Shown here in pieces: positions 1-64,000 of a stretch of DNA of 64,000 nt. Under the pieces are notes generated by a model. The model searched no databases. It saw only the letters and a list, made by a program, of their open reading frames with translations, and was not told the DNA's origin. Numbering within the stretch: position 1 is the first letter of the stretch; every line of letters begins with the position of its first letter. The translations under genes were made by a program, and so were the position numbers. Source of the stretch: Promethearchaeota archaeon (GTDB lineage: Archaea > Asgardarchaeota > Lokiarchaeia > Sigyniarchaeales > SOKP01); the NCBI GenBank assembly GCA_048939995.1, contig JBHLOY010000008.1, positions 106,835-170,834 on the forward strand. Reading direction: 5' to 3'.

Positions 1-244
1 ATAACCCATCATACTTTTCGCTTTTATAATTCAATTGAAGAAACGCTCTAGGAAAAATTGATTCATCATTCCAAAACTTATCTTCAATAAAAGGTTTATT
101 ATGTTCAGCAAATATGTTAGTCCTTTTTGGAATTTCTTCATTATAATCTTGTGCCTCAATAAGAAGTGTTTTTGCAAAGTGAGATACTTTATTCGCAAAA
201 GACGCACCGGATGTACCAGCACCAATGACGATTACATCATACAT
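1..244 (-). CDS. FAD-dependent oxidoreductase (geranylgeranyl reductase-like); N-terminal part only, runs off the window
   Basis: Not in the ORF track. ATG at 244 reads MYDVIVIGAGTSGASFANKV..., a Rossmann GxGxxG motif; the frame is open to base 1. Confidence 0.8.
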   Translation of the reverse strand, partial: MYDVIVIGAGTSGASFANKVSHFAKTLLIEAQDYNEEIPKRTNIFAEHNKPFIEDKFWNDESIFPRAFLQLNYKSEKYDGL

Positions 245-292
245 ATTAAGAGTTTAAATTATTAACCATAAAAAAATATTATTTTTCTATTA

Positions 293-1045
293 TCATATGA
301 TATTTTCAATTGTTTTGGAAATTTTATATAAATTGACTTCTGCCATTCCTAGTGGTACTGAAGATTCAAATAGAACCACAATTAACAAAGGATCTAACTT
401 CCATGGGATTTTCACAATTTTCGAAAATATTTTTTGGTTATTATCTAAACTATAGAAGGTTGTGTTGAAATCGCTGGCGACCATATATCGAATCTCTAAT
501 TCTTTTAATGAGGATAAGAGAATCTCTTGGGGAAGGGAAGAATAAATTACTTTTCCATTAATCGCAAAAAGAGCCGCTCCAAGAATTTCATTTTCAAATA
601 TAAGCGTTTTTATCATCTCAACTATTTTTCTATAGAGCGCTTGACTTGCGGTAATCTCTTCCTCACCAGTAATCATTAAATCTATTTTTGAATCAAAATC
701 GGGATTATCGATTTGTTCATATTCTTCAATATCATTTTCCGCTAAAAAAGTGTCAAATACTCTCGCTATGCCATTTAATCTAGAATTTATGAATAACAGA
801 CTAGCACTTGAATCTGCTAAGATTGCAAAAATATGCTCTATTTCAGTTTTAAATACAAACCTAAAACCTCCCATTTCAAGGACTTCCGGAGTTTTCTTTG
901 AAATTACAGACTGAGAAAACGAAAAGATTGCGGAAAAGAAAGGAGTAATTAAATTGGGCTCAATATTCTCGAAATCACCTGTAAAGTTCCGACTATATAT
1001 ACATGCTCCGCTTTTCGTTAAAATGAACAATGAATGAATTTTCAT
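293..1045 (-). CDS. Longin-like domain fused to a roadblock-like domain
   Basis: N-half SLFILTKSGACIYSR...LITPFFSAIFSFSQ...LEMGGFRFVF follows the Asgard longin pattern; C-half ILGAALFAINGKVIYSS is roadblock/profilin-like. Confidence 0.6.
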   Translation of the reverse strand: MKIHSLFILTKSGACIYSRNFTGDFENIEPNLITPFFSAIFSFSQSVISKKTPEVLEMGGFRFVFKTEIEHIFAILADSSASLLFINSRLNGIARVFDTFLAENDIEEYEQIDNPDFDSKIDLMITGEEEITASQALYRKIVEMIKTLIFENEILGAALFAINGKVIYSSLPQEILLSSLKELEIRYMVASDFNTTFYSLDNNQKIFSKIVKIPWKLDPLLIVVLFESSVPLGMAEVNLYKISKTIENII

Positions 1046-1146
1046 TAACCTTAAACACTCCTATAAATGCATTTAAAGAAATATAGGTTTATAAGTATTT
1101 TTAGAAAAAGCTATTGAGATAATATATTTCAAAATGATTTTTATTC

Positions 1147-1695
1147 TTAAAATTCTAAAATTTTCCCCATTTCAAGTCTTACCTCATGACGATCAATATC
1201 ATTATTAGAATACGCAATTAAATCAAAACCAGTAAAAGTATATCCATAATTTAAGTAGAATTGAATAGCAGTATAATTTGAACTTTGGCACTCCAACACA
1301 ATCGCCCTACAATTCCACTCTACTGCGCGTTTTTCAGCAAACTTTAATAATTTTTCACCAAACCCTTTTCGTTGTGATTCTTCATTTATAGAAATATCCC
1401 ATATTCTGGCAGTATTATTCCAAGACTGTTTACCCACTACTATTAATCCAATTTCTTTTCCATTGTCATTAAATGCTATATAATATTCTGCCCCTTCTTT
1501 ATATTTTTGAAAGATATCCCCCTCAGAATACTTTGTAAATGTACTTGGAAATTGTGTTTTTTGTAAATCGATTGACCATCCACTATTCTTCTTTTTTTCT
1601 TTAACTGAAATATCGTAATAAAATTTCGAATAGTATTGGAATATATCTTTCTTATTGTTCGGAAAGTCTTTTTCGAAAATCTGTATTATTTTAAT
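1147..1695 (-). CDS. GNAT acetyltransferase (streptothricin acetyltransferase-like), probable ATT start
   Basis: Motifs QRKGFG and LECQSSNYTAIQFY. The frame stays open 86 codons upstream of the track's GTG (1437) with no ATG/GTG/TTG; ATT at 1695 lies 7 nt after GGGTGA. Confidence 0.75.
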   Translation of the reverse strand: MKIIQIFEKDFPNNKKDIFQYYSKFYYDISVKEKKKNSGWSIDLQKTQFPSTFTKYSEGDIFQKYKEGAEYYIAFNDNGKEIGLIVVGKQSWNNTARIWDISINEESQRKGFGEKLLKFAEKRAVEWNCRAIVLECQSSNYTAIQFYLNYGYTFTGFDLIAYSNNDIDRHEVRLEMGKILEF

Positions 1696-1702
1696 AAATT
1701 GA

Positions 1703-2563
1703 TCACCCAGATAATTTATTAGATTTTAAGATTCTTTCAAATTGATTTTTTATTTCGCTCCATGACGCCATTCGTTTAATTAACGGCTTATCATTCATAA
1801 TCACTCCTCGAGAAATACCGTACTTTTTAATTATTTCTTTGTTGTCTGTATTTATTAAATTTAAATTAATATTTGGATAGTTCTTTAGATTTCTTTTAAT
1901 ATCATCGACCATAAAACAGTTCCATGGACATTGACTATTCAGAAAAAGATTAAGGCCGCTAATCGAATTTAATTTCTGATATTTTATTAGAGAGGGAGCT
2001 GCTTTTGAGCCTAAATCTAAATAAAGAAGAACTCTCTCATCCTCACGATCGACTTCTTTAAATCCAAATTTTTGAAAAAATTGTGATGGCATGTACTTTA
2101 TTGTTGTTCCGAACCATTTCTCATTATCATACGCTAAAACGCTAATTCCTCCAACTTTTTTCGCCCGTTCAATCAATCTTTTTATTAATGCTTTCCCAAC
2201 TCCTTTATTCCAGAATGCTGGTAAAATCCAGATACAATTGATAAATAAGGAATCCTTACCCTCAAGGGGTTCTAATGCAAATTCAATTGGAATACTTTCA
2301 ATGAGTCCCATGGGTACATAACCTTTTATAGCAAGGTCTGAATGACGCATTTTACCAGCCCATTTGTAATAAATTATTTCATTTTTAGGCGTATCAAGAG
2401 CTAAAAGGATTTCTAAACCAAATCTCATCATTTTCTTTATCCATGATATTCTTTGCTCCATACAGTTTTTCATCACTTTCTTTAATCCCTTCCCTACACT
2501 TGGGTCCATACAAATAGCAGGGATGAATACTAATTCATCTTCAGAGACAATTTTTATTTCCAA
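1703..2563 (-). CDS. GNAT acetyltransferase with C-terminal thioredoxin-like (YoaP-like) domain
   Basis: FINCIWI...WNKGVGKAL acetyl-CoA motif; C-terminal SQCPW. Confidence 0.7.
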   Translation of the reverse strand: MEIKIVSEDELVFIPAICMDPSVGKGLKKVMKNCMEQRISWIKKMMRFGLEILLALDTPKNEIIYYKWAGKMRHSDLAIKGYVPMGLIESIPIEFALEPLEGKDSLFINCIWILPAFWNKGVGKALIKRLIERAKKVGGISVLAYDNEKWFGTTIKYMPSQFFQKFGFKEVDREDERVLLYLDLGSKAAPSLIKYQKLNSISGLNLFLNSQCPWNCFMVDDIKRNLKNYPNINLNLINTDNKEIIKKYGISRGVIMNDKPLIKRMASWSEIKNQFERILKSNKLSG

Positions 2564-2813
2564 GATTAATTACCTTGATAATTTGAATGTGATTAATTTT
2601 TTATATAATTTTTTTTCTAACAATTATTAATCATAAGTACGCTGAAAATATCTTAATATCGTATATTTATAAGTAATTTGTGCAAATTTTCATGTTTTAC
2701 CCTTAAGTTAGGATTTTTTTTTCACAATAAAGACATTTAAATATATTAGATGACTTTTTCAATTAAAAAAAGGTTATGAAATAGTAACGCACAACCTTTA
2801 AAACCAAAAAAAA

Positions 2814-3236
2814 TTGGAGAAGAGAATGTCTAAAGACGAGATAAAACAAATACGGCTTAAAAAGGCTGAAATGCTATTGAAATCACAGAATATGCCAAAA
2901 CAGATAATTAAAGTTCATTCAATTGAGGATTTTGATGCTTTATTAAAAGATTATCCTGAAAAAGTAATAATCATAGATTTCTGGGCCATTTGGTGTGGAC
3001 CTTGCATGATGTTTGCTCCTATATTTGAGAAATTACAAAAAGAACATGCAAATGAATTCATATTCGTAAAAGTAAATGTGGATGAAAACCCATCAATTGC
3101 ACAGAGATATAGGATAACTGGTATTCCAACCACCCTTTTTATACAAAATGAGAAACAAGTGCATAAGATAGCAGGAGCTGTAAATCAAGAATACATGGAA
3201 CGTGTTCTTGAAAAACTTAAATCATTTTCTAAATAG
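2814..3236 (+). CDS. trxA: Thioredoxin
   Basis: DFWAIWCGPC active site, KVNVDE, GIPT. Confidence 0.95.
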   Translation: MEKRMSKDEIKQIRLKKAEMLLKSQNMPKQIIKVHSIEDFDALLKDYPEKVIIIDFWAIWCGPCMMFAPIFEKLQKEHANEFIFVKVNVDENPSIAQRYRITGIPTTLFIQNEKQVHKIAGAVNQEYMERVLEKLKSFSK

Positions 3237-3281
3237 GTTTATTTTTTATTTTTTTTAATTTTATAATGAGGATAAAAAACC

Positions 3282-3722
3282 ATGGAAAGCATTATTGAGC
3301 AATTAGATGAAAAAGAAGTATTTCGAAGTGAAAAATTATTTAAATGTATTCTTGGATTAAATGAAATCCAAGCAAATGTATTTTCCTATATTCTGAAGCA
3401 TGAAAATGTGAGTACAATGGAATTGAAAGAAGTTTTGGATAAAGATAGAAGCTCAATTCAAAAGGCACTAGGAGAATTAATTAAGTTAAAAATTATTAGT
3501 AGAAATTCATTTTCATTGAAGGATTATTTCGAGGCTAAGGGAATCAGTAATGAAACTAATGATAAAAGGGGTTATATTTACTTGTATAGCGCAAAAGATA
3601 TAAATGAGATTAAAGTGGAATTTAAAGATTTATTAGATAAATGGTATCACTCTATGGTTAACTATATTAATGATCTAGATAGTTTATTTGATTGCTATGA
3701 AATAGATGGAAAACTTTGTTAA
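3282..3722 (+). CDS. TrmB-like winged-helix transcriptional regulator
   Basis: STMELKEVLDKDRSSIQKALGEL helix-turn-helix; RGYIYLY wing. Confidence 0.75.
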   Translation: MESIIEQLDEKEVFRSEKLFKCILGLNEIQANVFSYILKHENVSTMELKEVLDKDRSSIQKALGELIKLKIISRNSFSLKDYFEAKGISNETNDKRGYIYLYSAKDINEIKVEFKDLLDKWYHSMVNYINDLDSLFDCYEIDGKLC

Positions 3723-3778
3723 GTTGAAATAACAGAAATAAATTTTTGAATTTATATTTAAATAGAAAATAAGAGAAA

Positions 3779-4138
3779 TTATAAATATATACTTAATTTA
3801 TCGATATCATCCCTTAATTTAGAAATTCTTCTTAATTGCTCTTCTTCTTTATCTACTCCTTGCAAGTCTTCTTCTGAACTTGTTCGTTCATCTTCATATG
3901 CTTGTTCAACCATCATTCCATATCTAATTGCGTAAGCAACTAACTCAGGTATTAATGATATCATACTTTTAAAAGTAAAAATCCCACTTAAAGTACTTAA
4001 GATATTGATCATTTCTCCGAAAGGGTCAATCTCAATTTTAGGCTTCTTCATTAACTCCATTATCTTTCGAAATAGAATTTCATAAAATAGTTCAAGTTCT
4101 TCTCTATTGAGTTTAAATTCTTCCTCTTCTTCACCCAT
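3779..4138 (-). CDS. Hypothetical acidic helical protein
   Basis: 119-aa ORF with AGGTG RBS; no recognised motif. Confidence 0.6.
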   Translation of the reverse strand: MGEEEEEFKLNREELELFYEILFRKIMELMKKPKIEIDPFGEMINILSTLSGIFTFKSMISLIPELVAYAIRYGMMVEQAYEDERTSSEEDLQGVDKEEEQLRRISKLRDDIDKLSIYL

Positions 4139-4287
4139 TATTCACACCTTTAAATTAACAAAATTTTAGTTTCTAGTGAAAAATTAAATTAAAAAATGCA
4201 TTTATTTCTTTTACTTTATTTCACATAAATTTAAAAATTTTCTAAAAAAGCTCTAAATATATTACAATAATTTACTTAAAATAACAA

Positions 4288-5100
4288 ATGTCTTTTAATC
4301 CAGAAAAAACCGAATTGCGAATTGTAAGAAATCTACTCTATAATATCATAATTCTGCTTATCGTCTTTTTTTGGTTTTTTCGCTCTACCTATGATAACCT
4401 CTCTGGCTCATACATATTATCCTTTTTAATAATAAGTTCTATTACATTATCATTTATTTACAATATTAAAAAAGGATGTAAAAATTCTGTTAAAATCTTT
4501 CATCTAATTCTATTTTTGATACCAATCTCTTTTATTATTGAATTAATTTATGTTTATGAACCATTCACGTCAGCTATCTTTATTTCATTTTACAATTTGA
4601 TTGGAATCAGACATAATCATGATATTTTTTTGATTACTCTCTATTTTGCTTTAACAGTATTGAAAGTTCTCCCTATCAAATTATTTTATAATAGAATTAT
4701 TAAATTAAACGAGAAAAACAGATTTGATGATTTTTTTGAGTATTTTGCGAAGGACTTTAATAGAAATAAACTCATTCTTATAATTCTTCTGCTTCCTCTA
4801 GCGGCATTTATTGAAGAATTTATTTTTCGAAGTTTATTGTTAACTGTTTTAGTAAATTATCTCAACTGGAATAATATTATTGCAGTTCTATTTATATCTC
4901 TTGTCTTTGGATTTAGTCATTATTCTTCCTCGAAAAATTGGTTACATTTTCTTTCAACTACCTTTTCCTCTATAATATATTTTTTGGCTTTAATCCAATT
5001 AGGTTTATTATATCCTTGGTTATTACATTTAACCACAAATAGTCTTGCGTTATTATTTTTCTATCAAAATAACAAATTAAAAACTAAGGAGAATACTTAA
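4288..5100 (+). CDS. CPBP/Abi (CAAX) intramembrane metalloprotease
   Basis: EEFIFR, FGFSH and HLTTN motifs; multiple TM segments. Confidence 0.85.
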   Translation: MSFNPEKTELRIVRNLLYNIIILLIVFFWFFRSTYDNLSGSYILSFLIISSITLSFIYNIKKGCKNSVKIFHLILFLIPISFIIELIYVYEPFTSAIFISFYNLIGIRHNHDIFLITLYFALTVLKVLPIKLFYNRIIKLNEKNRFDDFFEYFAKDFNRNKLILIILLLPLAAFIEEFIFRSLLLTVLVNYLNWNNIIAVLFISLVFGFSHYSSSKNWLHFLSTTFSSIIYFLALIQLGLLYPWLLHLTTNSLALLFFYQNNKLKTKENT

Positions 5101-5107
5101 ATTATTT

Positions 5108-6892
5108 TTAATGATAAAGATAAAGAAATCTCTCCAAATAATAAAGAAAAATTTGAGTGTAATATCCTGGAAAATAAAAATCGCAACCATGTCCTCCTAA
5201 CGGCATCCATAAAATTGCACATTCATCATTTTCATGTGATAAATAAATATTCTGGATATTTGTTGCTATGCTGAAATAATTCAAAATATCATGAGTCCCT
5301 TGGAAAATTAGACAAGGGGGGCTATCATTATTAATTAAATTTTCTGGATTTTTGAATTCTTCTTTACCGTCTATTCCGAACCATTGCATTGCTCCATTCG
5401 CGGGATAATATGGTATCATTCCTTTTACTATAATACTTGGACTAAAAATATCGGTATAATTTCCGCTTGCTATTGCTAATGCGACAGCGCATGTAAGATG
5501 TCCTCCCGAAGACCCACCTGTTATAAACACAGAATCTAAACTAGCACCATACTCAAGGGCATGATTATCCAGATAATAAGTAAAATTCCCAATATGTTGC
5601 ATCATATCATCAATATTGAAATCTCCTTTTGTATACTTTGGAGTAATTGGATCTATTGGAGTTAAAAAGGTATCAAATAATCCATACTGAATATCAAATA
5701 CAATATATCCTTGTGCTGCTAAGTATTTATTAAATGGTATCATATCTGATCCCCCTTTATCTCCTAAAATCCAACCACCACCATGGATACGAATTATAGT
5801 CGAATTTTGTCCAGGAAGGTTCCTCCCATTATTTAATGGCATGTAAGCATCAAAATAAAGATTAACACCTTCATTACTATAAAAAAGGATGTTTTCTTTT
5901 ACGATACAGTCCTCGGCAGGGATTCCAAGGAAGTAGCTTGAAGTTGAAAAAGGCGTTTTTAGAAAAAAGTCATTTATATTCGTAGGAATTCTATTACGCC
6001 AATCATATCCAAAAGCAGTTGAAAAATTATTATGGGCGGAATAAGTTGTTACATGAGTTAAAAATAATGGTAGAAGCATAACAAATGCAACAACAAGACC
6101 CATAATTGTTTTTCGTTTGAATTTTTTGGGAGACCATTTATTTCTCTTTAATTTTATTAAAATAAGTGTATTTATTAGAAAGATTAATGAAAAAAATGCT
6201 CCAAATTGAGCAGAAAACATAGCAAAAATAGTGGTGACTATTTCAAATGACCCAAATATAGTGACAAAAGCACATAATATTCCAATATAGAAGGTAATAT
6301 TACTTAAAATAGTAAGAATTTTCTTTAAAATCCTCTTAGTCCGCATTTTTCTTTTAGATGGAAATCGTGTTTTATTCCTATTAGAGTTCCAAAGCTTCTC
6401 ATTTTTAATGTTTAGAATATCGAATAAGGCAATAAAAAAGTTAAATCCAAACAAACTGAAGTAACAAAAATAGACTAAGAAATAGCCAAATCCACTAAAT
6501 ATGCTTAGTGGGCGATAACTTGAATAAATAAGTAGATTACCACCCATTATCCCCAATACTGCGATGATCACAAAACCTAGATAGATATAACAGATCAGGT
6601 TTAGTTTTTTCCCTAATCTTAAGGTCTTATTTACTTTAATTGAGTTAATATATACTAATAATCCATTGAGAAATAGCGTAATAATAATTAAGATGCCTAA
6701 TAAATCCCAGAATACATTATATATTGGAAAGATCAAATAAAAAATTCCAGAAATAAGACAAATAGGATTTAAAATAATTGAAAAGAAACTAACTCTTTTA
6801 ATCGTAAAAAAAGCTACAAGATTTTCAACTAATATTCTTGTACTTTTTAATTTGAACTCTATTTGAATTAAAGATGGCTGTTCCATCTGCAA
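5108..6892 (-). CDS. Membrane-anchored alpha/beta hydrolase (HSL-family esterase/lipase)
   Basis: Multi-TM N-half; HGGGW oxyanion loop, GGSSGG nucleophile elbow, GTHD and GGHG. Confidence 0.85.
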   Translation of the reverse strand: MQMEQPSLIQIEFKLKSTRILVENLVAFFTIKRVSFFSIILNPICLISGIFYLIFPIYNVFWDLLGILIIITLFLNGLLVYINSIKVNKTLRLGKKLNLICYIYLGFVIIAVLGIMGGNLLIYSSYRPLSIFSGFGYFLVYFCYFSLFGFNFFIALFDILNIKNEKLWNSNRNKTRFPSKRKMRTKRILKKILTILSNITFYIGILCAFVTIFGSFEIVTTIFAMFSAQFGAFFSLIFLINTLILIKLKRNKWSPKKFKRKTIMGLVVAFVMLLPLFLTHVTTYSAHNNFSTAFGYDWRNRIPTNINDFFLKTPFSTSSYFLGIPAEDCIVKENILFYSNEGVNLYFDAYMPLNNGRNLPGQNSTIIRIHGGGWILGDKGGSDMIPFNKYLAAQGYIVFDIQYGLFDTFLTPIDPITPKYTKGDFNIDDMMQHIGNFTYYLDNHALEYGASLDSVFITGGSSGGHLTCAVALAIASGNYTDIFSPSIIVKGMIPYYPANGAMQWFGIDGKEEFKNPENLINNDSPPCLIFQGTHDILNYFSIATNIQNIYLSHENDECAILWMPLGGHGCDFYFPGYYTQIFLYYLERFLYLYH

Positions 6893-7243
6893 TACCCTGT
6901 TATTTTATATTAGACAAAAGTCTAATTATAATATTATAAATGCTCCTAATTTTTATTGGTCATGTTAAGAGCGATTTATAGTAACTTGACAATTTTATAA
7001 TTAATGAAATTACAAGAATTTAATTTTACCTAATTAGTAAAAATTTATAAAAAAATTTTAAGAAATAGTTAGCTTATCTTATTTTTTGAAGCTTATTGAT
7101 CTTTATTGATCTTAGGTTAAATATTTTAGTTGTTATTCATTTACTTACAATTAGTAGTTAAGGGTAAAACCCTAAAAAATAGATGATTTTCAATTTAAAT
7201 TATAAGAATTAAAGTAATAAATACCGTCTAAATATGTTTAACT

Positions 7244-8089
7244 ATGATTATTTGGATTCTTGAAAGTGACTCAGGTTCAAAATTGCTGTATAAATCTTTT
7301 TTAAAGACTGATGCGGATGAAGATATAGTATCTGGTTTTTTAACAGCATTCCACCATTTTTCGATGGTAGAATTTCATCAATCTTTGGAATCAATAGAAA
7401 TGGGAGGGTTGAAGTGGATTTATATATTAGAACCAAAGTACAATTTGCTTTTTGTGGCAGCCGGTACAAAAAATGTTAGGACTGAAATTTTAATGGGCAG
7501 ATTGAATGTGATAAAAGAAGCTTTTATAAAACAGTTTAAACCAACATGGAAAAAAAGAGGTGAAAACTGGGATGGAAGCATTAGTGTATTCAAAAGTTTC
7601 TTGAATACCATTGAAGATTATTATAAACAATGGGAAGAAGTAGAAACTTTGACTCAAGTCGCTGATTTCTTTGATATTCTGGGAGTATTTCAACAAATTT
7701 TTATTATACTTAGAAATATAATTGAAAATAGAATGTATACAAAATCCAAGAACTTTATATTAAATAAAGTAGAGGAAAGATATAAAAATCTAATCGAAAA
7801 AGGAGAATTTAAAGATCAACAACACTTAACAAATGTTACCTTCTCTAAAGAAGCATGGTTCAACATTATTGATGAAAAATTAATTAAGTGTGAAAAGGAA
7901 TTAGTTATCAAATTTCTGAAACTTTTACTTTCAGATATTGTCTATACCTTGCAGGATGTTAAAGGAAGTCATCTATGTTTGAAATACTTCAGTGAAGATA
8001 ACATCTATGCCTATATTTTTAACAACATGAAATTGTTGAAAGATTTAAATTTAGATTCTTTTATGTTAGAATTGTTTTTATTATTATAG
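7244..8089 (+). CDS. Longin-like domain protein
   Basis: IWILESDSGSKLLYK...IVSGFLTAFHHFS...SIEMGGLKWIY...LLFV pattern. Confidence 0.65.
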   Translation: MIIWILESDSGSKLLYKSFLKTDADEDIVSGFLTAFHHFSMVEFHQSLESIEMGGLKWIYILEPKYNLLFVAAGTKNVRTEILMGRLNVIKEAFIKQFKPTWKKRGENWDGSISVFKSFLNTIEDYYKQWEEVETLTQVADFFDILGVFQQIFIILRNIIENRMYTKSKNFILNKVEERYKNLIEKGEFKDQQHLTNVTFSKEAWFNIIDEKLIKCEKELVIKFLKLLLSDIVYTLQDVKGSHLCLKYFSEDNIYAYIFNNMKLLKDLNLDSFMLELFLLL

Positions 8090-8153
8090 AATTTAAATCT
8101 ATAATTATTAATAATATTTTTATTAATTAACAGCATTATCTTAAAATATTGAT

Positions 8154-9245
8154 ATGAAGAGATTCAAATCCATAGACTTTTTAAGAGGGATACACGTTTT
8201 TTTGATGATTGTTCTACACTACAGTGAATGGTGGCTAGTAGTAGATGCACAATCGCTAAAAATTTGGCTATTTCATATTTTTGAACCTATAGGTGCAACA
8301 GGGTTCTTATTTATTTCAGGAGTGAGTGCATCTTTATCATATAAGAGTAGTAAAAAAAAACTTACAAGCACAAGCTTAGATTGGTATAAAATAAAAAATA
8401 TTTATTTATTAAGAGCTTTAATCCTTTTATTTATTGCATTAATTTATAATTTAATATTATCATTTAGATTTGGTGATTTGTCAGATATTTGGAGTTGGAA
8501 TGTACTACAAACCATTGCTGTTTCTCTCATTATTGTATGGCCGCTTTTAAAACTCTCTAAAACTGTAAGATTAATCGTTGGAATTTCTATAATAATCATT
8601 AATCAAGCCTTATTAATTTTTTTAAGCCCCTTTGAGGATCAGTTAAATTTCTATGGCATATTGTTTCATTTATTATATAATCCCTTACAACAATTTACTA
8701 TCTTGTCTTTTTTCCCTTTTTTTCTCTTTGGAACTGTTATTGGAGATATTATATTTGGAATCAGCGCAATGGAGGATGAAAATGAAAGAAGAAGTGCTAT
8801 AAAAGACACATTTCTTAAAAGTGTCTTAATATTGGGGGGTGGATTAATAGTAATTGGAGTATTATATCAATTTCCCTATTTTTTAGAGCGTAATACGTTC
8901 CCATCTTTTATCTATTCGATAGGAGTGATTTTAGTGATATTTTCAATTTTAATCTCGATCGAAGAATTTAATCTTATTAAGGCTAGGAAAAATTACAATT
9001 TTTTCTTCTTTTATTCATATTATTCATTTACTGTTTATTTAGGGCACAATGTATTCTATTTTCTATTCTTTAACCAGTTAAATGCTATTAGTTTTTGGAT
9101 TCCTATTATTCTTACAATGAGTTTTATAACCATTTTAATTAGAATAATTTATAAAAAATTAGGACCAAAAGCTTCTTTAAAAACAGGAATATCAACATTA
9201 AGCTATCTATTGGTAACTAAATTTAATAGGAAAGAAGCACATTAG
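8154..9245 (+). CDS. HGSNAT/DUF1624-like membrane acyltransferase
   Basis: RFKSIDFLRG...MIVLH, FLFISGVS, WNVLQTI; multi-TM. Confidence 0.75.
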   Translation: MKRFKSIDFLRGIHVFLMIVLHYSEWWLVVDAQSLKIWLFHIFEPIGATGFLFISGVSASLSYKSSKKKLTSTSLDWYKIKNIYLLRALILLFIALIYNLILSFRFGDLSDIWSWNVLQTIAVSLIIVWPLLKLSKTVRLIVGISIIIINQALLIFLSPFEDQLNFYGILFHLLYNPLQQFTILSFFPFFLFGTVIGDIIFGISAMEDENERRSAIKDTFLKSVLILGGGLIVIGVLYQFPYFLERNTFPSFIYSIGVILVIFSILISIEEFNLIKARKNYNFFFFYSYYSFTVYLGHNVFYFLFFNQLNAISFWIPIILTMSFITILIRIIYKKLGPKASLKTGISTLSYLLVTKFNRKEAH

Positions 9246-9326
9246 TTTAGATTAGAATTATTAATTTTATAAGATTGCAGAATTGATATAAGAATTTAAT
9301 TAAAAAAAAAAGTAGATTTCAAAAAT

Positions 9327-10241
9327 TTATGATTTTGGTTTTATTGCTTTCACTTTTATACTAGTACTATCAATATCTAATTGATCCAATTCTTTAACTT
9401 TTTCAATTTGATCTCCTAATGCTTTTTTGATGTTATCGTCATTGAGCAGAAATTCGTTTGTAGAAAAATTACTTTGTTCAATAATTTCAATTTCTTGAAA
9501 CCCGGCTTTTCCAATAGCCTCCAAGTATTTATTTTTCATAATTGCTCCACCAATACAACTTACATAAGCTTGTGCATTCTTTCTAATAACATCAGGAAGT
9601 TCTTTAAGTAGAACAATGTCAGATACCATCACCCTCCCTCCTGGTTTTAAGACGCGATAAGCATCTCGAAATACTGCTTCTTTATCTGGTGAAAGATTAA
9701 TAACACAATTTGATATTATAAGATCAATGCTATTATCTGCAACAGGTAGATGTTCAATTTCACCAAGCCTAAACTCAACATTATCGTAATTACCCTTTTT
9801 TGCATTTTCTCGCGCCTTATCAATCATAGCAGGAGTCATATCTACACCAATAACTTTTCCAGTTTTCCCAACCTTTTTTGCTGCAATAAAGCAATCTAAC
9901 CCACCTCCTGAACCGAGATCTAAAACGATTTCACCTTCTTTTATGGAGGCATGAGCTGTAGGATTACCACACCCTAAAGCTAAATTGGCACCGGATGGAA
10001 TATTGTTCAAATCTTCTTCTGTATATCCTAATTGTTCGCTATATTTCTTTAAGAATTCATCCCTTTTATCAGCAGGAATCCTAATTGCTGTACCGCAACT
10101 ACAAGAATTTTCGATTTTTGTTTTAGCTTCGGGAGATGGTCCGCAACAACTCGAACTCAATTTGCGGTTTGCAGCAATCGAATACTTCTCTCTTACAATT
10201 TTCCTTATATTTTCTATTTCTAAAGGTTTATCTTCTTCCAT
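9327..10241 (-). CDS. arsM: Arsenite S-adenosylmethionine methyltransferase
   Basis: [28 protein letters not shown] and SCIGGA Cys motifs. Confidence 0.9.
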
Positions 10242-10371
10242 TTTTATCTTCTTTATTTTCTTTTTATAAATTTAAATAGTAGTCTAATATTCCAATTGCT
10301 TTGACTACTTTCAAAAAATTTTTTTGAATTACATGTGCCATATGTATCTCACTTTGTTTGATGTTATTCAT

Positions 10372-10662
10372 TTACTCACTTTCTCTTCTTACAATAATTT
10401 TCAAAGCTGGTCCTAACGCATCTTGGACCATTGGCTCCAGAATATCCGCTTTCATTAAAATTAGGCAACAAGGTTTCCCTTTTGGTGCTACATTTATAAT
10501 AGCAAACTTATCGCCTTTTTGAATATTTTCGTTTTCTCTGAGATCTTTTGGTAATAATATTTGTCCTTTTGCATCTACAGTAACAAGTGCTTCAACTTTA
10601 CAACATGTGGAATCTGTATTTGGTGAGTCACAAGCACAATTTTGATTTTCTTGTCCGGACAT
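10372..10662 (-). CDS. Cys-rich AbrB/MazE-type DNA-binding protein (HgcAB-associated HgcC-like)
   Basis: CCKVEALVTVDAKGQILLPKDLRE swapped-hairpin motif; second CC pair in PCCLIL. Confidence 0.75.
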   Translation of the reverse strand: MSGQENQNCACDSPNTDSTCCKVEALVTVDAKGQILLPKDLRENENIQKGDKFAIINVAPKGKPCCLILMKADILEPMVQDALGPALKIIVRRESE

Positions 10663-10894
10663 ATTTTATATAAGAAATTTCTTCCTTATAAACTTTTTCC
10701 CCGATTTCTGATTTTTCTTATTAATCCTATTTTTCACTGTTAAAAAATTTATAGAAAAGGGGGATGGAAATAAGCTCACTGACTCAACAATCATTAAATT
10801 TATTTAGGACCTATAAATCCTTCAATAAGAATTAATCTTTAGATATATAATTTATATAGGAAATAGATAAATTGGTCAAAATTAAAAAGTAGAT

Positions 10895-11608
10895 ATGATA
10901 AAAGCAATAACTTTTGATCTTTGGAATACTTTGTTCGAAAATAAATCATTCTCGAAAATCAGATTAGATTTTCTTGAAAATTTCCTACAAAAAAAGAATT
11001 ATGACTATAACTTCAAAACTATTAAGGATTCCTATGAAAACTCCTTTAAATTTTTAGATTATAAAGAAAGTGGTTTTGATTTCCATCATATATATATTGA
11101 AGAAAGAATCTCAAGTATGGTTAACAAGCTAAAACTTCAAATTTCTGATGCCGAAAAGAAAATTATTAAGAAAAATTTGGAGGAGGCTATGTTAAAAGAT
11201 CCTCCATTATTAAAAAAAAGCGTTAAAAGAACTTTAGAAATTCTTTCAGAAAATTATAAAATTGGTCTTATTTCAAATACAGGTATTACTCCCGGCTATG
11301 TAATAATTGACATTTTTCAAAAATATGATATTCTTAGATATTTTCAAGTTACCATTTTCTCTGATGAAATCGGCTATTATAAACCACATTCATTATTGTT
11401 TGAATATGCTCTTAAGAAGCTCCAAAGTAAACCGGAGCATGCTGTTCATATTGGAGATTTATTACATACAGACGTTAAAGGTGCAAAGAGTTATGGGATG
11501 CGAGCTATTTGGTTTAACGATACTAATCAAGTAAAAGCACCAGAAATCCAACCGGATTATGAGGTAAAAGAGATGTTAGAAATAGTAGATATAATTAAAA
11601 CGTTTTAG
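10895..11608 (+). CDS. HAD-superfamily hydrolase
   Basis: FDLWNTL, ISNT, KP, HIGD..TDVKGA. Confidence 0.9.
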   Translation: MIKAITFDLWNTLFENKSFSKIRLDFLENFLQKKNYDYNFKTIKDSYENSFKFLDYKESGFDFHHIYIEERISSMVNKLKLQISDAEKKIIKKNLEEAMLKDPPLLKKSVKRTLEILSENYKIGLISNTGITPGYVIIDIFQKYDILRYFQVTIFSDEIGYYKPHSLLFEYALKKLQSKPEHAVHIGDLLHTDVKGAKSYGMRAIWFNDTNQVKAPEIQPDYEVKEMLEIVDIIKTF

Positions 11609-11617
11609 TGATAATAA

Positions 11618-12643
11618 ATGAAAGTAATTGAAGAGATCAATAGAAGAAGAGAAGTAATTGCCTATATCTTGTTAATAATTGCTGGAATAATATGGGGGGG
11701 AACATGGCCTCTTGGAAGATGGTTGGTCTTTGAAGGTTTTGGACAAACTATCCCTCCATTGATGATTGCAACAATCCGATACATTCTAGCAGTTATTTGC
11801 TTTTTTCCTCTGCTTAAGCTTCGGGATGGAACGATAAATTGGCAATTTGCAAGAGCAAATTGGAAAATTTTAATGTTTATGGGATTAACCTCCGTTACAA
11901 TATATCAAATAGGCTATCTCTTTGGTGAAATGTTTACTGCAGCAAGTGATGCAAGTATAGTTGTCGCTACAAATGCCATCTGGGTGGTAATACTTTCTAG
12001 TTTTTTCTTAAAAACAGAATTTTTTAGTTGGAAAAAGCTTTTTGGAACCCTTGTAGCATTCACAGCTGTAATTATCGTTGTAGGGTTCTCTAAGAATATA
12101 GAAGTGTCAAATAGAATCTTTGGAGACCTCTTAATATTAATTGGGGCATTTTCCTATGCAACTTACACTATAACCTCACGTGTTTTTTTAAATAAAACTG
12201 CTGGTGTACCTGAATCGTACCAACCAAGCTCTTTATGGATAATAACGTGGGTCTCATTTTTTGGTCTTTTAACAACCGCTCCAATAGCTTTACTTATTAG
12301 CCCTCAATATCTTAACCCAATAGAATATTTTACTATTCCTCCTCGTATATGGTTTGGAATTGCATACTTAGCATTTCTATCAACTGTCGGAGCATATACG
12401 TTTTATCTAGAAGGAGTCAAACGCTTAAATGCTAGCAGAGCAGCAATATTTCAAACACTTGTACCATTATTTGGAGTAGTTTTCTCAGCTATATTTCTAC
12501 AAGAACCTTTTGATGTTTTCGTTTACCCTTTCGCCTTATCTTTAGTAATTCTAGGCATAACGCTTGTAAATATTTCCCCAAAAAAAACTCAAAGCTTTGA
12601 TAAGGTCGAAGAAAAGCCTCCACATTTAAAAAATGAAAATTGA
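11618..12643 (+). CDS. EamA/DMT family transporter
   Basis: IWGGTW, about 10 TM segments in two EamA repeats. Confidence 0.88.
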   Translation: MKVIEEINRRREVIAYILLIIAGIIWGGTWPLGRWLVFEGFGQTIPPLMIATIRYILAVICFFPLLKLRDGTINWQFARANWKILMFMGLTSVTIYQIGYLFGEMFTAASDASIVVATNAIWVVILSSFFLKTEFFSWKKLFGTLVAFTAVIIVVGFSKNIEVSNRIFGDLLILIGAFSYATYTITSRVFLNKTAGVPESYQPSSLWIITWVSFFGLLTTAPIALLISPQYLNPIEYFTIPPRIWFGIAYLAFLSTVGAYTFYLEGVKRLNASRAAIFQTLVPLFGVVFSAIFLQEPFDVFVYPFALSLVILGITLVNISPKKTQSFDKVEEKPPHLKNEN

Positions 12644-12696
12644 AAGTCGGTTGTAAATTAATTTATTCAAAATAACAAGATTAAAAAAAAGTTAAA

Positions 12697-14823
12697 TTAT
12701 AATTTTCTTTTCTTTTTACGCCAAATTAACACTAGGGTTGTTATGGCTATAACCGCTCCGACACTAATAGTAGAGATCACAATAATGAGTTCAATAGGAA
12801 TATCTTCATTTTTGGGAATAACCTCAACATTAACAATATCATATGCTAATTTATATGTATTTGAAACGTAGATCTCATATTTATATGTACCAACAGAAAG
12901 ATCATCTAAATCAACAATTATGGGAACATTATTTTGCCAAGTACCTGTTTCATTAGGAGGAGGAGGAACAAGTAAATATGCTCGATTAATATAGATATCA
13001 TATGATGGATTTGCAAGCTCTTCAGCAGTTATTATCCAAGTTATATTATTTCCCGTAGAACCCTTTATAAATGACATATCTCCTGAACTAATAATATTTA
13101 TACTATATGAGTCCTTCCATTTATAATAGTAGAAATAAGTCCTTTGTAAGACATTTTGATTAAAACCAGTGAGATCAATGTGATGAGCGTCATACATCTT
13201 GCTGACATCAAGCCAAGCCATTGGTATAAGTTCTTCAACAAGATATCTTTGAATTTCATTATAAATTCCATTCCTTAGAATTGGATCAACTTCTTCTGTC
13301 CCTAATTCGATGAGATTTTGAAGATAAGAATCACTGCTAAATCCAAACATCCAACGAAATATTGAAGAATTTGAGAACATTGAGTTAATATAATTGGAAG
13401 GATCATTATAATCAGCAAGCCAACCCCCGACCCAGGTATCAATCCAATTAGAATCTATTTGCATACTATCCACCCATGTAATCCAATCTGTTTCTCTCTT
13501 ACTAAGATTAACGCCTATCGTTCTGAAAGTCCTATTTAGTGAAGTAAAGAGATCCTTATGAAATTGATTTGTATTTAATACCCACATTGAAAAATTGAGT
13601 TTTCCAGTATCTGCTAAGGCATCCCAATTTGAATCATCTGGTCCTGGATAGCTTGGATTTAGACTACTCCCATGTCCTATACTCTGGATAATTTCTCTTG
13701 CTTTAGTTATATTAAAGTAAGGATAATTTAAAGTTGCATTAGAATATAAAATCCCTGGAGGAATAGGAGATTTTAATCTAATTGAAGTCCCTTCATGTAA
13801 TTCATCAATAATGTCTGTATAATTTACAGCATAAGAAAAAGCTTCACGAAGTGTTTCATTTAATGTGTTGTAATTAAACACTAAATATCTTGCTAGACTA
13901 TTTGTTTTTCCATCATCAACGACTACTAAATCTGAATCAGCTTTAAACATATCAATATATGCTGGAAGGGGGGGATCTATAAAATCAATATTATGCGCCA
14001 ACATTGCCATATTCAAAGTTATAGGATCAGAAAAGTATGCGAATACCATCCGTTCAATATTGGCTTTTTCTCTCCAATAACTTTCAAATGCATGAAATCT
14101 AGCCTCTAATCCCGAAACATAATATTCAAAAACATAAGGACCAGTACCAATAATTTGATCTGTTCCTAAATTTAACTTATTAAAAAATGGTGTCGAGTTC
14201 ATGGACAGCATAGCAAAAGCTGAATGTGTCAATAAGTTAAACACACCAGCATTAGGTTTGGTTAACACTAATTTAATTGCATACTCATTAACAATTTCAA
14301 CTTTATTGAAGATTGGTGTTATTCCATCTTCCCAATAACCTAGGTAAGTTGCATATCCCAGAATCTCATAAGAAGGTAATAATCCAGAAATGTTCCACCA
14401 ATAACTCATTCTATCAAAATTCCACTTTACTACTGTTGAATTGAACTCAGATCCATCATGAAAAGTGACTCCCTGCCGTAAATATAAAGTAATATTAAGT
14501 TCTTCAACTGGCTCTAAATCATAGCCTGTCGCCAATAGCGATAATAATGGCAATGATGGATCAGAATAGTTATAAGTGAATAATGTCTCAACTACTTGGT
14601 CTATAATGATACTTGAACTACGGTCTGTGCAATCAACAGGATCTAAACTGTTTGGAGCTGAAGATGAGCCGTACAAAAATGTGTTATCAATGGGAGGAAG
14701 ATTACTTTTTAAAATTTTATTGAATTCACTTTCTGATTTACTATCTGCTATTCTTATCGTACTATTAAAGGTAGAGATTAAAAGAAATAAAAATATTACA
14801 TATAGAATTGCCCTTTTTCTCAT
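12697..14823 (-). CDS. OppA/DppA-type ABC substrate-binding protein with C-terminal Ig-like domain and TM anchor
   Basis: Signal peptide, SLDP, LRQGVTFHDGSEFN, GTGPY, WLADYNDP; C-terminal beta-rich domain, TM segment and KKKRK. Confidence 0.88.
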   Translation of the reverse strand: MRKRAILYVIFLFLLISTFNSTIRIADSKSESEFNKILKSNLPPIDNTFLYGSSSAPNSLDPVDCTDRSSSIIIDQVVETLFTYNYSDPSLPLLSLLATGYDLEPVEELNITLYLRQGVTFHDGSEFNSTVVKWNFDRMSYWWNISGLLPSYEILGYATYLGYWEDGITPIFNKVEIVNEYAIKLVLTKPNAGVFNLLTHSAFAMLSMNSTPFFNKLNLGTDQIIGTGPYVFEYYVSGLEARFHAFESYWREKANIERMVFAYFSDPITLNMAMLAHNIDFIDPPLPAYIDMFKADSDLVVVDDGKTNSLARYLVFNYNTLNETLREAFSYAVNYTDIIDELHEGTSIRLKSPIPPGILYSNATLNYPYFNITKAREIIQSIGHGSSLNPSYPGPDDSNWDALADTGKLNFSMWVLNTNQFHKDLFTSLNRTFRTIGVNLSKRETDWITWVDSMQIDSNWIDTWVGGWLADYNDPSNYINSMFSNSSIFRWMFGFSSDSYLQNLIELGTEEVDPILRNGIYNEIQRYLVEELIPMAWLDVSKMYDAHHIDLTGFNQNVLQRTYFYYYKWKDSYSINIISSGDMSFIKGSTGNNITWIITAEELANPSYDIYINRAYLLVPPPPNETGTWQNNVPIIVDLDDLSVGTYKYEIYVSNTYKLAYDIVNVEVIPKNEDIPIELIIVISTISVGAVIAITTLVLIWRKKKRKL

Positions 14824-15098
14824 TATAATCCTCTTAATTATTTCATTTTAGATTACGTATATGCACGAGATATAAAAAACTTAGATAAACGGCTATATAA
14901 CGATATTGCTTATACATTTTTGTAAATGGCTCAGTAATGATTAGATTCACCCTTGTATTTATATCCTAAGAGAAAAAATTCCAATTAATGTTAAAAAAAG
15001 AAGTTAATTTATAATATTGGTTTTATAGTATAACGTCAATTTTTAAATTAGACTCTGAAATATCTTAATAAAGATTCTTAAAATATGAGGTTTATATT

Positions 15099-15419
15099 AT
15101 GAGTTTAGATTTCAACTTCTACTTAAACTTAATTTGCTCTATTGGAGGCATCATCTTTTTTATATACAGCCTATACTTAATTAGGAAAATTAAAAAGTTA
15201 TTTCCAGGAGGTAAAGTCACTAAAAAATGGCTTCTCAGGCAGAGTTTAATTATTATATTTCTGGCAGGCTACATTCTAAACATTATATTTCTTTTGTATG
15301 ATTTAGTTGATTTAGTCGCTATTATGACAGCTTTAGTTTATTTCTTTGGTGGATTATTTGTTTTTATTATCATTAAATTAGTTCATAAAACTTATAAAAC
15401 CATACTTTTATCGAAATAA
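15099..15419 (+). CDS. Small three-TM membrane protein
   Basis: Three hydrophobic segments; GAGG RBS. Confidence 0.6.
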   Translation: MSLDFNFYLNLICSIGGIIFFIYSLYLIRKIKKLFPGGKVTKKWLLRQSLIIIFLAGYILNIIFLLYDLVDLVAIMTALVYFFGGLFVFIIIKLVHKTYKTILLSK

Positions 15420-15450
15420 TAGAAGAACTTTGGATTTTGTCCATAGAAGG

Positions 15451-15508
15451 CTCTGATTAACCTATTTAACTGGAATAACTCCATATCTTATAATAGTTTT
15501 AATCAGAG
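15451..15508. repeat. Imperfect inverted repeat/hairpin between convergent genes
   Basis: CTCTGATTAA (15451-60) pairs with TTAATCAGAG (15499-508); inner CTATT/AATAG and TGGA/TCCA stems. Confidence 0.5.
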
Positions 15509-15574
15509 TAACTATAATAATTTATAGTAAGTTTGCAACAAGTAGAAAGGACTAATAAGCTAGCAGTTGATTAA

Positions 15575-16054
15575 TTATGATTTAGGGATAATAATGGAAT
15601 GATCTTCCTTTATCCTGTCTAAAACGAGCTGGGTTTTTATTTCTTCTACTTCTGGAAGATTACGGAGATTCTCAATCAGTTTCATAGAATCTTCATGATC
15701 AAGACATTTAGCCATTATAAAGATTGGATAATCTCCTGTGATAACATAGGCGTATTTAATTTTATCCATCCGTTCAATTTCCTCTTTAATTTGCTGAAGT
15801 GGTTTCCTTGAATTCACTCGAAGGGACGCAATTACCATCTCCCGATAGTTTAATTTTCGGCAGTCTATAATCGCCATGTACTTTTTAATAAAAGTCTCTT
15901 CTAATTTCTGAATACGAGCCCTTATTGCCGTCTGGCTCATATTAGTCTGTTCTGCAATTTCTCGAATTGTTATTTTACCATCTTCTTGTAATAACTCTAA
16001 AATTTGTTTATCAATCGCATCAAGCGTTCCAGGGGTAGAATTTGCTATTACCAT
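15575..16054 (-). CDS. Lrp/AsnC family transcriptional regulator, divergent from the tusA-dsr-hdr operon
   Basis: LDAIDKQILELLQEDGK HTH; ITGDY RAM-domain motif. Confidence 0.92.
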   Translation of the reverse strand: MVIANSTPGTLDAIDKQILELLQEDGKITIREIAEQTNMSQTAIRARIQKLEETFIKKYMAIIDCRKLNYREMVIASLRVNSRKPLQQIKEEIERMDKIKYAYVITGDYPIFIMAKCLDHEDSMKLIENLRNLPEVEEIKTQLVLDRIKEDHSIIIPKS

Positions 16055-16313
16055 TTAAAAACTCCTTTTTGAAAAAATTATAATTTATTATAGATCATTA
16101 ATTATTAATTGCCTTTTATACTTATATTTTTTTTCACTAAGAATCAACTAATAAAAGTTTTATTTCACTAATAATGCTTTCGATTGTAAATTATTTAGCT
16201 ATGATTTAAATATGAGAAAGTATTTTTATCCATAAAGTAATTCACATTTAAATTATTGTGATTGAAAAAGTTGAAAAAACAGATAAAATAACTAAAAAAG
16301 GTGGAAATTTTAA

Positions 16314-16538
16314 ATGTCGGATTTAACACTTGATTGTTTAGGAAAGAAATGTCCAATGCCAGTTTTAATGACCAAAAAAGAATTGAAGAAGTTGAGTCCA
16401 GGTCAGACACTTGAGTTGGTAGTTGATGATAAGGGAGCATTAAAGGATGTACCTGCATTATTGACTAAAACTGGTGATGAATTGCTTGAAACAAGAGAAG
16501 ATAATGGTAGAATTACATTCGTGATTAAGAAAGCCTAG
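16314..16538 (+). CDS. tusA: TusA/SirA sulfur carrier
   Basis: LDCLGKKCPMP, CPxP motif; 74 aa. Confidence 0.92.
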   Translation: MSDLTLDCLGKKCPMPVLMTKKELKKLSPGQTLELVVDDKGALKDVPALLTKTGDELLETREDNGRITFVIKKA

Positions 16539-16550
16539 AAAAAGGAGAAC

Positions 16551-16925
16551 ATGAGAATGTCAACATATACTTTCATGATATCTACTGAGCCGTATAAGTT
16601 CGAAGCAGTTGATACTTTGCTTAATTTATGTAGAGCAGTGTTACAAAAAGGACATAATATTAAGGGAATATTTTTTTACGGAAGCGGTGTCTATAATATT
16701 AAAAAAGATATTGAAACTGGTATTACTGTTCGTAATTTACCAGCACGTTTGGAAGAATTTATTAAGGAGAATCAGATTCCAGTCGCTGGGTGTACAACAT
16801 GGATTGGACTTTGTGGATTAAATGAGCATTGTTTTATTGATGGTGCAAAAGAAGAAGGATTGGGTGAATTGTCCAATTGGACAGCAGAATCAGATAAACT
16901 AATAATGTTTGGAACAGGGGGATAA
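16551..16925 (+). CDS. dsrE: DsrE/TusD sulfurtransferase
   Basis: EPY, IFFYGSGVY, active-site-position Cys in VAGCTTW, GLGEL. Confidence 0.85.
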   Translation: MRMSTYTFMISTEPYKFEAVDTLLNLCRAVLQKGHNIKGIFFYGSGVYNIKKDIETGITVRNLPARLEEFIKENQIPVAGCTTWIGLCGLNEHCFIDGAKEEGLGELSNWTAESDKLIMFGTGG

Positions 16926-16930
16926 GGAAA

Positions 16931-17299
16931 ATGATCAAATCGGTTGTAATAGTAAGTGACCAATCTCCAGTCGGAAAAAACTCTGCCATTGAAGCTTTAA
17001 GGCTAGGGTCAGGATTTAGGGGATTAGGGGAGGAGATTGACTGCCAGGTGGTACTTATGGGTGATGCGGTTTACTTATTGAGTAAACACGCAGATCCCTC
17101 TAAAATTGGAGTTGATTCTTTTGATGAACCAATGGAAATGGCGGAATTGTCTGATTTAGAAATATCAGTACTTGACAGCGCTATAAGTGATGCTGGATTA
17201 ACAAAAGAAGATCTTGTGGAATTTGAGGGTTTAAAGATAATCGATCTCAAAACTCTTGCAGAAATAATCGAAAATGCCGATACTACATTTAGATTCTAA
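16931..17299 (+). CDS. dsrF: DsrF/TusC family protein
   Basis: SPVG..SAIEALR, LMGDAVY; directly follows dsrE. Confidence 0.8.
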   Translation: MIKSVVIVSDQSPVGKNSAIEALRLGSGFRGLGEEIDCQVVLMGDAVYLLSKHADPSKIGVDSFDEPMEMAELSDLEISVLDSAISDAGLTKEDLVEFEGLKIIDLKTLAEIIENADTTFRF

Positions 17300-17313
17300 G
17301 GTGGTGAATAAAA

Positions 17314-17655
17314 GTGGAAAAAGTTATTGATATGGTATATCTTTTTGGATTTAGTCCTAGATTTGGGAATGAATTAAACCGATTAGTACCAATTCTAAAA
17401 AGCCAGATAGAAAAAGGAAAGAAAATAAGCATAGTGTTCATTCATGATGGCGTTATTGGTACTAGTTCAAAAGGAAAAATTACAGAATCAGTGAATATAC
17501 TTAGAGGGTTAATGCTTAAGAAATATGTTATGACTCCTGACTTAGCCGCAAGAGGAATTCCATTAGAGCATATTCAAGAAGATTTACAGCCCATAGATTA
17601 TATGGAGCTTGTTGATATAATGGAGAATAGTAATAAAATTATCTCATGGATGTAA
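17314..17655 (+). CDS. dsrH: DsrH/TusB family protein
   Basis: FIHDGV, DLAARGI, IDYMELVD, ends ISW. Confidence 0.85.
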   Translation: MEKVIDMVYLFGFSPRFGNELNRLVPILKSQIEKGKKISIVFIHDGVIGTSSKGKITESVNILRGLMLKKYVMTPDLAARGIPLEHIQEDLQPIDYMELVDIMENSNKIISWM

Positions 17656-17782
17656 TTTAAGAAAAAATAGATAAAGTAAATTCAAAAATATTTTTTAAAA
17701 CAAATAAATCATGGTTAACAAATAGTTAACTCACATAATTAACAAAATCAAAACAAACAAATTTAAAAAAAAGGTGTAAATT

Positions 17783-18199
17783 TTGGTAGAAAAAATGAAC
17801 TTTATTGTAAAAGACAAATCTTTTGAAAAGTTTATGATGATGACAATCTTGGGAACCACTGGAAGTGCAATGGATGTGGAAATGAATTTCTTTTTCACTT
17901 TCTGGGGATTAAACCTTTTAAAGAAGAAGTTTAAGCCCAAAGTAGCCGGAATGCCAACACCTATGAAAGGTATGGCAGCTGGAATGTTCAGGAAACGATT
18001 AAAGAAATTTGGTATGGAAGATCCATGGGCCTTGATCAAAGAAGCTATTGACGAGGGAAAAATGAAACTATATCCATGTCAAATGACAATGGATTTAATG
18101 AACATTAAAAGAGAAGAAATGTGGGATTTTGTAGAAGATCCTATCGGTGCAGCTGGTTTCATAGAAATGGCTGATGGTGGCCAAGTAGTCTCATTATAA
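17783..18199 (+). CDS. DsrE2-type (DrsE_2) sulfurtransferase
   Basis: FFFTFWGL and CQMTMDLM signatures. Confidence 0.85.
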   Translation: MVEKMNFIVKDKSFEKFMMMTILGTTGSAMDVEMNFFFTFWGLNLLKKKFKPKVAGMPTPMKGMAAGMFRKRLKKFGMEDPWALIKEAIDEGKMKLYPCQMTMDLMNIKREEMWDFVEDPIGAAGFIEMADGGQVVSL

Positions 18200-18239
18200 A
18201 AATTTTTTTTTTTATTTTATATTTAAAGAGGATGATAAA

Positions 18240-18800
18240 ATGTCTGATGTGGAAGAAGAACAACATCGGGAATTTATGATTGATGAGGATTTTGACTCAG
18301 AGTTTTTTAGAAATATTGAACGTAGATCAAATATATTAAAATGTATCCAATGCGGCACTTGTACTGCCAGTTGTGAAAGCGGAAGATGGACCGCATTAAA
18401 AACACGTTCAATTATCAGGAAAGTTGTGCTAGGAGATTTATCGGTATTAAAGGATCCTGATATTTGGTTATGCACAACATGTTATCAGTGTTATGAACGA
18501 TGCCCACGAGATGTAAGGCCTACAGATGTAATTATGGAATTACGAAATTATGCTACTAAGTTAGGAAACATTTCTCCTAATCATAGAGCGGTTGTTGGAT
18601 ACTTGAAACAATTTGGGCATGCAGTACCCATAAATGATGAGATAAGGAAGCGAAGAGTTGAATTAGGTTTAGAAGAATTACCTCCTACTGCATTCAAGTT
18701 TAAGCAAGAGGGGGATGATAAAGATTTAAAAAATATTGAAGAAAAAATGTTTGATTTACCTCCTGTTAAGGAGGAAAAAAAGAAAAAAGAGGAGGCATAA
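18240..18800 (+). CDS. hdrC: Heterodisulfide reductase subunit C
   Basis: CIQCGTCTASC and WLCTTCYQCYERCP; GHAVPIN. Confidence 0.95.
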   Translation: MSDVEEEQHREFMIDEDFDSEFFRNIERRSNILKCIQCGTCTASCESGRWTALKTRSIIRKVVLGDLSVLKDPDIWLCTTCYQCYERCPRDVRPTDVIMELRNYATKLGNISPNHRAVVGYLKQFGHAVPINDEIRKRRVELGLEELPPTAFKFKQEGDDKDLKNIEEKMFDLPPVKEEKKKKEEA

Positions 18801-18803
18801 AAA

Positions 18804-19718
18804 GTGGTAAAAGAAAAAACTTTTGCGTTTTTCCTTGGTTGTATCATGCCCAACCGTTATCCTGCGATTGAAAAGTCAACCAAATTTGTTATGGAAAAGT
18901 TAGGATACGAGATTTTAGACATGGAAAGAGCAACATGTTGTCCTGCACCTGGTGTATTTCGCTCATTTAACAAATTTGATTGGATGGTTGCAGCAGCTAG
19001 AAATCTTTGTATCGCTGAAAAAATGGATGCTGATATTTTAACAGTATGTAATGGTTGTTTTGGTACACTTCAAGAAGTAAATAAACATCTTAAAGAAAAT
19101 GAAGATCATAGAGATAAGGTAAATGAGAAGTTGAAAGAAATTGGAGATTATCAGTTTCAAGGAAAAATCAACGTCCGACATGTAGCAGAAGTTCTGGGAT
19201 ATGAGGTTGGACCTTGGGGGATTGAAGATTATATTGTAAGGAAACTGAATGCTAAGGCGGCTGTTCATTATGGATGCCACTTTTTGAAACCAACAAGGAT
19301 TCGAGAAATTGAAAGTTCTGAAGGACCAACAATTATCGAAGAATTCGTGGAAGTCTTAGGAATACAATCAGTTAGATTTAAAGAACAACTAACGTGCTGT
19401 GGCGCAGGAGGAGGTGTAAAAGCATATTCAGGTGATGCAAGTATGACAATTTTTGCGGAAAAAATGAAGAATATTGATGAAGTGAAGCCAGATTTTATAT
19501 TAGATATATGTCCCTTCTGTCATTTACAGTTCGAATCGGGACAGGATTACTTAAACAAAAACAAGGCATGTAATTATGATTACCCTGTAATCCACCTTTC
19601 TCAATTAGTTGCATATTGTATGGGCATGGATCAAGAATTTGTGGGTTTACAATACCAATTAATGGGTCGGGATTATATTTTTGGGGAAGTTGAAGCGAAA
19701 AGAGAGGAGGTAGCGTAA
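18804..19718 (+). CDS. hdrB: Heterodisulfide reductase subunit B
   Basis: Two CCG domains: FLGC, CCPAPG, CNGC, HYGCH, CCGAGGG, CPFCHLQF. Confidence 0.95.
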   Translation: MVKEKTFAFFLGCIMPNRYPAIEKSTKFVMEKLGYEILDMERATCCPAPGVFRSFNKFDWMVAAARNLCIAEKMDADILTVCNGCFGTLQEVNKHLKENEDHRDKVNEKLKEIGDYQFQGKINVRHVAEVLGYEVGPWGIEDYIVRKLNAKAAVHYGCHFLKPTRIREIESSEGPTIIEEFVEVLGIQSVRFKEQLTCCGAGGGVKAYSGDASMTIFAEKMKNIDEVKPDFILDICPFCHLQFESGQDYLNKNKACNYDYPVIHLSQLVAYCMGMDQEFVGLQYQLMGRDYIFGEVEAKREEVA

Positions 19719-21749
19719 ATGACTGTCAAAGAAGAAAAAGTAAAAGAGACAAATGACACTCAAGAGTCATTAGAGCATGAGGAGAGTGAACCTAGAATTG
19801 GAGTGTTTGTTTGTCACTGTGGGCATAATATAGCTGGTACTGTTGATGTTGCTGAAGTTGCAGAATATGCAAAAAGTTTACCGAATGTAGTGAAAGCAGA
19901 ACATTATATGTTTATGTGTAGTAAACCAGGCGTCCAAATGGTTAAGGATTCAATTAAAGAATTAGGAGTAGATAGAACTGTGGTTGCCTCATGTTCAAAA
20001 AATCAACACGGAAGAACCTTTGCTAATGCCATCCAAGAGATGGGTTTAAACAAGCATCGTCATCAACAAGTAAATATTAGAGAATTTGATAGTTGGGTGC
20101 ATCAAAAAGAAAAGGATAAAGCAACTAAAAAAGCAGAAAGATTAATTGAAGCAGGGGTCAATAGAGCACGTAAATTAGAAGATGTAGAAACTCGGAGAAT
20201 TCCTACAACCAAAGCTGCATTAGTTATTGGTGCAGGTATTGCCGGTCTTCGAGCAGCCCACGATCTAGCAGAATTAGGGATTCCAGTTTATCTGGTTGAG
20301 CGAGAATCAACTATAGGAGGACATATGACCCAATTAAACAAGACCTTTCCAACCTTAGAATGTCCCCAGTGTTCCATATCTCCACTTACTAATGGAGTTG
20401 CGAATCATCCATTAATCGAACTTTATACAAATGCTCAAATTAAAGAAGTAGAAGGTTCAATGGGTAATTTTGAAGTGGAAATTGAAATCAAACCACGATA
20501 TGTTAAAGATAATTGTACTTCGTGCGGGGAATGTGCAATTCATTGCCCTGTAGAAGTTCCCAGTGAATGGGATAAAGGCATGTCTATAAGAAAGGCTATT
20601 TATAAAGCATATCCTCAAGCTATCCCAGCCACATATGTGAGAGACAAGAAAAATTGTATCGAGTGTAATACATGTATTAATGTTTGTCCAGTTCAAGCTG
20701 TTGATTTTTCAATGGAACCAGAAACAAAAAGATTTAAAATAGGCTCTATAGTTGTAGCTACTGGGTATGATGAATACGATCCTTCCGAAATTGAAGCTTA
20801 TCATTATAAACAAGAGGGTTATGAAAATGTTATAACCCAACTGCAGGTAGAACGGATGCTTGCTCCTGGCTCTTTAACTAACAGTCAAGTACTAAGACCT
20901 TCTGACGCTAAAATCCCAAAAAATGTAGTGATGATTCAATGCGTTGGAAGTAGAAATGATCAGGTAGGGAATATATATTGCACAGGAGTTTGTTGTAAAT
21001 TTGCGATTAAAAATGCTCGAATTATTAAGGAAATGTATCCTAATTCTAATGTTACCATATGTTATATAGATGTAAGAACTCCTGGGTTAAATTTTGAGGA
21101 ATTATATAAATCCTCCCAGGAAGTGGGAGTACGATTCATAAGGGGAAGACCTTCTGAAATTCTTCGAGATCCTATTTCTGGAGAATTAAGGGTAATAGTT
21201 GAAGATACATTAAGTCAAACACCATTGAAGTTAAAAGCAGATTTAGTAGTATTATCTGCAGCCATGGTTCCACCAGAAGGAATCGGTCCTTTAGGTTCAA
21301 AATTGCATGTTCTTCGATCTAAAGAAGGGTTTTTAAAAGAATTTCATATTAAGATGAATCCCACCTTAAGCAGTAAAGGTGGTATTTTTTTAGCTGGAGC
21401 AATTCAAGGTCCAAAAGACATTTCAGAGTCTGTAGCTCATGCTGGAAATGCTGCTGCATTAGCAGCTGCTCCCTTAGTAAAAGGATATATTGAAAAAGAA
21501 ATGTTAATCCCATCCATAGATTTAGACTTATGTGTTAAATGCGGGCTTTGTAAAACTGTATGTGCTCCTGCTGCGATTGATATAAATGAGGATGGAATCC
21601 CTAAGATTAATGAGATAGCATGTAAATCATGTGGTATGTGTATGCCTGCATGTCCAACAGGGGCTATTCAATTGTTAAATTTTAGTGATGAGCAACTATT
21701 AGATGAAATTGTTGCTGTATCTGGAGGTGTTATATGCGAAAATGAGTGA
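19719..21749 (+). CDS. hdrA: Heterodisulfide reductase subunit A (flavin-bifurcating type), Cys form
   Basis: CHCG.NI, GAGIAG, KTFPTLECPQC, inserted and C-terminal 2x[4Fe-4S] domains, CVGSR...CTGVCC, ERM, GPKDI. Confidence 0.96.
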   Translation: MTVKEEKVKETNDTQESLEHEESEPRIGVFVCHCGHNIAGTVDVAEVAEYAKSLPNVVKAEHYMFMCSKPGVQMVKDSIKELGVDRTVVASCSKNQHGRTFANAIQEMGLNKHRHQQVNIREFDSWVHQKEKDKATKKAERLIEAGVNRARKLEDVETRRIPTTKAALVIGAGIAGLRAAHDLAELGIPVYLVERESTIGGHMTQLNKTFPTLECPQCSISPLTNGVANHPLIELYTNAQIKEVEGSMGNFEVEIEIKPRYVKDNCTSCGECAIHCPVEVPSEWDKGMSIRKAIYKAYPQAIPATYVRDKKNCIECNTCINVCPVQAVDFSMEPETKRFKIGSIVVATGYDEYDPSEIEAYHYKQEGYENVITQLQVERMLAPGSLTNSQVLRPSDAKIPKNVVMIQCVGSRNDQVGNIYCTGVCCKFAIKNARIIKEMYPNSNVTICYIDVRTPGLNFEELYKSSQEVGVRFIRGRPSEILRDPISGELRVIVEDTLSQTPLKLKADLVVLSAAMVPPEGIGPLGSKLHVLRSKEGFLKEFHIKMNPTLSSKGGIFLAGAIQGPKDISESVAHAGNAAALAAAPLVKGYIEKEMLIPSIDLDLCVKCGLCKTVCAPAAIDINEDGIPKINEIACKSCGMCMPACPTGAIQLLNFSDEQLLDEIVAVSGGVICENE

Positions 21750-22194
21750 ATGTGAATATATCAAGCCCGAAGTGCTCGAGAAGATGGAAAATATTGTAGT
21801 GTTTATGTGTAATGAGTGTGGCCAAGGTTCTGCAAATACAGCTGGAGTAGCTCGAATGGCATATAATCCAGCTATACGTATAGTTCGAGTCCAATGTACG
21901 GGTCAAGTAGGACCGATCCAAATTATGGATGCATTGAGTAATGGAGCTGACGCAGTTGCATGTGTCGGATGCTGTCTAGGGGCATGCCATTTCTTCAATG
22001 GTAATATTCTTTCAATGCACCGAATTAAGCTTATGAAGAAGTTATTCAAAGAATTAGGCTACAGTGACCAAATTATTAACCAATACACCTCACGAGCTGC
22101 AGAAGGTGAAACTGCAGTAGGTGATTTTGAAGATATTGTAGAGAGATTAGCAACTGCAATTAGAGAGGAGGCGACATTCAAAGATGGATGTTAA
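21742..22194 (+). CDS. mvhD: MvhD [2Fe-2S] subunit, Cys form
   Basis: FMCNEC, RVQCTG, GADAV...GCCLGACHF; start moved to ATG 21742 behind GGAGGTG. Confidence 0.88.
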   Translation: MSECEYIKPEVLEKMENIVVFMCNECGQGSANTAGVARMAYNPAIRIVRVQCTGQVGPIQIMDALSNGADAVACVGCCLGACHFFNGNILSMHRIKLMKKLFKELGYSDQIINQYTSRAAEGETAVGDFEDIVERLATAIREEATFKDGC

Positions 22195-23419
22195 AGTTTT
22201 TCAATTTAATGGATGCAATAAATGCTTTAATGAAACTATTCTATTAAAAGCAGATTCAAACCATAAAATTGGGTTTGTATCTAATCCTAGGAATTGGAAA
22301 GAGGAGAAAATTGATGTTTCTGTAATTACGGGTTATTTATTACCAGAGGATAAAGAGACTTTAGATAAAATTATAAGAAATTCAACAAAAATTATTGCAT
22401 ATGGAGATTGTAGCGCTACTGGTGGAGTTTTTGCCTTATCCAATCAACGGGGTCATAAAGTAACACCTTTAAGAAAGATGCAGGAAGGTATCTTGAATGT
22501 GTATGGTTGTTTGGGTGAAATAGAAGAACTAGAAGCATTAATTATAGGTAAAGATTTACCGAAACTAAATAATTTATGTATTGTATGTGGAAGAAAGAAA
22601 ACGTGTGATTATTTAGAAGAAGTCAAGCGTCAAATAGAATTAGATGACGAAGAGAAATGTTTTAATGATCTTGGATACTTATGTAATGGATTTATAGCAA
22701 AAGAATGTAAAGAACGATGTATCGATTACAATGCGCCCTGTCGTGGTTGCAAACCTATAATTGAACGTTCAGGAATCAGAATGCTGGGAATGTTTGGAAC
22801 TTTAATGGGAAATATTGAAGTCTCTACAGAGCATTCTGAAAAGGGAGCTACAGATAAACTAGCAGATAATGATGACGATGTTACGGCAAGTTTACCTGAT
22901 ATCGTTGGTAATTTCTTTAGATTCACGTTATCTACCTCTGGTTTGCCTAAAGGGAGAATCAACTCTTCAGGAAGCCTATTAGAAGATGTATTTACAGGGA
23001 GATTAATAGAAGAATTACCTTTAATTACGGGTTTATTGGGGGGAGATCGCTCGATTTCACTAACGCTTAAAGTCCTAGAGACCTATGAAGAAGGTAATAA
23101 TATAGAAGTAAGTGAGACTACAAAACAATATCGAAAGGAATTATTAGAGTTAGAAAATGAATTACTAACAACAATAGAATCCAAAGATCCAAAAAAATAT
23201 AAAGAGGTGACTGATAAGATTCGAAAAATTGCTGGTAATATGAATTTATCTAATCTCTACTATGGGGGATTTAAATCACAAATTAATGAGAATGATAATT
23301 TTGAGGACTATAAAACCCATGTTTTTGATGTGGTTGAAGGTACTTATAAAAATGGTTCGATTGAGCTTACAATTGATTCCATAGGTATTGTAAAAGAAAT
23401 AAAAATTAAAGAGGGTTAA
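22184..23419 (+). CDS. MvhG-like Fe-S small subunit fused to a degenerate, Cys-free NiFe large-subunit-like domain
   Basis: GCNKC, AYGDCSATGG, YGC, CIVC, CF..LG.LC.G, C...C, CRGC; C-terminal LEDVFTGRLIEELPLITGLLGG resembles the large-subunit L1 region without Cys. Confidence 0.75.
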   Translation: MDVKVFQFNGCNKCFNETILLKADSNHKIGFVSNPRNWKEEKIDVSVITGYLLPEDKETLDKIIRNSTKIIAYGDCSATGGVFALSNQRGHKVTPLRKMQEGILNVYGCLGEIEELEALIIGKDLPKLNNLCIVCGRKKTCDYLEEVKRQIELDDEEKCFNDLGYLCNGFIAKECKERCIDYNAPCRGCKPIIERSGIRMLGMFGTLMGNIEVSTEHSEKGATDKLADNDDDVTASLPDIVGNFFRFTLSTSGLPKGRINSSGSLLEDVFTGRLIEELPLITGLLGGDRSISLTLKVLETYEEGNNIEVSETTKQYRKELLELENELLTTIESKDPKKYKEVTDKIRKIAGNMNLSNLYYGGFKSQINENDNFEDYKTHVFDVVEGTYKNGSIELTIDSIGIVKEIKIKEG

Positions 23420-23421
23420 AC

Positions 23422-25890
23422 ATGAGTTTTGAATTATTAAAAGTTGAAATTGTAGACGCTGGCCTTTGTCAAGGATGCGGCTTATGTGCTGGATCGTGTA
23501 AGCATATTGAGATGGAAGTAAAGCGTCCATCCCTTAAAGACTACTGTATTTTAGAGAGAGATGGTCAAGATTGTGGAAAGTGTTATCAGAACTGCCCTCA
23601 AGTTATTCAAAAGAAGTTTGAGGAAAAAGAGCCGTTAGCTTTATATTCTTTAAGGAGTAAGAATCTTGATGTTCTATCTAAAGCTGCTAGTGGAGGCTTT
23701 ATCACTACTTTTGTTAAGGAACTTTTAGAGAACCAGACACTTAAGAAAATAGTAATGGTACATGAAGAGGATGAAAAACCAATTGCGGAAATTGTTTCAA
23801 ATCCTGAAGAAGCGGTTAAAAAAGCAGGAGTAGTTTATGGTAGATCTGGAGTGTTAGAGCGGTTAGTAGAAATTACAGGCGAATCTTTTGATCAAATAGG
23901 TATTGTTGGTGTGCCCTGTGAAATGCGTGGAGCTGCTGAAATAGAAGAGGAAATGAAACGGGACATTCTAAAAATTGGATTGTTTTGTAATTCACAAATT
24001 CGTACCGAAGAAACAGATAAAGGCTTAGTATGCTCTCCATGCTGTAATGGCTGTCCTTCTGGAGTAAATGCTCAGGGATATATTTCATTAATACGTCAGG
24101 GCAAATATCAAGATGCTGTAAATCTAATTAGAGAAAACAATCCGCTACCATCAATATGTGGTCGCATTTGTACTAATGAATGTGAATATGGATGTACTTT
24201 AATCGGAGACGACCATCCCGTCGCAATTCGAGAATTAAAGAAGTTTGTAACGGAGTGGGAGATCGAAAAAGCAAAAAAAGAAGTAAAAAATATACCGAAA
24301 TTGAAGAAGAATGCTAAAAAAGTGGCAATTATTGGATCTGGTCCCGCAGGTTTAACTGCGGCTTATTATTTGAGAAGAATGGGATATGTAGCAACTATTT
24401 TCGAAAAAACCGATCAGACAGGAGGGATGCTACGATTTGGAGTACCCCAATTTCGATTACCTAACTATGTCTTAGATTATGACGTTGAAAGGATAATAGA
24501 ATCTGGAGTTAAAGTAGAACTTAATAAACCATTAGGACATGAAATGACCATTGAGGATTTGAAAAATAGTGGTTTTGAGGCAATTTTTATAGCAACAGGT
24601 CAATATAAGCCTCGAACCTTGCATTTAGAAGGAGAAGAGCTTCCAAATGTATTTGTGGCAATCAGTTTCTTAATGGATAGAAAATACCGTTATTGGGAAA
24701 ATAAAGAAGAATTTAAAGGAAAAACTATAGGGATAATTGGAGGTGGCCCTGTTGCTGTTGATGTTGCTCAAACTGCATTAAGGTTAGGTGCAGAAAAAAT
24801 TCATTTAGTAGATATAATGTCAGAAGAACAACTAGAATTAGTTTTAAAGGATATTCCTGAAAATGAAATGGCTTTCATGCAATATCACTTCAAAACATCC
24901 ACTTCAAAAATTACACAGAATGATGATGGCAAATTAGTTTTGAATTGTTATAACATAGAATGGGGAAAACCAGATGAGAATGGAAGGAGACCATTAAATA
25001 AAGTACAACAATCCGAATTTGAAATTCCTATTGATAATATCGTAATAGCAGTTGGTCAAGCCGTTGATTTTGACCAGATAGATGTTGCTACTAATAACAA
25101 GTTAGAAAAAGAACGCAATAAAATCAAGGTAAATGAAATTACTTTTGAAACAAATATTCCAGGAGTTTTTGCTGGAGGAGACATCATTAACAATTCCAAA
25201 GCTGTAGCTATTGCCGCAATAGCACACGGAAAAGAAGCAGCAATTTCAATAGACAAGTACTTGAAAGGAGAAAATTTAGTAGATGGACGATATAAGAGAG
25301 TAAATTCATTTTTCACTGGACCTAATAGACCTCCTAAAGATTACTCTTTGAAACCAGAATCCTTAGAGGAAGCAACTGAAGAGATAAATTGGTCTTTTGA
25401 AGAGATAGATAAGATGTTTAATGAAGATATGGCTTTACAAGAGGCACGTAGATGTTTAAGTTGTAATCATTTCTGTTCCCACTGTCAAGATTTCCCAGCA
25501 ATTTATTCAGATTTAACTGCAGGGGAAATCGGTTCACAAAAGGGATATACTACCGTTGTAGTATGGACTGAACGTGGGAAAGAACTTGTTGAACAGGCAA
25601 TTCAAAAAGGATTGTTTGAACAAGGTAAAGTGAATGAACAAGAACTCAAAACTGCTATCAATTTGAAATCAAAGAGAGAACTTATGATTTTTAAAAAGAC
25701 TCCACGACAATATGTATTGGATTATATTACACTTCAAGGGCCTAGTACAATAAATGATATAGCAAAAAATACTGGAATCGAGGCAAAAAAAGTTAGATAT
25801 GAAGCACTTCGTTTAGTCCAGTTAATGGAATTAGAAATGAAAGCAGATCAGGATATGGATGAACCAGTATTTTCAATTATGTGTGATTAA
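23422..25890 (+). CDS. Chimeric FrhB-family protein with inserted GltD/NfnB-like NAD(P)H:Fe-S oxidoreductase and C-terminal winged helix
   Basis: N-terminal ferredoxin, SGGFIT, VGVPC, IGLFC | CSPCCNGCP, NPLPSICGRIC, GSGPAG, GGGPVAVD, FAGGD, EARRCLSC | CSHCQDF..SDLTAGEIGS..GYTTVVVWTERG | GPSTINDIAKNTGIEAKKVRY. Confidence 0.8.
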   Translation: MSFELLKVEIVDAGLCQGCGLCAGSCKHIEMEVKRPSLKDYCILERDGQDCGKCYQNCPQVIQKKFEEKEPLALYSLRSKNLDVLSKAASGGFITTFVKELLENQTLKKIVMVHEEDEKPIAEIVSNPEEAVKKAGVVYGRSGVLERLVEITGESFDQIGIVGVPCEMRGAAEIEEEMKRDILKIGLFCNSQIRTEETDKGLVCSPCCNGCPSGVNAQGYISLIRQGKYQDAVNLIRENNPLPSICGRICTNECEYGCTLIGDDHPVAIRELKKFVTEWEIEKAKKEVKNIPKLKKNAKKVAIIGSGPAGLTAAYYLRRMGYVATIFEKTDQTGGMLRFGVPQFRLPNYVLDYDVERIIESGVKVELNKPLGHEMTIEDLKNSGFEAIFIATGQYKPRTLHLEGEELPNVFVAISFLMDRKYRYWENKEEFKGKTIGIIGGGPVAVDVAQTALRLGAEKIHLVDIMSEEQLELVLKDIPENEMAFMQYHFKTSTSKITQNDDGKLVLNCYNIEWGKPDENGRRPLNKVQQSEFEIPIDNIVIAVGQAVDFDQIDVATNNKLEKERNKIKVNEITFETNIPGVFAGGDIINNSKAVAIAAIAHGKEAAISIDKYLKGENLVDGRYKRVNSFFTGPNRPPKDYSLKPESLEEATEEINWSFEEIDKMFNEDMALQEARRCLSCNHFCSHCQDFPAIYSDLTAGEIGSQKGYTTVVVWTERGKELVEQAIQKGLFEQGKVNEQELKTAINLKSKRELMIFKKTPRQYVLDYITLQGPSTINDIAKNTGIEAKKVRYEALRLVQLMELEMKADQDMDEPVFSIMCD

Positions 25891-25929
25891 ATTTTATTAA
25901 TAATTAAAAATAAGATAAGGAGAGAAACC

Positions 25930-26169
25930 ATGAAATTTGATCAAGAGTTAAATGTATGCGGGTTAGTATGTCCCGTTCCAGCGCTTAAGACAAAGAAGGA
26001 ATTAATGAAAATGAGGCCTGGAGCAGTTTTAAAAGTAATCACTGACTACAAACCCGCATCTGAGAGTGTTCCTAGAGACTTAGCTAAACAAACTAAACAC
26101 AAACATTTAGGAACCGAATTCATCGAAGATGAAGAACAATGGTGGATTTATTTTGAAGCTGTTAAATAA
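25930..26169 (+). CDS. tusA: TusA/SirA sulfur carrier (second copy, closes the operon)
   Basis: LNVCGLVCPVP, VLKVITD. Confidence 0.9.
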   Translation: MKFDQELNVCGLVCPVPALKTKKELMKMRPGAVLKVITDYKPASESVPRDLAKQTKHKHLGTEFIEDEEQWWIYFEAVK

Positions 26170-26170
26170 A

Positions 26171-26193
26171 TTTTTTTAATTTTTTTTCTTTTT
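26171..26193 (+). terminator. Oligo-T archaeal terminator candidate for the hdr operon
   Basis: T-runs immediately after the tusA stop. Confidence 0.45.
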
Positions 26194-26277
26194 CTATAAA
26201 AAGGAATATTTTTGTGTTAATTGAGAAATTAAGTTGGTTCAGTATACTTATATACTTATTTTCTATTAATTTTTATT

Positions 26278-27468
26278 ATGGATCTAAATATCTTTTTATT
26301 TCTGAGCATGATATTTTTACTTACATACATTATTGGAATGTTGATAGAAAAGATTCACATTCCTTGGATTTTTGCGGCGCTGATTTTAGGGTTTATTCTT
26401 GCAATTTATAACCCCTTTTCTTCGATTACTTCTTCTCCCATATTTGACTTTTTTTCCCAATTAGGGATGTATTTTTTACTTTTTATTATCGGTTTTGAAA
26501 TAGATCTAAAAGAAATGAAAAAAATGGGAAAATTTATTATTAAATCAACTATATTAACGATTTCTTTAGCAACCATTTTTGGTGCTTTACTCATCTATTT
26601 TGTTTTCAGAGTAGATTTATTAATCTCAATTATTGTCAGTTTATCATTTGCAACGGTAGGAGAAGAAATTTTAATTCCTATTTTGGACGAATTCAATTTG
26701 ACTAACAAACCATTAGGGCAATCTATTATTGGAGTAGGGAGTTTGGATGATATAATTGAAATTATTTCTTTAATTTTTGTCATTTTATTGGTAGGGTCAA
26801 ATTCTCCTCAAGGAGATTTTAATATATGGGTAATAATTATTGCTCTTTTTGTTTTATTTTTACTATTGATTGGATTGATTAAGTTTAAAAAAGAACATAA
26901 AAGATTTAAACATACAGGAGTAGAAGCACTCTTCGTATTTGTTATATTTGTTTTATTTTTATTTATTGGTGTAGGCATATATGCTGAAGCTGCTCCACTT
27001 GCAGCGCTGTTCGCAGGGATTGGTCTAAGAACATTTTTACCAAAGGAGAGATTAAAAGCTATAGAATCAGAAGTTAAAGCAATATGTTATGGTTTTTTTG
27101 CTCCGATCTTCTTTTTAATGGTAGGTGTATCAATGGACTTAAAATATCTTATTGCTTTTCCAATAATGATAATTTTAGTTGTATTGATCAGCATTGCAGC
27201 AAAAATTATAGCCAGTTATTTGAGTGGAAAAAAAGAACTTGGTAAAAAAGATTCAATTTTACTAGGAATTGGACTTTCGGTAAAATTTAGTACTAGTATT
27301 GTCATTTTTGCAATATTCTTTGAAAATAATTTAATAACACCTGATTTATATACAGTTCTCATTGCTTCAAGCATGATTTTTGCTTTTCTAATTCCGATAT
27401 TATTTGCGACATTATTGTCAAAATGGAAAATGTCACTACAAAATAATAAAAAAGAGAATAATAATTAG
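26278..27468 (+). CDS. Cation:proton antiporter (CPA2/KefB-like)
   Basis: LLFIIGFEIDL, SLDD, FFAPIFF; multi-TM. Confidence 0.88.
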   Translation: MDLNIFLFLSMIFLLTYIIGMLIEKIHIPWIFAALILGFILAIYNPFSSITSSPIFDFFSQLGMYFLLFIIGFEIDLKEMKKMGKFIIKSTILTISLATIFGALLIYFVFRVDLLISIIVSLSFATVGEEILIPILDEFNLTNKPLGQSIIGVGSLDDIIEIISLIFVILLVGSNSPQGDFNIWVIIIALFVLFLLLIGLIKFKKEHKRFKHTGVEALFVFVIFVLFLFIGVGIYAEAAPLAALFAGIGLRTFLPKERLKAIESEVKAICYGFFAPIFFLMVGVSMDLKYLIAFPIMIILVVLISIAAKIIASYLSGKKELGKKDSILLGIGLSVKFSTSIVIFAIFFENNLITPDLYTVLIASSMIFAFLIPILFATLLSKWKMSLQNNKKENNN

Positions 27469-27545
27469 AAGTTTCATTTATTAATTTCAGTTAGAATTAT
27501 ATTTTTTTTTTTCGAATAAAAAAGAGTATTAACCTTACTTGATTT

Positions 27546-27628
27546 TAATTTTCTTATCTTTTACATTTTACTTTTACATTATATTTAAAATTATTATTAG
27601 CTTAAACAATCATAAAGTTATAATCCAA
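27546..27628 (+). repeat. Duplicated upstream/promoter segment, copy 1
   Basis: Matches 30201-30270 except for one substitution and a 13-nt internal expansion. Confidence 0.85.
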
Positions 27629-27641
27629 TCTAACTATAATT

Positions 27642-30128
27642 ATGTCCCATACAGAATCTAAAGAACTAATTCAGGCTAAAAAACTCATTGATGTATCTAA
27701 ACTCGATGAAGCGGACCACATTATTAAGAATTTTGAGGAAAAGGGAGGTCTAACTCTTCGTGATATAGTTTTCTGTCATTTTCTCAAGTGTAAGCTCTTA
27801 AGTGAGCGTGGATTAAATGAGGATGTTGTCAAACTTGCCGAAAAAACGCTTAAAGAGAGTTCAGGATTAGAAAGAAACCTTTTGTTGGTTGATATTTTAC
27901 TAGAAATGGCTTTAGCCCTATTACGCATTGCTAAAGTAGATAAAGCTTTCGAAATCATTAAACAGGGAGAAGACCTGCTAAAAACTTTAACACAAGAATT
28001 ATCCACAGAGTATAAGCAAAGAGAGGCATATACAGCCTTGCTTAAAGGATGGGCTTATGATCAAAAATCAGATATTGATCAGGCAATAAAACAGTTTGAA
28101 CTCAGTTTATCATTAAGAGAAGAGCTTGGGAATAAAAACGAAATTGCTCAAACACTTGTAGGAATTGCCCACATGTGTATAAAAAGAGGTGAATTTGACC
28201 GTGCTTTAAAATCCCTGGAGCAAGGAGTGGTTTTAGCCGAGGAAGGTGGTAATAAAGGGATTCTAGGACAATATTTATATTATATGGGAAGGGTACATAC
28301 ATTTAAAGTTGATTTTGACCGTAGTAGTATGTATATAAACCGTAGCTTGGCAATTTATAATAACCTTAATAATAAATTTATGATATCAAGGAATCTTGAC
28401 ACTCTAGGGGAAATTTATATGATTAAGGGGGAAATTGATAATAGTATTAGATTTTATGAGCAAAGTTTAGAACTTCTAAAAGAAATTAACAATAAATTAA
28501 TCATGAGTGATGTTTATAATAGTTTAGCTTTCTGTTACAAAATGAAAGGAGAATTAAATCGTGCTTTAGAATGTATAAAACAGGCTATGGCACTAACTAA
28601 TGAGTTAGGAACTTATAATCCCTATAATAATCATTTTCTAGTTCAAATATTTATTGATAAGGGTAATCTTGAACAGGCACAAATTTCACTTCTTGAATTC
28701 GAACAATTGAATAGTCAATACAAAAGTAGATTTATTAATTCAATGTATCTTCTTGATAAGGCTTTACTTTTGAAAACTAGTCCTCGAGCTCTCAATCGTG
28801 GTAAAGCTGAAGAAATACTAAAGCAACTCCTTGAAGATGGAAATTTATATTATGACATAAATTTAGAAGTATTACTTAATTTATGTGAACTACTCCTAAC
28901 TGATTTAAAAGTAACTAATGAAACAGAGATTTTAGAAGAGATTAAACCCCTTATTATCCAACTGTTAGATTTCTCTGAAAAGTCTCTTTCTTTTTGGGTT
29001 TTTGGGGAAACTTGCCTTCTACAAGCAAAATTGGCATTAATAGAATTGAATTTGGAAGAAGCTCGACGATTAATGACTAAAGGACAACAAATTGCAGAAA
29101 AATATGGACTTATTCAACTAGCTATAAAGATTTCAAACGAACATGATCAAATGCTTAAAAAACTAGAACTTTGGGAAAAAATAAAGGCCTCGAAAGCGCC
29201 CTTAGCAGAGCGTATAGAATTATCCCGCTTAAACGAACAAATGGAGGGAATGGTAAAGAGTCGCATAGATAAAATCCCAAAATTAGTAGCTGAACAGCCA
29301 GTTTTACTTACTATCATGTCAAGACAAGGGAGTATATTATTATCAAATCCATTTACTGCTGATGTAAAAATTGACAGCACTTTTTTTAGTGAGTTTCTAT
29401 CCTCTTGTAATACCTTTTGCGACCAAGTTCTTTCCGAATCATTTGATCGTGTGAAATTCGGTCAACATACAGTGCTTATCACAGCAATCGATTCTTTCTC
29501 TGTATGTTATATGTTCCAAGGGCAGACATACAGTGCCCGACAGAAATTACTCCACTTTTCAGATGCTATTAGAAAAGAACCTGAAATTATGAACAAACTA
29601 AAAGATGCTAATAGCAAGAATATAGAGATAAATGTAAATGAAACAGCATCTCTTGAGGAATCGATTTATGAAAGTTTTCTTTCAGATTCAGAGCAATTTC
29701 AGATGCCATTTAAGGCTTATGAAGGAGATGAATCATTTATTTTTGTCAGTTATTCTCACACTGACAGACTGCAGGTATATCCCATAATTGATTACCTTAA
29801 TAAGACCGGCATAAACGTTTGGTATGATGAAGGAATTCATGTAAGCGAAGATTGGAAAAACATAATTGCGGATAATTTGGAGCGATGTAGTGCTTTTCTC
29901 ATATTCATTACACCACATATAATTGATTCAGTAACAGTAAACAAGGAGATTAGCTTCGCCTTAAAAAAGCAAAAACCATTTTTTAGTATATACCTAAAAG
30001 AGACTCAATTGCCCAGTAAATTAGAATTTGAGATTGGAGATATTCAACACATGAAAAAATATCTTATGTCTGAAACCGAATTTTATAATAAATTAAATTC
30101 CTTATTTGGGAGAGTTTTAAAAAAGTAG
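27642..30128 (+). CDS. TPR-repeat protein with longin-like domain and C-terminal TIR domain
   Basis: TPR helices; PVLLTIMSRQG..FFSEFLSS..FDRVKFGQHTVL; TIR motifs FIFVSYSHTD, VWYD and SVTVNKEISFA. Confidence 0.85.
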   Translation: MSHTESKELIQAKKLIDVSKLDEADHIIKNFEEKGGLTLRDIVFCHFLKCKLLSERGLNEDVVKLAEKTLKESSGLERNLLLVDILLEMALALLRIAKVDKAFEIIKQGEDLLKTLTQELSTEYKQREAYTALLKGWAYDQKSDIDQAIKQFELSLSLREELGNKNEIAQTLVGIAHMCIKRGEFDRALKSLEQGVVLAEEGGNKGILGQYLYYMGRVHTFKVDFDRSSMYINRSLAIYNNLNNKFMISRNLDTLGEIYMIKGEIDNSIRFYEQSLELLKEINNKLIMSDVYNSLAFCYKMKGELNRALECIKQAMALTNELGTYNPYNNHFLVQIFIDKGNLEQAQISLLEFEQLNSQYKSRFINSMYLLDKALLLKTSPRALNRGKAEEILKQLLEDGNLYYDINLEVLLNLCELLLTDLKVTNETEILEEIKPLIIQLLDFSEKSLSFWVFGETCLLQAKLALIELNLEEARRLMTKGQQIAEKYGLIQLAIKISNEHDQMLKKLELWEKIKASKAPLAERIELSRLNEQMEGMVKSRIDKIPKLVAEQPVLLTIMSRQGSILLSNPFTADVKIDSTFFSEFLSSCNTFCDQVLSESFDRVKFGQHTVLITAIDSFSVCYMFQGQTYSARQKLLHFSDAIRKEPEIMNKLKDANSKNIEINVNETASLEESIYESFLSDSEQFQMPFKAYEGDESFIFVSYSHTDRLQVYPIIDYLNKTGINVWYDEGIHVSEDWKNIIADNLERCSAFLIFITPHIIDSVTVNKEISFALKKQKPFFSIYLKETQLPSKLEFEIGDIQHMKKYLMSETEFYNKLNSLFGRVLKK

Positions 30129-30200
30129 ATTCTACTTAATAGAGGTTGTAAAATAAATATATATATCTTAAATTTAATTTTTTTATCATGATTTTTTTTG

Positions 30201-30270
30201 TAATTTTCTTATCTTTTACATTATATTTAAAATTATTATTAGCTTAAACATTCATAAAGTTATAATCCAA
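30201..30270 (+). repeat. Duplicated upstream/promoter segment, copy 2
   Basis: TAATTTTCTTATCTTTTACATTATATTTAAAATTATTATTAGCTTAAACA.TCATAAAGTTATAATCCAA shared with 27546-27628. Confidence 0.85.
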
Positions 30271-30304
30271 ATTTTTCTGAAATTAGTCTTACCTGGCTAA
30301 GTAT

Positions 30305-32248
30305 ATGTCTAATTCAGAATCTAAGGTACTCACTCAGGCAAGAAGACTTATCGAAGAGTGTAAACTCGATGAAGCCCTCACACTCTTGAATAGTTACGAG
30401 CAAGAGGAAGGGCTCAGCCATCATGATAGAGCTTCTTGCCATTTAGTTCAATGTCAAATTTTTTTTTGGCAAGGAAAGCTCAAAGAGCTTATTAAACGTA
30501 CTGAACATATATATAGAGAAAGCGCAGAATGGGAAAGTAATCTCTTTATAATCGACAACTTACTTATAATGACGCATGTACAAGTAAAGCTTTTTAGATT
30601 TGATATAGCTTTTAATTTGATTAAGCAAGGAGAAGAACTTATAAAGTCACTTCCACAAGAATTAAAAGAAGCCTGCAAGCAAAGGGAAGCTTATCTAGCT
30701 TTTATAAAAGGATATTATTACAACTTAACCAGAGATTTAGATACCGCAGATCTTGCACTGAAATATTTGGAGCGCAGTTTAGTACTTCGAGAAGAATTGG
30801 GGATTCAGGCTGAAATTTCACAGTCTCTTGGTCAGATCGCATGGAATCTATTGATTTTTAAAGGTGAGATGGATCGTGCCTTAAAATATTCCGAGCGAAG
30901 TCTATCTCTTGCTAAAAAAAGTCGCAGAAAGTATTACGTCGCATCTAGTCTTCAGATTATGGCGCTTATTTATGCTTCTCTAGGGGAAATAGATCATTGT
31001 ATAAGAATTAATGAGCAAAGTTTAGAATTTTTCAATGAACTTAGCAATAAATATGGTATGGCATTAGTTCTTAACAATTTAAGTTATGATTATAACTTGA
31101 AAGGAGATTCAGATCGTGCATTAGAATGTATAGAACAAGCTATAGAACTAAACCGTGGTTTGGGGGATCTAAGTCAACTAACTAATAACCACGACTTTTT
31201 AATTGAAATATTAATAGATAGGGGAGATCTTGAGCGAGCACAGCAAAACCTTAACAACTTAGAGCATTTGACGCGTCAATTAAAAAATAAGCAATGGGAC
31301 TTAATGTATCTTCTTGATAAGGCTTTATTATTGAAAACAAGTCTTAGAGCACGCGATCGAGGCAAGGCTGAAGAATTATTGATACAACTCCTTGAAAATG
31401 AGAATAAAACTCATGATCTTAGTTATAGAGTTTTAATTAATTTATGTGAATTGCTCCTAACTGAATTACGAATAACTAATGATCTTAGTGTGTTGGATGA
31501 GTTAAATCAATTCCTTGGTCAACTGTTAGAACTTGCTGAAAAATCGCATTCGTACTGGATTATGGGAGAAACTTATCTTTTACAAGCTAAATTGGCATTA
31601 ATAAAGTTGGACTTTAAAAAGGCAAGAAAATTACTGACCCAAGGACAGCAAATTGCTGAAAAGTTTGGACTAAACGTGTTAGCAATTAATATCTCAGATG
31701 AACACGATGAATTACTTATTCAATTAGAAAGATGGGAGATATTAAAAAAATCTAAAGCATCTTTAGCTGAACGTATGGAATTATCACATTTAGGTGAAGA
31801 TATAAATCGAATGGTTAAAAAGCGTAGAATAGAGTTCAAAGAACCCGTTAATGAACTTCCAGTCGCAATTTTTATTATAGCGGAAAGTGGGTTGCCTGTT
31901 TTCACTCAATTGTTTGAAGTGGGATTATCTTTCGAAAATCATCTTCTTGGAGGATTCTTAACAGCTTTTAATGCATTTAGTGATGAATTTTTTTCTGAAG
32001 GCCTAGATCGTGCTACTTTTGGACAATATACCTTATTAATGAAGTCTATCACACCCTTCTCAATATGTTATCTTTTTAAAGGGAAAACTTACTCTGCTAA
32101 AAAAAGAATAAATTTATTTATAGAAAGTCTAATTAAGGAACAACAAATTTGGCAAACATTTTGCGAATTTTACAACGTAAATCGAGTAGTTCAATTAAAA
32201 GATCTTCCATTATTAAAAGTTCTGATAAAAAAAGTTTTTAAAGATTGA
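30305..32248 (+). CDS. TPR-repeat protein with longin-like C-terminal domain (TIR-less paralog of 27642-30128)
   Basis: Shared blocks MYLLDKALLLKTS.RA..RGKAEE and GET.LLQAKLALI; LLGGFLTAFNAFSDEFFSEGLDRATFGQYTLL. Confidence 0.85.
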   Translation: MSNSESKVLTQARRLIEECKLDEALTLLNSYEQEEGLSHHDRASCHLVQCQIFFWQGKLKELIKRTEHIYRESAEWESNLFIIDNLLIMTHVQVKLFRFDIAFNLIKQGEELIKSLPQELKEACKQREAYLAFIKGYYYNLTRDLDTADLALKYLERSLVLREELGIQAEISQSLGQIAWNLLIFKGEMDRALKYSERSLSLAKKSRRKYYVASSLQIMALIYASLGEIDHCIRINEQSLEFFNELSNKYGMALVLNNLSYDYNLKGDSDRALECIEQAIELNRGLGDLSQLTNNHDFLIEILIDRGDLERAQQNLNNLEHLTRQLKNKQWDLMYLLDKALLLKTSLRARDRGKAEELLIQLLENENKTHDLSYRVLINLCELLLTELRITNDLSVLDELNQFLGQLLELAEKSHSYWIMGETYLLQAKLALIKLDFKKARKLLTQGQQIAEKFGLNVLAINISDEHDELLIQLERWEILKKSKASLAERMELSHLGEDINRMVKKRRIEFKEPVNELPVAIFIIAESGLPVFTQLFEVGLSFENHLLGGFLTAFNAFSDEFFSEGLDRATFGQYTLLMKSITPFSICYLFKGKTYSAKKRINLFIESLIKEQQIWQTFCEFYNVNRVVQLKDLPLLKVLIKKVFKD

Positions 32249-32272
32249 AATTCGCATTTAAATAAATATTTA

Positions 32273-33046
32273 TTATAAGAAAAGTAATATTGTCCTCCCA
32301 GTCCAATTAGTTAAATAATGACATATCACTGAAGGCCAGATATTTCTTGTTTTCATGAAAATAATTCCATAATTTATCCCATGGACAAATTGAAATGTAA
32401 AATTCCAAAAAAACCATATCAGATTTCCATCATTAACAAATCTAATTACATTACCAGGAATATGAATTAACATGAAAAGAATACCTTGATATATAACCGC
32501 CTTTTTCTGTCCTAATGCTCTTTCTAATTTTGATTGTAGGATGGCCCTAAAAAAAAATTCTTCTAAAAATGCATTTGAATAAAAAAGAATTATTAAAACA
32601 TACCAGTAAAATTCACTCTGTTCCAATCGAAAAAAGCAGTAAATTCCAAGGAAGAGATAAGATATAATACTAAATATCGCTATAGAGGGCGATTCTATCT
32701 TATTAGTTAATCCAAAATCTGCTTTATTCCATTTATTTACATAAATCACAAAAGCTAAAGGAATAATTAGAATAAAGATAGTATTAAGAAGCACTCCAAT
32801 ATAGAACGAGTCCCCTATTAATTGTATGAAGATAGGGCTTAATAGGAAGATAGATACTGAAAAATATAGAAATACTATTCCCCATAAAAAAATGATTTCT
32901 TTAATTTCCTTCTTAGGTTTTTCTGATAGTTGAAAAGGTATTGGGTATTTTCCAATGAATTTTACCAAGAAGAGTAAAATTACTATTAAGAAGATAAAAA
33001 AGAGGATATAACCAAATTCCCCAAAAAAGAAATCCCAAATGTCCAT
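32273..33046 (-). CDS. CPBP/Abi intramembrane metalloprotease
   Basis: EEFFFR, FMLIH, HYLTN. Confidence 0.85.
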   Translation of the reverse strand: MDIWDFFFGEFGYILFFIFLIVILLFLVKFIGKYPIPFQLSEKPKKEIKEIIFLWGIVFLYFSVSIFLLSPIFIQLIGDSFYIGVLLNTIFILIIPLAFVIYVNKWNKADFGLTNKIESPSIAIFSIISYLFLGIYCFFRLEQSEFYWYVLIILFYSNAFLEEFFFRAILQSKLERALGQKKAVIYQGILFMLIHIPGNVIRFVNDGNLIWFFWNFTFQFVHGINYGIIFMKTRNIWPSVICHYLTNWTGRTILLFL

Positions 33047-33214
33047 TATAATACTTTTTACTTTATAATGATTAGCTATGAATTTCTTTGTAAACTTAAA
33101 AATTTTTATGATAAGGATTTATTATGTCTACTTATTTTATATAGGAAATATGCCCAATTCCATATTTTAAATACTAAATGAAAAATTTAAAAAAAAAAAA
33201 ATTTCTTATATAAT

Positions 33215-33619
33215 TTATTGCCATACTGCTAGTATTACTCCAGCAACCAGTAGTGCTACTAAGTAAGCACCATATTCTATTAAAAATAATTTAACTCCCC
33301 TGTCATTAAAGATGTTCTGGTTTACTGCCACCATTGCTATAAATGCGATCCATATGAGTAAGCTGAGCAAAAGAGCTGATGGTATATCATTCATCCCAGT
33401 TAAATCCATTAGAATTTCAAGTATCAGTACCGAAACAAAACTAGTAAATATCATTATAATGGTTTCTCTGATTATCTTTGATTTTTCTACACCTTCTTTT
33501 CCTACTAATTTAAGCCATGTATTTCCAAAAATATTAGGGTAGTACCAGAAAAATATTATAAAGCAATATATTACTGCTACAACGATCACACCTAACCAAT
33601 TAATATCTATTGCCATCAT
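33215..33619 (-). CDS. DUF1761-like membrane protein
   Basis: INWLGVIV, WY.P..FG..W, LFLI..G.YLV. Confidence 0.7.
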   Translation of the reverse strand: MMAIDINWLGVIVVAVIYCFIIFFWYYPNIFGNTWLKLVGKEGVEKSKIIRETIIMIFTSFVSVLILEILMDLTGMNDIPSALLLSLLIWIAFIAMVAVNQNIFNDRGVKLFLIEYGAYLVALLVAGVILAVWQ

Positions 33620-33864
33620 TGCTCACTTTTTATATGTTTAAGAAAATATAATTCAAATTTATTTAGGATTATCACAAAACATTATTTATTTGTTTTTTGT
33701 ATAAAATATAAATCGCGAAGATATACCCTATTTTGATGTAAAAACAATTTCATTTAAAAATTATTATTCTGTTTTTCAAGATAAAACTTATAAAAACTTT
33801 GAGAAATCATTAAATAATAAAAAGGATATTCTAGATTCAAATTTTTTATAAAAGGAGTGATATT

Positions 33865-34041
33865 ATGAAAAAAGTAAAATTACCCGAGAAATGTGAACAT
33901 TGTAATGCCGAGTTAGTTTGCTGTGAGGATAGTACCTCCCATACTAAGGATTCTCGCATTATTGAAGCACGGAAATGTCCTGAATGCGAGAGAGTGTATT
34001 ATATGGGCTACACCGATTATAATACATGGATCTCCCGATAA
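33865..34041 (+). CDS. Small (58 aa) zinc-ribbon protein
   Basis: Below the track cut-off. MKKVKLPEKCEHCNAELVCC...RKCPECERVYY has two CxxC; AGGAGTGA RBS upstream. Confidence 0.75.
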   Translation: MKKVKLPEKCEHCNAELVCCEDSTSHTKDSRIIEARKCPECERVYYMGYTDYNTWISR

Positions 34042-34062
34042 AACTTCGAATGCTTTTAGTAA

Positions 34063-34413
34063 TTATAACCAAGATATAATTTTCGAATTGGCAACCAATA
34101 GATCAACAAGATTTGCATACTCGATTTTTGCAATTTTATCCAAAATGAAATTTGGATTAATTCCACGAGCTTTAAGATCGGGTTGAAGAATATAAAAAGA
34201 AATAGGTAAATTAATAAGATCTAATAAATGTTTACTCATTTTAGACTTTTTGGTAAGTCCGATAACCGCGTCATGCATAAATACGAATGTGATATTTACT
34301 CCTAATTCTTTTTGTTCTTTTATGATATTTATCATTTTCTTTAATGGTCTGTAATTGTTTAAACTATAGCCAAAAAGATAAATAATGTTTTTAGACTTTT
34401 CCAATTTCGCCAC
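34063..34413 (-). CDS. dsrH: DsrH/TusB family protein (second copy)
   Basis: FMHDAV, DLKARGI, ends ISWL; paralog of 17314-17655. Confidence 0.85.
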   Translation of the reverse strand: MAKLEKSKNIIYLFGYSLNNYRPLKKMINIIKEQKELGVNITFVFMHDAVIGLTKKSKMSKHLLDLINLPISFYILQPDLKARGINPNFILDKIAKIEYANLVDLLVANSKIISWL

Positions 34414-34419
34414 CTCCTC

Positions 34420-34785
34420 CTAATATTTAAAACAAAAATCATTATCTAACAATAATTTAGAAATCGTCTTATAATCTATAATTTTTAAATGTTCATAAGG
34501 AATTAAGTCATTTTTATCAAGATCTAATGCTATAAGATCTTCAAGTGCAACAAGAATATGAAGTTCCGATAATTCGATTAACCTAATCATATCATCAAGC
34601 GAATCCATATTCAAATCCGAAGGGTTTACATTTTTATTAAGAAATAAAATCGCATCTCCTAAAAATAGCACTTGGCAAGTCTCAATATCTCCCATACTTA
34701 AAATTCCAGCAGCTAGTCTTATTGACTCAACCGCAGAATTTTTTCCAAAGGGAGAATCTTCACAAATTATCAAAATAGAAGTAAT
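34420..34785 (-). CDS. dsrF: DsrF/TusC family protein (second copy), probable ATT start
   Basis: SPFGKNSAVESIRL, CQVLFLGDA; alignment to 16931-17299 extends to ATT 34785, 6 nt after GGAGGTGA. Confidence 0.8.
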   Translation of the reverse strand: MTSILIICEDSPFGKNSAVESIRLAAGILSMGDIETCQVLFLGDAILFLNKNVNPSDLNMDSLDDMIRLIELSELHILVALEDLIALDLDKNDLIPYEHLKIIDYKTISKLLLDNDFCFKY

Positions 34786-34791
34786 GTATCC

Positions 34792-35160
34792 TCACCTCCC
34801 TGGTCCAAAAAATACAACTCGATCAGATTTACCGATTAGTTCTGAAAGTCCACCTAATCCATCCAAACATGCTCTTTTGATAAAATCTGATTCCTTTAAT
34901 CCAGTTATACTTATCCAGGTACTACAAGCAGCTATATCGGCATTACTTTTCTCAATAAATTTTTGAAGTCTTTTTGGTAAATCTCGAATCGAACTAAATA
35001 GTTTTCTATCTTTCTTAATGTTATATACTCCACTACCAAGGAAGAAAATGCCTGCTACTTGATGCCCTTTTTTAATAATAGCTTCTCCTAGATTAATTGC
35101 AGTATCTATTGCTTGATATTTATATGGTTCAGCGGTAATAACAAAAGAAAATTTTAGCAT
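34792..35160 (-). CDS. dsrE: DsrE/TusD sulfurtransferase (second copy)
   Basis: EPYKY, IFFLGSGVY, IAACSTW, GLSEL. Confidence 0.85.
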   Translation of the reverse strand: MLKFSFVITAEPYKYQAIDTAINLGEAIIKKGHQVAGIFFLGSGVYNIKKDRKLFSSIRDLPKRLQKFIEKSNADIAACSTWISITGLKESDFIKRACLDGLGGLSELIGKSDRVVFFGPGR

Positions 35161-35204
35161 ATTATTAAAAATACTTTAATCAATATTTTTAATTTATCAT
35201 TTTC

Positions 35205-36152
35205 TTATCCAGAGTAGTGTTCTTTTTCTGGATGAATCATATTGGTGAATTGAAAATCAAAAATATCTTTAATGCTGAGTTGCTTATTTACATAACCTAG
35301 ATTATGAAGAATCTGTATAAATCTCATTGTAGACCCTATATACTCTTCAGAAAGTGCAACGCAATATTTTGGTGAGATTTTAAGTACAGACAAAACATAT
35401 TTTGTATTAATAAATCCAAATGATTTTGAAATTATTTTAGCTGCTTTCTTTTTCTTATTTCTCAACATATATGAAGCTTTCTTGTGCTGTTCTAAAAAGG
35501 TTTTTCCTATATTATGATGATCTTTAATTAAGTTTTCATGAAAGAATATCCCATAGCTTGGATTATAAGACCATAATTCAAATGGGGGGATTATAATATG
35601 AGCGTTTAGTATAGTTGAAGCAAAAACACTTAACGAAGGAGTTCCAACACCTGCTTCTAACAAATTCCTTTTCATATCAACAGCAATGAATTCTGCCTGT
35701 TCATAATTAACTATTGTTATATCATTCTGTAAATCATGTTGTTTAAGATAATATCTAATTATTACATCATGAATAGAACCTTTACTTGGAACACCGACAG
35801 CTTTTCCTTTGAATTGAGAGAGTACCATATTCATATCACCATTTGATTCTTCCATTTTTTTGTATCTCATTTTAGCAATCATTATTGTGCCTTCTACATG
35901 ACCTCCAGCAACGCATTTAATAGGAACTCCAGAATCGATTCCAATAATAGCAGGAGGGAGCCCCATATATCCAATATCTAACCTACCTTCTCTAAAAGCT
36001 TTAACCATTGATGGTCCAGTTCCAAATAAAAACCAATCTATATCGCTTTTAATGTGTTTCTGAAAATCTTTTCTTTCCTTTAAAATGAAAGCTGTATGAT
36101 AAGCAGTGGATAAATAACCAATATTAACCTTATTTTTTTTGATATAAATCAC
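35205..36152 (-). CDS. NitT/TauT/SsuA/Thi5-fold substrate-binding-like protein lacking a signal peptide
   Basis: IGYL, GPSMV.AF..GRLDIGYMGLPPAI, GVPSKGSIHD; no N-terminal hydrophobic segment. Confidence 0.8.
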   Translation of the reverse strand: MIYIKKNKVNIGYLSTAYHTAFILKERKDFQKHIKSDIDWFLFGTGPSMVKAFREGRLDIGYMGLPPAIIGIDSGVPIKCVAGGHVEGTIMIAKMRYKKMEESNGDMNMVLSQFKGKAVGVPSKGSIHDVIIRYYLKQHDLQNDITIVNYEQAEFIAVDMKRNLLEAGVGTPSLSVFASTILNAHIIIPPFELWSYNPSYGIFFHENLIKDHHNIGKTFLEQHKKASYMLRNKKKKAAKIISKSFGFINTKYVLSVLKISPKYCVALSEEYIGSTMRFIQILHNLGYVNKQLSIKDIFDFQFTNMIHPEKEHYSG

Positions 36153-36269
36153 TATTCAATTTTATTAAAAATTAGAAAATTATGAACTATTATTTAAAAT
36201 TATAAAGGAAATAATTAATTCTTAAAAGTTATTTTTTAAATATAAGTGAATGATATTAAAAAAGATTAT

Positions 36270-36557
36270 ATGATCCAAATTAGAGTTTGTTTTTTCTCAG
36301 TAATAAGCGATTTTACTAATAAGGATGAAATCACATTATCTACTGATGAAAAATCTACTATTAAAGATGTCATAGATAAAATAACTCTAAATTTTGGAAG
36401 AAAGTTCGGAGAACTTGTATTAAAAACTCCGAATGAGATCAATGATTATATAATCGTTGCAAAGAATGGAAAAGATGTCCGTTCCTTAAATAATTTAAAA
36501 ACATTTTTACAGAATGGTGATGAAATCTCATTTTTACCTGCAATTGCGGGTGGATAG
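36270..36557 (+). CDS. MoaD/ThiS/SAMP ubiquitin-like sulfur carrier
   Basis: Beta-grasp pattern NGKDV..L....LQNGDEISFLPAIAGG ending in GG; start 36270 (ATG) or 36246 (GTG). Confidence 0.9.
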   Translation: MIQIRVCFFSVISDFTNKDEITLSTDEKSTIKDVIDKITLNFGRKFGELVLKTPNEINDYIIVAKNGKDVRSLNNLKTFLQNGDEISFLPAIAGG

Positions 36558-36580
36558 AAACAAGGAACGAGGAGAGTTTA

Positions 36581-36847
36581 TTAAATTCTTTTAAGTCTAA
36601 GCATCCATTCCTTAGGTTTTGAATTAATTGATTTTCCTTTTAAAAGTATTGCTAATTTTTGGCGTTTACAGCTATCAGGTATATTTTTAAGAGCGGGTTC
36701 AAAATCTAATATTACTTCCAAAATTTCATCCTTATTAAGCTTCTCAAGCTCTACTTTTGTATATACGAAAGTCATCGGACAAACTTTTCCTCTTATATCC
36801 AAAGAATGAACCTTCGTATCTTTTACTTCTTTACTTTTTACCGGCAG
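36581..36847 (-). CDS. tusA: TusA/SirA sulfur carrier (third copy), start uncertain
   Basis: LDIRGKVCPMT, LEVILD. TTG 36802 truncates the first strand; the frame is open to CTG 36847 / ATT 36850 after GGAGTGA. Confidence 0.8.
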   Translation of the reverse strand: MPVKSKEVKDTKVHSLDIRGKVCPMTFVYTKVELEKLNKDEILEVILDFEPALKNIPDSCKRQKLAILLKGKSINSKPKEWMLRLKRI

Positions 36848-37644
36848 AATTCTTCACTCCAATAATCTACAATTTCTTCAAATTTTTTTGGACTTTCACC
36901 ACAAGATTTACAATTTTCATTTCGCTGAACTTCAATAAAGCTAAAATTATTTCTAAGAATATCAATAAACAGAATCTTATTTGTTATCAAATCTCCAATG
37001 TTTAATAGGGCTTTTATTGCTTCATTAGCTTCTATGCAACCAAAAATTCCGGGTGCTAATCCAATAACACCAGCTACAGAGCAGGTCATATTTGGGTCCA
37101 TCCCATCAACATTATCAAAAATACATTTATAACATGTAGTTTTCTTTTCAGGTACAACTGTCATTATTTGACCATGAAATCTTAAAACTCCTGCTATTGT
37201 GAAAGGAATTTTTAAATGTACACAGGTATCATTAATTAACATCTTTGTTGGGAAATTATCTGAACCTTCTATAACAAAATCAGAATCCTTTAAAATTTTT
37301 CTTGAGTTTTTAGGGGTAATTCGCTCAGTAATAGTTTCTATTTTGCAATCTGGATTAATAGAATTTAACTTTTTAATAGCACTCTCTGTTTTATACTTAT
37401 TTATATCTTCAGTATAATAAAGTATTTGGCGATGCAAATTAGAAATTTCCACAACATCATAATCAATTAATTGTAAATTTCCTACTCCTGCAGCCGTTAA
37501 GTAGTAAGCTGCTGAGGATCCTAAAGCACCTAAACCAATTAATGACACTTTAGAATTTAATAACTTTTTTTGTCCGATACTCCCTATTTCACTTAAAATT
37601 ATTTGACGAGAATATCTTTCAATTTGATCTTTAGTTAATTCCAT
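36838..37644 (-). CDS. ThiF/MoeB/UbaA E1-like adenylyltransferase
   Basis: RYSRQI, GLGALG, SNLHRQ, Zn sites CYKC and CKSC, TCSVAGV. Confidence 0.92.
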   Translation of the reverse strand: MELTKDQIERYSRQIILSEIGSIGQKKLLNSKVSLIGLGALGSSAAYYLTAAGVGNLQLIDYDVVEISNLHRQILYYTEDINKYKTESAIKKLNSINPDCKIETITERITPKNSRKILKDSDFVIEGSDNFPTKMLINDTCVHLKIPFTIAGVLRFHGQIMTVVPEKKTTCYKCIFDNVDGMDPNMTCSVAGVIGLAPGIFGCIEANEAIKALLNIGDLITNKILFIDILRNNFSFIEVQRNENCKSCGESPKKFEEIVDYWSEEFCR

Positions 37645-37821
37645 CTTTAAATCTATTTCAATATTATAATTTAAAAAATATTTTGATTATAAAAAAAAAC
37701 ATATATTATCTTGAAGAAGAAAGCTCATTTCAAAAACTATAAAATTTTCTAACTTTTAATTAATTAAACGAAAAAAGATTAACGCATCGAAGATATTAGT
37801 ATATTTTCTTAAAGGAAAAAA

Positions 37822-39045
37822 ATGAAAAGGAGTAAATATTTTGAACTTTTTGGGGATAAAAACTTTCTATTCCTTTGGATTGGAACGCTTGGGTTCGGTT
37901 TAGGCGGTGCTATATTTTCAATCAGCCTTAACTGGTGGGTTTTGATTGAGACTAATTCAGAAGTACAGCTTGGCATTGTAAATACCTTAATTTTCTTGCC
38001 AATGTTAATACTTTGTTTCTTTTCAGGATTATTGACGGATATGTTCAATCGTTTAAACTTAATGGTATTTTCGTTGATGCTCAGGGGAATTATCATACTA
38101 ATCTTTCCAATACTCCAAATCCTTCGCATTATTGAACTATGGCATATTTATATTCTTTCATTTCTTCAAGGCATATCATTCCCCTTTTTTCTTAATTCAA
38201 TAAATGCGATTATGCCAGAAATAATTAAGAGAGAGAATCTTTATCCGGCAAATGCTTTAATAGATTCAGCTATGTGGTTCTCAAATGTAGTAGGATACTT
38301 ATCAGGAGGATTTTTAATTAATACGTTAGGATATATAAGTCTATTTACAATTTCAGCATACACCTTAATTATCGGAAGTTTGATGTTTTTCCCAATAAAA
38401 TATACATATAGAAACAAGATAGAAAACATTTCTCTTCGAAGAATTCTCTCAGACATTAAAAAGGGTTTAGTAATAATGAAAAACGATTCAGTTTTGCTTA
38501 TGTTAACAATAACCTGGACAATAATTATGATGTTGTTCTCTAATGGTCCAATATCAATAGGATTGCCAGTTTTTTCTGAAAGGATTTTGAATGCCGGTTC
38601 TGAAGGGTATGGTATATTGGTTACAGCAGTTTCAGCCAGTTCATTGATAGGAAGTCTTATGATTGGACATTGGGGTTCTAAAATTAAGAAGGGAAGGCTT
38701 ACTCTTATTGGGTATATTTGGGGTGCCATAGGGATTCTAATTTTTACCTTTACTACAAACATTGTTTTTTCGGCTTCAATTTTGTTTTTTTGGAGTTTTT
38801 ATTTTCCTTTAATCAATATCCCATATTGGACTGCGATGCAAGAAAGAATACCACATGAAGAATTAGGAAAAATCACTGGTGTCTCCTTCACTTTAAATTC
38901 TGTTGTTGTTCCAATATCAACCATGATGACTGGATATGTTATGGAATTTATTTCAATCACCCTACCATTTATTCTCTTTTCTACTTCATTTATCCTATGT
39001 TTCTTCATAATATATCTTCATAAAAAAAGTAGAAAACTTGTTTGA
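37822..39045 (+). CDS. MFS transporter (DHA3/EntS-like)
   Basis: GLLTDMFNR motif A; about 12 TM segments. Confidence 0.88.
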   Translation: MKRSKYFELFGDKNFLFLWIGTLGFGLGGAIFSISLNWWVLIETNSEVQLGIVNTLIFLPMLILCFFSGLLTDMFNRLNLMVFSLMLRGIIILIFPILQILRIIELWHIYILSFLQGISFPFFLNSINAIMPEIIKRENLYPANALIDSAMWFSNVVGYLSGGFLINTLGYISLFTISAYTLIIGSLMFFPIKYTYRNKIENISLRRILSDIKKGLVIMKNDSVLLMLTITWTIIMMLFSNGPISIGLPVFSERILNAGSEGYGILVTAVSASSLIGSLMIGHWGSKIKKGRLTLIGYIWGAIGILIFTFTTNIVFSASILFFWSFYFPLINIPYWTAMQERIPHEELGKITGVSFTLNSVVVPISTMMTGYVMEFISITLPFILFSTSFILCFFIIYLHKKSRKLV

Positions 39046-39124
39046 TTCACAAATTTTATTTAATAAAGTGTTATTTTAATAAAATCTGTTTCTTTAATTT
39101 ATTTAGAGCAAAAGATAGTGATCA

Positions 39125-40039
39125 TTGATGAGTAAAACTAACTTTTCTGAACATTTATTTCAATATCGTTTAATAGAAAAGAGAAAGTTGGTATTATCCT
39201 TACTTATTACATCAACAGTTATGATTTTAGAAATTTTTGGAGGTATCATTACAAATAGTATTGCATTATTAAGTGATGCGGGTCATATGTTTACCCATTC
39301 CTTTGCAATTGGTATAAGTTTATTAGCTATCATCATAGCAAGAAAACCTCCTTGTCACCATAAAACATTTGGGCTCTATCGAGCAGAAGTGTTAGCTGCA
39401 TTCATTAATGGTCTTTTTCTTATTCCTATAGTAGGGATCATGGTTTATGAAGCAATTCTTAGATTTATAAACCCCCAAGAAGTATTTGGATTTTATATGT
39501 TAATAATAGCTTTAATAGGTTTATCAGTTAATATTACAAGTGTTCTCATATTACGTGGTAGCCAAAGGAATAATCTGAATGTAAAAAGTGTATTTTATCA
39601 TATGATTGCTGATGCAGCATCCTCTATAGGAATAGTAATTGCATCAATTATCATATCCTATACCGGATTCAACTTTTTGGATCCGCTAGTAAGCTTGGGG
39701 ATCTCTGTTATAATTTTATATTGGGCTTGGAGTGTTTTACGGGAATCAACAAGAATTTTATTAGAAATGGCTCCAAAAGGAATGAATATTGATATTATTA
39801 GAGAAGAACTTAAGGAAAATTTTCAAGAGGTTATTGATCTTTATAATGCTCATTTATGGACTATTACTCCAGATATGTTAGTTTTTTCCGCATATCTAAA
39901 AGTAGATGATAATATATTAAATAGTAATCAAGGAGATTTAGTTTCTAAGATTAACAATTATTTAAATGAAAAGTACAATATTATTGAATCGACTTTACAA
40001 CTAATATCTGTTAATAATCCCGAATATTGTAACATTTAG
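39125..40039 (+). CDS. czcD: CDF family Zn/Co/Cd efflux transporter
   Basis: SIALLSDAGHM, TFGLYRAE, HMIADAASS, HLW. Confidence 0.9.
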   Translation: MMSKTNFSEHLFQYRLIEKRKLVLSLLITSTVMILEIFGGIITNSIALLSDAGHMFTHSFAIGISLLAIIIARKPPCHHKTFGLYRAEVLAAFINGLFLIPIVGIMVYEAILRFINPQEVFGFYMLIIALIGLSVNITSVLILRGSQRNNLNVKSVFYHMIADAASSIGIVIASIIISYTGFNFLDPLVSLGISVIILYWAWSVLRESTRILLEMAPKGMNIDIIREELKENFQEVIDLYNAHLWTITPDMLVFSAYLKVDDNILNSNQGDLVSKINNYLNEKYNIIESTLQLISVNNPEYCNI

Positions 40040-40701
40040 AAAGATGTAATAATAGTTATAACTCCAACTAAAATAAAAATTAATACTGAGATCAATTTTA
40101 AATAAAATTTTGGTACCTTTTTAGCGATTGTCCCACCAATCAATATTCCTATCCAAGCTACTGTTATTAAAGCAAGAAATGAACCGATCCATACCTCTAC
40201 AAGAGGGTTTGTGGAAGCAAACGAAATTGTGGCAATTTGGGTTTTATCTCCTAACTCCATTAGAGAAATGAACCCAAACCCCGCTAAATAAGGATTTTTC
40301 CTTAATTTAGCAAGTTTTGAGTTTCCTTTACCTTCTAAATTCTCTTTTCTTTCGTTGCTTTCACTTTCAATAATTTCATGGTTCTTTTGCTTCCTATTTA
40401 AATAAAGCGATTTGAGTGAACGAGTCTCCAGAAGTCCAATTATTATAAATACAATCCCTGATACTATAGATATGATAATGTAAGGTAATAATTCTGCAAT
40501 AATCGCTCCAAAAAACACTCCAACAGTAACTATTAATGCAAATCCAAAAGTGACTCCTATACCAACTTTATAGAATTTCTCATATTCTAAAGCAAGGTTA
40601 AAGACAATCAATTGAGTTTTGTCCCCTAGTTCACTAAGGAATAGAAATCCATATGTTATTAGAATTACCACAAAATCCATGATTATATAAATTAATTCCA
40701 T
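40036..40701 (-). CDS. TMEM165/GDT1 (UPF0016) Ca/Mn transporter
   Basis: Two ELGDKTQ motifs. Confidence 0.92.
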   Translation of the reverse strand: MELIYIIMDFVVILITYGFLFLSELGDKTQLIVFNLALEYEKFYKVGIGVTFGFALIVTVGVFFGAIIAELLPYIIISIVSGIVFIIIGLLETRSLKSLYLNRKQKNHEIIESESNERKENLEGKGNSKLAKLRKNPYLAGFGFISLMELGDKTQIATISFASTNPLVEVWIGSFLALITVAWIGILIGGTIAKKVPKFYLKLISVLIFILVGVITIITSF

Positions 40702-40864
40702 TTGATATATCTTTTTAAATTCGATTCATTTGAATTTTAGCTCAATTAATCCATATATTGATTTATATTAACCATATTAGGATTCTGGTGCTTTTTATAA
40801 TCAAATTAATGTTTATAGATTATAATTTATATAGGGATTCAAATAAATTGAACTTCTAAAAAAT

Positions 40865-40892
40865 GAAAAAACCTTATATTAGATAAGCCTAA
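40865..40892 (+). promoter_or_regulatory. BRE/TATA followed by a DtxR/IdeR-like palindrome upstream of the iron permease
   Basis: GAAAAAACCTTATA then TTAGATAAGCCTAA (TTAG-N6-CTAA, 40879-40892). Confidence 0.5.
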
Positions 40893-40959
40893 AATTTATA
40901 TGATTTCTTTTTAGTATTTACATAGTAAACTTTTAACAATTATTAAGGTGACATGACTT

Positions 40960-41883
40960 ATTTCAATTGTAGATTTACCAATCCCCATATTTCTAGCATT
41001 TAGGGAAGGATTAGAAGCTGTTTTAGTTATAGTGATTATTATTTTATATCTTAAAAACTCAAAACAAACTCAATATTACAAATATGTTTTTCTTGGTGGT
41101 TTTTTAGCCATACTTGCGAGTATTTCATTTGCAATATTATTTAATATGCTTTTTGGAGAATTTACAGGTATTATAGAAGAATTATTCGAAGGAATTACGT
41201 TTATTATTTCAGGGATTTTCATAATAACGTTAATTTTATGGATGAGCAGAGAAGGACCCAAATTAAAGCAATCTCTTGAAATGAAAATTGAGGAATCTAT
41301 TGAGACCAGAAAACTCTTGTCAATCACAGCTCTTACATTTGTAATAATAGTGAGAGAAGGAATTGAGTTGGTACTTCTCCTAACTGGAGCTACCTCAGTA
41401 GGTTCCTTAGGACAAGGTGATGTAATAGTTGGATCATTAATAGGATTATCAACAGCGACTTTTATAGGGCTTTTAACCTTTTATGGTATCAAATCCATCA
41501 ATATTACTAAGTTTTTTAAAATAACAAACATCATTCTGATTTTATTTGCAGCCGGCTTAATAACCTATGGTATTCATGAACTAATAGAAGCTGGTTTTAT
41601 TAATCCAATAATCCCAGAAGTCTGGAATCTCAAATCAATATTACCCGAAAGTTTTCCAGATGGAAATCCTTTAACTCCAGAATTTCTCGAAATTATCGGC
41701 TCTTTAATGAAAACATTATTTGGATACAATGCTAATCCCTCTTTGTTGGAAGTCATTATCTATCCTGCTTTATTAATATCAATAGGCATAAGTTCTTTAC
41801 TTTTATGGAGAAAAAGCAGTAAAAATGTTTTAAGTAAACAAAATCGGGAAAATAAATTGAAATTGAAAGAAATTATAGCCTAA
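40960..41883 (+). CDS. FTR1/EfeU high-affinity iron permease, probable ATT start
   Basis: First REGLE motif lies upstream of the track's GTG 41032; second motif REGIE. In-frame TGA at 40954; ATT 40960 is 8 nt after AGGTGA. Confidence 0.88.
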   Translation: MSIVDLPIPIFLAFREGLEAVLVIVIIILYLKNSKQTQYYKYVFLGGFLAILASISFAILFNMLFGEFTGIIEELFEGITFIISGIFIITLILWMSREGPKLKQSLEMKIEESIETRKLLSITALTFVIIVREGIELVLLLTGATSVGSLGQGDVIVGSLIGLSTATFIGLLTFYGIKSINITKFFKITNIILILFAAGLITYGIHELIEAGFINPIIPEVWNLKSILPESFPDGNPLTPEFLEIIGSLMKTLFGYNANPSLLEVIIYPALLISIGISSLLLWRKSSKNVLSKQNRENKLKLKEIIA

Positions 41884-41943
41884 ATTTCTCTTTTTTTTAA
41901 CTGCTCTAAGAAAAAAAAGAGTTAGAATTAATTTTTTATTCAT

Positions 41944-43770
41944 TTATCGTTTGTTATAATCTTGAAATCCCTCATGAATAAGAAAGAATCCTAAGGTTAA
42001 GAGTAATATAGCTAACCCTGGCCATAGGGTTGCCCATGGAGCTGAGTAGAGGAATGATCTTCCTTGATTAATAGTATAACCCAGTTGTTGATAATTAGCT
42101 GAACTAACGTAAAAATTTAAAAAGCCAAAAGTATTATAAAGTACGATCGCAAATCCCAAGAATAAAGGAATGTATATAATTAGCTTTTTAATGATATCAA
42201 AAATTCTATAATCTGTCTTTACAAATATCCAAGTACATAACGGGATTAAGAAGATGCCAATGGTTAACATTAGAAATAAATAGATTGGACCAAAAATACC
42301 CTCTATTATTGGGATAAGCATTATAATGGGGATCAAGTAAAAGAGGAACATAAAACCCAAAATTGGCCATCTAAGGAACCATTTAATAAATTTCTTTTCA
42401 TAAAATCTCTTGTTTGCAAGAAAACCAAATAGAAGGCCTCCTCCTATACCTATTAAAGTGGTTAAGATTCCAAAGATTAATGATTCTTGGATACCATACA
42501 TTGTAAGTGCTAAAATATCTCGGCCAAATTGTCCCTGTCCTAAGGGATGACCAGGTGATGGAGGATCCCACGCACCTGCATATACACCTAATGCTTCAGC
42601 AAGAGTATATTGTGTAAATAATTGAGGCGCAATTGTTATTATCAAATGAAGTATTACTAAAACCAATCCAACAGGTATACATATCCAAAAAATAGGTGAT
42701 TTCAGTTTTGATTTAAGATATCTCTTGAAATTACTATAACTTTTTTCTTGATTTTGAGTATTCAGAACTTCCTCTTGAGTTATTACTTCCTTCCTTATCC
42801 ACGTGGTTGGCCAAATTTTCTTTTCTACAAATAGATGATATACTCCATAAAGTATGTTAAAAACTAAAGTGACTAAAATTATAATAATAATAACAACGAA
42901 GAGACATCCTTGAATCAAAAAGTAGTCAGAAGAAAATATAGCAATAAAGAATAAACTGCCAAAGCCATTTAAACCAAATATCAGATCAATTAAAAGTGCA
43001 AACCCAAAGATTAAACCAAAAAACAGTGCAATTCTAGAAGTATGATAAATTACAGAGGTGCCTTGTGCCTTATTTACTGAATTTATGCGTACAAATTTAA
43101 TCATCAGAGCTGAGATTGTGACTCCTAATATAAGTCCGGGTAAGATATAATGAAGTGCTGTATCTAGGGCCAAATCCCATCGTCCCACAAGAATAGAGTC
43201 CCATATTCGAAACCCGGTGACGAAAGGAGGATCTGAATAAGCCATATCTTTAAATCCATAAGTAGGTAGAATTCCCGTCTGAAATGCTATAAATTGAAAC
43301 ATTAGTCCAAGGAAGATTATGGGTAAAGCATATCCAAATAAACTAATAATTTGAAATAAGGCTCTCAACCACTTAAATCTGGTTTTAGTTGAATAGATTC
43401 CAATTAGAATACCTATGAGTGCACCTACTATCAAAGGTAAGAGTAAAACTTCGAAAGTTCTCGGAACTCCTTCTAATAGTAAGCTAATAACTGGAGTACC
43501 TGGTGAAATTCCACTAGTAATAAACCACCGCCCTGAAAAGAATCTACCAAGGAAGTATACAAATTGAAAAATCAAAGGTTGATCAAAGTGATACAGAGCT
43601 GCGATAGCTTGATATTCAGCCGGAGTATAAACTGGGGGTAAAAAAACTAATACTGGATCGATTGGAAGTAGGTTCATAAGGAGGAAGATAAAGATGAGCC
43701 CTACAAATAAAACTACTACAGCAATGATAAATGTTTTTATTAGATTTTTGACAACATTTTTCATTGGCAA
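41944..43770 (-). CDS. Fused OppB-OppC (DppB-DppC) ABC permease with deleted EAA loops
   Basis: LPIDPV, DQPL..QF, PRTFE, DY.LIQG; then PPSPGHPLG...GRDIL, APWATLWPG. Confidence 0.8.
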   Translation of the reverse strand: MPMKNVVKNLIKTFIIAVVVLFVGLIFIFLLMNLLPIDPVLVFLPPVYTPAEYQAIAALYHFDQPLIFQFVYFLGRFFSGRWFITSGISPGTPVISLLLEGVPRTFEVLLLPLIVGALIGILIGIYSTKTRFKWLRALFQIISLFGYALPIIFLGLMFQFIAFQTGILPTYGFKDMAYSDPPFVTGFRIWDSILVGRWDLALDTALHYILPGLILGVTISALMIKFVRINSVNKAQGTSVIYHTSRIALFFGLIFGFALLIDLIFGLNGFGSLFFIAIFSSDYFLIQGCLFVVIIIIILVTLVFNILYGVYHLFVEKKIWPTTWIRKEVITQEEVLNTQNQEKSYSNFKRYLKSKLKSPIFWICIPVGLVLVILHLIITIAPQLFTQYTLAEALGVYAGAWDPPSPGHPLGQGQFGRDILALTMYGIQESLIFGILTTLIGIGGGLLFGFLANKRFYEKKFIKWFLRWPILGFMFLFYLIPIIMLIPIIEGIFGPIYLFLMLTIGIFLIPLCTWIFVKTDYRIFDIIKKLIIYIPLFLGFAIVLYNTFGFLNFYVSSANYQQLGYTINQGRSFLYSAPWATLWPGLAILLLTLGFFLIHEGFQDYNKR

Positions 43771-43847
43771 AATAAAGCCCTCATTTATTTTAAATAATAG
43801 GTATTACATAATAATCAAGGTAGAAATTTAAATGTTCTTTTAAAACT

Positions 43848-45026
43848 CTAATCAAGAGATTTGTTAACTAATTCTGTTAAGTCCATCATTTGGATATTAG
43901 AATTAAGAGCTGTTATGGCATCTGATAAATTTCGATAACAAAAAGGACAGATACTAATGATATGCTCCGCTCCAGTTTGTTCTGCTTCCTTAATCCTACT
44001 TTTGGCTATGTTTATTGCTAAATCGGGAAATCCTTTTTTCACACCACCCCCTGCTCCACAACATTTAGCTTGCTCTTTAATTGTTTTCATTTCGGTTAAT
44101 TTACCAATTTTACGTATTAATTCTCGAGGTTCTTCATAAAGAGGATTATTACCACAATTTCTTCCAGTATGACATGGATCATGATAAGTTGAATTAATGT
44201 CTAAATGTTTCATTCGAATTTCACTCTTTTCTATATAATTTTTAATAAATTCTATTGAATGTAAGATCTCAATATTTAAGTCTTTAAGAACCTCCCCATA
44301 ATCAACTTTTAAAGTTCTAAAACAGCCGGCGCAGCTTGTTATGAGGGTTTTTATTCCACTTTTTCTGAATAATTCATAATTTTTACGTGATACTTTGTTA
44401 AACGCTTCCGTATTTCCCGTCCTTAAAACAACACTTCCACAACAAATTTCGTGTTGTCCATAAATTCCATAATCAATATTTAACTTTTTTAAAATTTCTG
44501 CAGTATTTGTTGCCACAGCTTGGATTTCTGGAGTTAAAGCGGTAGTACATCCCACAAAATATAATACTTCTGCCTCTTCAGAATATAAATCCTTAATTCT
44601 AAAGTTTAATTTTTTAGTCCATTCATTTTTTTGCTTATTATCACGTTCATAAGGATTTAGTAACTCGATAATAGCTTTATTCATGGGAATGTGTGCTTCT
44701 AATCCATAACCAGCATCTACTAATTCTGCCCGCAGAGCTTCAAACATTAAAGCATTGTCCATTTCATAAGCACACGCTTCAGCGCAAGCATTACACGTAG
44801 GACATTGGTAAATGACTTCTGCCAGATCTTTACTTAATTCCAATTTCCCCTGCCAGAGTGACCTTATAACTTGCATCTTTCCTCTTCCAAAATAAGGTTC
44901 AAATCCCGAAGTGTGATCTTTAGCTACACAAACCCCCCATTTTTGGGGATCTGCAGTATAATCTGTAGCCTCCCTACAATCCCCACAACTAATGCATTGA
45001 AGGAGAAGAGTTCCAAATCGACTCAA
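43848..45026 (-). CDS. GlcF/HdrD-like Fe-S protein (2x[4Fe-4S] plus two CCG domains)
   Basis: CISCGDC, CPTCNACAEAC, YFVGC, CCG, CAGC, YHDPCH, CCGAGGG, CPFC; true start may be near 45062. Confidence 0.88.
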   Translation of the reverse strand: MSRFGTLLLQCISCGDCREATDYTADPQKWGVCVAKDHTSGFEPYFGRGKMQVIRSLWQGKLELSKDLAEVIYQCPTCNACAEACAYEMDNALMFEALRAELVDAGYGLEAHIPMNKAIIELLNPYERDNKQKNEWTKKLNFRIKDLYSEEAEVLYFVGCTTALTPEIQAVATNTAEILKKLNIDYGIYGQHEICCGSVVLRTGNTEAFNKVSRKNYELFRKSGIKTLITSCAGCFRTLKVDYGEVLKDLNIEILHSIEFIKNYIEKSEIRMKHLDINSTYHDPCHTGRNCGNNPLYEEPRELIRKIGKLTEMKTIKEQAKCCGAGGGVKKGFPDLAINIAKSRIKEAEQTGAEHIISICPFCYRNLSDAITALNSNIQMMDLTELVNKSLD

Positions 45027-45058
45027 ATGTGGGAATTTTTCTTTTGGATTAAATTCTG

Positions 45059-46591
45059 TTATAATTCCTCGCCGTTTATAATATATTTTTTGATATCATC
45101 ATTATAGCTATACATGTGAAATTTATTTGGACTAAGTAAATAATTTGGGTCCACCGTTCTTTTCATATCTTTAAAAAATTGAATGAATTCAGGAGTGTAT
45201 GCATCAGCTTCTACTAAAGATTGAGAAATAGCCTCTCCAAGCCAATAATGAACTCCCCCATACTTCACTTGATTTCTTAATTTCTTATGCCACATATCCA
45301 TAGAAATTTCTCGTTCTTCATCTGTATTATCAGCATTGAAACCCCCCACGATAACACAATGTCCATTAGGCAAAAGAAATATAACTGTAGCAAATAAGGA
45401 TATACTCTGCGAAGGAAATTCACTAGCATGATTCATATCAAATTCATTACTTAGTCGTGCAGCTTCGGGAATTTCTGAGATAGGAATCTTATGGCAAGTT
45501 GTACATGAAATTTTTGGTGGTACAACTGAGATATATTTATTAAAATAATTGTAAACATACTTTAAGTTAAACTTCCAATCCTTTGATAAGGGGACATCTA
45601 AATCCATTTCTTGGTATTCAAAAGGTCTTGTATCTTTTTCCATAATTTCAGAAACTTTCTTTAAATATATTTCTAGGACTTGTTCATCCATAGATTCCAC
45701 CAAAATTGAAAACACTGGTCCTTTTAATCTTGGCCTTCTAGCAGGTTTATTTTCAACCATGGTTGATAGTATCTGTAATAATGCTAAAGGAATAACTAAT
45801 ACATCATGTAATCCATCACGTACTTCTTTTCTCAACTTATATAATAACTCGACAACCTTATTATAATCATTTTTATTAAGCATATAATATCTCTGAGCTT
45901 TATAAGGAGTTTCAGGGAATAAACGTAGGAAAGCTTTGGTTTTAATCCCCATTGTTCCAACGTCCCCCATAAATAGCCCAGTAAAATCAGGAGCAACTCC
46001 ATATCTACAAAAGGGTCTCGCATATTTATTAGTAGCAGCCCCAGTTCGAATAATCGTTCCTTGAGGGTTTGCTAACACAACTTCTACTCCTAGACAAATA
46101 TCTGGAACAACACCATATTTAGTAGAACCAAATCCAGCCGTACTGTTGGAAAGTCCGCCTCCAATTGTTGCAGAAAATCCGCTTCCAGGACCAAGTACTC
46201 CAGTTGTTAAACCTTTTTGGTGCAGCTGAGAAATCAAGCTGCCCCACGTAATTCCACATTCAACTTCACAATAATAATTATCTTCATTAATTTCAATGAT
46301 ATCGTTCATTCGGGTAAGGTCTATGAGAATGCCCCCTTGGGTCACGGATCCACCCACCAAATCAGCACCACCTCCTCTAGGAACCATATGCACTTTATGT
46401 TTATTTGCGATCTTTACAATTTCCGAGATTTCTTCCGAAGTTTTAGGTCTAACTATCATATCTGCCCATCTATCTGGGAACGCGGGATCTACATTGCGTG
46501 AGTATGCTGCCTTCATAAAATCTTTATCAGTAATGAATTCTGTCCCCACAATCGCTTCAATTTCCTTATATAATTTAGATAAAGAAGACAA
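45059..46591 (-). CDS. FAD-binding oxidoreductase (VAO/PCMH, GlcD-like)
   Basis: PRGGG, DLTRMN, ATIGG, KYG, GLFMGDVGTMGI, K..VDP. Confidence 0.88.
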   Translation of the reverse strand: MSSLSKLYKEIEAIVGTEFITDKDFMKAAYSRNVDPAFPDRWADMIVRPKTSEEISEIVKIANKHKVHMVPRGGGADLVGGSVTQGGILIDLTRMNDIIEINEDNYYCEVECGITWGSLISQLHQKGLTTGVLGPGSGFSATIGGGLSNSTAGFGSTKYGVVPDICLGVEVVLANPQGTIIRTGAATNKYARPFCRYGVAPDFTGLFMGDVGTMGIKTKAFLRLFPETPYKAQRYYMLNKNDYNKVVELLYKLRKEVRDGLHDVLVIPLALLQILSTMVENKPARRPRLKGPVFSILVESMDEQVLEIYLKKVSEIMEKDTRPFEYQEMDLDVPLSKDWKFNLKYVYNYFNKYISVVPPKISCTTCHKIPISEIPEAARLSNEFDMNHASEFPSQSISLFATVIFLLPNGHCVIVGGFNADNTDEEREISMDMWHKKLRNQVKYGGVHYWLGEAISQSLVEADAYTPEFIQFFKDMKRTVDPNYLLSPNKFHMYSYNDDIKKYIINGEEL

Positions 46592-46743
46592 AATAATGCA
46601 CTTTTATTGAATCAATAATTATAAAATAGATCCTCTAGATTAATAAAAGTTTATAAGTATTTAGCAAAATAGTTTTTATTAACTTTATTTGAAAATAATT
46701 AGCATATTTTGTTAATTAATTATTTTATCAATAGTGCGATAGT

Positions 46744-47535
46744 ATGAGTTTTGTTAAAACTCCAGAAGAGTTGGAAAAATTAAGAAGGACATCATTTGAT
46801 TTTTATGATGCTGAATTTTTAGCAGTATTTTGGGAGACAAAGCCAGAAATTGTTAAACGTTTACTTCCACCTCCTTTAAAGCCAGTTAAATATCCAGTGG
46901 TACAGGCAATGATTGCAAATTATCCTAGAACTAATTTTGGGGTGACTTATAAAGAAGCAGCACTCTTTTTATTCAGTGAATATGATGGCGTAATTGGGGC
47001 ATACTGTCTTGCAATGCCAGTAGATAATGATATGGCAATGATTGGAGGTAGAGAAGTATTTGGTTATCCAAAAAAAATTGCGAGCATTCAGTTCAAAAAG
47101 GAGGGAAAAGTATTCGATGGTTGGGTTGAGCGCCATGGAATTCATTATTTTGAGTTAAAAGCGGAGCTTAATAATAAATTAAATGAAAAGGATGCTATGA
47201 AAATTGTATTAGAGCTGGGATTAAATCCAAATAAACCAAGAAGCATAACTTATAATTATAAATTTTTCAGATCTCCACTTTATGAGGGATTTGATTTCAA
47301 TCCGCGTTTGATTAGAGAAGAAATAACAATGCAAGCGTCTGAAATGATACTAGGGGAGGCAGAAGTGAAGTTAAATGTATCGGAATATGATCCTTGGAGT
47401 GACTTAGTCGTTGAGAGAGTACTTGGCTGTCTTTATTTAAAAACTAACAGTCAAATGCAACCAGGAGAAGTTGTTGCTGAAATAAACCAGGAAGATTTTG
47501 AGCCTTATTCATTCATGAAAATCGATCCATATTAA
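46744..47535 (+). CDS. Acetoacetate decarboxylase family protein
   Basis: LLPPPL, YKEA, GREVFGYPKK containing the Schiff-base Lys. Confidence 0.88.
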   Translation: MSFVKTPEELEKLRRTSFDFYDAEFLAVFWETKPEIVKRLLPPPLKPVKYPVVQAMIANYPRTNFGVTYKEAALFLFSEYDGVIGAYCLAMPVDNDMAMIGGREVFGYPKKIASIQFKKEGKVFDGWVERHGIHYFELKAELNNKLNEKDAMKIVLELGLNPNKPRSITYNYKFFRSPLYEGFDFNPRLIREEITMQASEMILGEAEVKLNVSEYDPWSDLVVERVLGCLYLKTNSQMQPGEVVAEINQEDFEPYSFMKIDPY

Positions 47536-47551
47536 ATAAAAAAATTTAGTT

Positions 47552-48343
47552 TTATTTTTTTAATTTTTTAACTTTTTTTACAATTTTCTTTTTTATATCC
47601 TCATAAGAGGGCGGTGGTCCAGTCCTAATCTCTTTACTATCAATAAATAGCCCAGTAAAGATACCCCATTCTAAGAAGGTCTCTCTATTAAAAGTATCAA
47701 TTTCTTGGAAGATTACATCATCACCAAATTCCAAAGCTGCTCTTTTTGCTCTTTCATAAACAATAGATTGAGCAGGACACCAACCATTCTTAAACACAGT
47801 GATAGTTACTTTACCCGGAATTTTTTGTGGTTTTCTTTTTTGCTTAATCCATTTAGGAGGGACGGCATCTTCAGTAAAAGGTTTCCAAAGCAAAACAGCT
47901 ACACTATCCTTATCTATTTTAATATAACCCTGCTTTTTATACCATGAAGCTTTCATCCAAAAAGGTAATGAAAGTCCCCATGCTACTATTCCTTTTGCAC
48001 CCTTTGATTTCACGTCCTCTTCAGCAGCTTGAAGTAATTTCACTCCATAGCCTTTTTTCTGATGATTTCCTATCCCTTCTTCATAGCCATGTATCCAGAT
48101 ACAATTAATAAAGTATAAATCTCTACCTTCCGCATTAGAATATTCAATTGGGACATATTGAATCATGCCTACACACTTTTCACTATCAGCTAGAGCAAGT
48201 TTAACTCGTAAACCTTTTTCTTTAATACGTTCATACCAGTTTTCTTTATGATTTCCTGCCTCCTTCATCTCATCAGACCAATCTTCTAAACACATAAAAT
48301 AGGTCTTTTTATACTCGTCTGTTAGATTTATTATTTCCATCAT
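47552..48343 (-). CDS. GNAT acetyltransferase with thioredoxin-like (YoaP-like) C-domain
   Basis: FINCIWI, QKKGYG, WCPA; paralog of 1703-2563. Confidence 0.75.
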   Translation of the reverse strand: MMEIINLTDEYKKTYFMCLEDWSDEMKEAGNHKENWYERIKEKGLRVKLALADSEKCVGMIQYVPIEYSNAEGRDLYFINCIWIHGYEEGIGNHQKKGYGVKLLQAAEEDVKSKGAKGIVAWGLSLPFWMKASWYKKQGYIKIDKDSVAVLLWKPFTEDAVPPKWIKQKRKPQKIPGKVTITVFKNGWCPAQSIVYERAKRAALEFGDDVIFQEIDTFNRETFLEWGIFTGLFIDSKEIRTGPPPSYEDIKKKIVKKVKKLKK

Positions 48344-48474
48344 TTCGCACTCTTTGTTTATATGATATGTATAATAATATCCTTTTTAAAATAGCATGGT
48401 TATAAAATTTTTAATATCTTACAGTATATTAAAGGAAAATTATAAATTCCCAAATTATTACTTTTCAACATAGA

Positions 48475-49488
48475 ATGGTCATCCATTTTGAATCTTCTGG
48501 CAATTTTACTTCTGGAATTCCGTCCTTTAGAGCTCTTATATCAAAAAGAGCAAGGGTGAAAATTCAATTAACCGAAAATAAAATATCTTTTCAATCTGAA
48601 ATTGATAAAATACGGTACGAGGTAAAATTATCAGATATCAAAGAATTTTATATAAAAAAAAGAAATACAATTCCAGTTATTGAATTAATAGATACTCAAG
48701 AAAATTATTATACTTTTTTTCCACTCTTAAATAGACATAACATTCGCTCGAATTCAAAGCGATTTTCGGAAGATTTATTTAGGCAAATCACTCGATTATA
48801 CGTAAAAAATGAAATGCCCATCCTTTTTGAATCCAAAGGAGCTTTTTGGGAAGGCACTCCAACAGCAGATCATTGGAAGTCAAATTTGAATAAGGGAATA
48901 ATTCTATTAACTGAAAATTCTTTTAGTTTTAAACCGTTTAAAGAGGGATACTTAAAACAAATTAAAATTTTTGATATCAAAGAAGTAATAGGGCCATCAG
49001 AAAGTTTGGATTTATTTACTAAGTTAATAACAACCAAAAATCAAGCTTTTTCATTCTTATTCATTAGAAAACATCTGAAACGTATAACTAAAGACAAAAT
49101 AAAGACAGATAAATTTCTAAAACTTTTAAGTCAAGTGTTAATTTATAAGGACTCTGAACGGATTCACATGATTGAACTAGAAAAAAAACGTATCGAAAAA
49201 CTTAAATCTATGATTAAAGTTTCTAATAGAATCAAGCTAGATATGATGAGAAGTGCGTTGGAAATGGATGAGAAAACCTTTGCTAACAAGATTTTTAAAT
49301 GGGCAAAGAAATTTGATTTTGTTATAGATGGAGAATATCTAATCGTGACTAATGAAAATATTAATGCGTTTATTCTAAGTTTAAATAATAATGATATTAG
49401 CGAAAAAATAAAATGCCCCTATTGTAATAATTCGCTTGATACAGAAGTGTTGATTTGTCCTTATTGTGGAAAGGAAATTAAGATTTGA
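48475..49488 (+). CDS. Tandem PH/GRAM-like domains, winged-helix (PCI-like) domain and zinc ribbon
   Basis: Repeated LTEN.(I/F)SF...DIKE units; IKLDMMRSALEMDE...IDGEYL; CPYC..CPYCG. Confidence 0.5.
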   Translation: MVIHFESSGNFTSGIPSFRALISKRARVKIQLTENKISFQSEIDKIRYEVKLSDIKEFYIKKRNTIPVIELIDTQENYYTFFPLLNRHNIRSNSKRFSEDLFRQITRLYVKNEMPILFESKGAFWEGTPTADHWKSNLNKGIILLTENSFSFKPFKEGYLKQIKIFDIKEVIGPSESLDLFTKLITTKNQAFSFLFIRKHLKRITKDKIKTDKFLKLLSQVLIYKDSERIHMIELEKKRIEKLKSMIKVSNRIKLDMMRSALEMDEKTFANKIFKWAKKFDFVIDGEYLIVTNENINAFILSLNNNDISEKIKCPYCNNSLDTEVLICPYCGKEIKI

Positions 49489-50034
49489 TTATCTTCTTTT
49501 TAATACACCAATTTTGTCACCTATTTTTTGTCTTGAGCTTCCTTCTGATATTTCAAAAATTCCTTCTTCAATTAGGTCATAAACTGCATGCTTTAAAGTA
49601 ATTAGAGGGATTTTTTGTAATTCTCTTACTTCTATTAATTCATCAATGCTAATAGATTCACCGGGGAGTAATAAAGCCTTTATAAATCTCTTTATATCAC
49701 CAAGATCACTTTTTATGGTTATAACATCTCTATTTTCTTCTTTTGAGATTTTTAGTTCGCTTACACTTATTTTTGACATTAAAAATTTTACTTGTTCTTC
49801 CAATAGCTTTATTCTTCCTTTTAACTCTACAATTAAATCTTTAGTTGATTTCTTACCTTCAGATTTTAGAGTTAGATATTTATTAATAAGCTTTTCAAGC
49901 TGATTCTTCGGAATACCAGAGTTTAAAATGGCTGTAATTTTATCTGCTTTTTTATCTCCTTTTTTAAAAGAAATTCCACTTTCTTCTGCTAATTTTTCTA
50001 ATAATGGTACTGTAAGTTTCTTAATTGCCTTCAT
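49489..50034 (-). CDS. SAP/HeH/Rho-N-like domain, coiled coil and winged-helix protein
   Basis: KLTVPLLEKLAEESGI...KKADKITAI; LKGRIKLLEEQV; SISIDEL...LKHAVYDLIEEG. Confidence 0.55.
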   Translation of the reverse strand: MKAIKKLTVPLLEKLAEESGISFKKGDKKADKITAILNSGIPKNQLEKLINKYLTLKSEGKKSTKDLIVELKGRIKLLEEQVKFLMSKISVSELKISKEENRDVITIKSDLGDIKRFIKALLLPGESISIDELIEVRELQKIPLITLKHAVYDLIEEGIFEISEGSSRQKIGDKIGVLKRR

Positions 50035-50079
50035 GATTAGGGTAATAATTAAATAAAAAAAGAGTGAATTTAAATTTTT

Positions 50080-50541
50080 TTAACCTACGCCATGTTTACC
50101 AGCATAATAAGCTCCAAATAATTGCATAAAATAGGTGATTCCGGTGATAATGCCATAAAGTAATCCCAAGATCCAAGTTAATCCCCACATTAAAATGATA
50201 CTAATATAGAATAGAATAAGAAAAGGAATCAAAATTGATAGTTTGCGGGGATTTCGAAATTCTATTTTCATAAGATAATCTACAATCAAAGTGAAGATAA
50301 TAAATGATATAAAAAGTAAAGGAAAAACCCAGTACCACCACTCTCTTAATAAGAAAAGATTACAAATAGCTATTATCAATATTGGAACTCCAAGTAATAA
50401 AGAAACTATCCCAATCTTTTTGGATATGGAGGGTTTTTTCACGCGAGATAAAAAAAGTGCAAATACTGTTAGATTGAATATATTAATAATAACAAATTGA
50501 CTAAGATCAATAATGTCATATATATTCAGATTAGCCACCAT
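50080..50541 (-). CDS. Hypothetical membrane protein
   Basis: About five hydrophobic segments, DY..K.EFR. Confidence 0.6.
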   Translation of the reverse strand: MVANLNIYDIIDLSQFVIINIFNLTVFALFLSRVKKPSISKKIGIVSLLLGVPILIIAICNLFLLREWWYWVFPLLFISFIIFTLIVDYLMKIEFRNPRKLSILIPFLILFYISIILMWGLTWILGLLYGIITGITYFMQLFGAYYAGKHGVG

Positions 50542-50596
50542 TGATACAAAATTTTTTATTTTTATTTCAAAAAAGTATAAGAATTATTAGATTTTA

Positions 50597-51586
50597 TTGG
50601 AATTAAAAAATACTAAAAAAATAGATAATGAGATAGAAATGAAAACCAATACATTTACCTTCAAGGATCAAGATGATATTGAGATCTTTGTTTATAAATG
50701 GGAACCCGAAATTACTCCAAAAGCAGCTTTACAAATTGTTCACGGATTAGCAGAACATGCTGGTAGGTATGCGAGATTCGCGGAAGCTTTCTGTAAGGAT
50801 GGTTTCATTTGTTATGCAAACGATGCTCGCGGACATGGATTAACAGCTGGTGATTTAACTGAAGCCACTATAGAAGGAAAGGCAGGAGTTTTGGGACAGA
50901 ATGGATGGCGTGGTGTGGTTAATGATCTTCACGAATTATCCAATATCATTAAGAAAGAAAATCCCAACCTTCCTTTATTCTTAATTGGACATTCTTGGGG
51001 AGCTTTGCTTTCACAAGACTATATTCAAGAATGGGGAAATGAAATAAAGGGATGTATTCTAAGTGGTACTAATGGTAAAATAAGAAAAATGGTGCTTAAA
51101 GCGGGAAAATTAATTGTAAAAAACGAAATTAAAAAGTTAGGACCTACCACACCAAGTCAGAAAATGCATGATATGAATTTCGCATCCTATAATCATGATT
51201 GGCAGAAAGATGAAGAAGCTACGGGATTTGAATGGCTTAGCAGAGACAAAACAGAAGTTCAAAAATATATTGATGACCCTTGGTGTGGATTTGTTTCCCC
51301 AGCTACTCTTTGGTTAGAATTTATATATGGAAATGAAAAGATCTATGATGAGAAAAATGAACAAAGAATCCCTAAGGACCTACCAATCTATTTCATTTCA
51401 GGATCTTTGGATCCTGTCGGAAATAAAACAAAAGGCGTTATGGCAATGATAGAAAGACTCAAGAAGTTTGGTGTTAAAGACATTGCATATAAATTTTATG
51501 AAGGTGCCCATCATGAAATCTTTAATGAGATCAACCGAGATGAAGTCTATAATGATGTAACCGCTTGGCTAAATTCTCATTTATAA
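50597..51586 (+). CDS. Lysophospholipase/monoacylglycerol lipase (alpha/beta hydrolase)
   Basis: HGLAEH..RY, D.RGHG, GHSWG, WLSRD, HHEIFNE; start may be ATG 50639. Confidence 0.9.
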   Translation: MELKNTKKIDNEIEMKTNTFTFKDQDDIEIFVYKWEPEITPKAALQIVHGLAEHAGRYARFAEAFCKDGFICYANDARGHGLTAGDLTEATIEGKAGVLGQNGWRGVVNDLHELSNIIKKENPNLPLFLIGHSWGALLSQDYIQEWGNEIKGCILSGTNGKIRKMVLKAGKLIVKNEIKKLGPTTPSQKMHDMNFASYNHDWQKDEEATGFEWLSRDKTEVQKYIDDPWCGFVSPATLWLEFIYGNEKIYDEKNEQRIPKDLPIYFISGSLDPVGNKTKGVMAMIERLKKFGVKDIAYKFYEGAHHEIFNEINRDEVYNDVTAWLNSHL

Positions 51587-51596
51587 AAAAGAGTAA

Positions 51597-52046
51597 TTAC
51601 TTCTTTTTCTTATTATATTCTATAAGATTATTTAAAATTCTTCCCAAATAGTTTTCAAATTTATTTATTTCAATCTCAGTGAAATTATTATAGTAAATCA
51701 TAGCCATATCTTTGGAGACTTCTATATATTTAGCTTGAAAGTTCTCATGTTTATTTGTTAACTGGATTAAAATCTCTCTTCTATCTGTTCTTGATGGTAC
51801 TCGTTTTATAAATCCTGATTGTTCAAGGCGATCAAGCATTGAAGTCAAAGTTGACTTGCTTAAAAGAGTTCTTTTTGAAATTTCATGTATAGAGATGTTA
51901 TCTTCTTGCCATAAAACAAACATTATTCTTCCTTGTGCGGGATTCAGTTCAGTAAGATTTGCTTTTCGAAGGATTTTTGCGAAAGTTCTCTGAGATAGTT
52001 GGTGTATTTTAGCGATTAAGAATCCCCCCTTTTTTAGAGATTCCAT
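51597..52046 (-). CDS. MarR family transcriptional regulator
   Basis: SKSTLTSMLDRLEQSGFIKR...DRR. Confidence 0.92.
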   Translation of the reverse strand: MESLKKGGFLIAKIHQLSQRTFAKILRKANLTELNPAQGRIMFVLWQEDNISIHEISKRTLLSKSTLTSMLDRLEQSGFIKRVPSRTDRREILIQLTNKHENFQAKYIEVSKDMAMIYYNNFTEIEINKFENYLGRILNNLIEYNKKKK

Positions 52047-52081
52047 TAGTAGGTAATCATATTTTATTTTTAAATAGGATT

Positions 52082-52095
52082 GTACTATATAGTAC
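52082..52095. promoter_or_regulatory. Perfect 14-bp palindrome, candidate MarR operator
   Basis: GTACTATATAGTAC about 35 nt upstream of the marR start, flanked by GATT/AATC. Confidence 0.55.
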
Positions 52096-52142
52096 TAATC
52101 AAAATTCATTTAAAAAGATATTTGATTTGAAATCTAAAATTC

Positions 52143-53138
52143 TTATATTTGCTCAGTCTTTAATGCAAAAGCATCTCTCAAGCCGTCACCAATAAAGAGA
52201 AAACCCATAATCGTAGCAATAATCATAATCATAGGCCAAAAGCTAGCCCAAGGTGCCCTATATAATTGATTTATGGTATATATAACATCTCCGCCCCAAT
52301 CGACCCAACTGAGTCTACTTATTCCTAAGAAAGCTAGCACGGTATATCCTAATAAAACTTTTCCAACATTAAAGCTCGCTGAAACCAAAATCGGTTGATA
52401 ACAGTTTGGTAATATATGGCGAAACATGATTCTCCTGTTTCGTGCCCCAATCACCTTCGCTGCTTGTATATATGGCAATTCCTTTTGTTTCAAGGTAAAA
52501 GTTCTGATTATTCTTGAAAAAGTAGGGATTCCAATAATTCCAAAAGCAAGAATGATATATTCAATACTACGCCCCCAAATTAGGAGGAAAAGTATTGCAA
52601 ATACAACACCTGGGAAAGACAATATGATATCCATAATTCTCATTACCAGCATATCAAACCAACCACCATAATAAGCAGAAATTAATCCGATTATAGTACC
52701 AGCAATAGCGCTTATGAGAGTAGAACTTAAAATTATAATCAGTGTAAATCTTGCGCCGAAAACTATCCGTGCTAAAACATCAAGGCCTCCCCAAGTCGTT
52801 CCTAAGGGGTGTTGACTCGAAGGAGGTGCCCAAGGTCCAAGTTGGGTCTGAGTGGCTTTTTCATAAGACGAGATCCAATGTTGAAATACAGCCATATTGA
52901 CAACTATAAAAACGAGGATAATACCAATTACAAATATAAAAGACTTCGATCTTCTCATAAATCTTCTAATTGAGCGATCTTTTTCTGTGATCAATTGAAA
53001 ATCTTCTAATTTGCGAGGTATTTTTCGTAAAAAAAAAATAAATTTAAGATTCGTAAGGACTTTAAAGAAGTCTTTGATAAAAGTACCTTTTGCGGTACTT
53101 ACTACTTTTGTCACCCGCTTTTCTTCTGCTATTATCAT
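52143..53138 (-). CDS. OppC/DppC ABC permease
   Basis: PPS..HPLGT...G.DV, YIQAAKVIGA EAA loop, GDGLRDA. Confidence 0.92.
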   Translation of the reverse strand: MIIAEEKRVTKVVSTAKGTFIKDFFKVLTNLKFIFFLRKIPRKLEDFQLITEKDRSIRRFMRRSKSFIFVIGIILVFIVVNMAVFQHWISSYEKATQTQLGPWAPPSSQHPLGTTWGGLDVLARIVFGARFTLIIILSSTLISAIAGTIIGLISAYYGGWFDMLVMRIMDIILSFPGVVFAILFLLIWGRSIEYIILAFGIIGIPTFSRIIRTFTLKQKELPYIQAAKVIGARNRRIMFRHILPNCYQPILVSASFNVGKVLLGYTVLAFLGISRLSWVDWGGDVIYTINQLYRAPWASFWPMIMIIATIMGFLFIGDGLRDAFALKTEQI

Positions 53139-53328
53139 TGAATCAAATATATAGGGATATTATAATGTTGAATTGAAATACAGTTATTATTTAGATAAAT
53201 ATGAAGGTAAACTTATATATTTAAATTGAGCTTCAATAAGAGAATGCTTAATTATTGATAAATTTATATGTTTCCCGCGATATAGAATAAATTGACTAAT
53301 AAGTTAAATTTTTAAAATTTGATTTTAA

Positions 53329-54351
53329 ATGGGTTATTTCAAGTATGTCATTAAAAGGATACTAATATCATTAGTCACTATTTTTGGTGTAATTATTATT
53401 ACTTTTTTTTTATCAAGAATGATTCCAGGAGATCCTGTATGGAGGCGTCTTCCCTCGAAAGCCTCTTATGAAGACTATTTGGAAGAACGAGCAAGGTTAG
53501 GATTAGATCAACCAGTTATTGTTCAATTTTTTATTTATATGGGAGATCTACTGACGGGAAATTGGGGTGTTTCTATTTCAACAATAATTGATTATCCCAT
53601 TTCAGATTTAGTGAGTACACATTTACCAAGAACTCTGGAAGTAACTATAATTAGTATGTTAATAGCTATTTATCTAGGAATCCGACTGGGTAAATCATCA
53701 GCAGCTCATAAAAATTCTATGAGAGACAAAATTATGAGAATTTTTACATATTTCTTTATTTCTATACCCGGTTTTGTTGTAGTTATATTTTTTATGCAGA
53801 TGTATCTCTTTACTCCTATTAAGATCTTTCCTATGTTTGGAATTAAAAATCCTAAGTACCCAGAACCACCTTTCATAACTGGTTCTCGTCTTTTGGATTG
53901 CTTATTATCTAAGCAGATTTATCTTTTTGTAGATTATATATGGCATCTTATAATCCCGGTTTCAGCTATGGTAATTATTCAGATGGTAGCTATTATTAGA
54001 CATACAAGATCCAATGTATTAGAGGTCTTACAAATGGATTACATTAGGACTGCAGAAGCTAAGGGGTGTAAGAGAAAAAAAATTCTAAAAAAACATGCGA
54101 TAAAAAATGCTATCCCCCCCGTTATTACAGTTTCAGCTATGGGATTTCCAGTTCTTCTAGGTGGAATGATTGGGATTGAATTAATTTACAATTTCCCAGG
54201 ATTAGGCTTTTTATTTAGAGAAGCCGTTGAGTACTTAGACTATCCTTTAATCATTGCTATTATTTTTGTTCTATCAATATCTGTAATTATTATTAATCTT
54301 ATAGCAGATCTATTTGTTGCTGCGCTTGATCCTAGGATTCGACTGAAATAA
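53329..54351 (+). CDS. OppB/DppB ABC permease
   Basis: IPGDP, GLDQP, DYIRTAEAKG, LDPRIR. Confidence 0.92.
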   Translation: MGYFKYVIKRILISLVTIFGVIIITFFLSRMIPGDPVWRRLPSKASYEDYLEERARLGLDQPVIVQFFIYMGDLLTGNWGVSISTIIDYPISDLVSTHLPRTLEVTIISMLIAIYLGIRLGKSSAAHKNSMRDKIMRIFTYFFISIPGFVVVIFFMQMYLFTPIKIFPMFGIKNPKYPEPPFITGSRLLDCLLSKQIYLFVDYIWHLIIPVSAMVIIQMVAIIRHTRSNVLEVLQMDYIRTAEAKGCKRKKILKKHAIKNAIPPVITVSAMGFPVLLGGMIGIELIYNFPGLGFLFREAVEYLDYPLIIAIIFVLSISVIIINLIADLFVAALDPRIRLK

Positions 54352-54550
54352 TAAGGTTCATGTTCACAAGAATTCCTTCTTTAATGCGAAATCGTCTTTT
54401 ATTCCATCTTTTTTCACTTATTGGGGGCAATAAAGATAAGGTTGTACAATAAAGTTAAATTCTTATAAAGAATCCATAATTTCATTAAATTAAATAAGAT
54501 TAAGAAATTTTTATATTTGTATTTTGTAGACTTAATATACTCTATCTGAT

Positions 54551-55573
54551 ATGAGATATCTAAAGTACATCATAAAACGGGTTATTTTATCATTAATAAC
54601 AATTTTTGGGATAATTATCATAACTTTTTTCCTGTCGAGAATGATACCAGGAGATCCCGTATGGATACGCCTCCCCGCTAGAGCGACTATGGAAGATTAT
54701 TATAAAGAAAGAGCGCGGTTAGGATTAGATCAGCCTATTTTAGTACAATTTATTGTCTATATTGGAGATATACTGACAGGTAATTGGGGATTCTCTCTTT
54801 CAGTCCAACCAGATTATCCTATTTGGGTACTGATTAATATTCACTTACCCAGAACTTTAGAAGTCACTATAATTAGCATGATATTCGCTATTTTAATAGG
54901 ATTCAGCTTAGGCAAGATTTCGGCTTCATTTAAAAACACTTTAAAAGACAAAATAATTAGGATTCTTAGTTACTTATTTATTTCTATACCTGGTTTTGTG
55001 TTAGTCATTTTTTTCATGCAATTATATGTTTTTACTCCATTCAAAATATTTCCTATGTTTGGATATAAAAATATGAGATTTCCTGATCCACCACTAGTTA
55101 CGGGTTCCCGCCTAATAGACTCTCTTCTGTCTAGAGAAATTTATCTCTTTGTAGATTATGTATGGCACTTAATAGTTCCTATATCGGCGATGGTGATCGT
55201 TCAGTTAGTAGCTGTCGTACGACACACAAGATCTAGCGTCTTAGAGGTGTTACAAATGGATCATATTAGAACCGCAGAGGCAAAAGGATGCCCAAGAAAG
55301 CAAATAGTTAAAAAGCATGCGGTAAAAAATGCCCTACCACCAATTATTACAATTTCAGCAATGGGATTCCCCATTGTTTTAGGAGGAATGATTGGGGTTG
55401 AAATAATATATAATTTCCCAGGATTGGGATTTATGTTTCGACAAGCAGTTAGATTTTCAGATTATCCCTTAATTATTGCTATTGTGTTTGCTTTCTCACT
55501 TTCAGTTATCATAATAAATCTAATAGCAGATATTATTATTGGCGGCCTTGATCCTAGAATGAGATTAAAGTAA
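54551..55573 (+). CDS. OppB/DppB ABC permease (tandem duplicate)
   Basis: Same length (340 aa) and collinear with 53329-54351. Confidence 0.92.
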   Translation: MRYLKYIIKRVILSLITIFGIIIITFFLSRMIPGDPVWIRLPARATMEDYYKERARLGLDQPILVQFIVYIGDILTGNWGFSLSVQPDYPIWVLINIHLPRTLEVTIISMIFAILIGFSLGKISASFKNTLKDKIIRILSYLFISIPGFVLVIFFMQLYVFTPFKIFPMFGYKNMRFPDPPLVTGSRLIDSLLSREIYLFVDYVWHLIVPISAMVIVQLVAVVRHTRSSVLEVLQMDHIRTAEAKGCPRKQIVKKHAVKNALPPIITISAMGFPIVLGGMIGVEIIYNFPGLGFMFRQAVRFSDYPLIIAIVFAFSLSVIIINLIADIIIGGLDPRMRLK

Positions 55574-55579
55574 AAGCTT

Positions 55580-56293
55580 TTATCTAGATTTCCACCAATA
55601 AGGATATTCAACTTGCATAAATTGTTTATTATCCAAGAGTAAAATTCTGTTATTTGTAAACGCAAAAGCAAATCCCCCAAGAAAATTAACCCAGTAATTA
55701 TCAGGAGGTAACCCAAACCATCCAAACCTCAAAGCCATAATGAGTATTTCATGGGTCACATGGATAGCCATTCCACCTGCTGGAAGTGTAGAAAATCGAT
55801 CCCATATGACCTTAGCAGCATTCTGACAATAATTAGAAAGTGGGTTTAACTTATGGGGAGGATACAATCCTGCCATCCATCTCCTTAAAAATTCAACAAG
55901 TATTCTTTCCTTAAGTTCCTTAATAAAGAGTTCACGATCAACTCCCAGCACGTGTAGAGGTTTTAAAACACCTTCTATTTTTCCATTGCCTCCTTTACTT
56001 TTAAAACCTTCTAAAATATCAATTGCTGTTTCTTCACAGCGAGATGCAATACTGTGATATATCCTAACTTGTCGTCCTTTAGGTAACTTCTGACCAAAAA
56101 GATGTGCAATTTTATGTCCTGTTTCGGTTAAATGTAATTCAATTCCATCTCCAATTTCATTTGGCTCAAATCTTTCAGAATGTCTTAAAATTAGAGTTAA
56201 TTTCAACTTATTAGAGAATTTAGGGAGTTCTTTTGTAAGTTGACGAACTTGGAGGGTCCAATTTTCTGTTTCCCATAGATGTTCATCGTTCAT
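55580..56293 (-). CDS. Histidine phosphatase family protein
   Basis: ILRHS, LTETG, RCEETA, VTHE. Confidence 0.85.
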   Translation of the reverse strand: MNDEHLWETENWTLQVRQLTKELPKFSNKLKLTLILRHSERFEPNEIGDGIELHLTETGHKIAHLFGQKLPKGRQVRIYHSIASRCEETAIDILEGFKSKGGNGKIEGVLKPLHVLGVDRELFIKELKERILVEFLRRWMAGLYPPHKLNPLSNYCQNAAKVIWDRFSTLPAGGMAIHVTHEILIMALRFGWFGLPPDNYWVNFLGGFAFAFTNNRILLLDNKQFMQVEYPYWWKSR

Positions 56294-56358
56294 ACCGTAA
56301 TAAATAAATCATTATTTACATAATTTACCTTAAAATCATATTTAAACTATATTCAATT

Positions 56359-57291
56359 ATGTCTTTTGAGGAGCGCAGAAAACAGGACATATCCATACTA
56401 GAAGTAATTGATGCACTATATGTTTTCTTTCATGATATTAAGAGACAAGACATTAAGTTTCTTTACCATGGGACATACAATGTCTTTGAAATAAAAAAGA
56501 AATATATTTTTCGTATTCCTGATATTCATTTTAGAAACATTAATGGTGTAAATTTAATTAAGAGAGAACTTAAAATATTAAATATAATTGAAGATTTTAT
56601 CCCATTTTCTATTCCCGAACCCACTTACATCTCAATTGAACCAAATTACCCCCTGATTGGTTATGAAAAAATAGAAGGGATAAGATTATCTCAATGCTTC
56701 AAAAAGGCTTCAAAAAACCAAAAATTTAAAGTTGCTGAGCAAATTGGACTATTTTTATCCTATTTACATTCAGATATGCTTCGAGATGTTATCTCAAATG
56801 AGATGGGAGAACATTATTCAGCAAAACAATACGAAGCGGAATGGCATGAATACTACAACTTTATCCAAAAGAAAATATTTACACTGATGAATTCGACACA
56901 GAGGGAATGGGTGAATAAACTTTTCAAAAAATTCCTAGGTGACAAAGAAAATTTCCTCTTTAAACCAACTCTAGTACATGGAGATTTCGATACTTCCAAT
57001 ATTCTCGTAAATCCTAAAACTTTTGAACTTTCTGGAATAATTGATTTTGAAGATTCAAGAATTTATGACCCTGCTGCAGATTTCTTATTCTTCAAAGAAG
57101 GAAGACCCTTTTTAGACAACATTCTTTCATCTTATCAGAGAGAAACTGAACTTAACTTTATTAACCGAGCTGCATTTTTATATGGTCGTAATTTTTTGCC
57201 ATATATCACATTTGGAATAGATAACAATATTCCGGAAATGATTAGAGCGGGATTTGAATTACTTGATTATAAAATGAATACAATCTGGTAA
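56359..57291 (+). CDS. Aminoglycoside phosphotransferase/choline kinase-like kinase
   Basis: YIFRIP, HGDF...NIL, IIDFE, DPAAD. Confidence 0.88.
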   Translation: MSFEERRKQDISILEVIDALYVFFHDIKRQDIKFLYHGTYNVFEIKKKYIFRIPDIHFRNINGVNLIKRELKILNIIEDFIPFSIPEPTYISIEPNYPLIGYEKIEGIRLSQCFKKASKNQKFKVAEQIGLFLSYLHSDMLRDVISNEMGEHYSAKQYEAEWHEYYNFIQKKIFTLMNSTQREWVNKLFKKFLGDKENFLFKPTLVHGDFDTSNILVNPKTFELSGIIDFEDSRIYDPAADFLFFKEGRPFLDNILSSYQRETELNFINRAAFLYGRNFLPYITFGIDNNIPEMIRAGFELLDYKMNTIW

Positions 57292-57300
57292 TGAATTAAT

Positions 57301-58017
57301 TTAATCTAGATTTTTCCACCAATAAGGTATCTCAAATGAATTCAATCCATTATTGTCGTATAATAAAATGTTATCTTCAATTATGCTAAAGGCAAAACCT
57401 CCTAAAAATGAGGGCCAGTAATCATTTGGTGGTAATCCAAACCAACCAAATTTATAACATAGAATAATTAGATCATGAGAAACATGAATATCTATTCCTT
57501 TATCAGGGGCTTGTTCAATTTCTTTCCAAATAGTATAAGCAGCTTGTTGACAGAATTTATTAAATGACATAATGATATCAGAAGAATATAATCCCGCAAT
57601 CCAACGATAGAAAAATTTTGTTAAAGGATACTTTGTGATTTCATTAAAAAAGAGATCTGGTTCCATCCCAATATCAACTAAAACATCAAGAGTATTCATT
57701 AACATTCCAATCCCTTTTTTGTTTTTAAATCCCTTTAAAATACTTTCAGCAGTTTCCTTACATCGATCCAAAAAACTATAAAATAAACGAATATTTCTTT
57801 CTAAAGGTAAATTCTCTCCGAATTTTTTAGCAATTTCATGACCAAGTGGAGTAAGTTTCAGTTTTGAGACTCTCCATGGATCATCTGAGTGTTCTCTATG
57901 AGAGTGACGAAGAATTAAGATTACTTTTGAATCACTTGGAAATTGTTCCAATCCCAAGAGTAATTTTTTTGTTTCTTGAGTCCAATTATCATGATGCCAG
58001 ATTTTTTCAATATCCAT
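57301..58017 (-). CDS. Histidine phosphatase family protein (paralog of 55580-56293)
   Basis: ILRHS, RCKETA, VSHD, shared GWFGLPP..YW..FLGGFAF and PYWWK. Confidence 0.85.
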   Translation of the reverse strand: MDIEKIWHHDNWTQETKKLLLGLEQFPSDSKVILILRHSHREHSDDPWRVSKLKLTPLGHEIAKKFGENLPLERNIRLFYSFLDRCKETAESILKGFKNKKGIGMLMNTLDVLVDIGMEPDLFFNEITKYPLTKFFYRWIAGLYSSDIIMSFNKFCQQAAYTIWKEIEQAPDKGIDIHVSHDLIILCYKFGWFGLPPNDYWPSFLGGFAFSIIEDNILLYDNNGLNSFEIPYWWKNLD

Positions 58018-58077
58018 GTTAGTAACTAAATGTTTCTTGTCCTTTAGATTTTTTTTATAAATCTAAAATAATTATTT

Positions 58078-59595
58078 TTAAAGGGTATAACTTTGGCCAT
58101 CTTGTAAAAGGATTGCATTGTCGTAATTTTGTTCAAACCACTTCGGATTATCTGTATGTACAGGAATGATAATATCGGGGTCAATCCTTTCTATAGCCCA
58201 TCTGATTTCGCTTTGAGACAAATGCCCAGATGCGTGGAAACCTCTCACAAATTCAGGTTTTAATCTCTCGTGTTTTTCTATTATTTCAAAACCATAAATT
58301 TCAAACCCAAAATGCTTCAGCCAATTATTTAACCGTATAAAATCAAATTCAGATTCCTCTTCAAACGCTTCACTCGAGGAATAGATATAAGTACCTTTTG
58401 TTGGTTTAATATCTAATAAATTTTTTACATCAAAAAAGGAAAAACAAAGTAAATATTGTTCAGGGTTTTCAGAGATCTCAATAGGATCGATTAATTGGAT
58501 ACCTGTCTCATTTTTAAGAAGATAATCTTCCCAACTCAATGGTTTTACTTTTAGCATTTTATATATTAACATGTCTTTTGTTCGGTTAATTCCATCAACT
58601 TTTTCAATTGCTTTTAATAAATAAGCATCTTTTGAGGTAATAACTAATCTTCTACCTACCTTTTTAGCAATAGTATGAAAACTCTCTAATCTTTCAAAAT
58701 TTCTTGCTGTGAAGTCAGCGATGACCAAACCCTTTGATATTTCAACCAGTTTAAGGCAATTCTGATAAATAATTTCTTCTGGTTCATTAAAGTCTTTTCT
58801 CTTTGCTCTTGTTCCTTCAATTATTAAAATAGAAGCATCTTTTGAGCTTTTTATAAACTCTTTACTAGAATCTGATTTTCTTCCATGAAGGCGCAAATCC
58901 CCAGTATAGGCAACGGTATTTTCTCCTTTAATGATATAAGCTGTAGCACCATATATTGAATGATCTACCTCAAATGCACTAATTTGAAAAGGTGTGGAAA
59001 AATCATTTAGCACACATAGCTCACCCTTCACAGAATCTTTTTTTCTAAAGCGAATAGATAAGAAATCCTCAAGTGTGTTAGGAAATTTTTCAGTACTCAC
59101 AAATTGTCTACAATAAATAGTTGTTTTATCACTTTTTAGGATTCTTTCATCCTCAGTTAAGACTTTTTTAGTAAAGTATGCAACTTCATTATTTAAACTG
59201 GCAATCGAACTATCGCGAATAGATTTCAATAAAGTGATAGTCATTGGTGATGTTATAACAGGAATTGACTCCTCAAGCAAAGGTATATTTCCAAAATGAT
59301 CCATATGCGCATGACTTAATAATACAGCATCAATTTTCAATGAAGGAAAAGATGACAAGTCTAAATCTGAGGGAATTAAATCTTCCCTATAAATATTTAA
59401 TTTGGGAATTAGATTAAGATGAAGAAGGTCAAAAATACCTCTGGAAGAGCGCTCTTTTAAATATTCTTGAAAATAAGTTTTATATTTTTTAAAATTCATT
59501 CCAAAATCAAGAAATAGTCCACTTTCTCCTTCTTTTAGATATATTTTGTTTCCACCAATGGTTTTCGCGCCATCGAAAATAGTAATTGATGTCAT
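58078..59595 (-). CDS. Beta-CASP metallo-beta-lactamase ribonuclease (RNase J-like)
   Basis: IGGNK, SHAHMDH, VDHS, YTGD, HASGH, PVH. Confidence 0.85.
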   Translation of the reverse strand: MTSITIFDGAKTIGGNKIYLKEGESGLFLDFGMNFKKYKTYFQEYLKERSSRGIFDLLHLNLIPKLNIYREDLIPSDLDLSSFPSLKIDAVLLSHAHMDHFGNIPLLEESIPVITSPMTITLLKSIRDSSIASLNNEVAYFTKKVLTEDERILKSDKTTIYCRQFVSTEKFPNTLEDFLSIRFRKKDSVKGELCVLNDFSTPFQISAFEVDHSIYGATAYIIKGENTVAYTGDLRLHGRKSDSSKEFIKSSKDASILIIEGTRAKRKDFNEPEEIIYQNCLKLVEISKGLVIADFTARNFERLESFHTIAKKVGRRLVITSKDAYLLKAIEKVDGINRTKDMLIYKMLKVKPLSWEDYLLKNETGIQLIDPIEISENPEQYLLCFSFFDVKNLLDIKPTKGTYIYSSSEAFEEESEFDFIRLNNWLKHFGFEIYGFEIIEKHERLKPEFVRGFHASGHLSQSEIRWAIERIDPDIIIPVHTDNPKWFEQNYDNAILLQDGQSYTL

Positions 59596-59747
59596 TCTTA
59601 TTAAATAAAATCTATAGGCTTAATTAATATTCTTCTTAAGAATACAATAAAAAATCCGACATTTAAGAATTTTTAAATAGTAATCAAGGCTAGTAATTAT
59701 TTGTCGATTAATAATTCAAATACAATTTTGTAAGGTATGATCAGGGA

Positions 59748-60269
59748 ATGATGTTTTCAAATATCGAAGATTATGAGAGAAGAATTAATGAACTTAATTA
59801 CCAAATTTCAGAATTGCAAAATCGAGTAAATCAACTTCAACTGCTAATTAAAGAGAAAGATGAACAACTAAATCGACTTTATAATGAAAATTTACAATTA
59901 AAATCTCAAATTGGTAATATCCAGAGGCCTACTCAATCTCCGTATTTTAGTCAACAAAATATTCAATCTTCCTCTTCTCCTCAATATCAAAATTTTGAAG
60001 CCCCTCAAAATCAACAATATGAACAATCACAAACACAATCTCCATATTTTAACCAGCAAGCAACCCAAGAACCCGTAATACGTCAAACAGAAAACCCAAT
60101 TGTTACTACGAGCGCCAATACATCATCACATAAAAGAGAATGTCCAAATTGTGGAGCTTATGGATTTGCAATAAAAGAAGTTGATGATAAATCTAGATTA
60201 CTAAGTTATGTCCCCCGAAGAATTTATGCCAAAAAAAGGGTTTGCACCAAATGCTTCTATGAATTCTAA
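59748..60269 (+). CDS. Coiled coil, Q-rich linker and C-terminal zinc ribbon protein
   Basis: Heptads; two TQSPYF repeats; CPNCG...IKEVDDKSR...IYAKK..CTKC. Confidence 0.7.
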   Translation: MMFSNIEDYERRINELNYQISELQNRVNQLQLLIKEKDEQLNRLYNENLQLKSQIGNIQRPTQSPYFSQQNIQSSSSPQYQNFEAPQNQQYEQSQTQSPYFNQQATQEPVIRQTENPIVTTSANTSSHKRECPNCGAYGFAIKEVDDKSRLLSYVPRRIYAKKRVCTKCFYEF

Positions 60270-60395
60270 ATAATTTTAGAAAAAGGCTTCCTCTCTTAGC
60301 ATTCTTAGTAATAAGTTTATTTGGAATGGTTACTTTTTACTTATTTGTAAGTACATGAATTAGTTTGTACTCAATTTACGCATTGGGTTTTTTCA

Positions 60396-60650
60396 ATGGT
60401 AAAAGGAACAGTAAAGTGGTTTGATCGCCGTAAAGGCTATGGTTTCATCACTCGAGACGATGGAGCTGCAGATGTATTTGTACATTTTTCTGCAATTGAG
60501 GATCAGGAAAATGAATTTAAAGCAATTTATGAGGGCGATAAGGTTGAATTTGATATTATTGATGGATCTAAAGGCCCTCAAGCTAGTAATTTAAAAGTTA
60601 CTGAAAAAGGTAATCGCCCGAGTTTTAAACCAAGAAAAAAGCGTTATTAA
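60396..60650 (+). CDS. cspA: Cold-shock domain protein
   Basis: GTVKWF, KGYGFI (RNP1), DVFVHFSAI (RNP2), KGPQA. Confidence 0.95.
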
Positions 60651-60793
60651 TTAAATCTAATTAATAAAGTATACTTCGAAAGTAAATTAAAAGGAAATTT
60701 CAGAAAAAGTAATGCGGTTATGCTGAAGGTATTTATCATTTCATGGGATTTCCTAATTTTTTTTTATTTACATTATTGAGGATTTAGAAATCG

Positions 60794-60840
60794 GTTCATG
60801 GTTAGTTTAACTTCAATTTAAAGTTAAATTTAGTATGAAC
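60794..60840. repeat. Hairpin between convergent csp and nitroreductase genes
   Basis: GTTCAT/ATGAAC and TTTAACTT/AAGTTAAA arms. Confidence 0.45.
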
Positions 60841-60867
60841 TTCATTTCATTGAAAATATTGTATTCC

Positions 60868-61674
60868 TTACATGCTAAGACCGGTAACTTGCTTCAATGT
60901 ACGAGGCGCCGAACGATGAAATTTTATTGCAGGATACCCAATAATAAACACACCGATGCTTTCTCCCTCAATATTCGCTAAGTTTTTGATTTCAGGGTTA
61001 ATCCTCATTGCGATTTGGGTCCACCCATTCCAACAAGTCCCCAATCCCAGTGTCTGTGCTGCCAATCTTCCATATGTAATGATTATCCCAATGTTATTTT
61101 TTATAACCTCGCCTCTCTGTGGAGAGGAGACAAATATGATATGAGGAGCATCAAAATAGATCGGACTGTGAAAAGCTCTTCCCAATAGAGTAAATAAGTT
61201 TCCATAACGCTCTTTCATATAAGAATCTTTTAATAATTCTTGAATAACTACGTCATTTAGTTCCTTTATTTGATCTTGTTCTGAAATTATAGAAAAAGCT
61301 TCTGATCTCAAATTATCTCCAGTAGGAGCATAACTCATAGCGTTAAACACTTTTCTTAAGAGCTCATAAGGTACTTTCCTTTTTCGATAACGTCGAACTG
61401 AACGATGGGCTCGTAAAAAGTCATAGAGTTTATCATATGAAATTATTTCTTCTGGTTTGTCAACTCCCTGAAATTCATTAGCAGTTCCTAAATTTTCATG
61501 TAAAATAGCATCCTCTGGGCATCTTGCTATACATTGGCCACATAAATTACAGAAGCTTTTTGAATCTTTATATTCTATTTTTTCTGTTTCTTGGTTAAAT
61601 CTATAAAGGATACATGCACTTAAACAAACTTTGCAGTTACTACATTTATTATAGTCAATTCCAATAATAGACAT
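60868..61674 (-). CDS. Nitroreductase with N-terminal 2x[4Fe-4S] ferredoxin
   Basis: CSNCKVCLSAC, CNLCGQCIARCP, RSVRRY, APTG.N, LGLGTCW; ATG 61674 preferred. Confidence 0.9.
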   Translation of the reverse strand: MSIIGIDYNKCSNCKVCLSACILYRFNQETEKIEYKDSKSFCNLCGQCIARCPEDAILHENLGTANEFQGVDKPEEIISYDKLYDFLRAHRSVRRYRKRKVPYELLRKVFNAMSYAPTGDNLRSEAFSIISEQDQIKELNDVVIQELLKDSYMKERYGNLFTLLGRAFHSPIYFDAPHIIFVSSPQRGEVIKNNIGIIITYGRLAAQTLGLGTCWNGWTQIAMRINPEIKNLANIEGESIGVFIIGYPAIKFHRSAPRTLKQVTGLSM

Positions 61675-61799
61675 ATCTAAACCTTTTTTTTTACGTTGAT
61701 GCAATATATAAGTCTTATTATGTTTTAAACAATGACTTATATGATGACTTTTACATATAAGTAAAGCTTTTTATGGCTACCCTTCTTAATCATATTTAA

Positions 61800-62225
61800 T
61801 TGTTTTTAACCAAAAGGTGCTTAAATATGGCAGAAATGTCTAAAGAATTGAAAATAATACTAATTATTAATATAGTGGTTGCTTTGTTCTATGGTATTTT
61901 ATATCTCTTCCTTCCTGAAATTGTTTATGCTTTAAATGAAGCTCCAAGTTTTGATCCCCACTTTTGGCGTCTTTGGGGGGGTATATGCATAACTCTTGGA
62001 ATAATTGGTATATTCGGGCTATTAAAAGGAGATTGGGACTATTTTAAATTACTATTTCTCTTTGTTATTTGTTTTCTTTTTGTTACTTTCATAATTAATA
62101 TTACAACGGCATTTTATCTATCACGTACACCAATTAACATTATTTATCATTGGATAGATAATATAGTTATAATTCTAATAGCTGTTCTTGATGCCTTTTT
62201 TTATTGGAAAGAAGAAAAGAAATAA
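61800..62225 (+). CDS. Hypothetical four-TM membrane protein
   Basis: Four hydrophobic segments; start may be ATG 61827. Confidence 0.6.
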   Translation: MFLTKRCLNMAEMSKELKIILIINIVVALFYGILYLFLPEIVYALNEAPSFDPHFWRLWGGICITLGIIGIFGLLKGDWDYFKLLFLFVICFLFVTFIINITTAFYLSRTPINIIYHWIDNIVIILIAVLDAFFYWKEEKK

Positions 62226-62280
62226 AAATTATCCCTTTTTTTATTTTGTAAAAATTATTAATCCTTAATTTAGATCTGAA

Positions 62281-63498
62281 TTATTTCCATTCTACTCCAC
62301 ATTGACCACATTTATACTTTTTTGCATAAATTTTTGGATAAGCATAAATTATTCGAGTTTTATCGTCCATTTCCCTTATATATGCCTTATTAGAGTTTCC
62401 ACAATTAGGACATTGCCATTTTCGTGTAAAATCATCCTCCATTGTTTCTAGTTCGGGTTCCTGCAAATTTTCTTCTTTTAATGTTTTTGATTCTATTACC
62501 GTATCAGCACTATAGGGCTTTATTAAGTTATTTGTTATGTTCTTTGATAATTCATTGACTTTACTTATTGCTAATTGTTCCTCCTCAATGCTAGGCTCAG
62601 GAACTTTTAATTTAAAAATATCAGATTCAGGTTTTCCAGCTCCCTTTTTACTCTGGGGTTTTAGAGCTGTTATTGTTTTTGCTAATAAAATTGTATCTTT
62701 CTCGCGGAGTTCTTTGTTTTTTTGCTTCAAACTTTCTATTGTTTCATTTAAATCAGTGATTTGAGATTCTAATTTGAAAATTTTAAGCTTCTCTCTTTTT
62801 AATGCTTCTAACTTCTCATTTAGTGCCTTATTTTCCTCTTCTAATCTATAATTATTCCCTTTTAGCGCCTCAACCATTTTATCTAATTGTTCAGCAGAAA
62901 TTTTTCTGGTTTGATCTAAATTTATTGCTAGGGATGTATTTTCTAACTCTAAGCTAGATATTTTCTGCTTAAGGGTTGCAATTTCACTTTTCAGTTGTTG
63001 ATTCATCGAACTTTCAGATTTGAATGATGATACAACTTTTGTAGTGCTTTCGATTTCATTTGATAGGTCTACTAATTTTTTTTTCAAAGTTTTATTTTCT
63101 TGTTCTAACCTCCCATAATCTTGAATTAAACTAGTTAATGAGTTTTGTGTTCTAGAAAGTACTTCATCTTTTACAGAATCAGATTGTTCTTCTTTTACTA
63201 TGTCCAACTCTAAAGTTAAATCTTTAATTTTATTTTGTAACAGTTCTTTCTCTTCTTCTTTTTTTTCTAATTTTTGATTAAGCGAGTAAACTATATCTTT
63301 TAGTGCCACAATTTCTTGTGATTCACTTTGCTCTGTAATATGTTTAATCGGTGTAGGTTTGAATGTAACTTTGCTATCTAATTTACTTCTTAACCTCTCG
63401 ACTTCAAGTTGCAATTTCTCAATAGTCTTTTCTAAATAGGCTTTAGTTTGTTGCTCTTCTTCTGCCTTATTAATCAAATCTTTTAATTCCTTACTCAT
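62281..63498 (-). CDS. Long coiled-coil protein with C-terminal zinc ribbon
   Basis: About 270 aa of heptads; CPNCG...IREMDDKTR...IYAKKYKCGQCG. Confidence 0.75.
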   Translation of the reverse strand: MSKELKDLINKAEEEQQTKAYLEKTIEKLQLEVERLRSKLDSKVTFKPTPIKHITEQSESQEIVALKDIVYSLNQKLEKKEEEKELLQNKIKDLTLELDIVKEEQSDSVKDEVLSRTQNSLTSLIQDYGRLEQENKTLKKKLVDLSNEIESTTKVVSSFKSESSMNQQLKSEIATLKQKISSLELENTSLAINLDQTRKISAEQLDKMVEALKGNNYRLEEENKALNEKLEALKREKLKIFKLESQITDLNETIESLKQKNKELREKDTILLAKTITALKPQSKKGAGKPESDIFKLKVPEPSIEEEQLAISKVNELSKNITNNLIKPYSADTVIESKTLKEENLQEPELETMEDDFTRKWQCPNCGNSNKAYIREMDDKTRIIYAYPKIYAKKYKCGQCGVEWK

Positions 63499-63640
63499 AA
63501 AAAAATTCTCACTTATAGTGGAAATTATTATATTTTTACAATTAACTTACGTATTCTTTATTAAAAAATTTAAGTGGCTTTTTTATGCATAATGAAAAAT
63601 ATTCAAAATAAAATATAGGAAAAGAAAGGTTAAAAATATT

Positions 63641-64000
63641 TTATTGTTTCGCATACTTTGGTTTTGTTATAAACCCTGTAAAAAGAACTCCAATTATTAT
63701 AGTGTCAATTATTTCTGAAAGGATAATACTCCACGACTCATAGGAGGCTGTAAAAACTGCTCTAACGATATTTGAGAGAATTAAAAGTAAAAAAGCTATT
63801 CCTATTATCAGCGAATTAGCTTGAGATAGTCTCTTATTTCGATACATAAAAAAGAACATTATCATTAGAAGTAAATATATAATAAAAGTTGCTATGGGGA
63901 GTAAGTTAACTAGAAGATTAACACTATTTGCAATCCATATTAATACTAATAAAATGATAACATATCCTCCAATAAAGGAATATCTTATTTTGTTTGCCTC
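63641..64000 (-). CDS. Membrane protein, 5' end outside the window
   Basis: Frame is open and hydrophobic from 64000 down to the stop at 63641. Confidence 0.6.
   Translation of the reverse strand, partial: EANKIRYSFIGGYVIILLVLIWIANSVNLLVNLLPIATFIIYLLLMIMFFFMYRNKRLSQANSLIIGIAFLLLILSNIVRAVFTASYESWSIILSEIIDTIIIGVLFTGFITKPKYAKQ

Follow-up and report, generated by a model that had tools for sequence, protein, structure and literature searches.

The window examined here is a 64,000-nt stretch from the metagenome-assembled genome (MAG, 38 contigs) of a Loki-type, AT-rich Asgard archaeon with 30% GC. Several of its genes appear to begin at codons that differ from ATG by a single base and lie at an ordinary distance behind a strong Shine-Dalgarno (SD) motif. 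The relevant features are as follows.

1147 to 1695, minus strand: GNAT acetyltransferase gene, 182 aa, with an ATT start at 1695-1693 placed by Pfam and homologue N-termini
1703 to 1708, minus strand: GNAT SD GGGTGA, ending in the TGA that terminates the upstream ORF 1703-2569
34063 to 34404, minus strand: DsrH gene, a canonical comparator, with TTG 34404 following GGAGGAGGTG and GCGAAA (6 nt)
34420 to 34785, minus strand: DsrF-like gene (dsrF2), 121 aa, with an ATT start at 34785-34783 and an alternative TTG at 34773
34792 to 34799, minus strand: dsrF2 SD GGAGGTGA, overlapping the dsrE stop and conserved in the related genomes G019 and G010
36581 to 36847, minus strand: TusA-like gene (tusA3), probable start CTG 36847, 6 nt after GGAGTGA (36860-36854)
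40946 to 40951, plus strand: FTR1 SD AGGTGA, separated from the ATT by the 8-nt spacer CATGACTT
40960 to 41883, plus strand: FTR1-family iron permease gene, 307 aa, with an ATT start at 40960 placed by Pfam and orthologue starts
43848 to 45062, minus strand: GlcF/HdrD-like gene, probable start ATA 45062, overlapping the upstream TAA

The first-pass annotation had proposed ATT starts for the GNAT, dsrF2 and FTR1 genes, and the three sites lie where it placed them, each 6-8 nt after a GGTGA-type SD with an in-frame stop closely upstream. Homologue N-termini and the start codons of orthologues bear these codons out as real starts. In the GNAT gene the spacer is TCAATTT (7 nt), the ATT comes 10 codons after the in-frame stop, and the next ATG, GTG or TTG is GTG 1437, 86 codons past it; a start there would lose residues 1-86. 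The GNAT domain (PF00583) is a full-length match, with residues 43-152 covering profile positions 6-116 of 116. Homologues of 180-186 aa from across Asgard lineages, taken from the protein database, open with MKIIQIF, their Met-1 aligned to the ATT, and the protein encoded here reads IKIIQIF. No close orthologue was found among 40 sampled relatives; one that is 86% identical, in the separate assembly SRR28427052, carries AAGGTGA, 7 nt and ATT. This orthologue had been called as 104 aa rather than about 182 in its Logan contig, confirming the prediction that standard gene callers, which accept only ATG, GTG and TTG, shorten proteins with near-cognate starts.

The FTR1 gene has an upstream intergenic region of 230 nt and an in-frame TGA two codons before its ATT. 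Its product matches FTR1/EfeU (PF03239, E=1.6e-43) from residue 11 and contains both REGxE motifs, REGLE at residues 15-19 and REGIE at residues 132-136. The next canonical codon, GTG 41032, lies past REGLE, which is encoded only if translation starts upstream of it; the earlier claim that the ATT is needed for this motif therefore holds. Among 11 congeners the gene starts with ATT (2), ATC (1), ATG (4), GTG (2) or TTG (2), at positions no more than 5 codons from one another, and such frequent switching implies that the site turns over quickly. No match to the exact start-region pattern, any base being allowed in the third position of the ATT, was found in metagenome contigs. A frameshift from the out-of-frame ATG 40952 was rejected, since this codon has a spacer of 1 nt, opens a frame that ends after 16 codons and is absent in G019.

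In dsrF2 the SD and ATT are separated by GGATAC (6 nt), and the SD contains a TGA that ends dsrE and also serves as an in-frame stop for dsrF2 itself. The DsrE/DsrF domain (PF02635) matches from the N-terminus, with residues 3-116 on profile positions 2-111. Paralogues have an ATG within one codon of the ATT position, and the orthologues in G019 and G010 share an identical GGGAGGTGA followed by 6 nt and ATT, with different spacers and adjacent codons; neither has the TTG, leaving them no canonical alternative. Orthologues and paralogues thus support the ATT, SD and N-terminus first proposed for dsrF2. In the source genome, however, TTG 34773 lies only four codons later, so that the ATT adds 4 residues and is not strictly required; dsrF2 could initiate at this TTG. 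Whether orthologues carry ATG at the same codon, a check suggested from the outset, has a mixed answer: GNAT homologues have Met, dsrF2 orthologues have ATT, and FTR1 varies as above. The dsrH gene, previously cited as a comparator with a GTG start, had been misread, GTG 34413 being part of its SD; its start is TTG 34404, and orthologues have TTG or ATG at this codon.

Two weaker cases, the CTG of tusA3 and the ATA of the GlcF-like gene, read as first described and are both supported by orthologues. Behind the same SD, tusA3 has TTG as its start codon in G010 and CTG in G019, which lacks a downstream TTG, and comparison of these genomes indicates that the gene probably starts at CTG 36847. The GlcF-like ATA has a poor SD register (GAGGAATT); it is kept in G019, where the TTG alternative ahead of the CxxCxxC motif is absent, and ATA 45062 is probably the start.

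These sites belong to a pattern that extends across the genome. Ahead of ATG the commonest SD spacer is 6 nt, within a peak of 4-9 nt, and the spacers of the three window genes are 7, 6 and 8 nt. At a spacer of 6, in-frame pre-start codons comprise 33 ATG, 24 TTG, 23 ATT, 13 ATA, 7 GTG and 7 AAA. Counts of ATT by spacer show a sharp peak at 6 (22), against about 1-8 elsewhere. A strong SD precedes 43 of 1672 in-frame pre-start ATT codons and 9 of 2342 out-of-frame ones, and in a gene-interior control the rate is flat at about 1.4% for every codon. The predicted excess of SD-led ATT, ATA and CTG is therefore present, specific to frame and spacing, and the habit extends to congeners. It amounts to about 59 genes for SD matches of at least 5 nt and about 110 with 4-mers. 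Near-cognate starts make up about 2-3% of genes and, among starts led by a strong SD, about a fifth. The GC-rich relative G033 (54% GC) gave a sample too noisy to read. Second codons at the near-cognate candidates resemble those of real starts (Ser 21%, Lys 16%). Furthermore, 11 of 20 candidates submitted to a Pfam check have a domain reaching upstream of the first canonical codon, which in 7 begins no more than about 6 residues from the near-cognate codon; for the other 9 of the 20 the check gave no informative domain evidence. Candidates with such domain support include ABCE1 (Fer4_RLI at residues 1-35), FolE2, AOR, a flavodoxin (CTG), a MinD-like ATPase, an ABC ATPase and a Ras-like GTPase. 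We put the probability that ATT, ATA, ATC and CTG serve as true starts, in the window genes and in roughly 60-110 genes genome-wide, at about 0.85, judging from sequence comparison.

The first-pass annotation had attributed its cases to relaxed start-codon selection in the lineage. The habit is indeed genome-wide and shared with congeners, but relaxation as such is not borne out. At SD matches of 3-4 nt the near-cognate excess is zero and the canonical excess large; at matches of 5, 6 and 7 nt, near-cognate codons account for 14%, 25% and 31% of SD-led starts. Tolerance thus depends on a strong SD, and the pattern looks like SD-compensated tolerance rather than general relaxation. The organism's own assembly contains no 16S gene, and the anti-SD was therefore read from congeners, in which the 16S 3' end carries GGAUCACCUCC, complementary to the SD; an Rfam search of the window returned no RNA family. 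In the mechanism we propose, a long duplex between the SD GGAGGUGA and this 3' end would hold the small subunit so that its P site receives the codon lying 5-8 nt further on. Two of the three bases of a near-cognate codon would then pair with initiator Met-tRNA, the strong SD offsetting the weak codon-anticodon pairing. We infer both this decoding by Met-tRNAi and the efficiency of such codons. AT-biased mutation may convert ATG to ATT or ATA, and the change may be tolerated where the SD is strong.

An improbable alternative accepts these N-termini and ascribes them to a different mechanism, either re-initiation by translational coupling, independent of the start codon, or an initiator tRNA dedicated to AUH codons. 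The GNAT and dsrF2 genes do each directly follow a gene that ends at a TGA within their SD, and 31% of near-cognate SD-led starts have an ORF on the same strand no more than 25 nt upstream. This proportion is, however, no higher than that for canonical SD-led starts (41%); 43 of 76 near-cognate candidates have no upstream ORF within 100 nt, and FTR1 has its long intergenic region. ARAGORN searches returned only 9-21 tRNAs, none with a CAU anticodon to inspect, and so leave room for a special initiator tRNA. Yet the codons used coincide with those one mismatch away from AUG, and AAA, AAT and TTT, although as common as near-cognate codons, show no enrichment.

A shade less probable still is the proposal that each ATT is a decayed ATG, the genes being pseudogenes or yielding products truncated from the next ATG, GTG or TTG. 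The AT bias of the genome, the nearby TTG of dsrF2 and the changeable start codon of FTR1 orthologues would all suit such decay. Decay would not, however, yield an in-frame excess specific to spacer 6, and truncated products would lack half of the GNAT fold and, in FTR1, the first REGLE; ABCE1 and HdrD-like proteins would lose their Fe-S domains. The ORFs are intact and conserved, and the ATT with its SD, unlike the TTG alternative, is kept across species. Misreading of ATG as ATT through sequencing or assembly error can be set aside as negligible, MAG origin notwithstanding, since genomes of other species, assembled separately, carry the same ATT, as does a contig from another sample, and the pattern is common to about 60-110 sites; nine sequencing runs from at least four studies, none of the runs listed being RNA, also contain most of the 7.5-kb stretch 34000-41500, evidence that is not site-specific.

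SD-compensated use of near-cognate codons directs attention to aIF1, which had been singled out earlier for inspection of its discrimination site. The gene was not found in the source assembly. Relatives have it, and its loop 1 is basic there (KRKWGR; M. jannaschii has KRRFGK). The comparison of this loop showed no interpretable loss of function, and its W is common to relatives whose aIF1 starts with ATG. In 15 of 15 congeners parsed, ATT is the only available start of aIF1 before the zinc knuckle. Only a near-cognate start is likewise available in genus g5 (ATA) and in three other Asgard families, and 24 of 30 other Asgard families sampled use ATG, GTG or TTG. An aIF1 gene with ATT as its only start suggests that the codon is still discriminated against in the genus and not freely accepted. 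It is possible, if doubtful, that in this Asgard order an infC-like feedback operates, in which the level of AUU- or AUA-started aIF1 would set the initiation of a regulon of about 60-110 strong-SD AUU, AUA, AUC and CUG genes. Such a regulon would cover ABCE1 plus sulfur-relay and iron-uptake genes.

The implications extend to annotation and mechanism. In much-studied Asgard genomes, callers restricted to ATG, GTG and TTG would shorten a few percent of the proteins or overlook them altogether, and the lost N-termini include catalytic and metal-binding parts, distorting domain inventories and structure predictions. Mechanistically, a strong SD appears to let a lineage with eukaryote-like factors accept mismatches at the third position, and a near-cognate start on a fidelity-factor gene provides a testable model of a trade-off between SD anchoring and aIF1 proofreading.

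Reviews give only AUG, GUG and UUG as archaeal start codons (PMC7531240), and we found no published report of near-cognate starts of this kind in archaea. SD-dependent archaeal initiation is exemplified by the P. abyssi aEF1A leader GGAGGUGAUUUAAAUG, and S. solfataricus aIF1 is reported to discriminate against non-canonical codons (PMC6237735). The starts described here share with canonical archaeal initiation the same SD, a spacer of about 6 nt and the same anti-SD, and differ in presenting AUU, AUA, AUC or CUG in the P site. In eukaryotes, eIF1 is autoregulated via the poor context of its AUG (Ivanov 2010, as cited in PMC6237735). The ATT-started aIF1 of the congeners is likewise a fidelity-factor gene with a suboptimal start, although here feedback is hypothetical and the gene is absent from the source assembly. 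Bacterial infC, encoding IF3, is autoregulated through its own AUU start. SD-led AUU, AUA, AUC and CUG starts are known from bacteria, as in E. coli infC and pcnB, and are listed as alternative initiators in NCBI table 11. As in those genes, an intact conserved protein can start only at a one-mismatch codon placed at normal SD spacing: GNAT and FTR1 each combine a homologous N-terminus and an upstream stop with the lack of any canonical codon that would preserve the domain. Such starts serve a handful of genes per bacterial genome, against about 2-3% of genes, and about one in five strong-SD-led starts, here in an archaeon with the eukaryote-type initiation factors aIF1, aIF1A and aIF2.

The window spans C38:106835-170834 of the source genome (G000), a 3.75 Mb MAG of 30% GC in 38 contigs, and the closest matches of the window's proteins in a protein database search come from Promethearchaeota and other Asgard MAGs. 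The first-pass annotation had placed ATT starts behind Shine-Dalgarno (SD) sites in three genes, and all three sites match the sequence:

1695, minus strand: GNAT start, ATT behind GGGTGA and a 7 nt spacer
34785, minus strand: dsrF2 start, ATT behind GGAGGTGA and a 6 nt spacer
40960, plus strand: FTR1 start, ATT behind AGGTGA and an 8 nt spacer

The first canonical codon (ATG, GTG or TTG) after the ATT is GTG at 1437 in GNAT, 86 codons downstream, and GTG at 41032 in FTR1, downstream of the first REGLE motif. For dsrF2, the ATT and its SD stand as described, with the correction that a canonical TTG lies four codons past the ATT. The dsrH gene, cited as a comparator with a GTG start, begins instead with TTG at 34404 behind GGAGGAGGTG and 6 nt. 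The window holds two paralogous dsrE/F/H-type sulfur-relay sets (16898-17299, plus strand; 34063-35175, minus strand), the second adjoining tusA, a ThiF/MoeB-like gene (36838-37686) and a GlcD/GlcF-like pair (43848-46603). The dsrF paralogue of the other set starts with ATG.

The disputed N-termini of all three proteins are overlapped by Pfam domains, with matches beginning at residue 43 of GNAT (numbered from the ATT), residue 3 of dsrF2 (DsrE/F profile) and residue 11 of FTR1. GNAT homologues in the database, drawn from several Asgard lineages, measure 180-186 aa and begin MKIIQIFxKDFPNNK; the window protein begins IKIIQIFEKDFPNNK, so that the ATT lines up with their Met. Another sample (SRR28427052) yielded a contig whose GNAT orthologue, 86% identical, carries AAGGTGA, 7 nt and ATT at the same codon; the gene caller had shortened this orthologue to 104 aa, bearing out the expectation that such proteins are truncated. 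The window GNAT itself appears in the database as P0004 (190 aa; 1147-1725, minus strand), with an ATA at 1719 taken as its start, eight codons before the SD-backed ATT; this annotation did choose a non-canonical start, though probably not the right one. In two independent assemblies (ENA ERZ23498930, SRR10836661), a further GNAT homologue consists of two overlapping ORFs of 119 and 102 aa in shifted frames (L072:1196-1809, L073:767-1380), which indicates either a pseudogene with a frameshift or a site of recoding.

In the two nearest dsrF2 orthologues (relatives G019 and G010), GGGAGGTGA, 6 nt and ATT are retained while spacers and adjacent codons differ, and both have TTA in place of TTG. 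Copies at greater distance carry ATG no more than one codon away from the ATT position. FTR1 starts in eleven congeners all fall within five codons of one another, most behind GGTGA or GAGGT, and use ATT (G000, G019), ATC (G012), ATG (four genomes), GTG (two) or TTG (two). In the FTR1 orthologue of L007 (G008:C21), ACG stands where that of G002 has ATG, with ATC and ATA close by after GGTGG, and the start may be ACG or ATC. Among the weaker cases, the tusA3 CTG of G000 and G019 is TTG in G010 behind an identical SD, and G019 lacks the downstream TTG. The GlcF-like ATA has its SD in poor register in G000; it is kept in G019, where no canonical codon precedes the first Cys motif.

Genome-wide, we scanned the stretch from the upstream stop to the first canonical codon of every G000 ORF of at least 100 codons, counting the SD 5-mers GGAGG, GAGGT, AGGTG and GGTGA, whose normalised spacer ahead of trusted ATG starts peaks at 6 (range 4-9). 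ATT was SD-preceded in 43/1672 in-frame cases versus 9/2342 out of frame; ATC, ATA and CTG followed the same pattern, and in gene interiors ~1.4% of every codon was SD-preceded. In-frame ATT peaked sharply at spacer 6 (22 cases versus ~1-8 at other spacers). In-frame codons at this spacer were ATG 33, TTG 24, ATT 23, ATA 13, GTG 7, AAA 7 and AAT 5, while AAA, AAT and TTT equal ATT in abundance in pre-start regions. Second codons after near-cognate starts (ATT, ATA, ATC, CTG) are rich in Ser and Lys, as after canonical ones.

Pfam searches covered the 20 near-cognate candidates furthest from any canonical codon. In 11 the domain extends upstream past the first canonical codon, beginning within ~6 residues of the near-cognate codon in seven; domains were uninformative in the other nine, and none of the 20 yielded evidence against the near-cognate start. 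Supported candidates include ABCE1 (ATT; Fer4_RLI at residues 1-35), FolE2 (ATC), aldehyde:ferredoxin oxidoreductase (ATA), a flavodoxin (CTG), a MinD/NifH-like ATPase (ATC), an ABC ATPase, a Ras-like GTPase, pterin-4a-carbinolamine dehydratase, an HdrD-like protein and a second GNAT. On this sequence evidence, ATT and the other near-cognate codons are very probably real starts.

The excess above background amounts to ~59 genes at SD matches of at least 5 nt and ~110 with 4-mers included, or ~2-3% of genes (against a roughly estimated ~3,600). No near-cognate excess remains at SD runs of 3-4 nt, a range in which the canonical excess is large, and the near-cognate share of SD-led starts rises from 14% (5 nt) to 25% (6 nt) and 31% (7 nt). 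Judged from these sequences, the pattern looks like tolerance compensated by a strong SD, rather than the generally relaxed start-codon selection first proposed. Coupling is not required, since 31% of near-cognate SD-led starts have an upstream ORF on the same strand no more than 25 nt away, versus 41% of canonical ones. In 200-400 kb samples from two congeners and two genomes of one sister family, strong-SD-led starts numbered 17 near-cognate versus 37 canonical when pooled, which are small numbers; a GC-rich family sample was unreadable for this signal. In congeners the 16S 3' end, GGAUCACCUCC, is complementary to the SD. ARAGORN found 9 tRNAs in G000 without introns allowed and 21 with introns, none with a CAU anticodon; the probable reason is that the tRNA genes carry many introns or are missing from the assembly.

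Archaeal starts are described as AUG, GUG and UUG in reviews (including PMC7531240) and in a study of P. abyssi aIF1 (PMC6237735); these sources also report that S. solfataricus aIF1 discriminates against codons other than the canonical ones. A literature search of incomplete coverage found no report of AUU, AUA or AUC initiation in Asgard or other archaea. Neither a Pfam search nor tblastn with the G019 protein detected the start-codon fidelity factor aIF1 (SUI1) in the 98%-complete G000 assembly; as the sequences flanking the G019 locus are absent too, a gap in the assembly is the probable cause. All 15 primary orthologues of the genus lack ATG, GTG or TTG from the upstream stop to the zinc knuckle, and ATT is conserved at codon 4. 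Genus g5 has ATA and no canonical start, three other Asgard families also have aIF1 without a canonical start, and the start is canonical in 24/30 further Asgard genomes (aIF1 loci across all these relatives: L101-L126, for example L105, G019:C22:7308-10523, ORF 1417-1767; L193, L196-L198, L205, L208). Loop 1 reads KRKWGR, versus KRRFGK in the M. jannaschii structure, and retains its basic character. A near-cognate start on the gene for aIF1 itself offers a hypothetical parallel to the autoregulation of infC and of eIF1.

Follow-up and report, generated by a model that had tools for sequence, protein, structure and literature searches.

A gene cluster of a Lokiarchaeia archaeon (genome 98% complete) offers a testable answer to the standing question of what the heterodisulfide reductase HdrABC acts on in non-methanogenic archaea. 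The window, the whole 64,000-nucleotide stretch of DNA that was analysed, carries twelve co-oriented genes, all on the plus strand, with a divergent Lrp/AsnC regulator gene (15575..16054, minus strand). The first-pass annotation had described this arrangement, and all of the ORFs proved stop-free at coordinates given beforehand; a family search returned the families behind its gene names (TusA twice, DsrE, DsrF, DsrH, DrsE_2, HdrC, HdrB, HdrA, FlpD/MvhD, Oxidored_q6 and FrhB_N/C). Successive genes are separated by 18, 5, 14, 127, 40, 3, 0, -8, -11, 2 and 39 nt.

A synteny survey, which the annotation had called for, revealed that the linkage is conserved: gene order was upheld in 47/48 related loci with sufficient upstream DNA and in 48/50 with sufficient downstream DNA, the cultured MK-D1 among them, and the cluster is therefore not due to chance. 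One exception has its TusA2 orthologue displaced, still on the same contig. Synteny extends beyond Lokiarchaeia to an Asgard family of another order (f9) and a Methermicoccaceae MAG, and throughout these loci a TusA2-type TusA is always present together with at least one DsrE. Parts of the tus/dsr-hdr link are missing from L071 and L082, both incomplete MAGs, and L114 keeps TusA2 with hdrA-mvhD-mvhG* and has an HdrD-like gene where hdrBC is expected. The module is dispensable, since whole genera at 98-100% completeness gave no match. Among the Lokiarchaeia that do have the locus, three are in culture or enrichment. A TATA-like box, TTTAAATA (16205..16212, plus strand), lies about 105 nt ahead of tusA1 and is conserved in 49/51 related loci, as against 5/58 ahead of dsrE2 and 3/67 ahead of hdrC, a near-confinement that fits a single promoter. 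In MK-D1 and L. ossiferum the Lrp/AsnC gene sits inside the cluster, ahead of hdrC. The MK-D1 orthologues are expressed at 182-348 RPKM, on par with their neighbours, in a culture not designed to test sulfur.

The centre of the cluster is a canonical Hdr core. HdrC (18240..18800), with two [4Fe-4S] clusters, and HdrB (18804..19718), with two five-Cys CCG motifs, both score above their cut-offs (TIGR03290, 176.9 against 160; TIGR03288, 377 against 345 bits), as the description of them as canonical had implied, and all ten non-cubane Cys of HdrB occur in 73/73 sequences. HdrA (19719..21749) is of the full methanogen type, in the Cys form with six FeS sites. When aligned to solved HdrA, its E378 and K431, which we take to be the conserved Glu and Lys at the bifurcating FAD, are invariant (66/66). 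MvhD (FlpD/MvhD), the [2Fe-2S] adaptor, follows at 21742..22194 (alternative ORF start 21703). Sequence thus supports the earlier assignment of a methanogen-type HdrABC-MvhD that retains its bifurcation residues. HdrA, HdrB, HdrC, MvhD and MvhG are closely related to their counterparts in the solved MvhADG-HdrABC complexes (5ODC, 9SW2; E 1e-189, 1e-90, 1e-18 to 1e-20), and all FeS ligands as well as HdrA E378/K431 are common to both.

The donor arm departs from this plan. We found that mvhG* is MvhG fused to a decayed, Cys-free stub of a NiFe large subunit. The N-terminal part (about residues 1-260; 22184..22963) is an MvhG small subunit (Oxidored_q6) retaining the CxxC proximal motif; its 13 Cys are invariant in 57/57 sequences, including the four proximal ligands C11-x2-C14, C76 and C109. 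In the stub (about residues 265-411; 22976..23419) the RICGxC motif is decayed; with the L1 motif decayed and no Cys after residue 189, the L1 and L2 Cys motifs of NiFe enzymes are absent from MvhG*. The annotation had reported no intact NiFe large subunit in the window, and indeed no working hydrogenase is encoded in the cluster, but a decayed large subunit persists inside mvhG*; other contigs of the genome carry genes for two intact ones. Next comes an FqoF/FpoF-type FrhB protein (23422..25890) with N-terminal 2x[4Fe-4S], an FrhB core split by GltD (FrhB_N and FrhB_C are separated by Fer4_20 and Pyr_redox_2 in the family search), and a C-terminal tail (25714..25887) that reads as winged-helix-like. 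The GltD/NfnA-like insert (24010..25467; FAD, two FeS) occupies the site of the F420-channel domain (FrhB 128-188), which is deleted in f9 and intact in L112 only, and it is of the NADH type, with an acidic D464 in 51/52 inserts. It is missing in L059, L090 and f9, and in relatives the input is variously NADPH-type, insert-less or F420-type; in L114 the flavin core is gone, yet the tail and the N-terminal ferredoxin domain are kept. The proposed NAD(P)H feeding narrows to an NADH-type input here, which is an optional, swappable part and no defining feature of the system. CofD and CofE are present in the genome, so F420 is probably made.

The identity of the donor bears on a published model. 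Nobs et al. 2025 (bioRxiv, 10.1101/2025.07.22.663070) present an orthologous locus, LOKIASV2_09800-09920 of Nerearchaeum marumarumayae, the same cluster by gene order, and propose, with no experiment, that Hdr reduces TusA- and DsrE-bound persulfides. That idea is thus already in print, and the Hdr-MvhD-MvhG-FrhB-like part appears in a table of Imachi et al. 2020, so the system is not wholly new, contrary to the first suggestion. The table section of the preprint does not list the FrhB::GltD gene (09910), and its authors neither mention the stub nor single out TusA2. Their model differs from ours in assuming H2 and a group 3c hydrogenase as donor, and here this would mean that the genome's group 3c MvhAG docks in trans on the cluster's HdrA-MvhD. 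An intact MvhAG locus on another contig (mvhG-mvhA-hdrC-hdrB, without hdrA or mvhD) is in keeping with this published hypothesis, as is the precedent of Methanothermobacter, where Mvh and Elp take turns on a single Hdr and donor arms are interchangeable (PMC12350162). However, the cluster has its own complete donor arm with every FeS ligand conserved, the fused stub occupies the face of MvhG* that a large subunit would cover, and many further hdrA-mvhD pairs exist in the genome. H2 may be an extra donor, yet this would leave the last two large genes unexplained, and we consider it very unlikely as the explanation of the cluster.

The sulfur carriers begin with TusA1 (16314..16538; CPxP Cys13 in 52/52), a faster-evolving carrier with 65% mean pairwise identity. 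It is followed by a DsrEFH/TusBCD three-gene set that scores below the TusD/TusC equivalog cut-offs and has its active Cys in DsrE/TusD: a DsrE/TusD-like protein (16557..16925, alternative start 16551) whose Cys79, in 53/53 sequences, corresponds in alignment to the active Cys78 in DsrE of A. vinosum (2HY5), a DsrF/TusC-like protein (16931..17299; conserved Cys38, 53/54) and a Cys-free DsrH/TusB-like protein (17314..17655). A DsrE2-type carrier (DrsE_2; 17783..18199; Cys99 in 64/64) has archaeal DsrE2B (2QS7) as its closest solved structure. The cluster ends with TusA2 (25930..26169; CPxP Cys14 invariant), its most conserved gene: at 87% mean identity, against 81-83% for the Hdr core and 51-65% for TusA1 and DsrEFH, TusA2 evolves like the Hdr core. 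TusA2 and MvhG* were jointly present or missing in 29/30 genomes of family f1 searched both ways, which are kin and not independent. The Cys of all carriers is invariant, and the constant carrier of the cluster is its last TusA, TusA2. Housekeeping sulfur supply is encoded elsewhere (tusA-dsrE-iscS-iscU and a CoA-disulfide-reductase/rhodanese fusion), so the cluster's carriers look dedicated. The absence of dsrAB and dsrC from the window extends to the 98%-complete genome, where DsrC/TusE (PF04358), NIR_SIR (DsrAB/Sir), McrA, ComA and the YeeE importer all gave no match. No lbpA is linked, as noted before; the genome has two GcvH-like genes at other places, away from hdr.

In a three-chain model of HdrB, HdrC and TusA2, TusA2 docked on HdrB with an ipSAE of 0.79 versus 0.00 for the best control, in a test that near relatives of a genuine partner pass as well and with controls that left out TusA1 and the paralogous HdrB; 58/80 solved pairs score at or above the mark, as do 2/110 mismatched ones, counts that are only rough for a three-chain job. 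Runs shared at least 94% of contacts, and partner pLDDT was at least 91. The modelled HdrB interface (123-139 and 164-181) comprises 20 residues, none a CoB/CoM contact residue. Seven HdrB positions are conserved in the clade with no shared residue in methanogen or paralogous HdrB, and three of them (G132, P137 and F181) fall within this interface (post hoc p=0.009; p=0.18 against methanogens alone); this clade-specific patch is where the model suggests TusA2 would dock. Among the solved TusA relatives, no TusA-Hdr complex turned up. The earlier proposal that HdrB acts on protein-bound persulfide gains from the conserved carrier link and the modelled contact, but Cys14 of TusA2, the carrier Cys whose reach to the non-cubane clusters the annotation wanted modelled, is absent from the confident contacts.

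That absence, and the lack of CoB/CoM residues in the interface, would also fit HdrB reducing a small anionic heterodisulfide in its CoB/CoM pocket, with TusA2 bound away from the active site, either as an adaptor or as a donor of sulfur for building and repairing the many FeS clusters, the non-cubane ones included. Sequence comparison indicates that the CoB pocket is mostly retained: R18, K206 and F238 are kept on the CoB side (R18, G50, G203 and F238 invariant, 206 being K or R), and two of three CoB-binding basic residues and F233 of 5ODR are preserved. ComDE scores above cut-off, which leaves some room for a small anionic thiol as substrate; basal expression in MK-D1 points the same way. 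On the other hand, ComA was not found, cysteate synthase matches below cut-off, comDE adjoins a CoA-transferase, and no tusA or dsrE occurs within the fetched Methanobacteriaceae hdrB loci (L092-L100). The separate tusA-dsrE-iscS-iscU cluster argues against a maturation role for TusA2, for which three carrier types also seem more than needed. We regard this alternative as unlikely, and TusA-bound sulfur as the inferred substrate.

On balance, we lean slightly towards an NADH-fed, near-equilibrium, reversible bifurcating Hdr acting on TusA-bound sulfur; its assembly, electron path, substrate and direction are what we infer. The products would form one soluble, nickel-free, flavin-bifurcating heterodisulfide reductase on the MvhADG-HdrABC plan. 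NADH would be oxidised at the GltD insert. From there the electrons would reach the clusters of MvhG*, with the stub as scaffold, by way of the FrhB-type FeS clusters and the N-terminal ferredoxin domain, and MvhD would hand them on to the flavin of HdrA. HdrA would split them between ferredoxin and, via HdrC, the non-cubane clusters of HdrB, which would act on Cys14-borne sulfur of TusA2 (a persulfide or mixed disulfide), loaded by TusA1, DsrEFH and DsrE2, instead of DsrC. The likely use would be sulfide release from TusA2, with NADH re-oxidised and reduced ferredoxin made when sulfane sulfur is available.

With assumed potentials, NADH-driven bifurcation onto persulfide amounts to about -23 to +27 kJ, which is only near equilibrium and compatible with both directions that the annotation had allowed for, disposal of NAD(P)H onto sulfane sulfur with ferredoxin reduction and the reverse. 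Reduced ferredoxin and sulfide could instead be confurcated to NADH and TusA2-persulfide, so that environmental sulfide would be turned into sulfane sulfur, which DsrEFH and TusA1 would pass on to biosynthesis. With the same assumed potentials this is favourable at high sulfide, and in known relays TusA-DsrEFH transfer runs both ways (PMC13293266). The missing YeeE importer and basal expression in MK-D1, both of which weigh against our main reading, are consistent with it, as is an Lrp regulator of amino-acid type; the dispensable module and an IscS that supplies biosynthetic sulfur speak against it. A fermenter, moreover, has surplus NADH, and we judge the opposite direction rather improbable.

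FlxABCD-HdrABC of Desulfovibrio is NADH-fed, and its proposed acceptors are a protein disulfide (DsrC) and ferredoxin. The present cluster resembles this system (named in PMC7015854) as an NADH-fed HdrABC with a proposed protein-bound substrate; in contrast, no Flx family was found among its 12 genes, the entry path of NADH would lead over the GltD insert of FrhB and MvhG*, and TusA/DsrE are linked in a genome without a DsrC match. The earlier statement that the locus matches neither methanogen Mvh-Hdr nor sHdr was borne out by Cys motifs and gene order. Unlike MvhADG-HdrABC, it has MvhA as a Cys-free stub fused to MvhG, an added flavoprotein input, no McrA or ComA found, linked sulfur-carrier genes and a clade-specific HdrB patch. 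With sHdr-LbpA (PMC11094781) it shares Hdr-like genes beside tusA and dsrE-type transferases and TusA as terminal carrier, but the order is hdrC-B-A-mvhD and not shdrC1B1AHC2B2 (or B3-etfAB), lbpA is not linked, and HdrA is of full methanogen type and not a short sHdrA (E 1e-194 versus 1e-36 to sHdrA 6TJR). Elp-Hdr and Fdh-Hdr (PMC12350162; 8RVU, 7BKB) also have a nickel-free arm in which an FrhB-family flavoprotein and a dead homologue (ElpA) feed MvhD-HdrA. Here, however, the dead subunit derives from a hydrogenase and not from Fdh, the FrhB protein is of the FqoF/Fsr-N type with GltD in place of the F420-channel domain, whose intact form, required for F420H2-fed Elp/Fdh-Hdr, was not found in the cluster, and the acceptor is probably not CoM-S-S-CoB.

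MBS, the sulfane sulfur reductase of Pyrococcus (PMC7684303), is likewise a nickel-free module of hydrogenase origin. The stub can be superposed on its MbsL subunit (Z 9.3), and TusA2 stays with mvhG* in L114 despite the replacement of hdrBC; the MvhG* proximal cluster, exposed by loss of the NiFe site, could thus itself reduce carrier-bound sulfane sulfur, like MbsJ/MbsL. MBS catalysis, however, depends on an iron without Cys ligand in a three-Cys cluster (PMC7684303), whereas MvhG* retains CxxC and four proximal Cys; MBS is also membrane-bound and MvhG* soluble, and the disulfide site here is in HdrB, on which TusA2 was placed in a job without MvhG*. We find such chemistry extremely improbable.

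Models of Asgard metabolism, and of the hydrogen or sulfur syntrophy invoked for eukaryote origins, give Hdr a central place, and the cluster names specific candidates: TusA2-Cys14, a docking patch on HdrB and NADH as donor. More broadly, and with rather less confidence, the cluster may represent a soluble respiratory-like complex in which a NiFe-less hydrogenase serves as a plug-in socket for NADH, NADPH or F420H2 and a canonical HdrB has a dedicated TusA as its substrate where other systems use CoM-S-S-CoB or DsrC. If true, this would be a soluble counterpart of complex I and MBS, a NiFe hydrogenase reused after loss of its metal site, and Lokiarchaeia could conserve energy by bifurcating onto sulfane sulfur, with less dependence on H2-consuming partners.

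The divergent Lrp/AsnC-type gene (window 15575-16054, reverse strand) and the twelve genes tusA1-dsrE-dsrF-dsrH-dsrE2-hdrC-hdrB-hdrA-mvhD-mvhG*-frhB::gltD-tusA2 (16314-26169, forward strand) are intact and lie where the first-pass annotation had placed them, and profile matches returned the families it had named. Gaps between the twelve genes are, in order, 18, 5, 14, 127, 40, 3, 0, -8, -11, 2 and 39 nt. A TATA-like box precedes tusA1 in 49 of 51 related loci and is rare before dsrE2 or hdrC; a sigma-70 and terminator scan, with models that do not suit archaea, gave chance-level matches only. Short inverted repeats of variable sequence, spotted only by eye, lie downstream of this box (16240-16265) and in the dsrH-dsrE2 gap (17720-17740); several relatives carry the same type, and they are possible operators or RNA hairpins. 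Selenoprotein versions of hdrA or mvhD are ruled out, as neither ORF has an in-frame stop.

HdrB relatives place the host in the Promethearchaeia (Lokiarchaeia). The tus/dsr-hdr linkage on which the first-pass annotation relied is retained among relatives: among loci that extend far enough upstream, 47 of 48 show the cluster's gene order, and among those that extend far enough downstream, 48 of 50 do. P. syntrophicum MK-D1, L. ossiferum and Sigynarchaeum springense are represented, but these loci were picked by HdrB similarity and are all kin, so the counts are no independent test. Outside the order, four genomes of family f9, perhaps of the Thorarchaeia, carry lrp, a DsrE/F-like gene, hdrCBA, mvhD, mvhG*, frhB and tusA2, with dsrEFH just downstream in two of them, and a Methermicoccaceae MAG has dsrE-dsrE-hdrCBA-mvhD-mvhG*-frhB-tusA. 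A further locus, L114, has dsrE-hdrA-mvhD-mvhG*, a 126-aa ferredoxin and winged-helix protein, tusA and tusA::dsrE2, with an HdrD-like gene divergent. In two Promethearchaeum loci (L087, L088) a second, divergent hdrC-hdrB-hdrA-mvhD operon upstream of tusA1 mirrors the cluster. The module is accessory, since a TusA2 orthologue occurs in only 51 of 101 class genomes; where both were searched, its presence or absence matches that of MvhG* in 29 of 30 genomes of family f1. An essential role in tRNA thiolation is unlikely for TusA2, because about half of the class genomes have no match to it.

The protein encoded after mvhG* is of the FqoF/Fsr-N type with a GltD/NfnA-like insert. NADH use is indicated by an acidic residue that follows the second Rossmann strand; 51 of 52 GltD inserts have one, the remaining copy (L070) having an NADPH-type YRR. 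The proposal that NAD(P)H feeds the complex instead of H2 is right for the window's lineage, with NADH most likely. In L070 (14612-17083) the insert has been exchanged for the NADPH-type one in a protein 51% identical to the window's, HdrB being 80% identical. F420H2 as donor of the window's copy is given a low likelihood, because the insert occupies the site of FrhB domain 128-188, which lines the F420 channel (PMC3930138). The donor is a swappable part: across loci the insert is NADH-type, NADPH-type, missing (L059, L090; in f9 a 13-residue link stands instead) or replaced by a full F420-type domain (L112). The insert-less FrhB genes (L059:6440-7582, L090:14622-15764) still carry Cys-rich remnants of the junctions with GltD, which points to secondary loss; both loci also have an extra hdrC-hdrB pair after tusA2. 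In L114 the flavin core is absent, and the winged-helix tail (window 25714-25887) and N-terminal ferredoxin domain remain there as the 126-aa protein (L114:10324-10704); their persistence suggests a docking role.

Residues 1-260 of MvhG* correspond to MvhG. The remainder matched MvhA 44-101 (probability 94%, E 1.5e-7, score 55.7; shuffled maximum 24.8). In the structure model, the segment 265-411 aligns with FrhA over 144 residues (rmsd 2.6 A, Z 10.7), and with NuoD and MbsL as well. Foldseek returned small-subunit matches only, and the large-subunit relationship emerged from VIA and hhalign; folding from the single sequence was useless (pLDDT 34), and the alignment-based model reached pLDDT 70. 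The large-subunit part contains no Cys and so has no NiFe site. A group 3c locus elsewhere in the genome (L108:6977-11263, contig C17) encodes MvhA, HdrC, HdrB and a 437-aa MvhG whose distal part is duplicated, without hdrA or mvhD, and this intact MvhAG could serve as an extra donor.

HdrB and HdrC both score above the methanogen equivalog cut-offs, and the E-value of HdrA is 1e-194 against solved methanogen HdrA but only 1e-36 against sHdrA. All FeS ligands of the Hdr core, and HdrA E378 and K431, are invariant among orthologues. A limited HdrB tree, in which the only methanogen order was that of Methanobacteriaceae, unites the cluster's HdrB sequences, L112's among them, in a single clade (99/96) whose sister is Methanobacteriaceae HdrB; the host genome's paralogues fall elsewhere. 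The CoB contacts R14, R201, R240 and F233 of the solved structure 5ODR (PMC13261682) align with R18, K206, S245 and F238. Methanobacteriaceae have likewise lost the R240 contact, so the pocket does not discriminate. McrA, NIR_SIR and ComA, like YeeE and DsrC, were not found in the 98%-complete, 3.75-Mb host genome; ComDE is encoded, as are CofD and CofE. The comDE-like genes (contig C28:55472-57769; TIGR03845 above cut-off) adjoin a CaiB-type CoA-transferase gene without comA. Elsewhere in the window (43848-46591), a CCG/HdrD-like protein is encoded beside an FAD-linked oxidase, a GlcD/LdhD-like pair.

Among the sulfur carriers, TusA1 C13, DsrE C79 (C78 of A. vinosum DsrE, 2HY5), DsrE2 C99 and TusA2 C14 are invariant. 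Mean pairwise identity is 87% for TusA2, the highest in the cluster, 81-83% for the Hdr core and 51-65% for TusA1 and DsrEFH. DsrF (16931-17299) keeps C38, a candidate second sulfur-binding site, in 53 of 54 orthologues. An internal C10-C14 disulfide as a general feature of TusA2 was rejected because MK-D1, f9 and L112 lack C10.

A complex model of HdrB, HdrC and TusA2 scored 0.79 (best control 0.00); at least 94% of contacts recurred between runs, and partner pLDDT was 91 or higher. Among solved pairs 58 of 80 pass the mark used, against 2 of 110 among mismatched pairs; for this three-chain job these counts apply only approximately, and close cousins of true partners pass too. HdrB 123-139 and 164-181 face TusA2 15-30 and 50-56. 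The contact zone holds HdrB G/A132, P137 and F/Y181; the methanogen residues there are Y, L and L, no paralogue has the cluster's residues, and three of seven clade-specific positions fall inside the 20-residue interface (a post hoc count). No TusA-Hdr complex was found among solved TusA relatives. For the earlier suggestion that HdrB acts on TusA, the model supports contact; Cys14 adjoins the modelled interface but is not among the listed contacts. The model supports a dedicated TusA2-HdrB partnership, and bears on binding, not catalysis.

A second, paralogous relay in the window (34063-37644) comprises a moeB/ubaA-like E1 gene, tusA, a divergent MoaD/SAMP-like gene (GG end), a binding-protein-fold gene and dsrEFH (39-48% identity to the cluster's set); the relay seems to be biosynthetic. 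Paralogous dsrEFH also closely follows tusA2 in L021, L022 and L076.

Most likely, the cluster provides an NADH-fed electron path to ferredoxin, with HdrB acting on TusA2-bound sulfur. Electrons would pass from NADH through GltD, FrhB-type clusters, MvhG* and MvhD to HdrA, and there divide between ferredoxin and the HdrC-HdrB branch. With assumed potentials of -220 to -260 mV (standard) for persulfide, -450 to -500 for ferredoxin and -280 to -320 for NADH, the calculated bifurcation energy spans -23 to +27 kJ and is favourable only at low sulfide, so either direction is possible. The MK-D1 orthologues are expressed at 182-348 RPKM, similar to neighbouring genes (PMC7015854 supplement).

A nickel-free donor arm is already known from Elp-Hdr (PMC12350162), and the use of TusA and DsrE from sHdr (PMC11094781). 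A preprint (Nobs et al. 2025, 10.1101/2025.07.22.663070, bioRxiv) lists the orthologous locus LOKIASV2_09800-09920 and hypothesizes an H2-driven reduction, by Hdr, of persulfides carried on TusA and DsrE. The Hdr-MvhD-MvhG-FrhB-like portion also figures in a table of Imachi et al. 2020. A literature search that reached only a minority of subscription journals turned up nothing on the decayed-hydrogenase arm, the swappable input or the TusA2-HdrB pairing, and no test of the cluster. Ordinary biosynthetic sulfur supply and uncoupled persulfide reduction seem to be handled elsewhere in the genome, because a separate tusA-dsrE-iscS-iscU cluster followed by a 795-aa CoA-disulfide-reductase/rhodanese fusion is encoded there (contig C11:526127-531421); this leaves energy coupling as the plausible reason for having an Hdr. 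The cluster is a real, conserved, uncharacterised variant of the family of Hdr complexes with a plug-in donor, and its substrate hypothesis, anticipated in part by the preprint, is specific and testable.

Follow-up and report, generated by a model that had tools for sequence, protein, structure and literature searches.

An operon of hdr, mvhD, mvhG-type and frhB-type genes

The window analyzed here is a 64,000-nt stretch of low-GC Asgard DNA (∼30% GC) that belongs to contig C38 of a 3.75-Mb genome estimated as 98% complete. The genes from a dsrE-like gene to tusA form a single operon on the + strand of the window, with the following features.

17783–18199, + strand: dsrE-like gene, 5′ of hdrC (Pfam DrsE_2, E 1.5e-22)
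18240–21749, + strand: hdrC, hdrB and hdrA (Pfam Fer4 families, CCG, and Pyr_redox_2 with Fer4)
21703–22194, + strand: mvhD, the [2Fe-2S] connector (Pfam FlpD, E 3.7e-32, residues 31–150)
22184–23419, + strand: mvhGx, an ORF for a 411-aa MvhG-type small subunit fused to what we read as a mini large subunit
23422–25890, + strand: frhB::gltD (Pfam FrhB_FdhB_N and FrhB_FdhB_C on either side of Fer4_20 and Pyr_redox_2)
25930–26169, + strand: tusA, 3′ of frhB::gltD (Pfam TusA, E 4.7e-18)

The true start of mvhD is probably ∼27 codons downstream of the annotated one, and frhB::gltD is presumed to be an electron-input module. The gene of interest is mvhGx, whose coding sequence (22184–23416) translates to 411 aa and whose stop codon ends at 23419. 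We divide the protein into three parts.

22184–22558, + strand: flavodoxin-like N-domain, residues 1–125, with the proximal-cluster cysteines C11, C14, C76 and C109
22559–22951, + strand: Cys-rich domain, residues 126–256, with the medial and distal [4Fe-4S] clusters and the FxxFT motif, assigned by profile alignment to MvhG chains
22952–23416, + strand: mini large subunit, residues 257–411, free of Cys, with an AlphaFold2 pLDDT of 81–98 and superposable on large-subunit/NuoD-family chains

The small-subunit part of MvhGx

Pfam Oxidored_q6 (PF01058) matches residues 18–110 of MvhGx with 42.9 bits against a cut-off of 27, and the Pfam scan of the protein gave no other match above threshold. When a profile of the family was compared with all PDB sequences, the MvhG chains 9sw2_E (E 1.6e-18) and 5odc_E (E 3.6e-16) were found, with the alignment stopping at residue 254–256, at MvhG's own C-terminal FxxFT/FYxFTLP motif. 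The predicted structure described below gives the same assignment: MvhG 5odc_E ranks first, with a structural Z score of 15.1 over 242 aligned residues (model residues 1–259). All 12 cysteines for three [4Fe-4S] clusters are present and conserved, with four ligands for the proximal cluster and eight (C132, C135, C159, C167, C175, C179, C186 and C189) for the medial and distal clusters; C141 is extra. The NCBIfam VhuG model NF045875 scores only 48 bits against a cut-off of 450 and its threshold is not reached, so MvhGx is a divergent relative of MvhG/VhuG. Homologues carry the database names 'F420-reducing hydrogenase gamma subunit' or 'NuoB family'. Judged by its sequence, the protein up to residue ∼256 is a complete MvhG-type small subunit, and because the MvhG match stops there, residues 257–411 (22952–23416) constitute an extension.

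The initial annotation had placed this tail at 22970–23419, which corresponds to residues 263–411 plus the stop codon; the tail itself stands, but its true boundary lies slightly upstream, at residue 257. The translation bears out two further details of that description. The tail is devoid of Cys, with C189 as the last cysteine and none in residues 190–411, and MvhG's PGCPP site has indeed become YGCLG, with C109 retained. GCPP is still present at this site in remoter relatives.

Similarity of the extension to [NiFe] large subunits

We compared the extension with [NiFe] large subunits (LSUs) using an LSU profile derived from 31 LSUs of Asgard genomes and a tail profile built from 133 family members. 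As aligned by hhalign, tail residues 266–324 match LSU residues 43–101 with a probability of 91.5%, P of 8.8e-7 and a score of 50.7, and a more diverse 46-sequence alignment gave a probability of 93.6% and P of 2e-7. These matches cover 59–62 columns that include the first nickel-binding motif, L1, namely the 'GR..EEaP.I..RxCGxC' helix together with those that follow. In control comparisons, 100 column shuffles of the tail gave a mean score of 14.4 (sd 2.3, maximum 21.6), 100 block shuffles scored 32.8 at most and the reversed tail scored 26.8. Because these controls fall far below the real score, the resemblance between tail and LSU exceeds what chance provides. The tail profile also matches the MvhA of its own genome, with P of 1.1e-4.

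A search by a different program gave the same register. A tail-only profile (alignment A5, 19 sequences) was run with hmmsearch against 177,635 PDB sequences and found FrhA of Methanosarcina barkeri first (6qgt_A residues 45–107, E 1.5e-5); 13 of the 14 best PDB matches are [NiFe] LSUs, in the same register throughout. A second HMMER stretch aligns tail positions 82–112 with FrhA residues 144–176, the 'GGK..HP....GG' loop. MvhA is matched with an E value of only 0.2, and since the best match of known structure is FrhA and not MvhA, the group-3 lineage from which the tail descends remains open. The LSU elements that we assign to the tail are as follows.

22979–23164, + strand: L1-region equivalent, residues 266–327, corresponding to the LSU 'GR..EEaP.I..RxCGxC' helix and the next two helices (hhalign, hmmsearch)
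23207–23293, + strand: equivalent of a helix and the 'GGK..HP....GG' loop, residues 342–370 (hhalign P 0.28; second HMMER stretch)
23321–23416, + strand: C-terminal hairpin equivalent, residues 380–411, corresponding to the LSU 'EAPRG..H....D..G.I' β-hairpin (hhalign P 0.0045)

All four segments of the tail are colinear with the LSU, and sequence significance is confined to the first ∼60 tail residues. Residues 325–355 find their best hhalign match at LSU 129–157 (P 0.21, weak alone), and residues 340–370 find theirs at LSU 144–181 (P 0.28, not significant alone). Residues 380–411 have one hhalign match only, to the C-terminal hairpin at LSU 360–399 (P 0.0045). HMMER matches the tail to both LSU hairpins with equal insignificance. 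In the hhalign alignment, the invariant tail residues R273, E277, G287, E302, R317 and L320 coincide with conserved letters of the LSU consensus; G287 is aligned with the glycine of CGxC, and one distant relative retains SRIYGSC at the L1 site.

General-purpose family models do not recognize the tail. With the tail alone and E values up to 10, a Pfam hmmscan returned no PF00374 and merely weak, unrelated matches, and no NCBIfam model matches it. A phmmer search with residues 196–411 against 1.84 billion representatives returned 25 proteins, all of them family members or fragments and none an LSU. PF28234 is listed for one homologue. A protein-language-model look-up gave PF00374 clusters at 0.84 only, which we regard as a lead and not as evidence.

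Predicted structure of the extension

With a shallow input of 39 sequences that share at least 71% identity, AlphaFold2 gave no usable model (mean pLDDT 51). The model used here was computed from alignment A2 (46 sequences) and has a mean pLDDT of 80.7 and a pTM of 0.84, with values of 81–98 in the tail; it is a prediction and not an experimental structure. In the model of the tail, four longer core helices are accompanied by one short helix, a loop and a three-stranded sheet.

In an exhaustive search of 48,161 PDB chains with the model, MvhG ranked first and 11 LSU/NuoD-family chains were within the top 27. Five of the 11 align over 147–151 residues at an rmsd of 2.6–3.1 Å and the remainder over 160–175 residues at 4.5–6.6 Å. 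The matches include FrhA (Z 13.0), an actinobacterial LSU (Z 12.3, 2.9 Å, 147 aa), a [NiFeSe] LSU (Z 12.2, 3.1 Å, 151 aa), HycE (Z 11.2, 2.7 Å, 149 aa, model residues 263–411 against chain residues 217–501) and Aquifex NuoD (7q5y_B; Z 10.9, 2.6 Å, 151 aa), as well as complex I 49-kDa subunits, MbsL, HyhL, NdhH and Huc. Plain Foldseek gave mostly small-subunit matches, and LSUs emerge only in exhaustive or re-aligned searches. When the Foldseek top 1000 were re-aligned, the matches included SHI alpha (Z 13.7), HycE 7z0s_E (Z 12.7, 2.5 Å, 149 aa, model residues 260–411) and HoxH 5xf9_D (Z 11.9, 2.8 Å, 148 aa, chain residues 57–419 of 455). Over both kinds of search, the LSU/NuoD-family matches of the tail span Z scores of 10.9–13.7 and 147–158 residues. 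The best-fitting alignments begin around or before L1 and end before the second nickel-binding motif, L2, at residue 501 of 532 in HycE and 419 of 455 in HoxH. The tail's top structural matches include no helical family other than LSU/NuoD, with the caveat that helical bundles can reach Z scores of ∼13 from their arrangement alone.

We also considered a circular permutation in which residues 380–411 would represent the N-terminal hairpin of the LSU. This arrangement is not favored, because hhalign matches these residues only to the C-terminal hairpin and because the sequential structure alignment, 149 residues within model residues 260–411, includes the hairpin.

Absence of a Ni-Fe site and conservation of the tail

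When numbered on a 435-aa Asgard LSU reference, the parts of the LSU kept in the tail are roughly residues 38–104, 129–181 and 360–399. The N-terminal sheet, the ∼180-residue middle domain and everything past the hairpin, including L2 (DPCxxC), are missing; MvhGx terminates ∼10 residues past the hairpin that precedes L2 in LSUs. The L1 site reads LLGGD(R/H) in the family and LLGGDR in MvhGx itself. Among the 133 aligned members, the first Cys position of L1 is occupied by G, Y or F and the second mostly by H, K or R; none of the 133 has Cys at both positions, and 124 have no Cys anywhere in the tail. A distant relative outside this set, from the unplaced lineage L104, retains the second L1 cysteine alone. 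The number of potential ligands is too low for a Ni-Fe site, which we therefore exclude in the tail. Because homology in profile and in fold is met, and L1, L2 and the PF00374 threshold are not, we class the tail as a remnant homologue and not as a functional LSU.

The idea that MvhG carries a fused, nickel-free LSU vestige was put forward in the initial annotation, and the present data support it. The four tail segments that were described as parallel, in order, to MvhA-type segments are all present (residues 266–287, 299–321, 346–363 and 390–408) and their matches are colinear, with the later ones weak when taken alone. Both Ni-binding motifs are absent as described, L1 by substitution in every aligned member and L2 by deletion. 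The comparisons with NiFe large subunits that were proposed as a check returned similarity in profile (hhalign P 2e-7; FrhA E 1.5e-5) and in structure (Z 10.9–13.7 at 2.5–3.1 Å for the AlphaFold2 model).

The remnant does not look like a sequence in decay. Column identity in the tail is 0.80–0.83, compared to 0.76 in the N-domain, and the best conserved stretch of the protein is the C-terminal part of the MvhG portion (0.90–0.92). Nearly all of the 357 homologues are 411–413 aa long. The family is full-length and uniform, with 411–413 aa in Lokiarchaeia and 403–435 aa elsewhere. This combination of conservation and uniform length indicates purifying selection on the tail.

Distribution, gene context and hydrogenases of the same genomes

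The tail was found in 43 of 301 sampled Asgard genomes and in 69 species-representative GTDB loci, mostly from Promethearchaeota (Lokiarchaeia). Other carriers are Thorarchaeota, Sigynarchaeum and Harpocratesius, and a Methermicoccaceae MAG outside the Asgard archaea has the same operon. The operon is also carried by the cultured Promethearchaeum syntrophicum MK-D1 (NZ_CP042905.2, 656–669 kb). All 40 loci compared have the gene order (HdrC-HdrB-)HdrA-MvhD-MvhGx-FrhB-type, none of the 40 contains an LSU gene, and the ten longest loci have DsrE and/or TusA next to the operon. Two possible stand-alone tail genes (P0127 and P0139) cannot be interpreted; their contigs are only 1140 and 774 nt long, and the upstream part is disrupted or frame-shifted.

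The FrhB-type neighbor varies by lineage. In Lokiarchaeia it has the GltD insertion and always follows mvhGx, and in Thorarchaeia and the Methermicoccaceae MAG it is a plain FrhB. Harpocratesius retains only the N-terminal 142 aa, and L104 has a 126-aa protein in which the ferredoxin domain is joined to the C-terminal wHTH and the core is deleted. The sole constant part of these neighbors is the N-terminal 2×[4Fe-4S] ferredoxin domain.

The source genome also encodes two true LSUs, both away from mvhGx and each with its own adjacent small subunit. One LSU gene is 3′ of hdrA::mvhD and a gene for a 229-aa MvhG, and the other lies between a gene for a 437-aa small subunit and hdrC/hdrB-like genes. 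Neither of these small subunits has a tail, and both stop at the MvhG C-terminal motif; the length of the 437-aa protein is due to a duplicated Cys-rich domain. The only LSU of MK-D1 is encoded 3 Mb from the mvhGx operon, in an SSU-HdrC-HdrB-LSU operon whose SSU is tail-less as well. Imachi et al. describe one hydrogenase in MK-D1, MvhADG-HdrABC, and do not single out the mvhGx operon (PMC7015854).

Proposed origin and role of the remnant

The remnant occupies exactly the place of mvhA in the canonical order mvhD-G-A. Of 25 related mvhG-mvhA pairs, 6 share one reading frame, with the stop codon and 0–3 codons between the genes, so that a single point mutation that removes the stop codon could fuse G and A. 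We found no longer tail-bearing protein that would represent an intermediate with a full G–A fusion, which is weak evidence. In the scenario that we propose, the stop codon separating G from A would have disappeared from an mvhD-mvhG-mvhA set, and trimming of the A part would then have left four core helices, the 'GGK..HP..GG' loop and the C-terminal hairpin. This trimming would have removed the N-terminal sheet, the ∼180-residue middle domain, the L2 helix and all metal-binding cysteines, and without those cysteines the remnant cannot hold a Ni-Fe center. The small subunit may continue to depend on the surface of its former partner, which would explain why the remnant was kept; this is an inference for which packing on the small subunit has not been checked. 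By the same inference, the remnant would cover the face of the proximal [4Fe-4S] cluster and stabilize the three-cluster wire. It could also offer a docking surface, for example for the FrhB ferredoxin domain, for which there are no binding data. The HdrABC–MvhD–MvhGx complex would no longer be fed by H2, and its electrons are inferred to come from the adjacent FrhB-type protein; in Lokiarchaeia, the GltD module of this protein would oxidize NAD(P)H, with the point of entry into the wire not known. A structural cap role and a change of donor fit the invariant, LSU-less operon with its FrhB-type gene, but both are inferred and not demonstrated.

Other readings of the tail have to be set against this one. 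It could be an unrelated helical domain that resembles an LSU by convergence or chance, given that Pfam does not match it, that its later segments are weak in sequence and that helical bundles often give middling Z scores. We consider this very unlikely: independent profile searches (P 2e-7 and E 1.5e-5) agree on one register, the four segments are colinear with invariant residues that are those conserved in LSUs, no other helical family is among the top structural matches and the remnant sits precisely where mvhA follows mvhG. It is likewise very hard to maintain that MvhGx remains a hydrogenase small subunit that pairs in trans with a full LSU encoded elsewhere, with the tail as an accessory. 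LSU genes are available for such pairing, two in the source genome and one in MK-D1, and the small subunit retains every one of its 12 cluster ligands, but every LSU has a small subunit of its own next to it, and the 40 loci with mvhGx show no linked LSU gene. Were the tail seated in the LSU site, it would exclude a second LSU.

A further possibility concerns function rather than ancestry, namely that the remnant serves mainly as an adaptor for electron entry, on which the FrhB-type 2×[4Fe-4S] domain docks to feed the former proximal cluster while the wire keeps its original direction (proximal, distal, MvhD, HdrA). The exit from the distal cluster via MvhD to HdrA is probably unchanged, because MvhD is kept and the C-terminal part of the MvhG portion is the best conserved, and the ferredoxin domain is always there even though the rest of the FrhB neighbor differs among lineages. 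However, no structural or co-variation evidence supports the contact, and in the solved Frh structure FrhB is at the distal end, which counts against entry at the proximal cluster. In the Fdh–Hdr and Elp–Hdr complexes, FdhB and ElpB feed MvhD/ElpC and HdrA without any MvhG (PMC12350162). We therefore regard an adaptor as possible but doubtful. Taken as a whole, the best explanation is that the tail of MvhGx is a true evolutionary remnant of a [NiFe] LSU inside a complex inferred to have switched its donor, to which we assign a probability of roughly 0.8.

Relation to known systems and implications

The mvhGx operon shares HdrABC, MvhD, an MvhG with three [4Fe-4S] clusters and the order D-G-(A) with the MvhAGD–HdrABC system of hydrogenotrophic methanogens (5ODC, 9SW2). 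It differs in that MvhA does not exist as a separate protein: its counterpart is fused, reduced from ∼470 to 155 residues and devoid of Ni-Fe ligands, and the operon adds an FrhB-type gene and the sulfur-carrier genes dsrE and tusA. The closest functional precedent is ElpA in the Elp–Hdr complex of Methanothermobacter marburgensis, a truncated, molybdopterin-free FdhA in a complex that is driven by F420H2 and receives electrons through an FrhB/FdhB-type flavoprotein (PMC12350162). In both cases, a dead catalytic subunit would be kept in the donor arm of an Hdr complex after the donor has changed, although for MvhGx this rests on gene linkage alone. The comparison is one of function and not of family, because the ancestor of ElpA is a molybdopterin formate dehydrogenase and ElpA is a polypeptide in its own right, without an MvhG-type wire.

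The nickel-free NuoD/49-kDa subunit that pairs with NuoB, MbsL/MbxL and NdhH have likewise been stripped of the Ni-Fe site, while their fold was retained as a module for structure and electron transfer. Unlike the MvhGx tail, these proteins are of group-4 origin, retain a full-size fold (about 370–600 aa) and are not fused to the small subunit; in addition, the NuoD-type pairs have gained a quinone or sulfur site, and NuoB holds one cluster only. Fusions to a group-3 small subunit are known from the HyhS–HydA proteins of group F hybrid hydrogenases, which carry a C-terminal fused domain and occur in archaea including Lokiarchaeia (PMC11216029). What is attached in those proteins, however, is an active [FeFe] H-cluster domain, and the neighboring gene encodes a full [NiFe] LSU. 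In the literature that we searched, we found no description of a 155-residue group-3 LSU remnant fused to MvhG.

MvhGx would represent a second route to a nickel-free LSU, this time from group 3, with a reduction in size far beyond that in the complex I/Mbx lineage and in parallel with ElpA. It is also of use for protein design, since the ∼150 LSU residues that stay once catalysis is gone bear on subunit interfaces and on Fe-S wires. More tentatively, the smallest piece of an LSU that still holds the wire may act as a socket in which the FrhB ferredoxin domain replaces the Ni-Fe site, such that electrons from NAD(P)H reach a bifurcating Hdr acting on protein-bound sulfur. If this uncertain reading were true, a cultured Asgard archaeon would preserve a halfway stage in the conversion of a hydrogenase into a dehydrogenase, a parallel to the way in which complex I originated.

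Metabolic reconstructions of Asgard archaea often take the combination of MvhD, MvhG and HdrABC as a hydrogenase. Because the mvhGx operon has those genes without the catalytic subunit, the H2 metabolism of Asgard archaea may be over-called. The operon would instead record a change of electron donor, itself inferred, in a bifurcating complex that once depended on H2, and its presence in the cultured P. syntrophicum MK-D1 makes this reading testable in that organism.

True large subunits encoded elsewhere in the genome

The genome to which the window belongs carries true [NiFe]-hydrogenase large subunit (LSU) genes at two other loci, L005 and L004.

L005:5324-7318 (contig C13, about 242323-244317): mvhG (229 aa) and mvhA (434 aa), adjoining hdrA::mvhD
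L004:6294-7783 (contig C17, about 420293-421782): second LSU, 434 aa
L004:4977-6290: 437-aa small subunit, adjoining this second LSU

At L005, mvhG and mvhA share one frame and are separated only by a TGA. The mvhA frame contains no ATG, GTG or TTG upstream of codon 96, and a GTA stands where the closest relative has ATG. Possible explanations for this arrangement are that the sequence contains an error, that translation uses a non-canonical start or read-through, or that the gene is dying.

The LSU at L004 retains the Ni-binding motif L1 (RxCGxC), but its C-terminus, which reads KLPDPWIK, lacks DPCxxC (L2), an ending shared by 19 other Asgard LSUs among those sampled. A small ORF, ∼50 codons long, is located about 30 nt 3' of the gene; it contains an in-frame TGA, flanked as FDC-TGA-LSCAAH. 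This ORF looks like a VhuU-type selenopeptide, which would supply L2 in trans; a VhuU selenoprotein is already known in Lokiarchaeota. In the adjoining small subunit, the Cys-rich medial/distal cluster domain is duplicated (residues ∼180-225 and ∼315-385), and the protein may therefore hold five clusters. Its counterpart in the cultured Promethearchaeum syntrophicum strain MK-D1 has 453 aa.

The mvhGx operon in the window and in other lineages

In the window, the end of hdrA and the longest mvhD ORF overlap by 47 nt (21703-21749). Because the FlpD domain begins only at residue 31 of this ORF and mvhD orthologues are 132-139 aa long, the true start is probably near 21784.

The mvhGx gene, encoding an MvhG-type small subunit fused to a mini large subunit, also occurs in other lineages.

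L104:9199-9579 (unplaced lineage): reduced FrhB gene 3' of mvhGx
L168:6470-6898 (Harpocratesius): reduced FrhB gene 3' of mvhGx
L102:781-8070 (GCA_054799155.1, Methermicoccaceae MAG): dsrE-dsrE-hdrCBA-mvhD-mvhGx-frhB-tusA operon

The FrhB gene following mvhGx has lost its flavin/F420 core in two lineages, leaving a ferredoxin domain joined directly to a wHTH at L104 (126 aa) and a 142-aa N-terminal piece at L168; no electron-input enzyme is obvious in these two operons. The presence of the entire operon in a euryarchaeal MAG (GC 54 %) suggests that the mvhGx module has been laterally transferred between Asgard and Methanosarcinales-related archaea.

Follow-up and report, generated by a model that had tools for sequence, protein, structure and literature searches.

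A GltD/NfnB-like cassette nested in an FrhB-like protein of an Asgard Hdr operon: a putative NADH inlet

Hdr complexes govern the energy economy of many anaerobes, and the electron donors known for them are H2 (Mvh), formate (Fdh) and F420H2 (Elp, HdrA2). Asgard archaea are, to our knowledge, without methanogenesis, and this absence raises the question of what Hdr does in them. The locus described here lies in a 64,000-nucleotide stretch of a Promethearchaeota genome (contig JBHLOY010000008.1), hereafter the window. A structural precedent for an FrhB-family subunit feeding Hdr via MvhD exists in Elp-Hdr of M. marburgensis (8RVU) and Fdh-Hdr of M. hungatei (7BKB) (PMC12350162). Like the window protein, ElpB and FdhB are FrhB-family iron-sulfur flavoproteins with extra ferredoxin clusters and are encoded with hdrABC and mvhD (elpC); theirs feed a bifurcating HdrA. 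They keep the F420 site, however, and oxidise F420H2, whereas in the window protein an NAD(P)H cassette replaces the lid. The Elp partner is a truncated FdhA (ElpA), while the partner here is an MvhG-like protein.

FrhB of the F420-reducing hydrogenase (4OMF, 6QGR, 9R51) and the N-terminal half of Fsr (7NP8) match the core fold of the window protein (Z 20-21.5, about 210 of 280 residues). With FrhB the window protein shares the four cluster ligands, and with Fsr the N-terminal ferredoxin fusion. In M. marburgensis FrhB these ligands are Cys104, 134, 192 and 195 (PMC3591093); the subdomain 128-188, which has a conserved turn close to the F420 ring, forms the F420 access channel jointly with the main body (PMC3930138). 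Compared with both, the window protein is without lid and F420 channel, has an altered QDGG motif and a Glu for Ser at the F420 face, and carries about 480 inserted residues.

The cassette family itself has been described in other hosts. An inserted NfnB/GltD domain occurs in HdrA9-11 of ANME-1 (PMC9012536) and in 'type III HdrA' (PMC12054007). There the same cassette family is likewise nested in an iron-sulfur host of an Hdr system, as a proposed NAD(P)H input to Hdr, but the insert interrupts a ferredoxin domain, whereas in the FrhB host it removes the substrate-binding subdomain. Residues 204-683 are matched best, both in sequence and in structure and with the same module limits, by StnC (8OH5; its GltD-like domain) and by NfnA of Bfu-type NfnABC (9BOV, 9N5U), with E 1e-75 to 1e-89 and Z about 25 (9bov_A, 9n5v_A, 8oh5_C) but an rmsd of 9.5-10.4 A over about 400 residues. 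In StnC and NfnA this cassette type is an NADPH-to-cluster input, in which a non-bifurcating FAD sends NADPH electrons via two [4Fe-4S] clusters to the clusters of the host chain (PMC10482914, PMC11829005). Its host there, unlike the FrhB here, belongs as a NuoG/Fdh-like subunit to a HydBC-type bifurcating enzyme; StnC and NfnA cassettes carry the NADPH signature YRR, unlike the window protein, and several have Lys for the first Cys of the second motif, where the window protein has four Cys. Our literature search, with most subscription journals outside its reach, found the cassette described in HdrA and in StnC/NfnA, and no FrhB host.

Gene and domain map

The ORF at 23422-25890 on the plus strand is a single unbroken frame of 822 aa with the following features.

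23422..25890, plus strand: whole gene, FrhB-like protein with nested GltD/NfnB-like cassette, 822 aa (ORF list, translation, Pfam and NCBIfam scans)
23422..23619, plus strand: N-terminal ferredoxin domain, residues 1-66 (eight invariant Cys: 16, 19, 22, 26, 42, 51, 54, 58)
23620..24030, plus strand: FrhB N-half and short linker, residues 67-203 (Pfam, 6qgr_B match, paralog alignment)
24031..25473, plus strand: inserted cassette, residues 204-684, a permuted GltD/NfnB-like module of NAD(P)H-FAD-2x[4Fe-4S] type (PRK12771, PDB sequence and structure matches)
24316..24426, plus strand: start of the FAD-binding Rossmann domain (GSGPAG), residues 299-335 (Pyr_redox_2 and NAD_binding_8 matches)
24727..24825, plus strand: NAD(P)H-binding Rossmann domain (GGGPVA ... 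HLVD464IM), residues 436-468 (alignment with 12 cassette relatives; tree labels)
25387..25464, plus strand: cassette C-terminal segment (Fer4_20 profile positions 4-35, E 4.3e-4)
25474..25692, plus strand: FrhB C-half, residues 685-757 (3zfs_C 192-256 and 8rja_E 272-338 align; Pfam FrhB_FdhB_C; paralog alignment)
25693..25890, plus strand: winged-helix-like tail, residues 758-822, and stop codon (predicted model; kept across the family)

A first-pass annotation had described an FrhB split by a GltD-type module. Its coordinates are exact for the IGLFC motif (nt 23974-23988, residues 185-189) and for the insert (24031-25464), which runs from C204 to C681 and counts 478 codons against the roughly 480 given there. 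The four Pfam families that it had forecast were all matched: FrhB_FdhB_N (PF04422) at residues 75-146 (36.6 bits, cut-off 22), Fer4_20 at 194-283 (80.4 bits), Pyr_redox_2 at 299-603 (98.7 bits), and FrhB_FdhB_C (PF04432; 67.5 bits, cut-off 23.3) split in two by a gap of about 455 residues (profile 2-49 at residues 157-200, profile 68-148 at 656-738). Solved FrhB chains align to both flanks, 6qgr_B 14-138 with residues 75-189 before the insert and 3zfs_C 192-256 with residues 685-751 after it (E 1.7e-8), and the segment after the insert is thereby placed at the FrhB C-terminus, as the annotation had supposed. Its further remark that the four cluster Cys lie on both sides also holds: C166 and C189 precede the insert, C685 and C688 follow it, and all four align to the FrhB ligands and are invariant in 32 sequences. 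These alignments show a nested insertion rather than an end-to-end fusion. The eight ferredoxin-domain Cys, invariant in the same number of sequences, are compatible with two [4Fe-4S] clusters, and the 20 invariant Cys of the whole protein (8 + 4 + 8 ligands) with five.

An assembly artefact had been named as one danger to this reading. More than 120 full-length homologues of 817-825 aa share 70-92% identity, two deeper lineages (56% and 45%) have identical architecture, and full-length copies recur across many genomes within the same family and order; GC content is uniform over both insert seams. Mis-assembly or frameshift is therefore ruled out, since length, architecture and operon are kept in many independent assemblies of one Asgard order.

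For the whole protein, AlphaFold2 gives a model of moderate quality (mean pLDDT 68.5), whose cluster loops and two seams are poorly predicted (residues 190-211, 243-269 and 633-693). In this model the two FrhB halves make one FrhB fold (9r51_B, Z 21.5, rmsd 3.4 A, 209/282 residues, model range 67..764), which also matches ElpB 8rvu_E (Z 20.8) and 7bkb_E (Z 20.2). The tail is predicted as three helices and two strands (pLDDT 77-91), and every Pfam HTH match to it is under threshold.

The altered FrhB core and the inserted cassette

Between GLFC and CxxC, all six canonical FrhB paralogs of the genome (6/6) have about 58 residues, in whose place the cassette stands here. This missing segment, which the first-pass annotation had also noticed, corresponds to the lid 128-188 of the F420 access channel. 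Judged by alignment, the part that normally forms the F420 channel is replaced by a whole iron-sulfur flavoenzyme module of NAD(P)H-oxidising type. The remaining core is altered as well. The FAD pyrophosphate motif Q/T-D-G-G reads A88-(A/S/T/E)-(S/N/A)-G-G (A88-A-S-G-G in the window protein, whose N-half also carries the VGVPC166 and IGLFC189 motifs), with the Asp lost in 32/32 sequences and kept in 6/6 canonical paralogs; the small Ser beside the F420 ring is Glu or Asp in 32/32; and in the C-half, C685-x-x-C688-QDF is followed by A-G-E702-I-G-S where canonical proteins have G-S-V-G-S. Since the altered flavin loops remain among the best conserved parts (A88, G91, G92, G136, Y139, G140 and R141), a second flavin may still bind at the FrhB site and take part in the reaction.

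The same conservation could be read as a sign of a two-flavin, dual-cofactor enzyme, whose FrhB core would keep both FAD and F420 and which would act as an F420:NAD(P) oxidoreductase or pass both donors into Hdr. The genome can probably make F420, since cofH scores above its cut-off, so that availability is no bar to F420 use, and FrhB-GltD combinations do exist: the same genome encodes a 912-aa protein (P0276) that likewise combines FrhB with a ferredoxin domain and a GltD-type flavoprotein, and that also has an HTH-like segment. That protein, however, is an end-to-end join with intact FrhB and a canonical, unpermuted GltD only 36% identical to the nested cassette, and as an F420/NADP link it is the stronger candidate, because it retains lid, QDGG and a YRR-type (NADPH) GltD. 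In the nested protein the entire lid is gone, including the conserved turn near the F420 ring, and the QDGG Asp and the small Ser are changed throughout the family, so a dual-cofactor role appears quite unlikely.

In canonical GltD, NfnB and DPD-N, RCxxC comes before CxxxCP, and the four-Cys motif follows. The cassette has CxxxCP and the four-Cys motif at its N-terminus and RCxxC at its C-terminus, with eight Cys invariant at the sequence level. Its C-terminal segment aligns to the canonical GltD N-terminus with a local score of 63, against 25 +/- 4.3 (maximum 43) for shuffles. By this motif order the cassette is a circularly permuted GltD, with limits (PCxxxCP to EAxRCxxC) common to 12 aligned relatives. 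The first-pass label of a GltD-type insert holds as to kinship, but the insert is not a plain GltD: it is permuted and of the StnC/NfnA type. NCBIfam PRK12771 matches residues 203-688 (E 7e-119) at 398 bits, under the model's 516-bit cut-off; among PDB sequences NfnA 9n5u_A (E 1.4e-89) and StnC 8oh5_C (E 3e-75) match, and the cassette part of the protein model aligns to 9bov_A with Z 25.1 over 208..683 (rmsd 9.5 A, 407 aligned residues). The FAD motif GSGPAG (residues 305-310) is kept in all cassette relatives.

The first-pass annotation had spoken of a pyridine nucleotide in general, and the signature in the window's clade points to NADH rather than NADPH. Asp464 closes strand beta-2 (HLVD464IM), where relatives have YRR. 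The residue is D in 30/32 family members, E in P0126, and YRR in P0127, the deepest nested member; the NADPH signature YRR is found in 10/10 aligned non-nested relatives. One fingerprint rule thus suggests a preference for NADH over NADPH, and on this distribution the switch from YRR to an acidic residue is placed inside the nested-FrhB clade. In a FastTree phylogeny, with local supports only, the nested-FrhB cassettes form a clade of their own (support 100), with an HdrC-cassette-HdrB fusion as sister. Among the closest cassette relatives, 148 in number, 48 have HdrA as host.

The last putative ligands of the cassette, C678 and C681, stand four residues ahead of the FrhB ligands C685 and C688, and the distal cassette cluster should therefore adjoin the FrhB cluster, which suggests a direct cluster-to-cluster path from cassette to FrhB. 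The two ends of the permuted cassette lie within one cluster-binding motif and are therefore probably close in space; a cassette so permuted can drop into the cluster-binding loop of a host. The protein is a clear example of a substrate site that is exchangeable in one step.

Operon context and candidate electron path

The gene lies in an operon with the following further members.

16551-16925, 16931-17299 and 17783-18199, plus strand: three DsrE-family genes upstream of hdrC (Pfam DsrE, DrsE_2)
18240-18800, plus strand: hdrC (Pfam, NCBIfam; synteny in relatives)
18804-19718, plus strand: hdrB (Pfam, NCBIfam; synteny in relatives)
19719-21749, plus strand: hdrA (Pfam, NCBIfam; synteny in relatives)
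21703-22194, plus strand: mvhD (Pfam, NCBIfam; synteny in relatives)
22184..23419, plus strand: MvhG-like small-subunit protein, 411 aa, upstream neighbour (Pfam Oxidored_q6, NCBIfam VhuG)
25930..26169, plus strand: tusA-like gene, 79 aa, directly downstream (Pfam TusA, E 4.7e-18)

The order dsrE x3, hdrCBA, mvhD, mvhG-like, nested gene, tusA is kept in many genomes of one Asgard order. The nested gene shares its strand with hdrCBA and mvhD in a run of abutting genes, an arrangement kept in 10 related loci, and the order from hdrCBA to tusA persists down to 45% identity; the mvhG-like gene adjoins the nested gene at every locus compared, tusA follows it in 8/8 related loci that reach past its end, and dsrE genes are also kept in loci L023, L024, L028, L029 and L030. 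A genome-contig search with the MvhG-like protein returned eight close relatives only, so that its view is confined to closely related operons. Residues 1-190 of that protein contain 13 invariant Cys; the C-terminal half is also conserved but free of Cys, and its fold is unmatched. The AlphaFold2 model of this neighbour (pLDDT 56) is too poor for a structure search. A complex prediction of residues 1-757 with its N-terminal 200 residues scored 0.00 against a mark of 0.32, a value that bears neither way on binding.

The operon has no hydrogenase large-subunit gene, and we think it fairly probable that the 822-aa protein brings electrons into an HdrABC-MvhD complex as its input subunit. FrhB-MvhD pairing is common in this genome, where an mvhD gene is found no farther than about 1.1 kb from each of at least three canonical FrhB paralogs. 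With an NAD(P)H module in FrhB and an Hdr operon free of a hydrogenase gene, the feed is probably NADH rather than H2 or F420H2. The earlier proposal that an F420H2 input had become a pyridine-nucleotide input for Hdr gains support to this extent: the lid is lost, flavin-site residues are changed, the FAD and NAD(P)H fingerprints of the cassette are intact and the Hdr operon is kept. GltD/NfnB/SudA-type proteins work alone or in small complexes, and the protein might by analogy act by itself, to reduce ferredoxin or polysulfide with NAD(P)H, co-transcribed with Hdr and outside its complex. This is very unlikely, given that its position beside mvhD and the mvhG-like gene is strictly kept to 45% identity with start and stop codons that abut (the mvhG-like stop ends at 23419, the nested gene starts at 23422), and that FrhB core and ferredoxin domain are the Hdr-docking parts in the Elp-Hdr and Fdh-Hdr structures.

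As an input subunit, the protein would work as follows. The cassette FAD would oxidise NADH, the choice over NADPH being read from Asp464 in place of YRR, and electrons would pass singly via the two cassette [4Fe-4S] clusters. The distal one would hand them straight to the FrhB cluster, bypassing the old F420/flavin site, and from there they would travel through the two ferredoxin-domain clusters, probably the MvhG-like clusters, and the MvhD [2Fe-2S] cluster to the bifurcating FAD of HdrA. HdrA would split the electrons between ferredoxin and, at HdrB, a disulfide or persulfide. For the latter, sulfur bound to a protein seems a likelier substrate than CoM-S-S-CoB, in view of the TusA and DsrE genes on the flanks and of a search for MCR and ComA that found neither in this genome, which is 98% complete.

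The reaction could proceed either way. TusA and DsrE together with Hdr-like proteins are a hallmark of sHdr sulfur oxidation, and the conserved tusA and three dsrE-family genes that flank the operon would suit the same machine working mainly in reverse, with TusA/DsrE-delivered sulfane sulfur oxidised at HdrB, possibly with reduced ferredoxin, and NAD+ reduced by the cassette, after the pattern of the sHdr systems of sulfur oxidisers. StnC and NfnA cassettes are reversible (PMC10482914). The Hdr proteins here, however, belong by profile matching to the HdrABC-MvhD type of methanogens (HdrA reaches 738 bits against the HdrA2 model), the operon ORFs showed no lipoate-binding protein, and the sequence does not reveal direction; mainly reversed operation seems unlikely.

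The forward, NADH-fed reading can be extended to a bolder one, which we offer tentatively as a possibility short of an even chance: an Asgard order would use NADH to run an Hdr complex encoded without the large hydrogenase subunit, a permuted GltD cassette coupled straight to the FrhB cluster would let NADH power flavin-based bifurcation at HdrA with ferredoxin and TusA/DsrE-carried sulfur as acceptors, and the retuning from NADPH to NADH would postdate the insertion. If true, this would be an energy-coupling reaction not described before, in the closest archaeal relatives of eukaryotes. A conserved putative NADH inlet in an FrhB scaffold, beside sulfur-carrier genes, gives a concrete and testable reaction for Asgard Hdr.

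Cassette-deleted variants

An uninserted ancestral gene was sought at the same operon position, and the sole short forms found there were proteins of 380-381 aa bearing cassette remnants. They share about 65-75% identity with the window protein over the common parts, against 45-56% for the deep full-length lineages. Because of these remnants and this closer relation, they were rejected as uninserted ancestors and are taken as secondary deletions. Together with the NADPH-type deep branch, such natural cassette-deleted variants make ready-made controls, and their persistence in the operon argues that the core has some role without the cassette.

Domain structure and operon of the nested gene

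The FrhB-type gene that carries a GltD/NfnB-like cassette lies in the gene order AsnC-type regulator (minus strand), two dsrE genes and one DrsE_2 gene, hdrC, hdrB, hdrA, mvhD, an MvhG-like gene, the nested gene and tusA. The DsrE-family genes and tusA, all conserved in relatives, bracket a methanogen-type hdrCBA-mvhD operon. The gene order is retained in related contigs, and the core of hdr, mvhD, mvhG-like, nested gene and tusA is retained down to 45% identity, which speaks against a rival reading in which the nested protein is a stand-alone oxidoreductase.

Features of the operon (positions in the window)
16551-18199, plus strand, three DsrE-family genes
22184-23419, plus strand, MvhG-like small-subunit protein with 13 invariant Cys
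23422-25890, plus strand, nested gene, FrhB-like with inserted cassette, 822 aa, a single unbroken ORF
25930-26169, plus strand, tusA, downstream of the nested gene

The MvhG-like protein has a conserved, Cys-free C-terminal half of 220 residues, which matched no Pfam family. No hydrogenase large-subunit gene was found in the operon or near the MvhG-like gene, and two are located elsewhere in the genome.

In Pfam, the nested protein matched FrhB_FdhB_N (residues 75-146), Fer4_20 (194-283) and Pyr_redox_2 (299-603), and the whole-genome scan found FrhB_FdhB_C split in two, with profile positions 2-49 at residues 157-200 and 68-148 at residues 656-738. The first-pass annotation had predicted all of these matches, and its coordinates for IGLFC (nt 23974-23988) and for the insert from C204 to C681 (nt 24031-25464) were exact. 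Among solved chains, M. barkeri FrhB 14-138 aligns with residues 75-189 on the N-side of the insert and M. marburgensis FrhB 192-256 with residues 685-751 on the C-side, where FrhB had been proposed to resume. The ligands of the FrhB [4Fe-4S] cluster are Cys104, 134, 192 and 195 in the Frh cryo-EM structure (PMC3591093). In the nested protein, C166 and C189 lie upstream of the insert and C685 and C688 downstream, on both sides as claimed earlier. The AlphaFold2 model is moderate (pLDDT 68.5) and poor at the seams and cluster loops. As modeled, both halves make up one FrhB fold, since FrhB chains align across both halves (9r51_B: Z 21.5, rmsd 3.4 Å, 209 residues, model range 67..764; ElpB 8rvu_E: Z 20.8).

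The F420 site of the FrhB core

In FrhB, F420 gains access through a channel that separates the main body from the subdomain formed by residues 128-188, a conserved turn of which adjoins the F420 ring (PMC3930138, PMC3591093). Alignment of the nested protein with six canonical FrhB paralogs from the same genome showed that this lid, about 58 residues from GLFC to CxxC, is missing, in agreement with the earlier remark that an FrhB segment of the F420 site was largely absent. In the same alignment, the canonical Q/T-D-G-G has become A-x-(S/N)-G-G, and Glu stands where FrhB has the small Ser of G-S-V-G-S that points toward the F420 ring. The Asp of Q/T-D-G-G is absent from all 32 nested-family members; at position 702, 29 of the 32 have Glu and three have Asp. 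Loss of the F420 channel is well supported by these comparisons, whereas the FrhB flavin may still be bound, because the altered flavin loops show some of the strongest conservation in the family. A rival explanation, in which the protein is a two-flavin enzyme still using F420, has the missing lid against it and these conserved loops in its favour.

The genome, which is 98% complete, has cofH above its cut-off and eight further FrhB C-terminal-domain matches, six of which span the whole domain. One of its proteins, P0276, makes an instructive comparison with the nested form.

G000:C17:80315-83053 (= L001:664-3402), P0276, tandem FrhB-GltD fusion, 912 aa, one copy in the same genome

P0276 joins an HTH-like segment, a ferredoxin domain, an intact FrhB with lid and a canonical YRR-type GltD end to end rather than nested, and is likely an F420/NADP-linked enzyme. 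The genome also holds 14 mvhD copies, several adjoining canonical frhB genes. Four of these mvhD (FlpD) copies (C8:7436-7804, C26:44470-44838, C17:73918-74286 and C21:23539-23904 of G000, the window's own genome) have two in-frame TGA codons each inside the domain match, a sign that these MvhD paralogs may contain selenocysteine. For three of them, a canonical frhB paralog is no more than about 1.1 kb away.

Identity, cofactor signature and predicted role of the cassette

PRK12771 (NCBIfam) spans residues 203-688 (E 7e-119) with a score under that model's cut-off. The best solved relatives, by sequence and by predicted model, are NfnA (of Bfu-type NfnABC) and StnC, which reach Z ~25 over residues 204..684, but with an rmsd of 9.5-10.4 Å. 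In a search of 1.8 billion representatives, thousands of proteins match the nested protein solely at residues ~204-690, and twelve aligned relatives share the same limits, a P-C-x3-C-P start and an E-A-x-R-C-x-x-C end. Canonical GltD has the R-C-x-x-C element, together with its helix, at the N-terminus, directly before C-x3-C-P. By its sequence, the cassette is a circular permutant cut within the first cluster-binding motif, because Fer4_20 profile positions 4-35 fall at residues 658-687, residues 648-681 align locally with the canonical GltD N-terminus of a paralog (score 63; shuffles 25 ± 4.3), and the alignment score rises from 139 to 188 once both pieces are joined in permuted order. Its two ends should be close in space, and the cassette would therefore be suited to nested insertion.

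Twenty Cys are invariant in the nested family: eight in the ferredoxin domain, the four FrhB ligands and eight in the cassette (C207, C211, C246, C250, C254, C258, C678 and C681); C204 and C208 vary in deeper lineages. This number fits five [4Fe-4S] clusters. The cassette cluster using C678 and C681 should adjoin the FrhB cluster, because C685 comes four positions after C681.

StnC, which has the same cassette type, is an NADPH enzyme (PMC10482914). In 10/10 aligned non-nested relatives, Y-R-R follows the second Rossmann strand, where the nested protein has H-L-V-D464-I-M. Asp occupies position 464 in 30/32 family members, Glu is found in the lineage of 56% identity, and the deepest lineage (45%) keeps Y-R-R. 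An acidic residue at this Rossmann position generally goes with NADH preference, and this rule suggests the same for the nested cassette. In a FastTree phylogeny of 148 cassettes, those nested in FrhB form a single clade (support 100) in which the YRR member branches first and to which an HdrC-cassette-HdrB fusion is sister (support 99). One clade with this first branch points to one insertion and a later change from an NADPH to an NADH signature.

The best reading is that the nested protein is a predicted NADH inlet for Hdr. Electrons would pass from NADH to the cassette FAD, travel along the cassette's two clusters to that of FrhB and continue to the ferredoxin-domain clusters and probably the MvhG-like clusters, and from these to MvhD and HdrA. 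Precedents exist for the path in StnC and NfnA (PMC10482914, PMC11829005) and for the donor arm in the FrhB-family subunits of Elp-Hdr and Fdh-Hdr (PMC12350162). The same chain would serve a rival reading in which the Hdr machine runs toward NAD+ reduction. The TusA/DsrE genes, together with the failure to find MCR or ComA in the 98%-complete genome, hint at a sulfur-carrier substrate (carrier-bound sulfur) as the HdrB acceptor.

Distribution and related architectures

Within the window's order, full-length nested copies are present in many genomes, belonging to its own family and to two others, and recorded as Promethearchaeota or under other Asgard labels; the rest of the phylum gave matches to the cassette part only. 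A genome from another family has one copy as well (80% identity), which could reflect mis-binning. On a 57.8-kb contig, short cassette-less forms (380-381 aa) take the nested gene's place in the operon.

L025:6440-7582, plus strand, cassette-less short form
L031:1217-2362, cassette-less short form
P0130, protein cluster, cassette-less short forms

This cluster comprises ten sequences, of which five are full length, drawn from NCBI, JGI and Logan. The short forms retain the Fer4_20 end and the R-C-x-x-C element fused to the FrhB CxxC, and are secondary deletions, because they are nearer to the nested protein than the deep full-length lineages are.

Earlier publications describe the cassette as well as its insertion into HdrA and into StnC/NfnA; the papers searched gave no description of one nested at the F420 lid of FrhB. 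Among the 148 relatives, 48 are located inside HdrA, as known from ANME-1 (PMC9012536) and 'type III HdrA' (PMC12054007). In two proteins, P0133 (918 aa) and P0134 (1172 aa), the cassette, with 53-56% identity to the nested one, is flanked by an HdrC-like ferredoxin domain on one side and two HdrB-type CCG domains on the other, and many genomes of the window's family encode ORFs of about 922 aa with this form. In P0134, the cassette comes after the first 83/123 positions of an HdrA-fused MvhD domain, and may be another nested insertion. Downstream in the window, two paralogous plus-strand ORFs (27642-30128, 828 aa; 30305-32248, 647 aa) have similar N-terminal sequences, and the C-terminal stretch of the former is TIR-like by eye.
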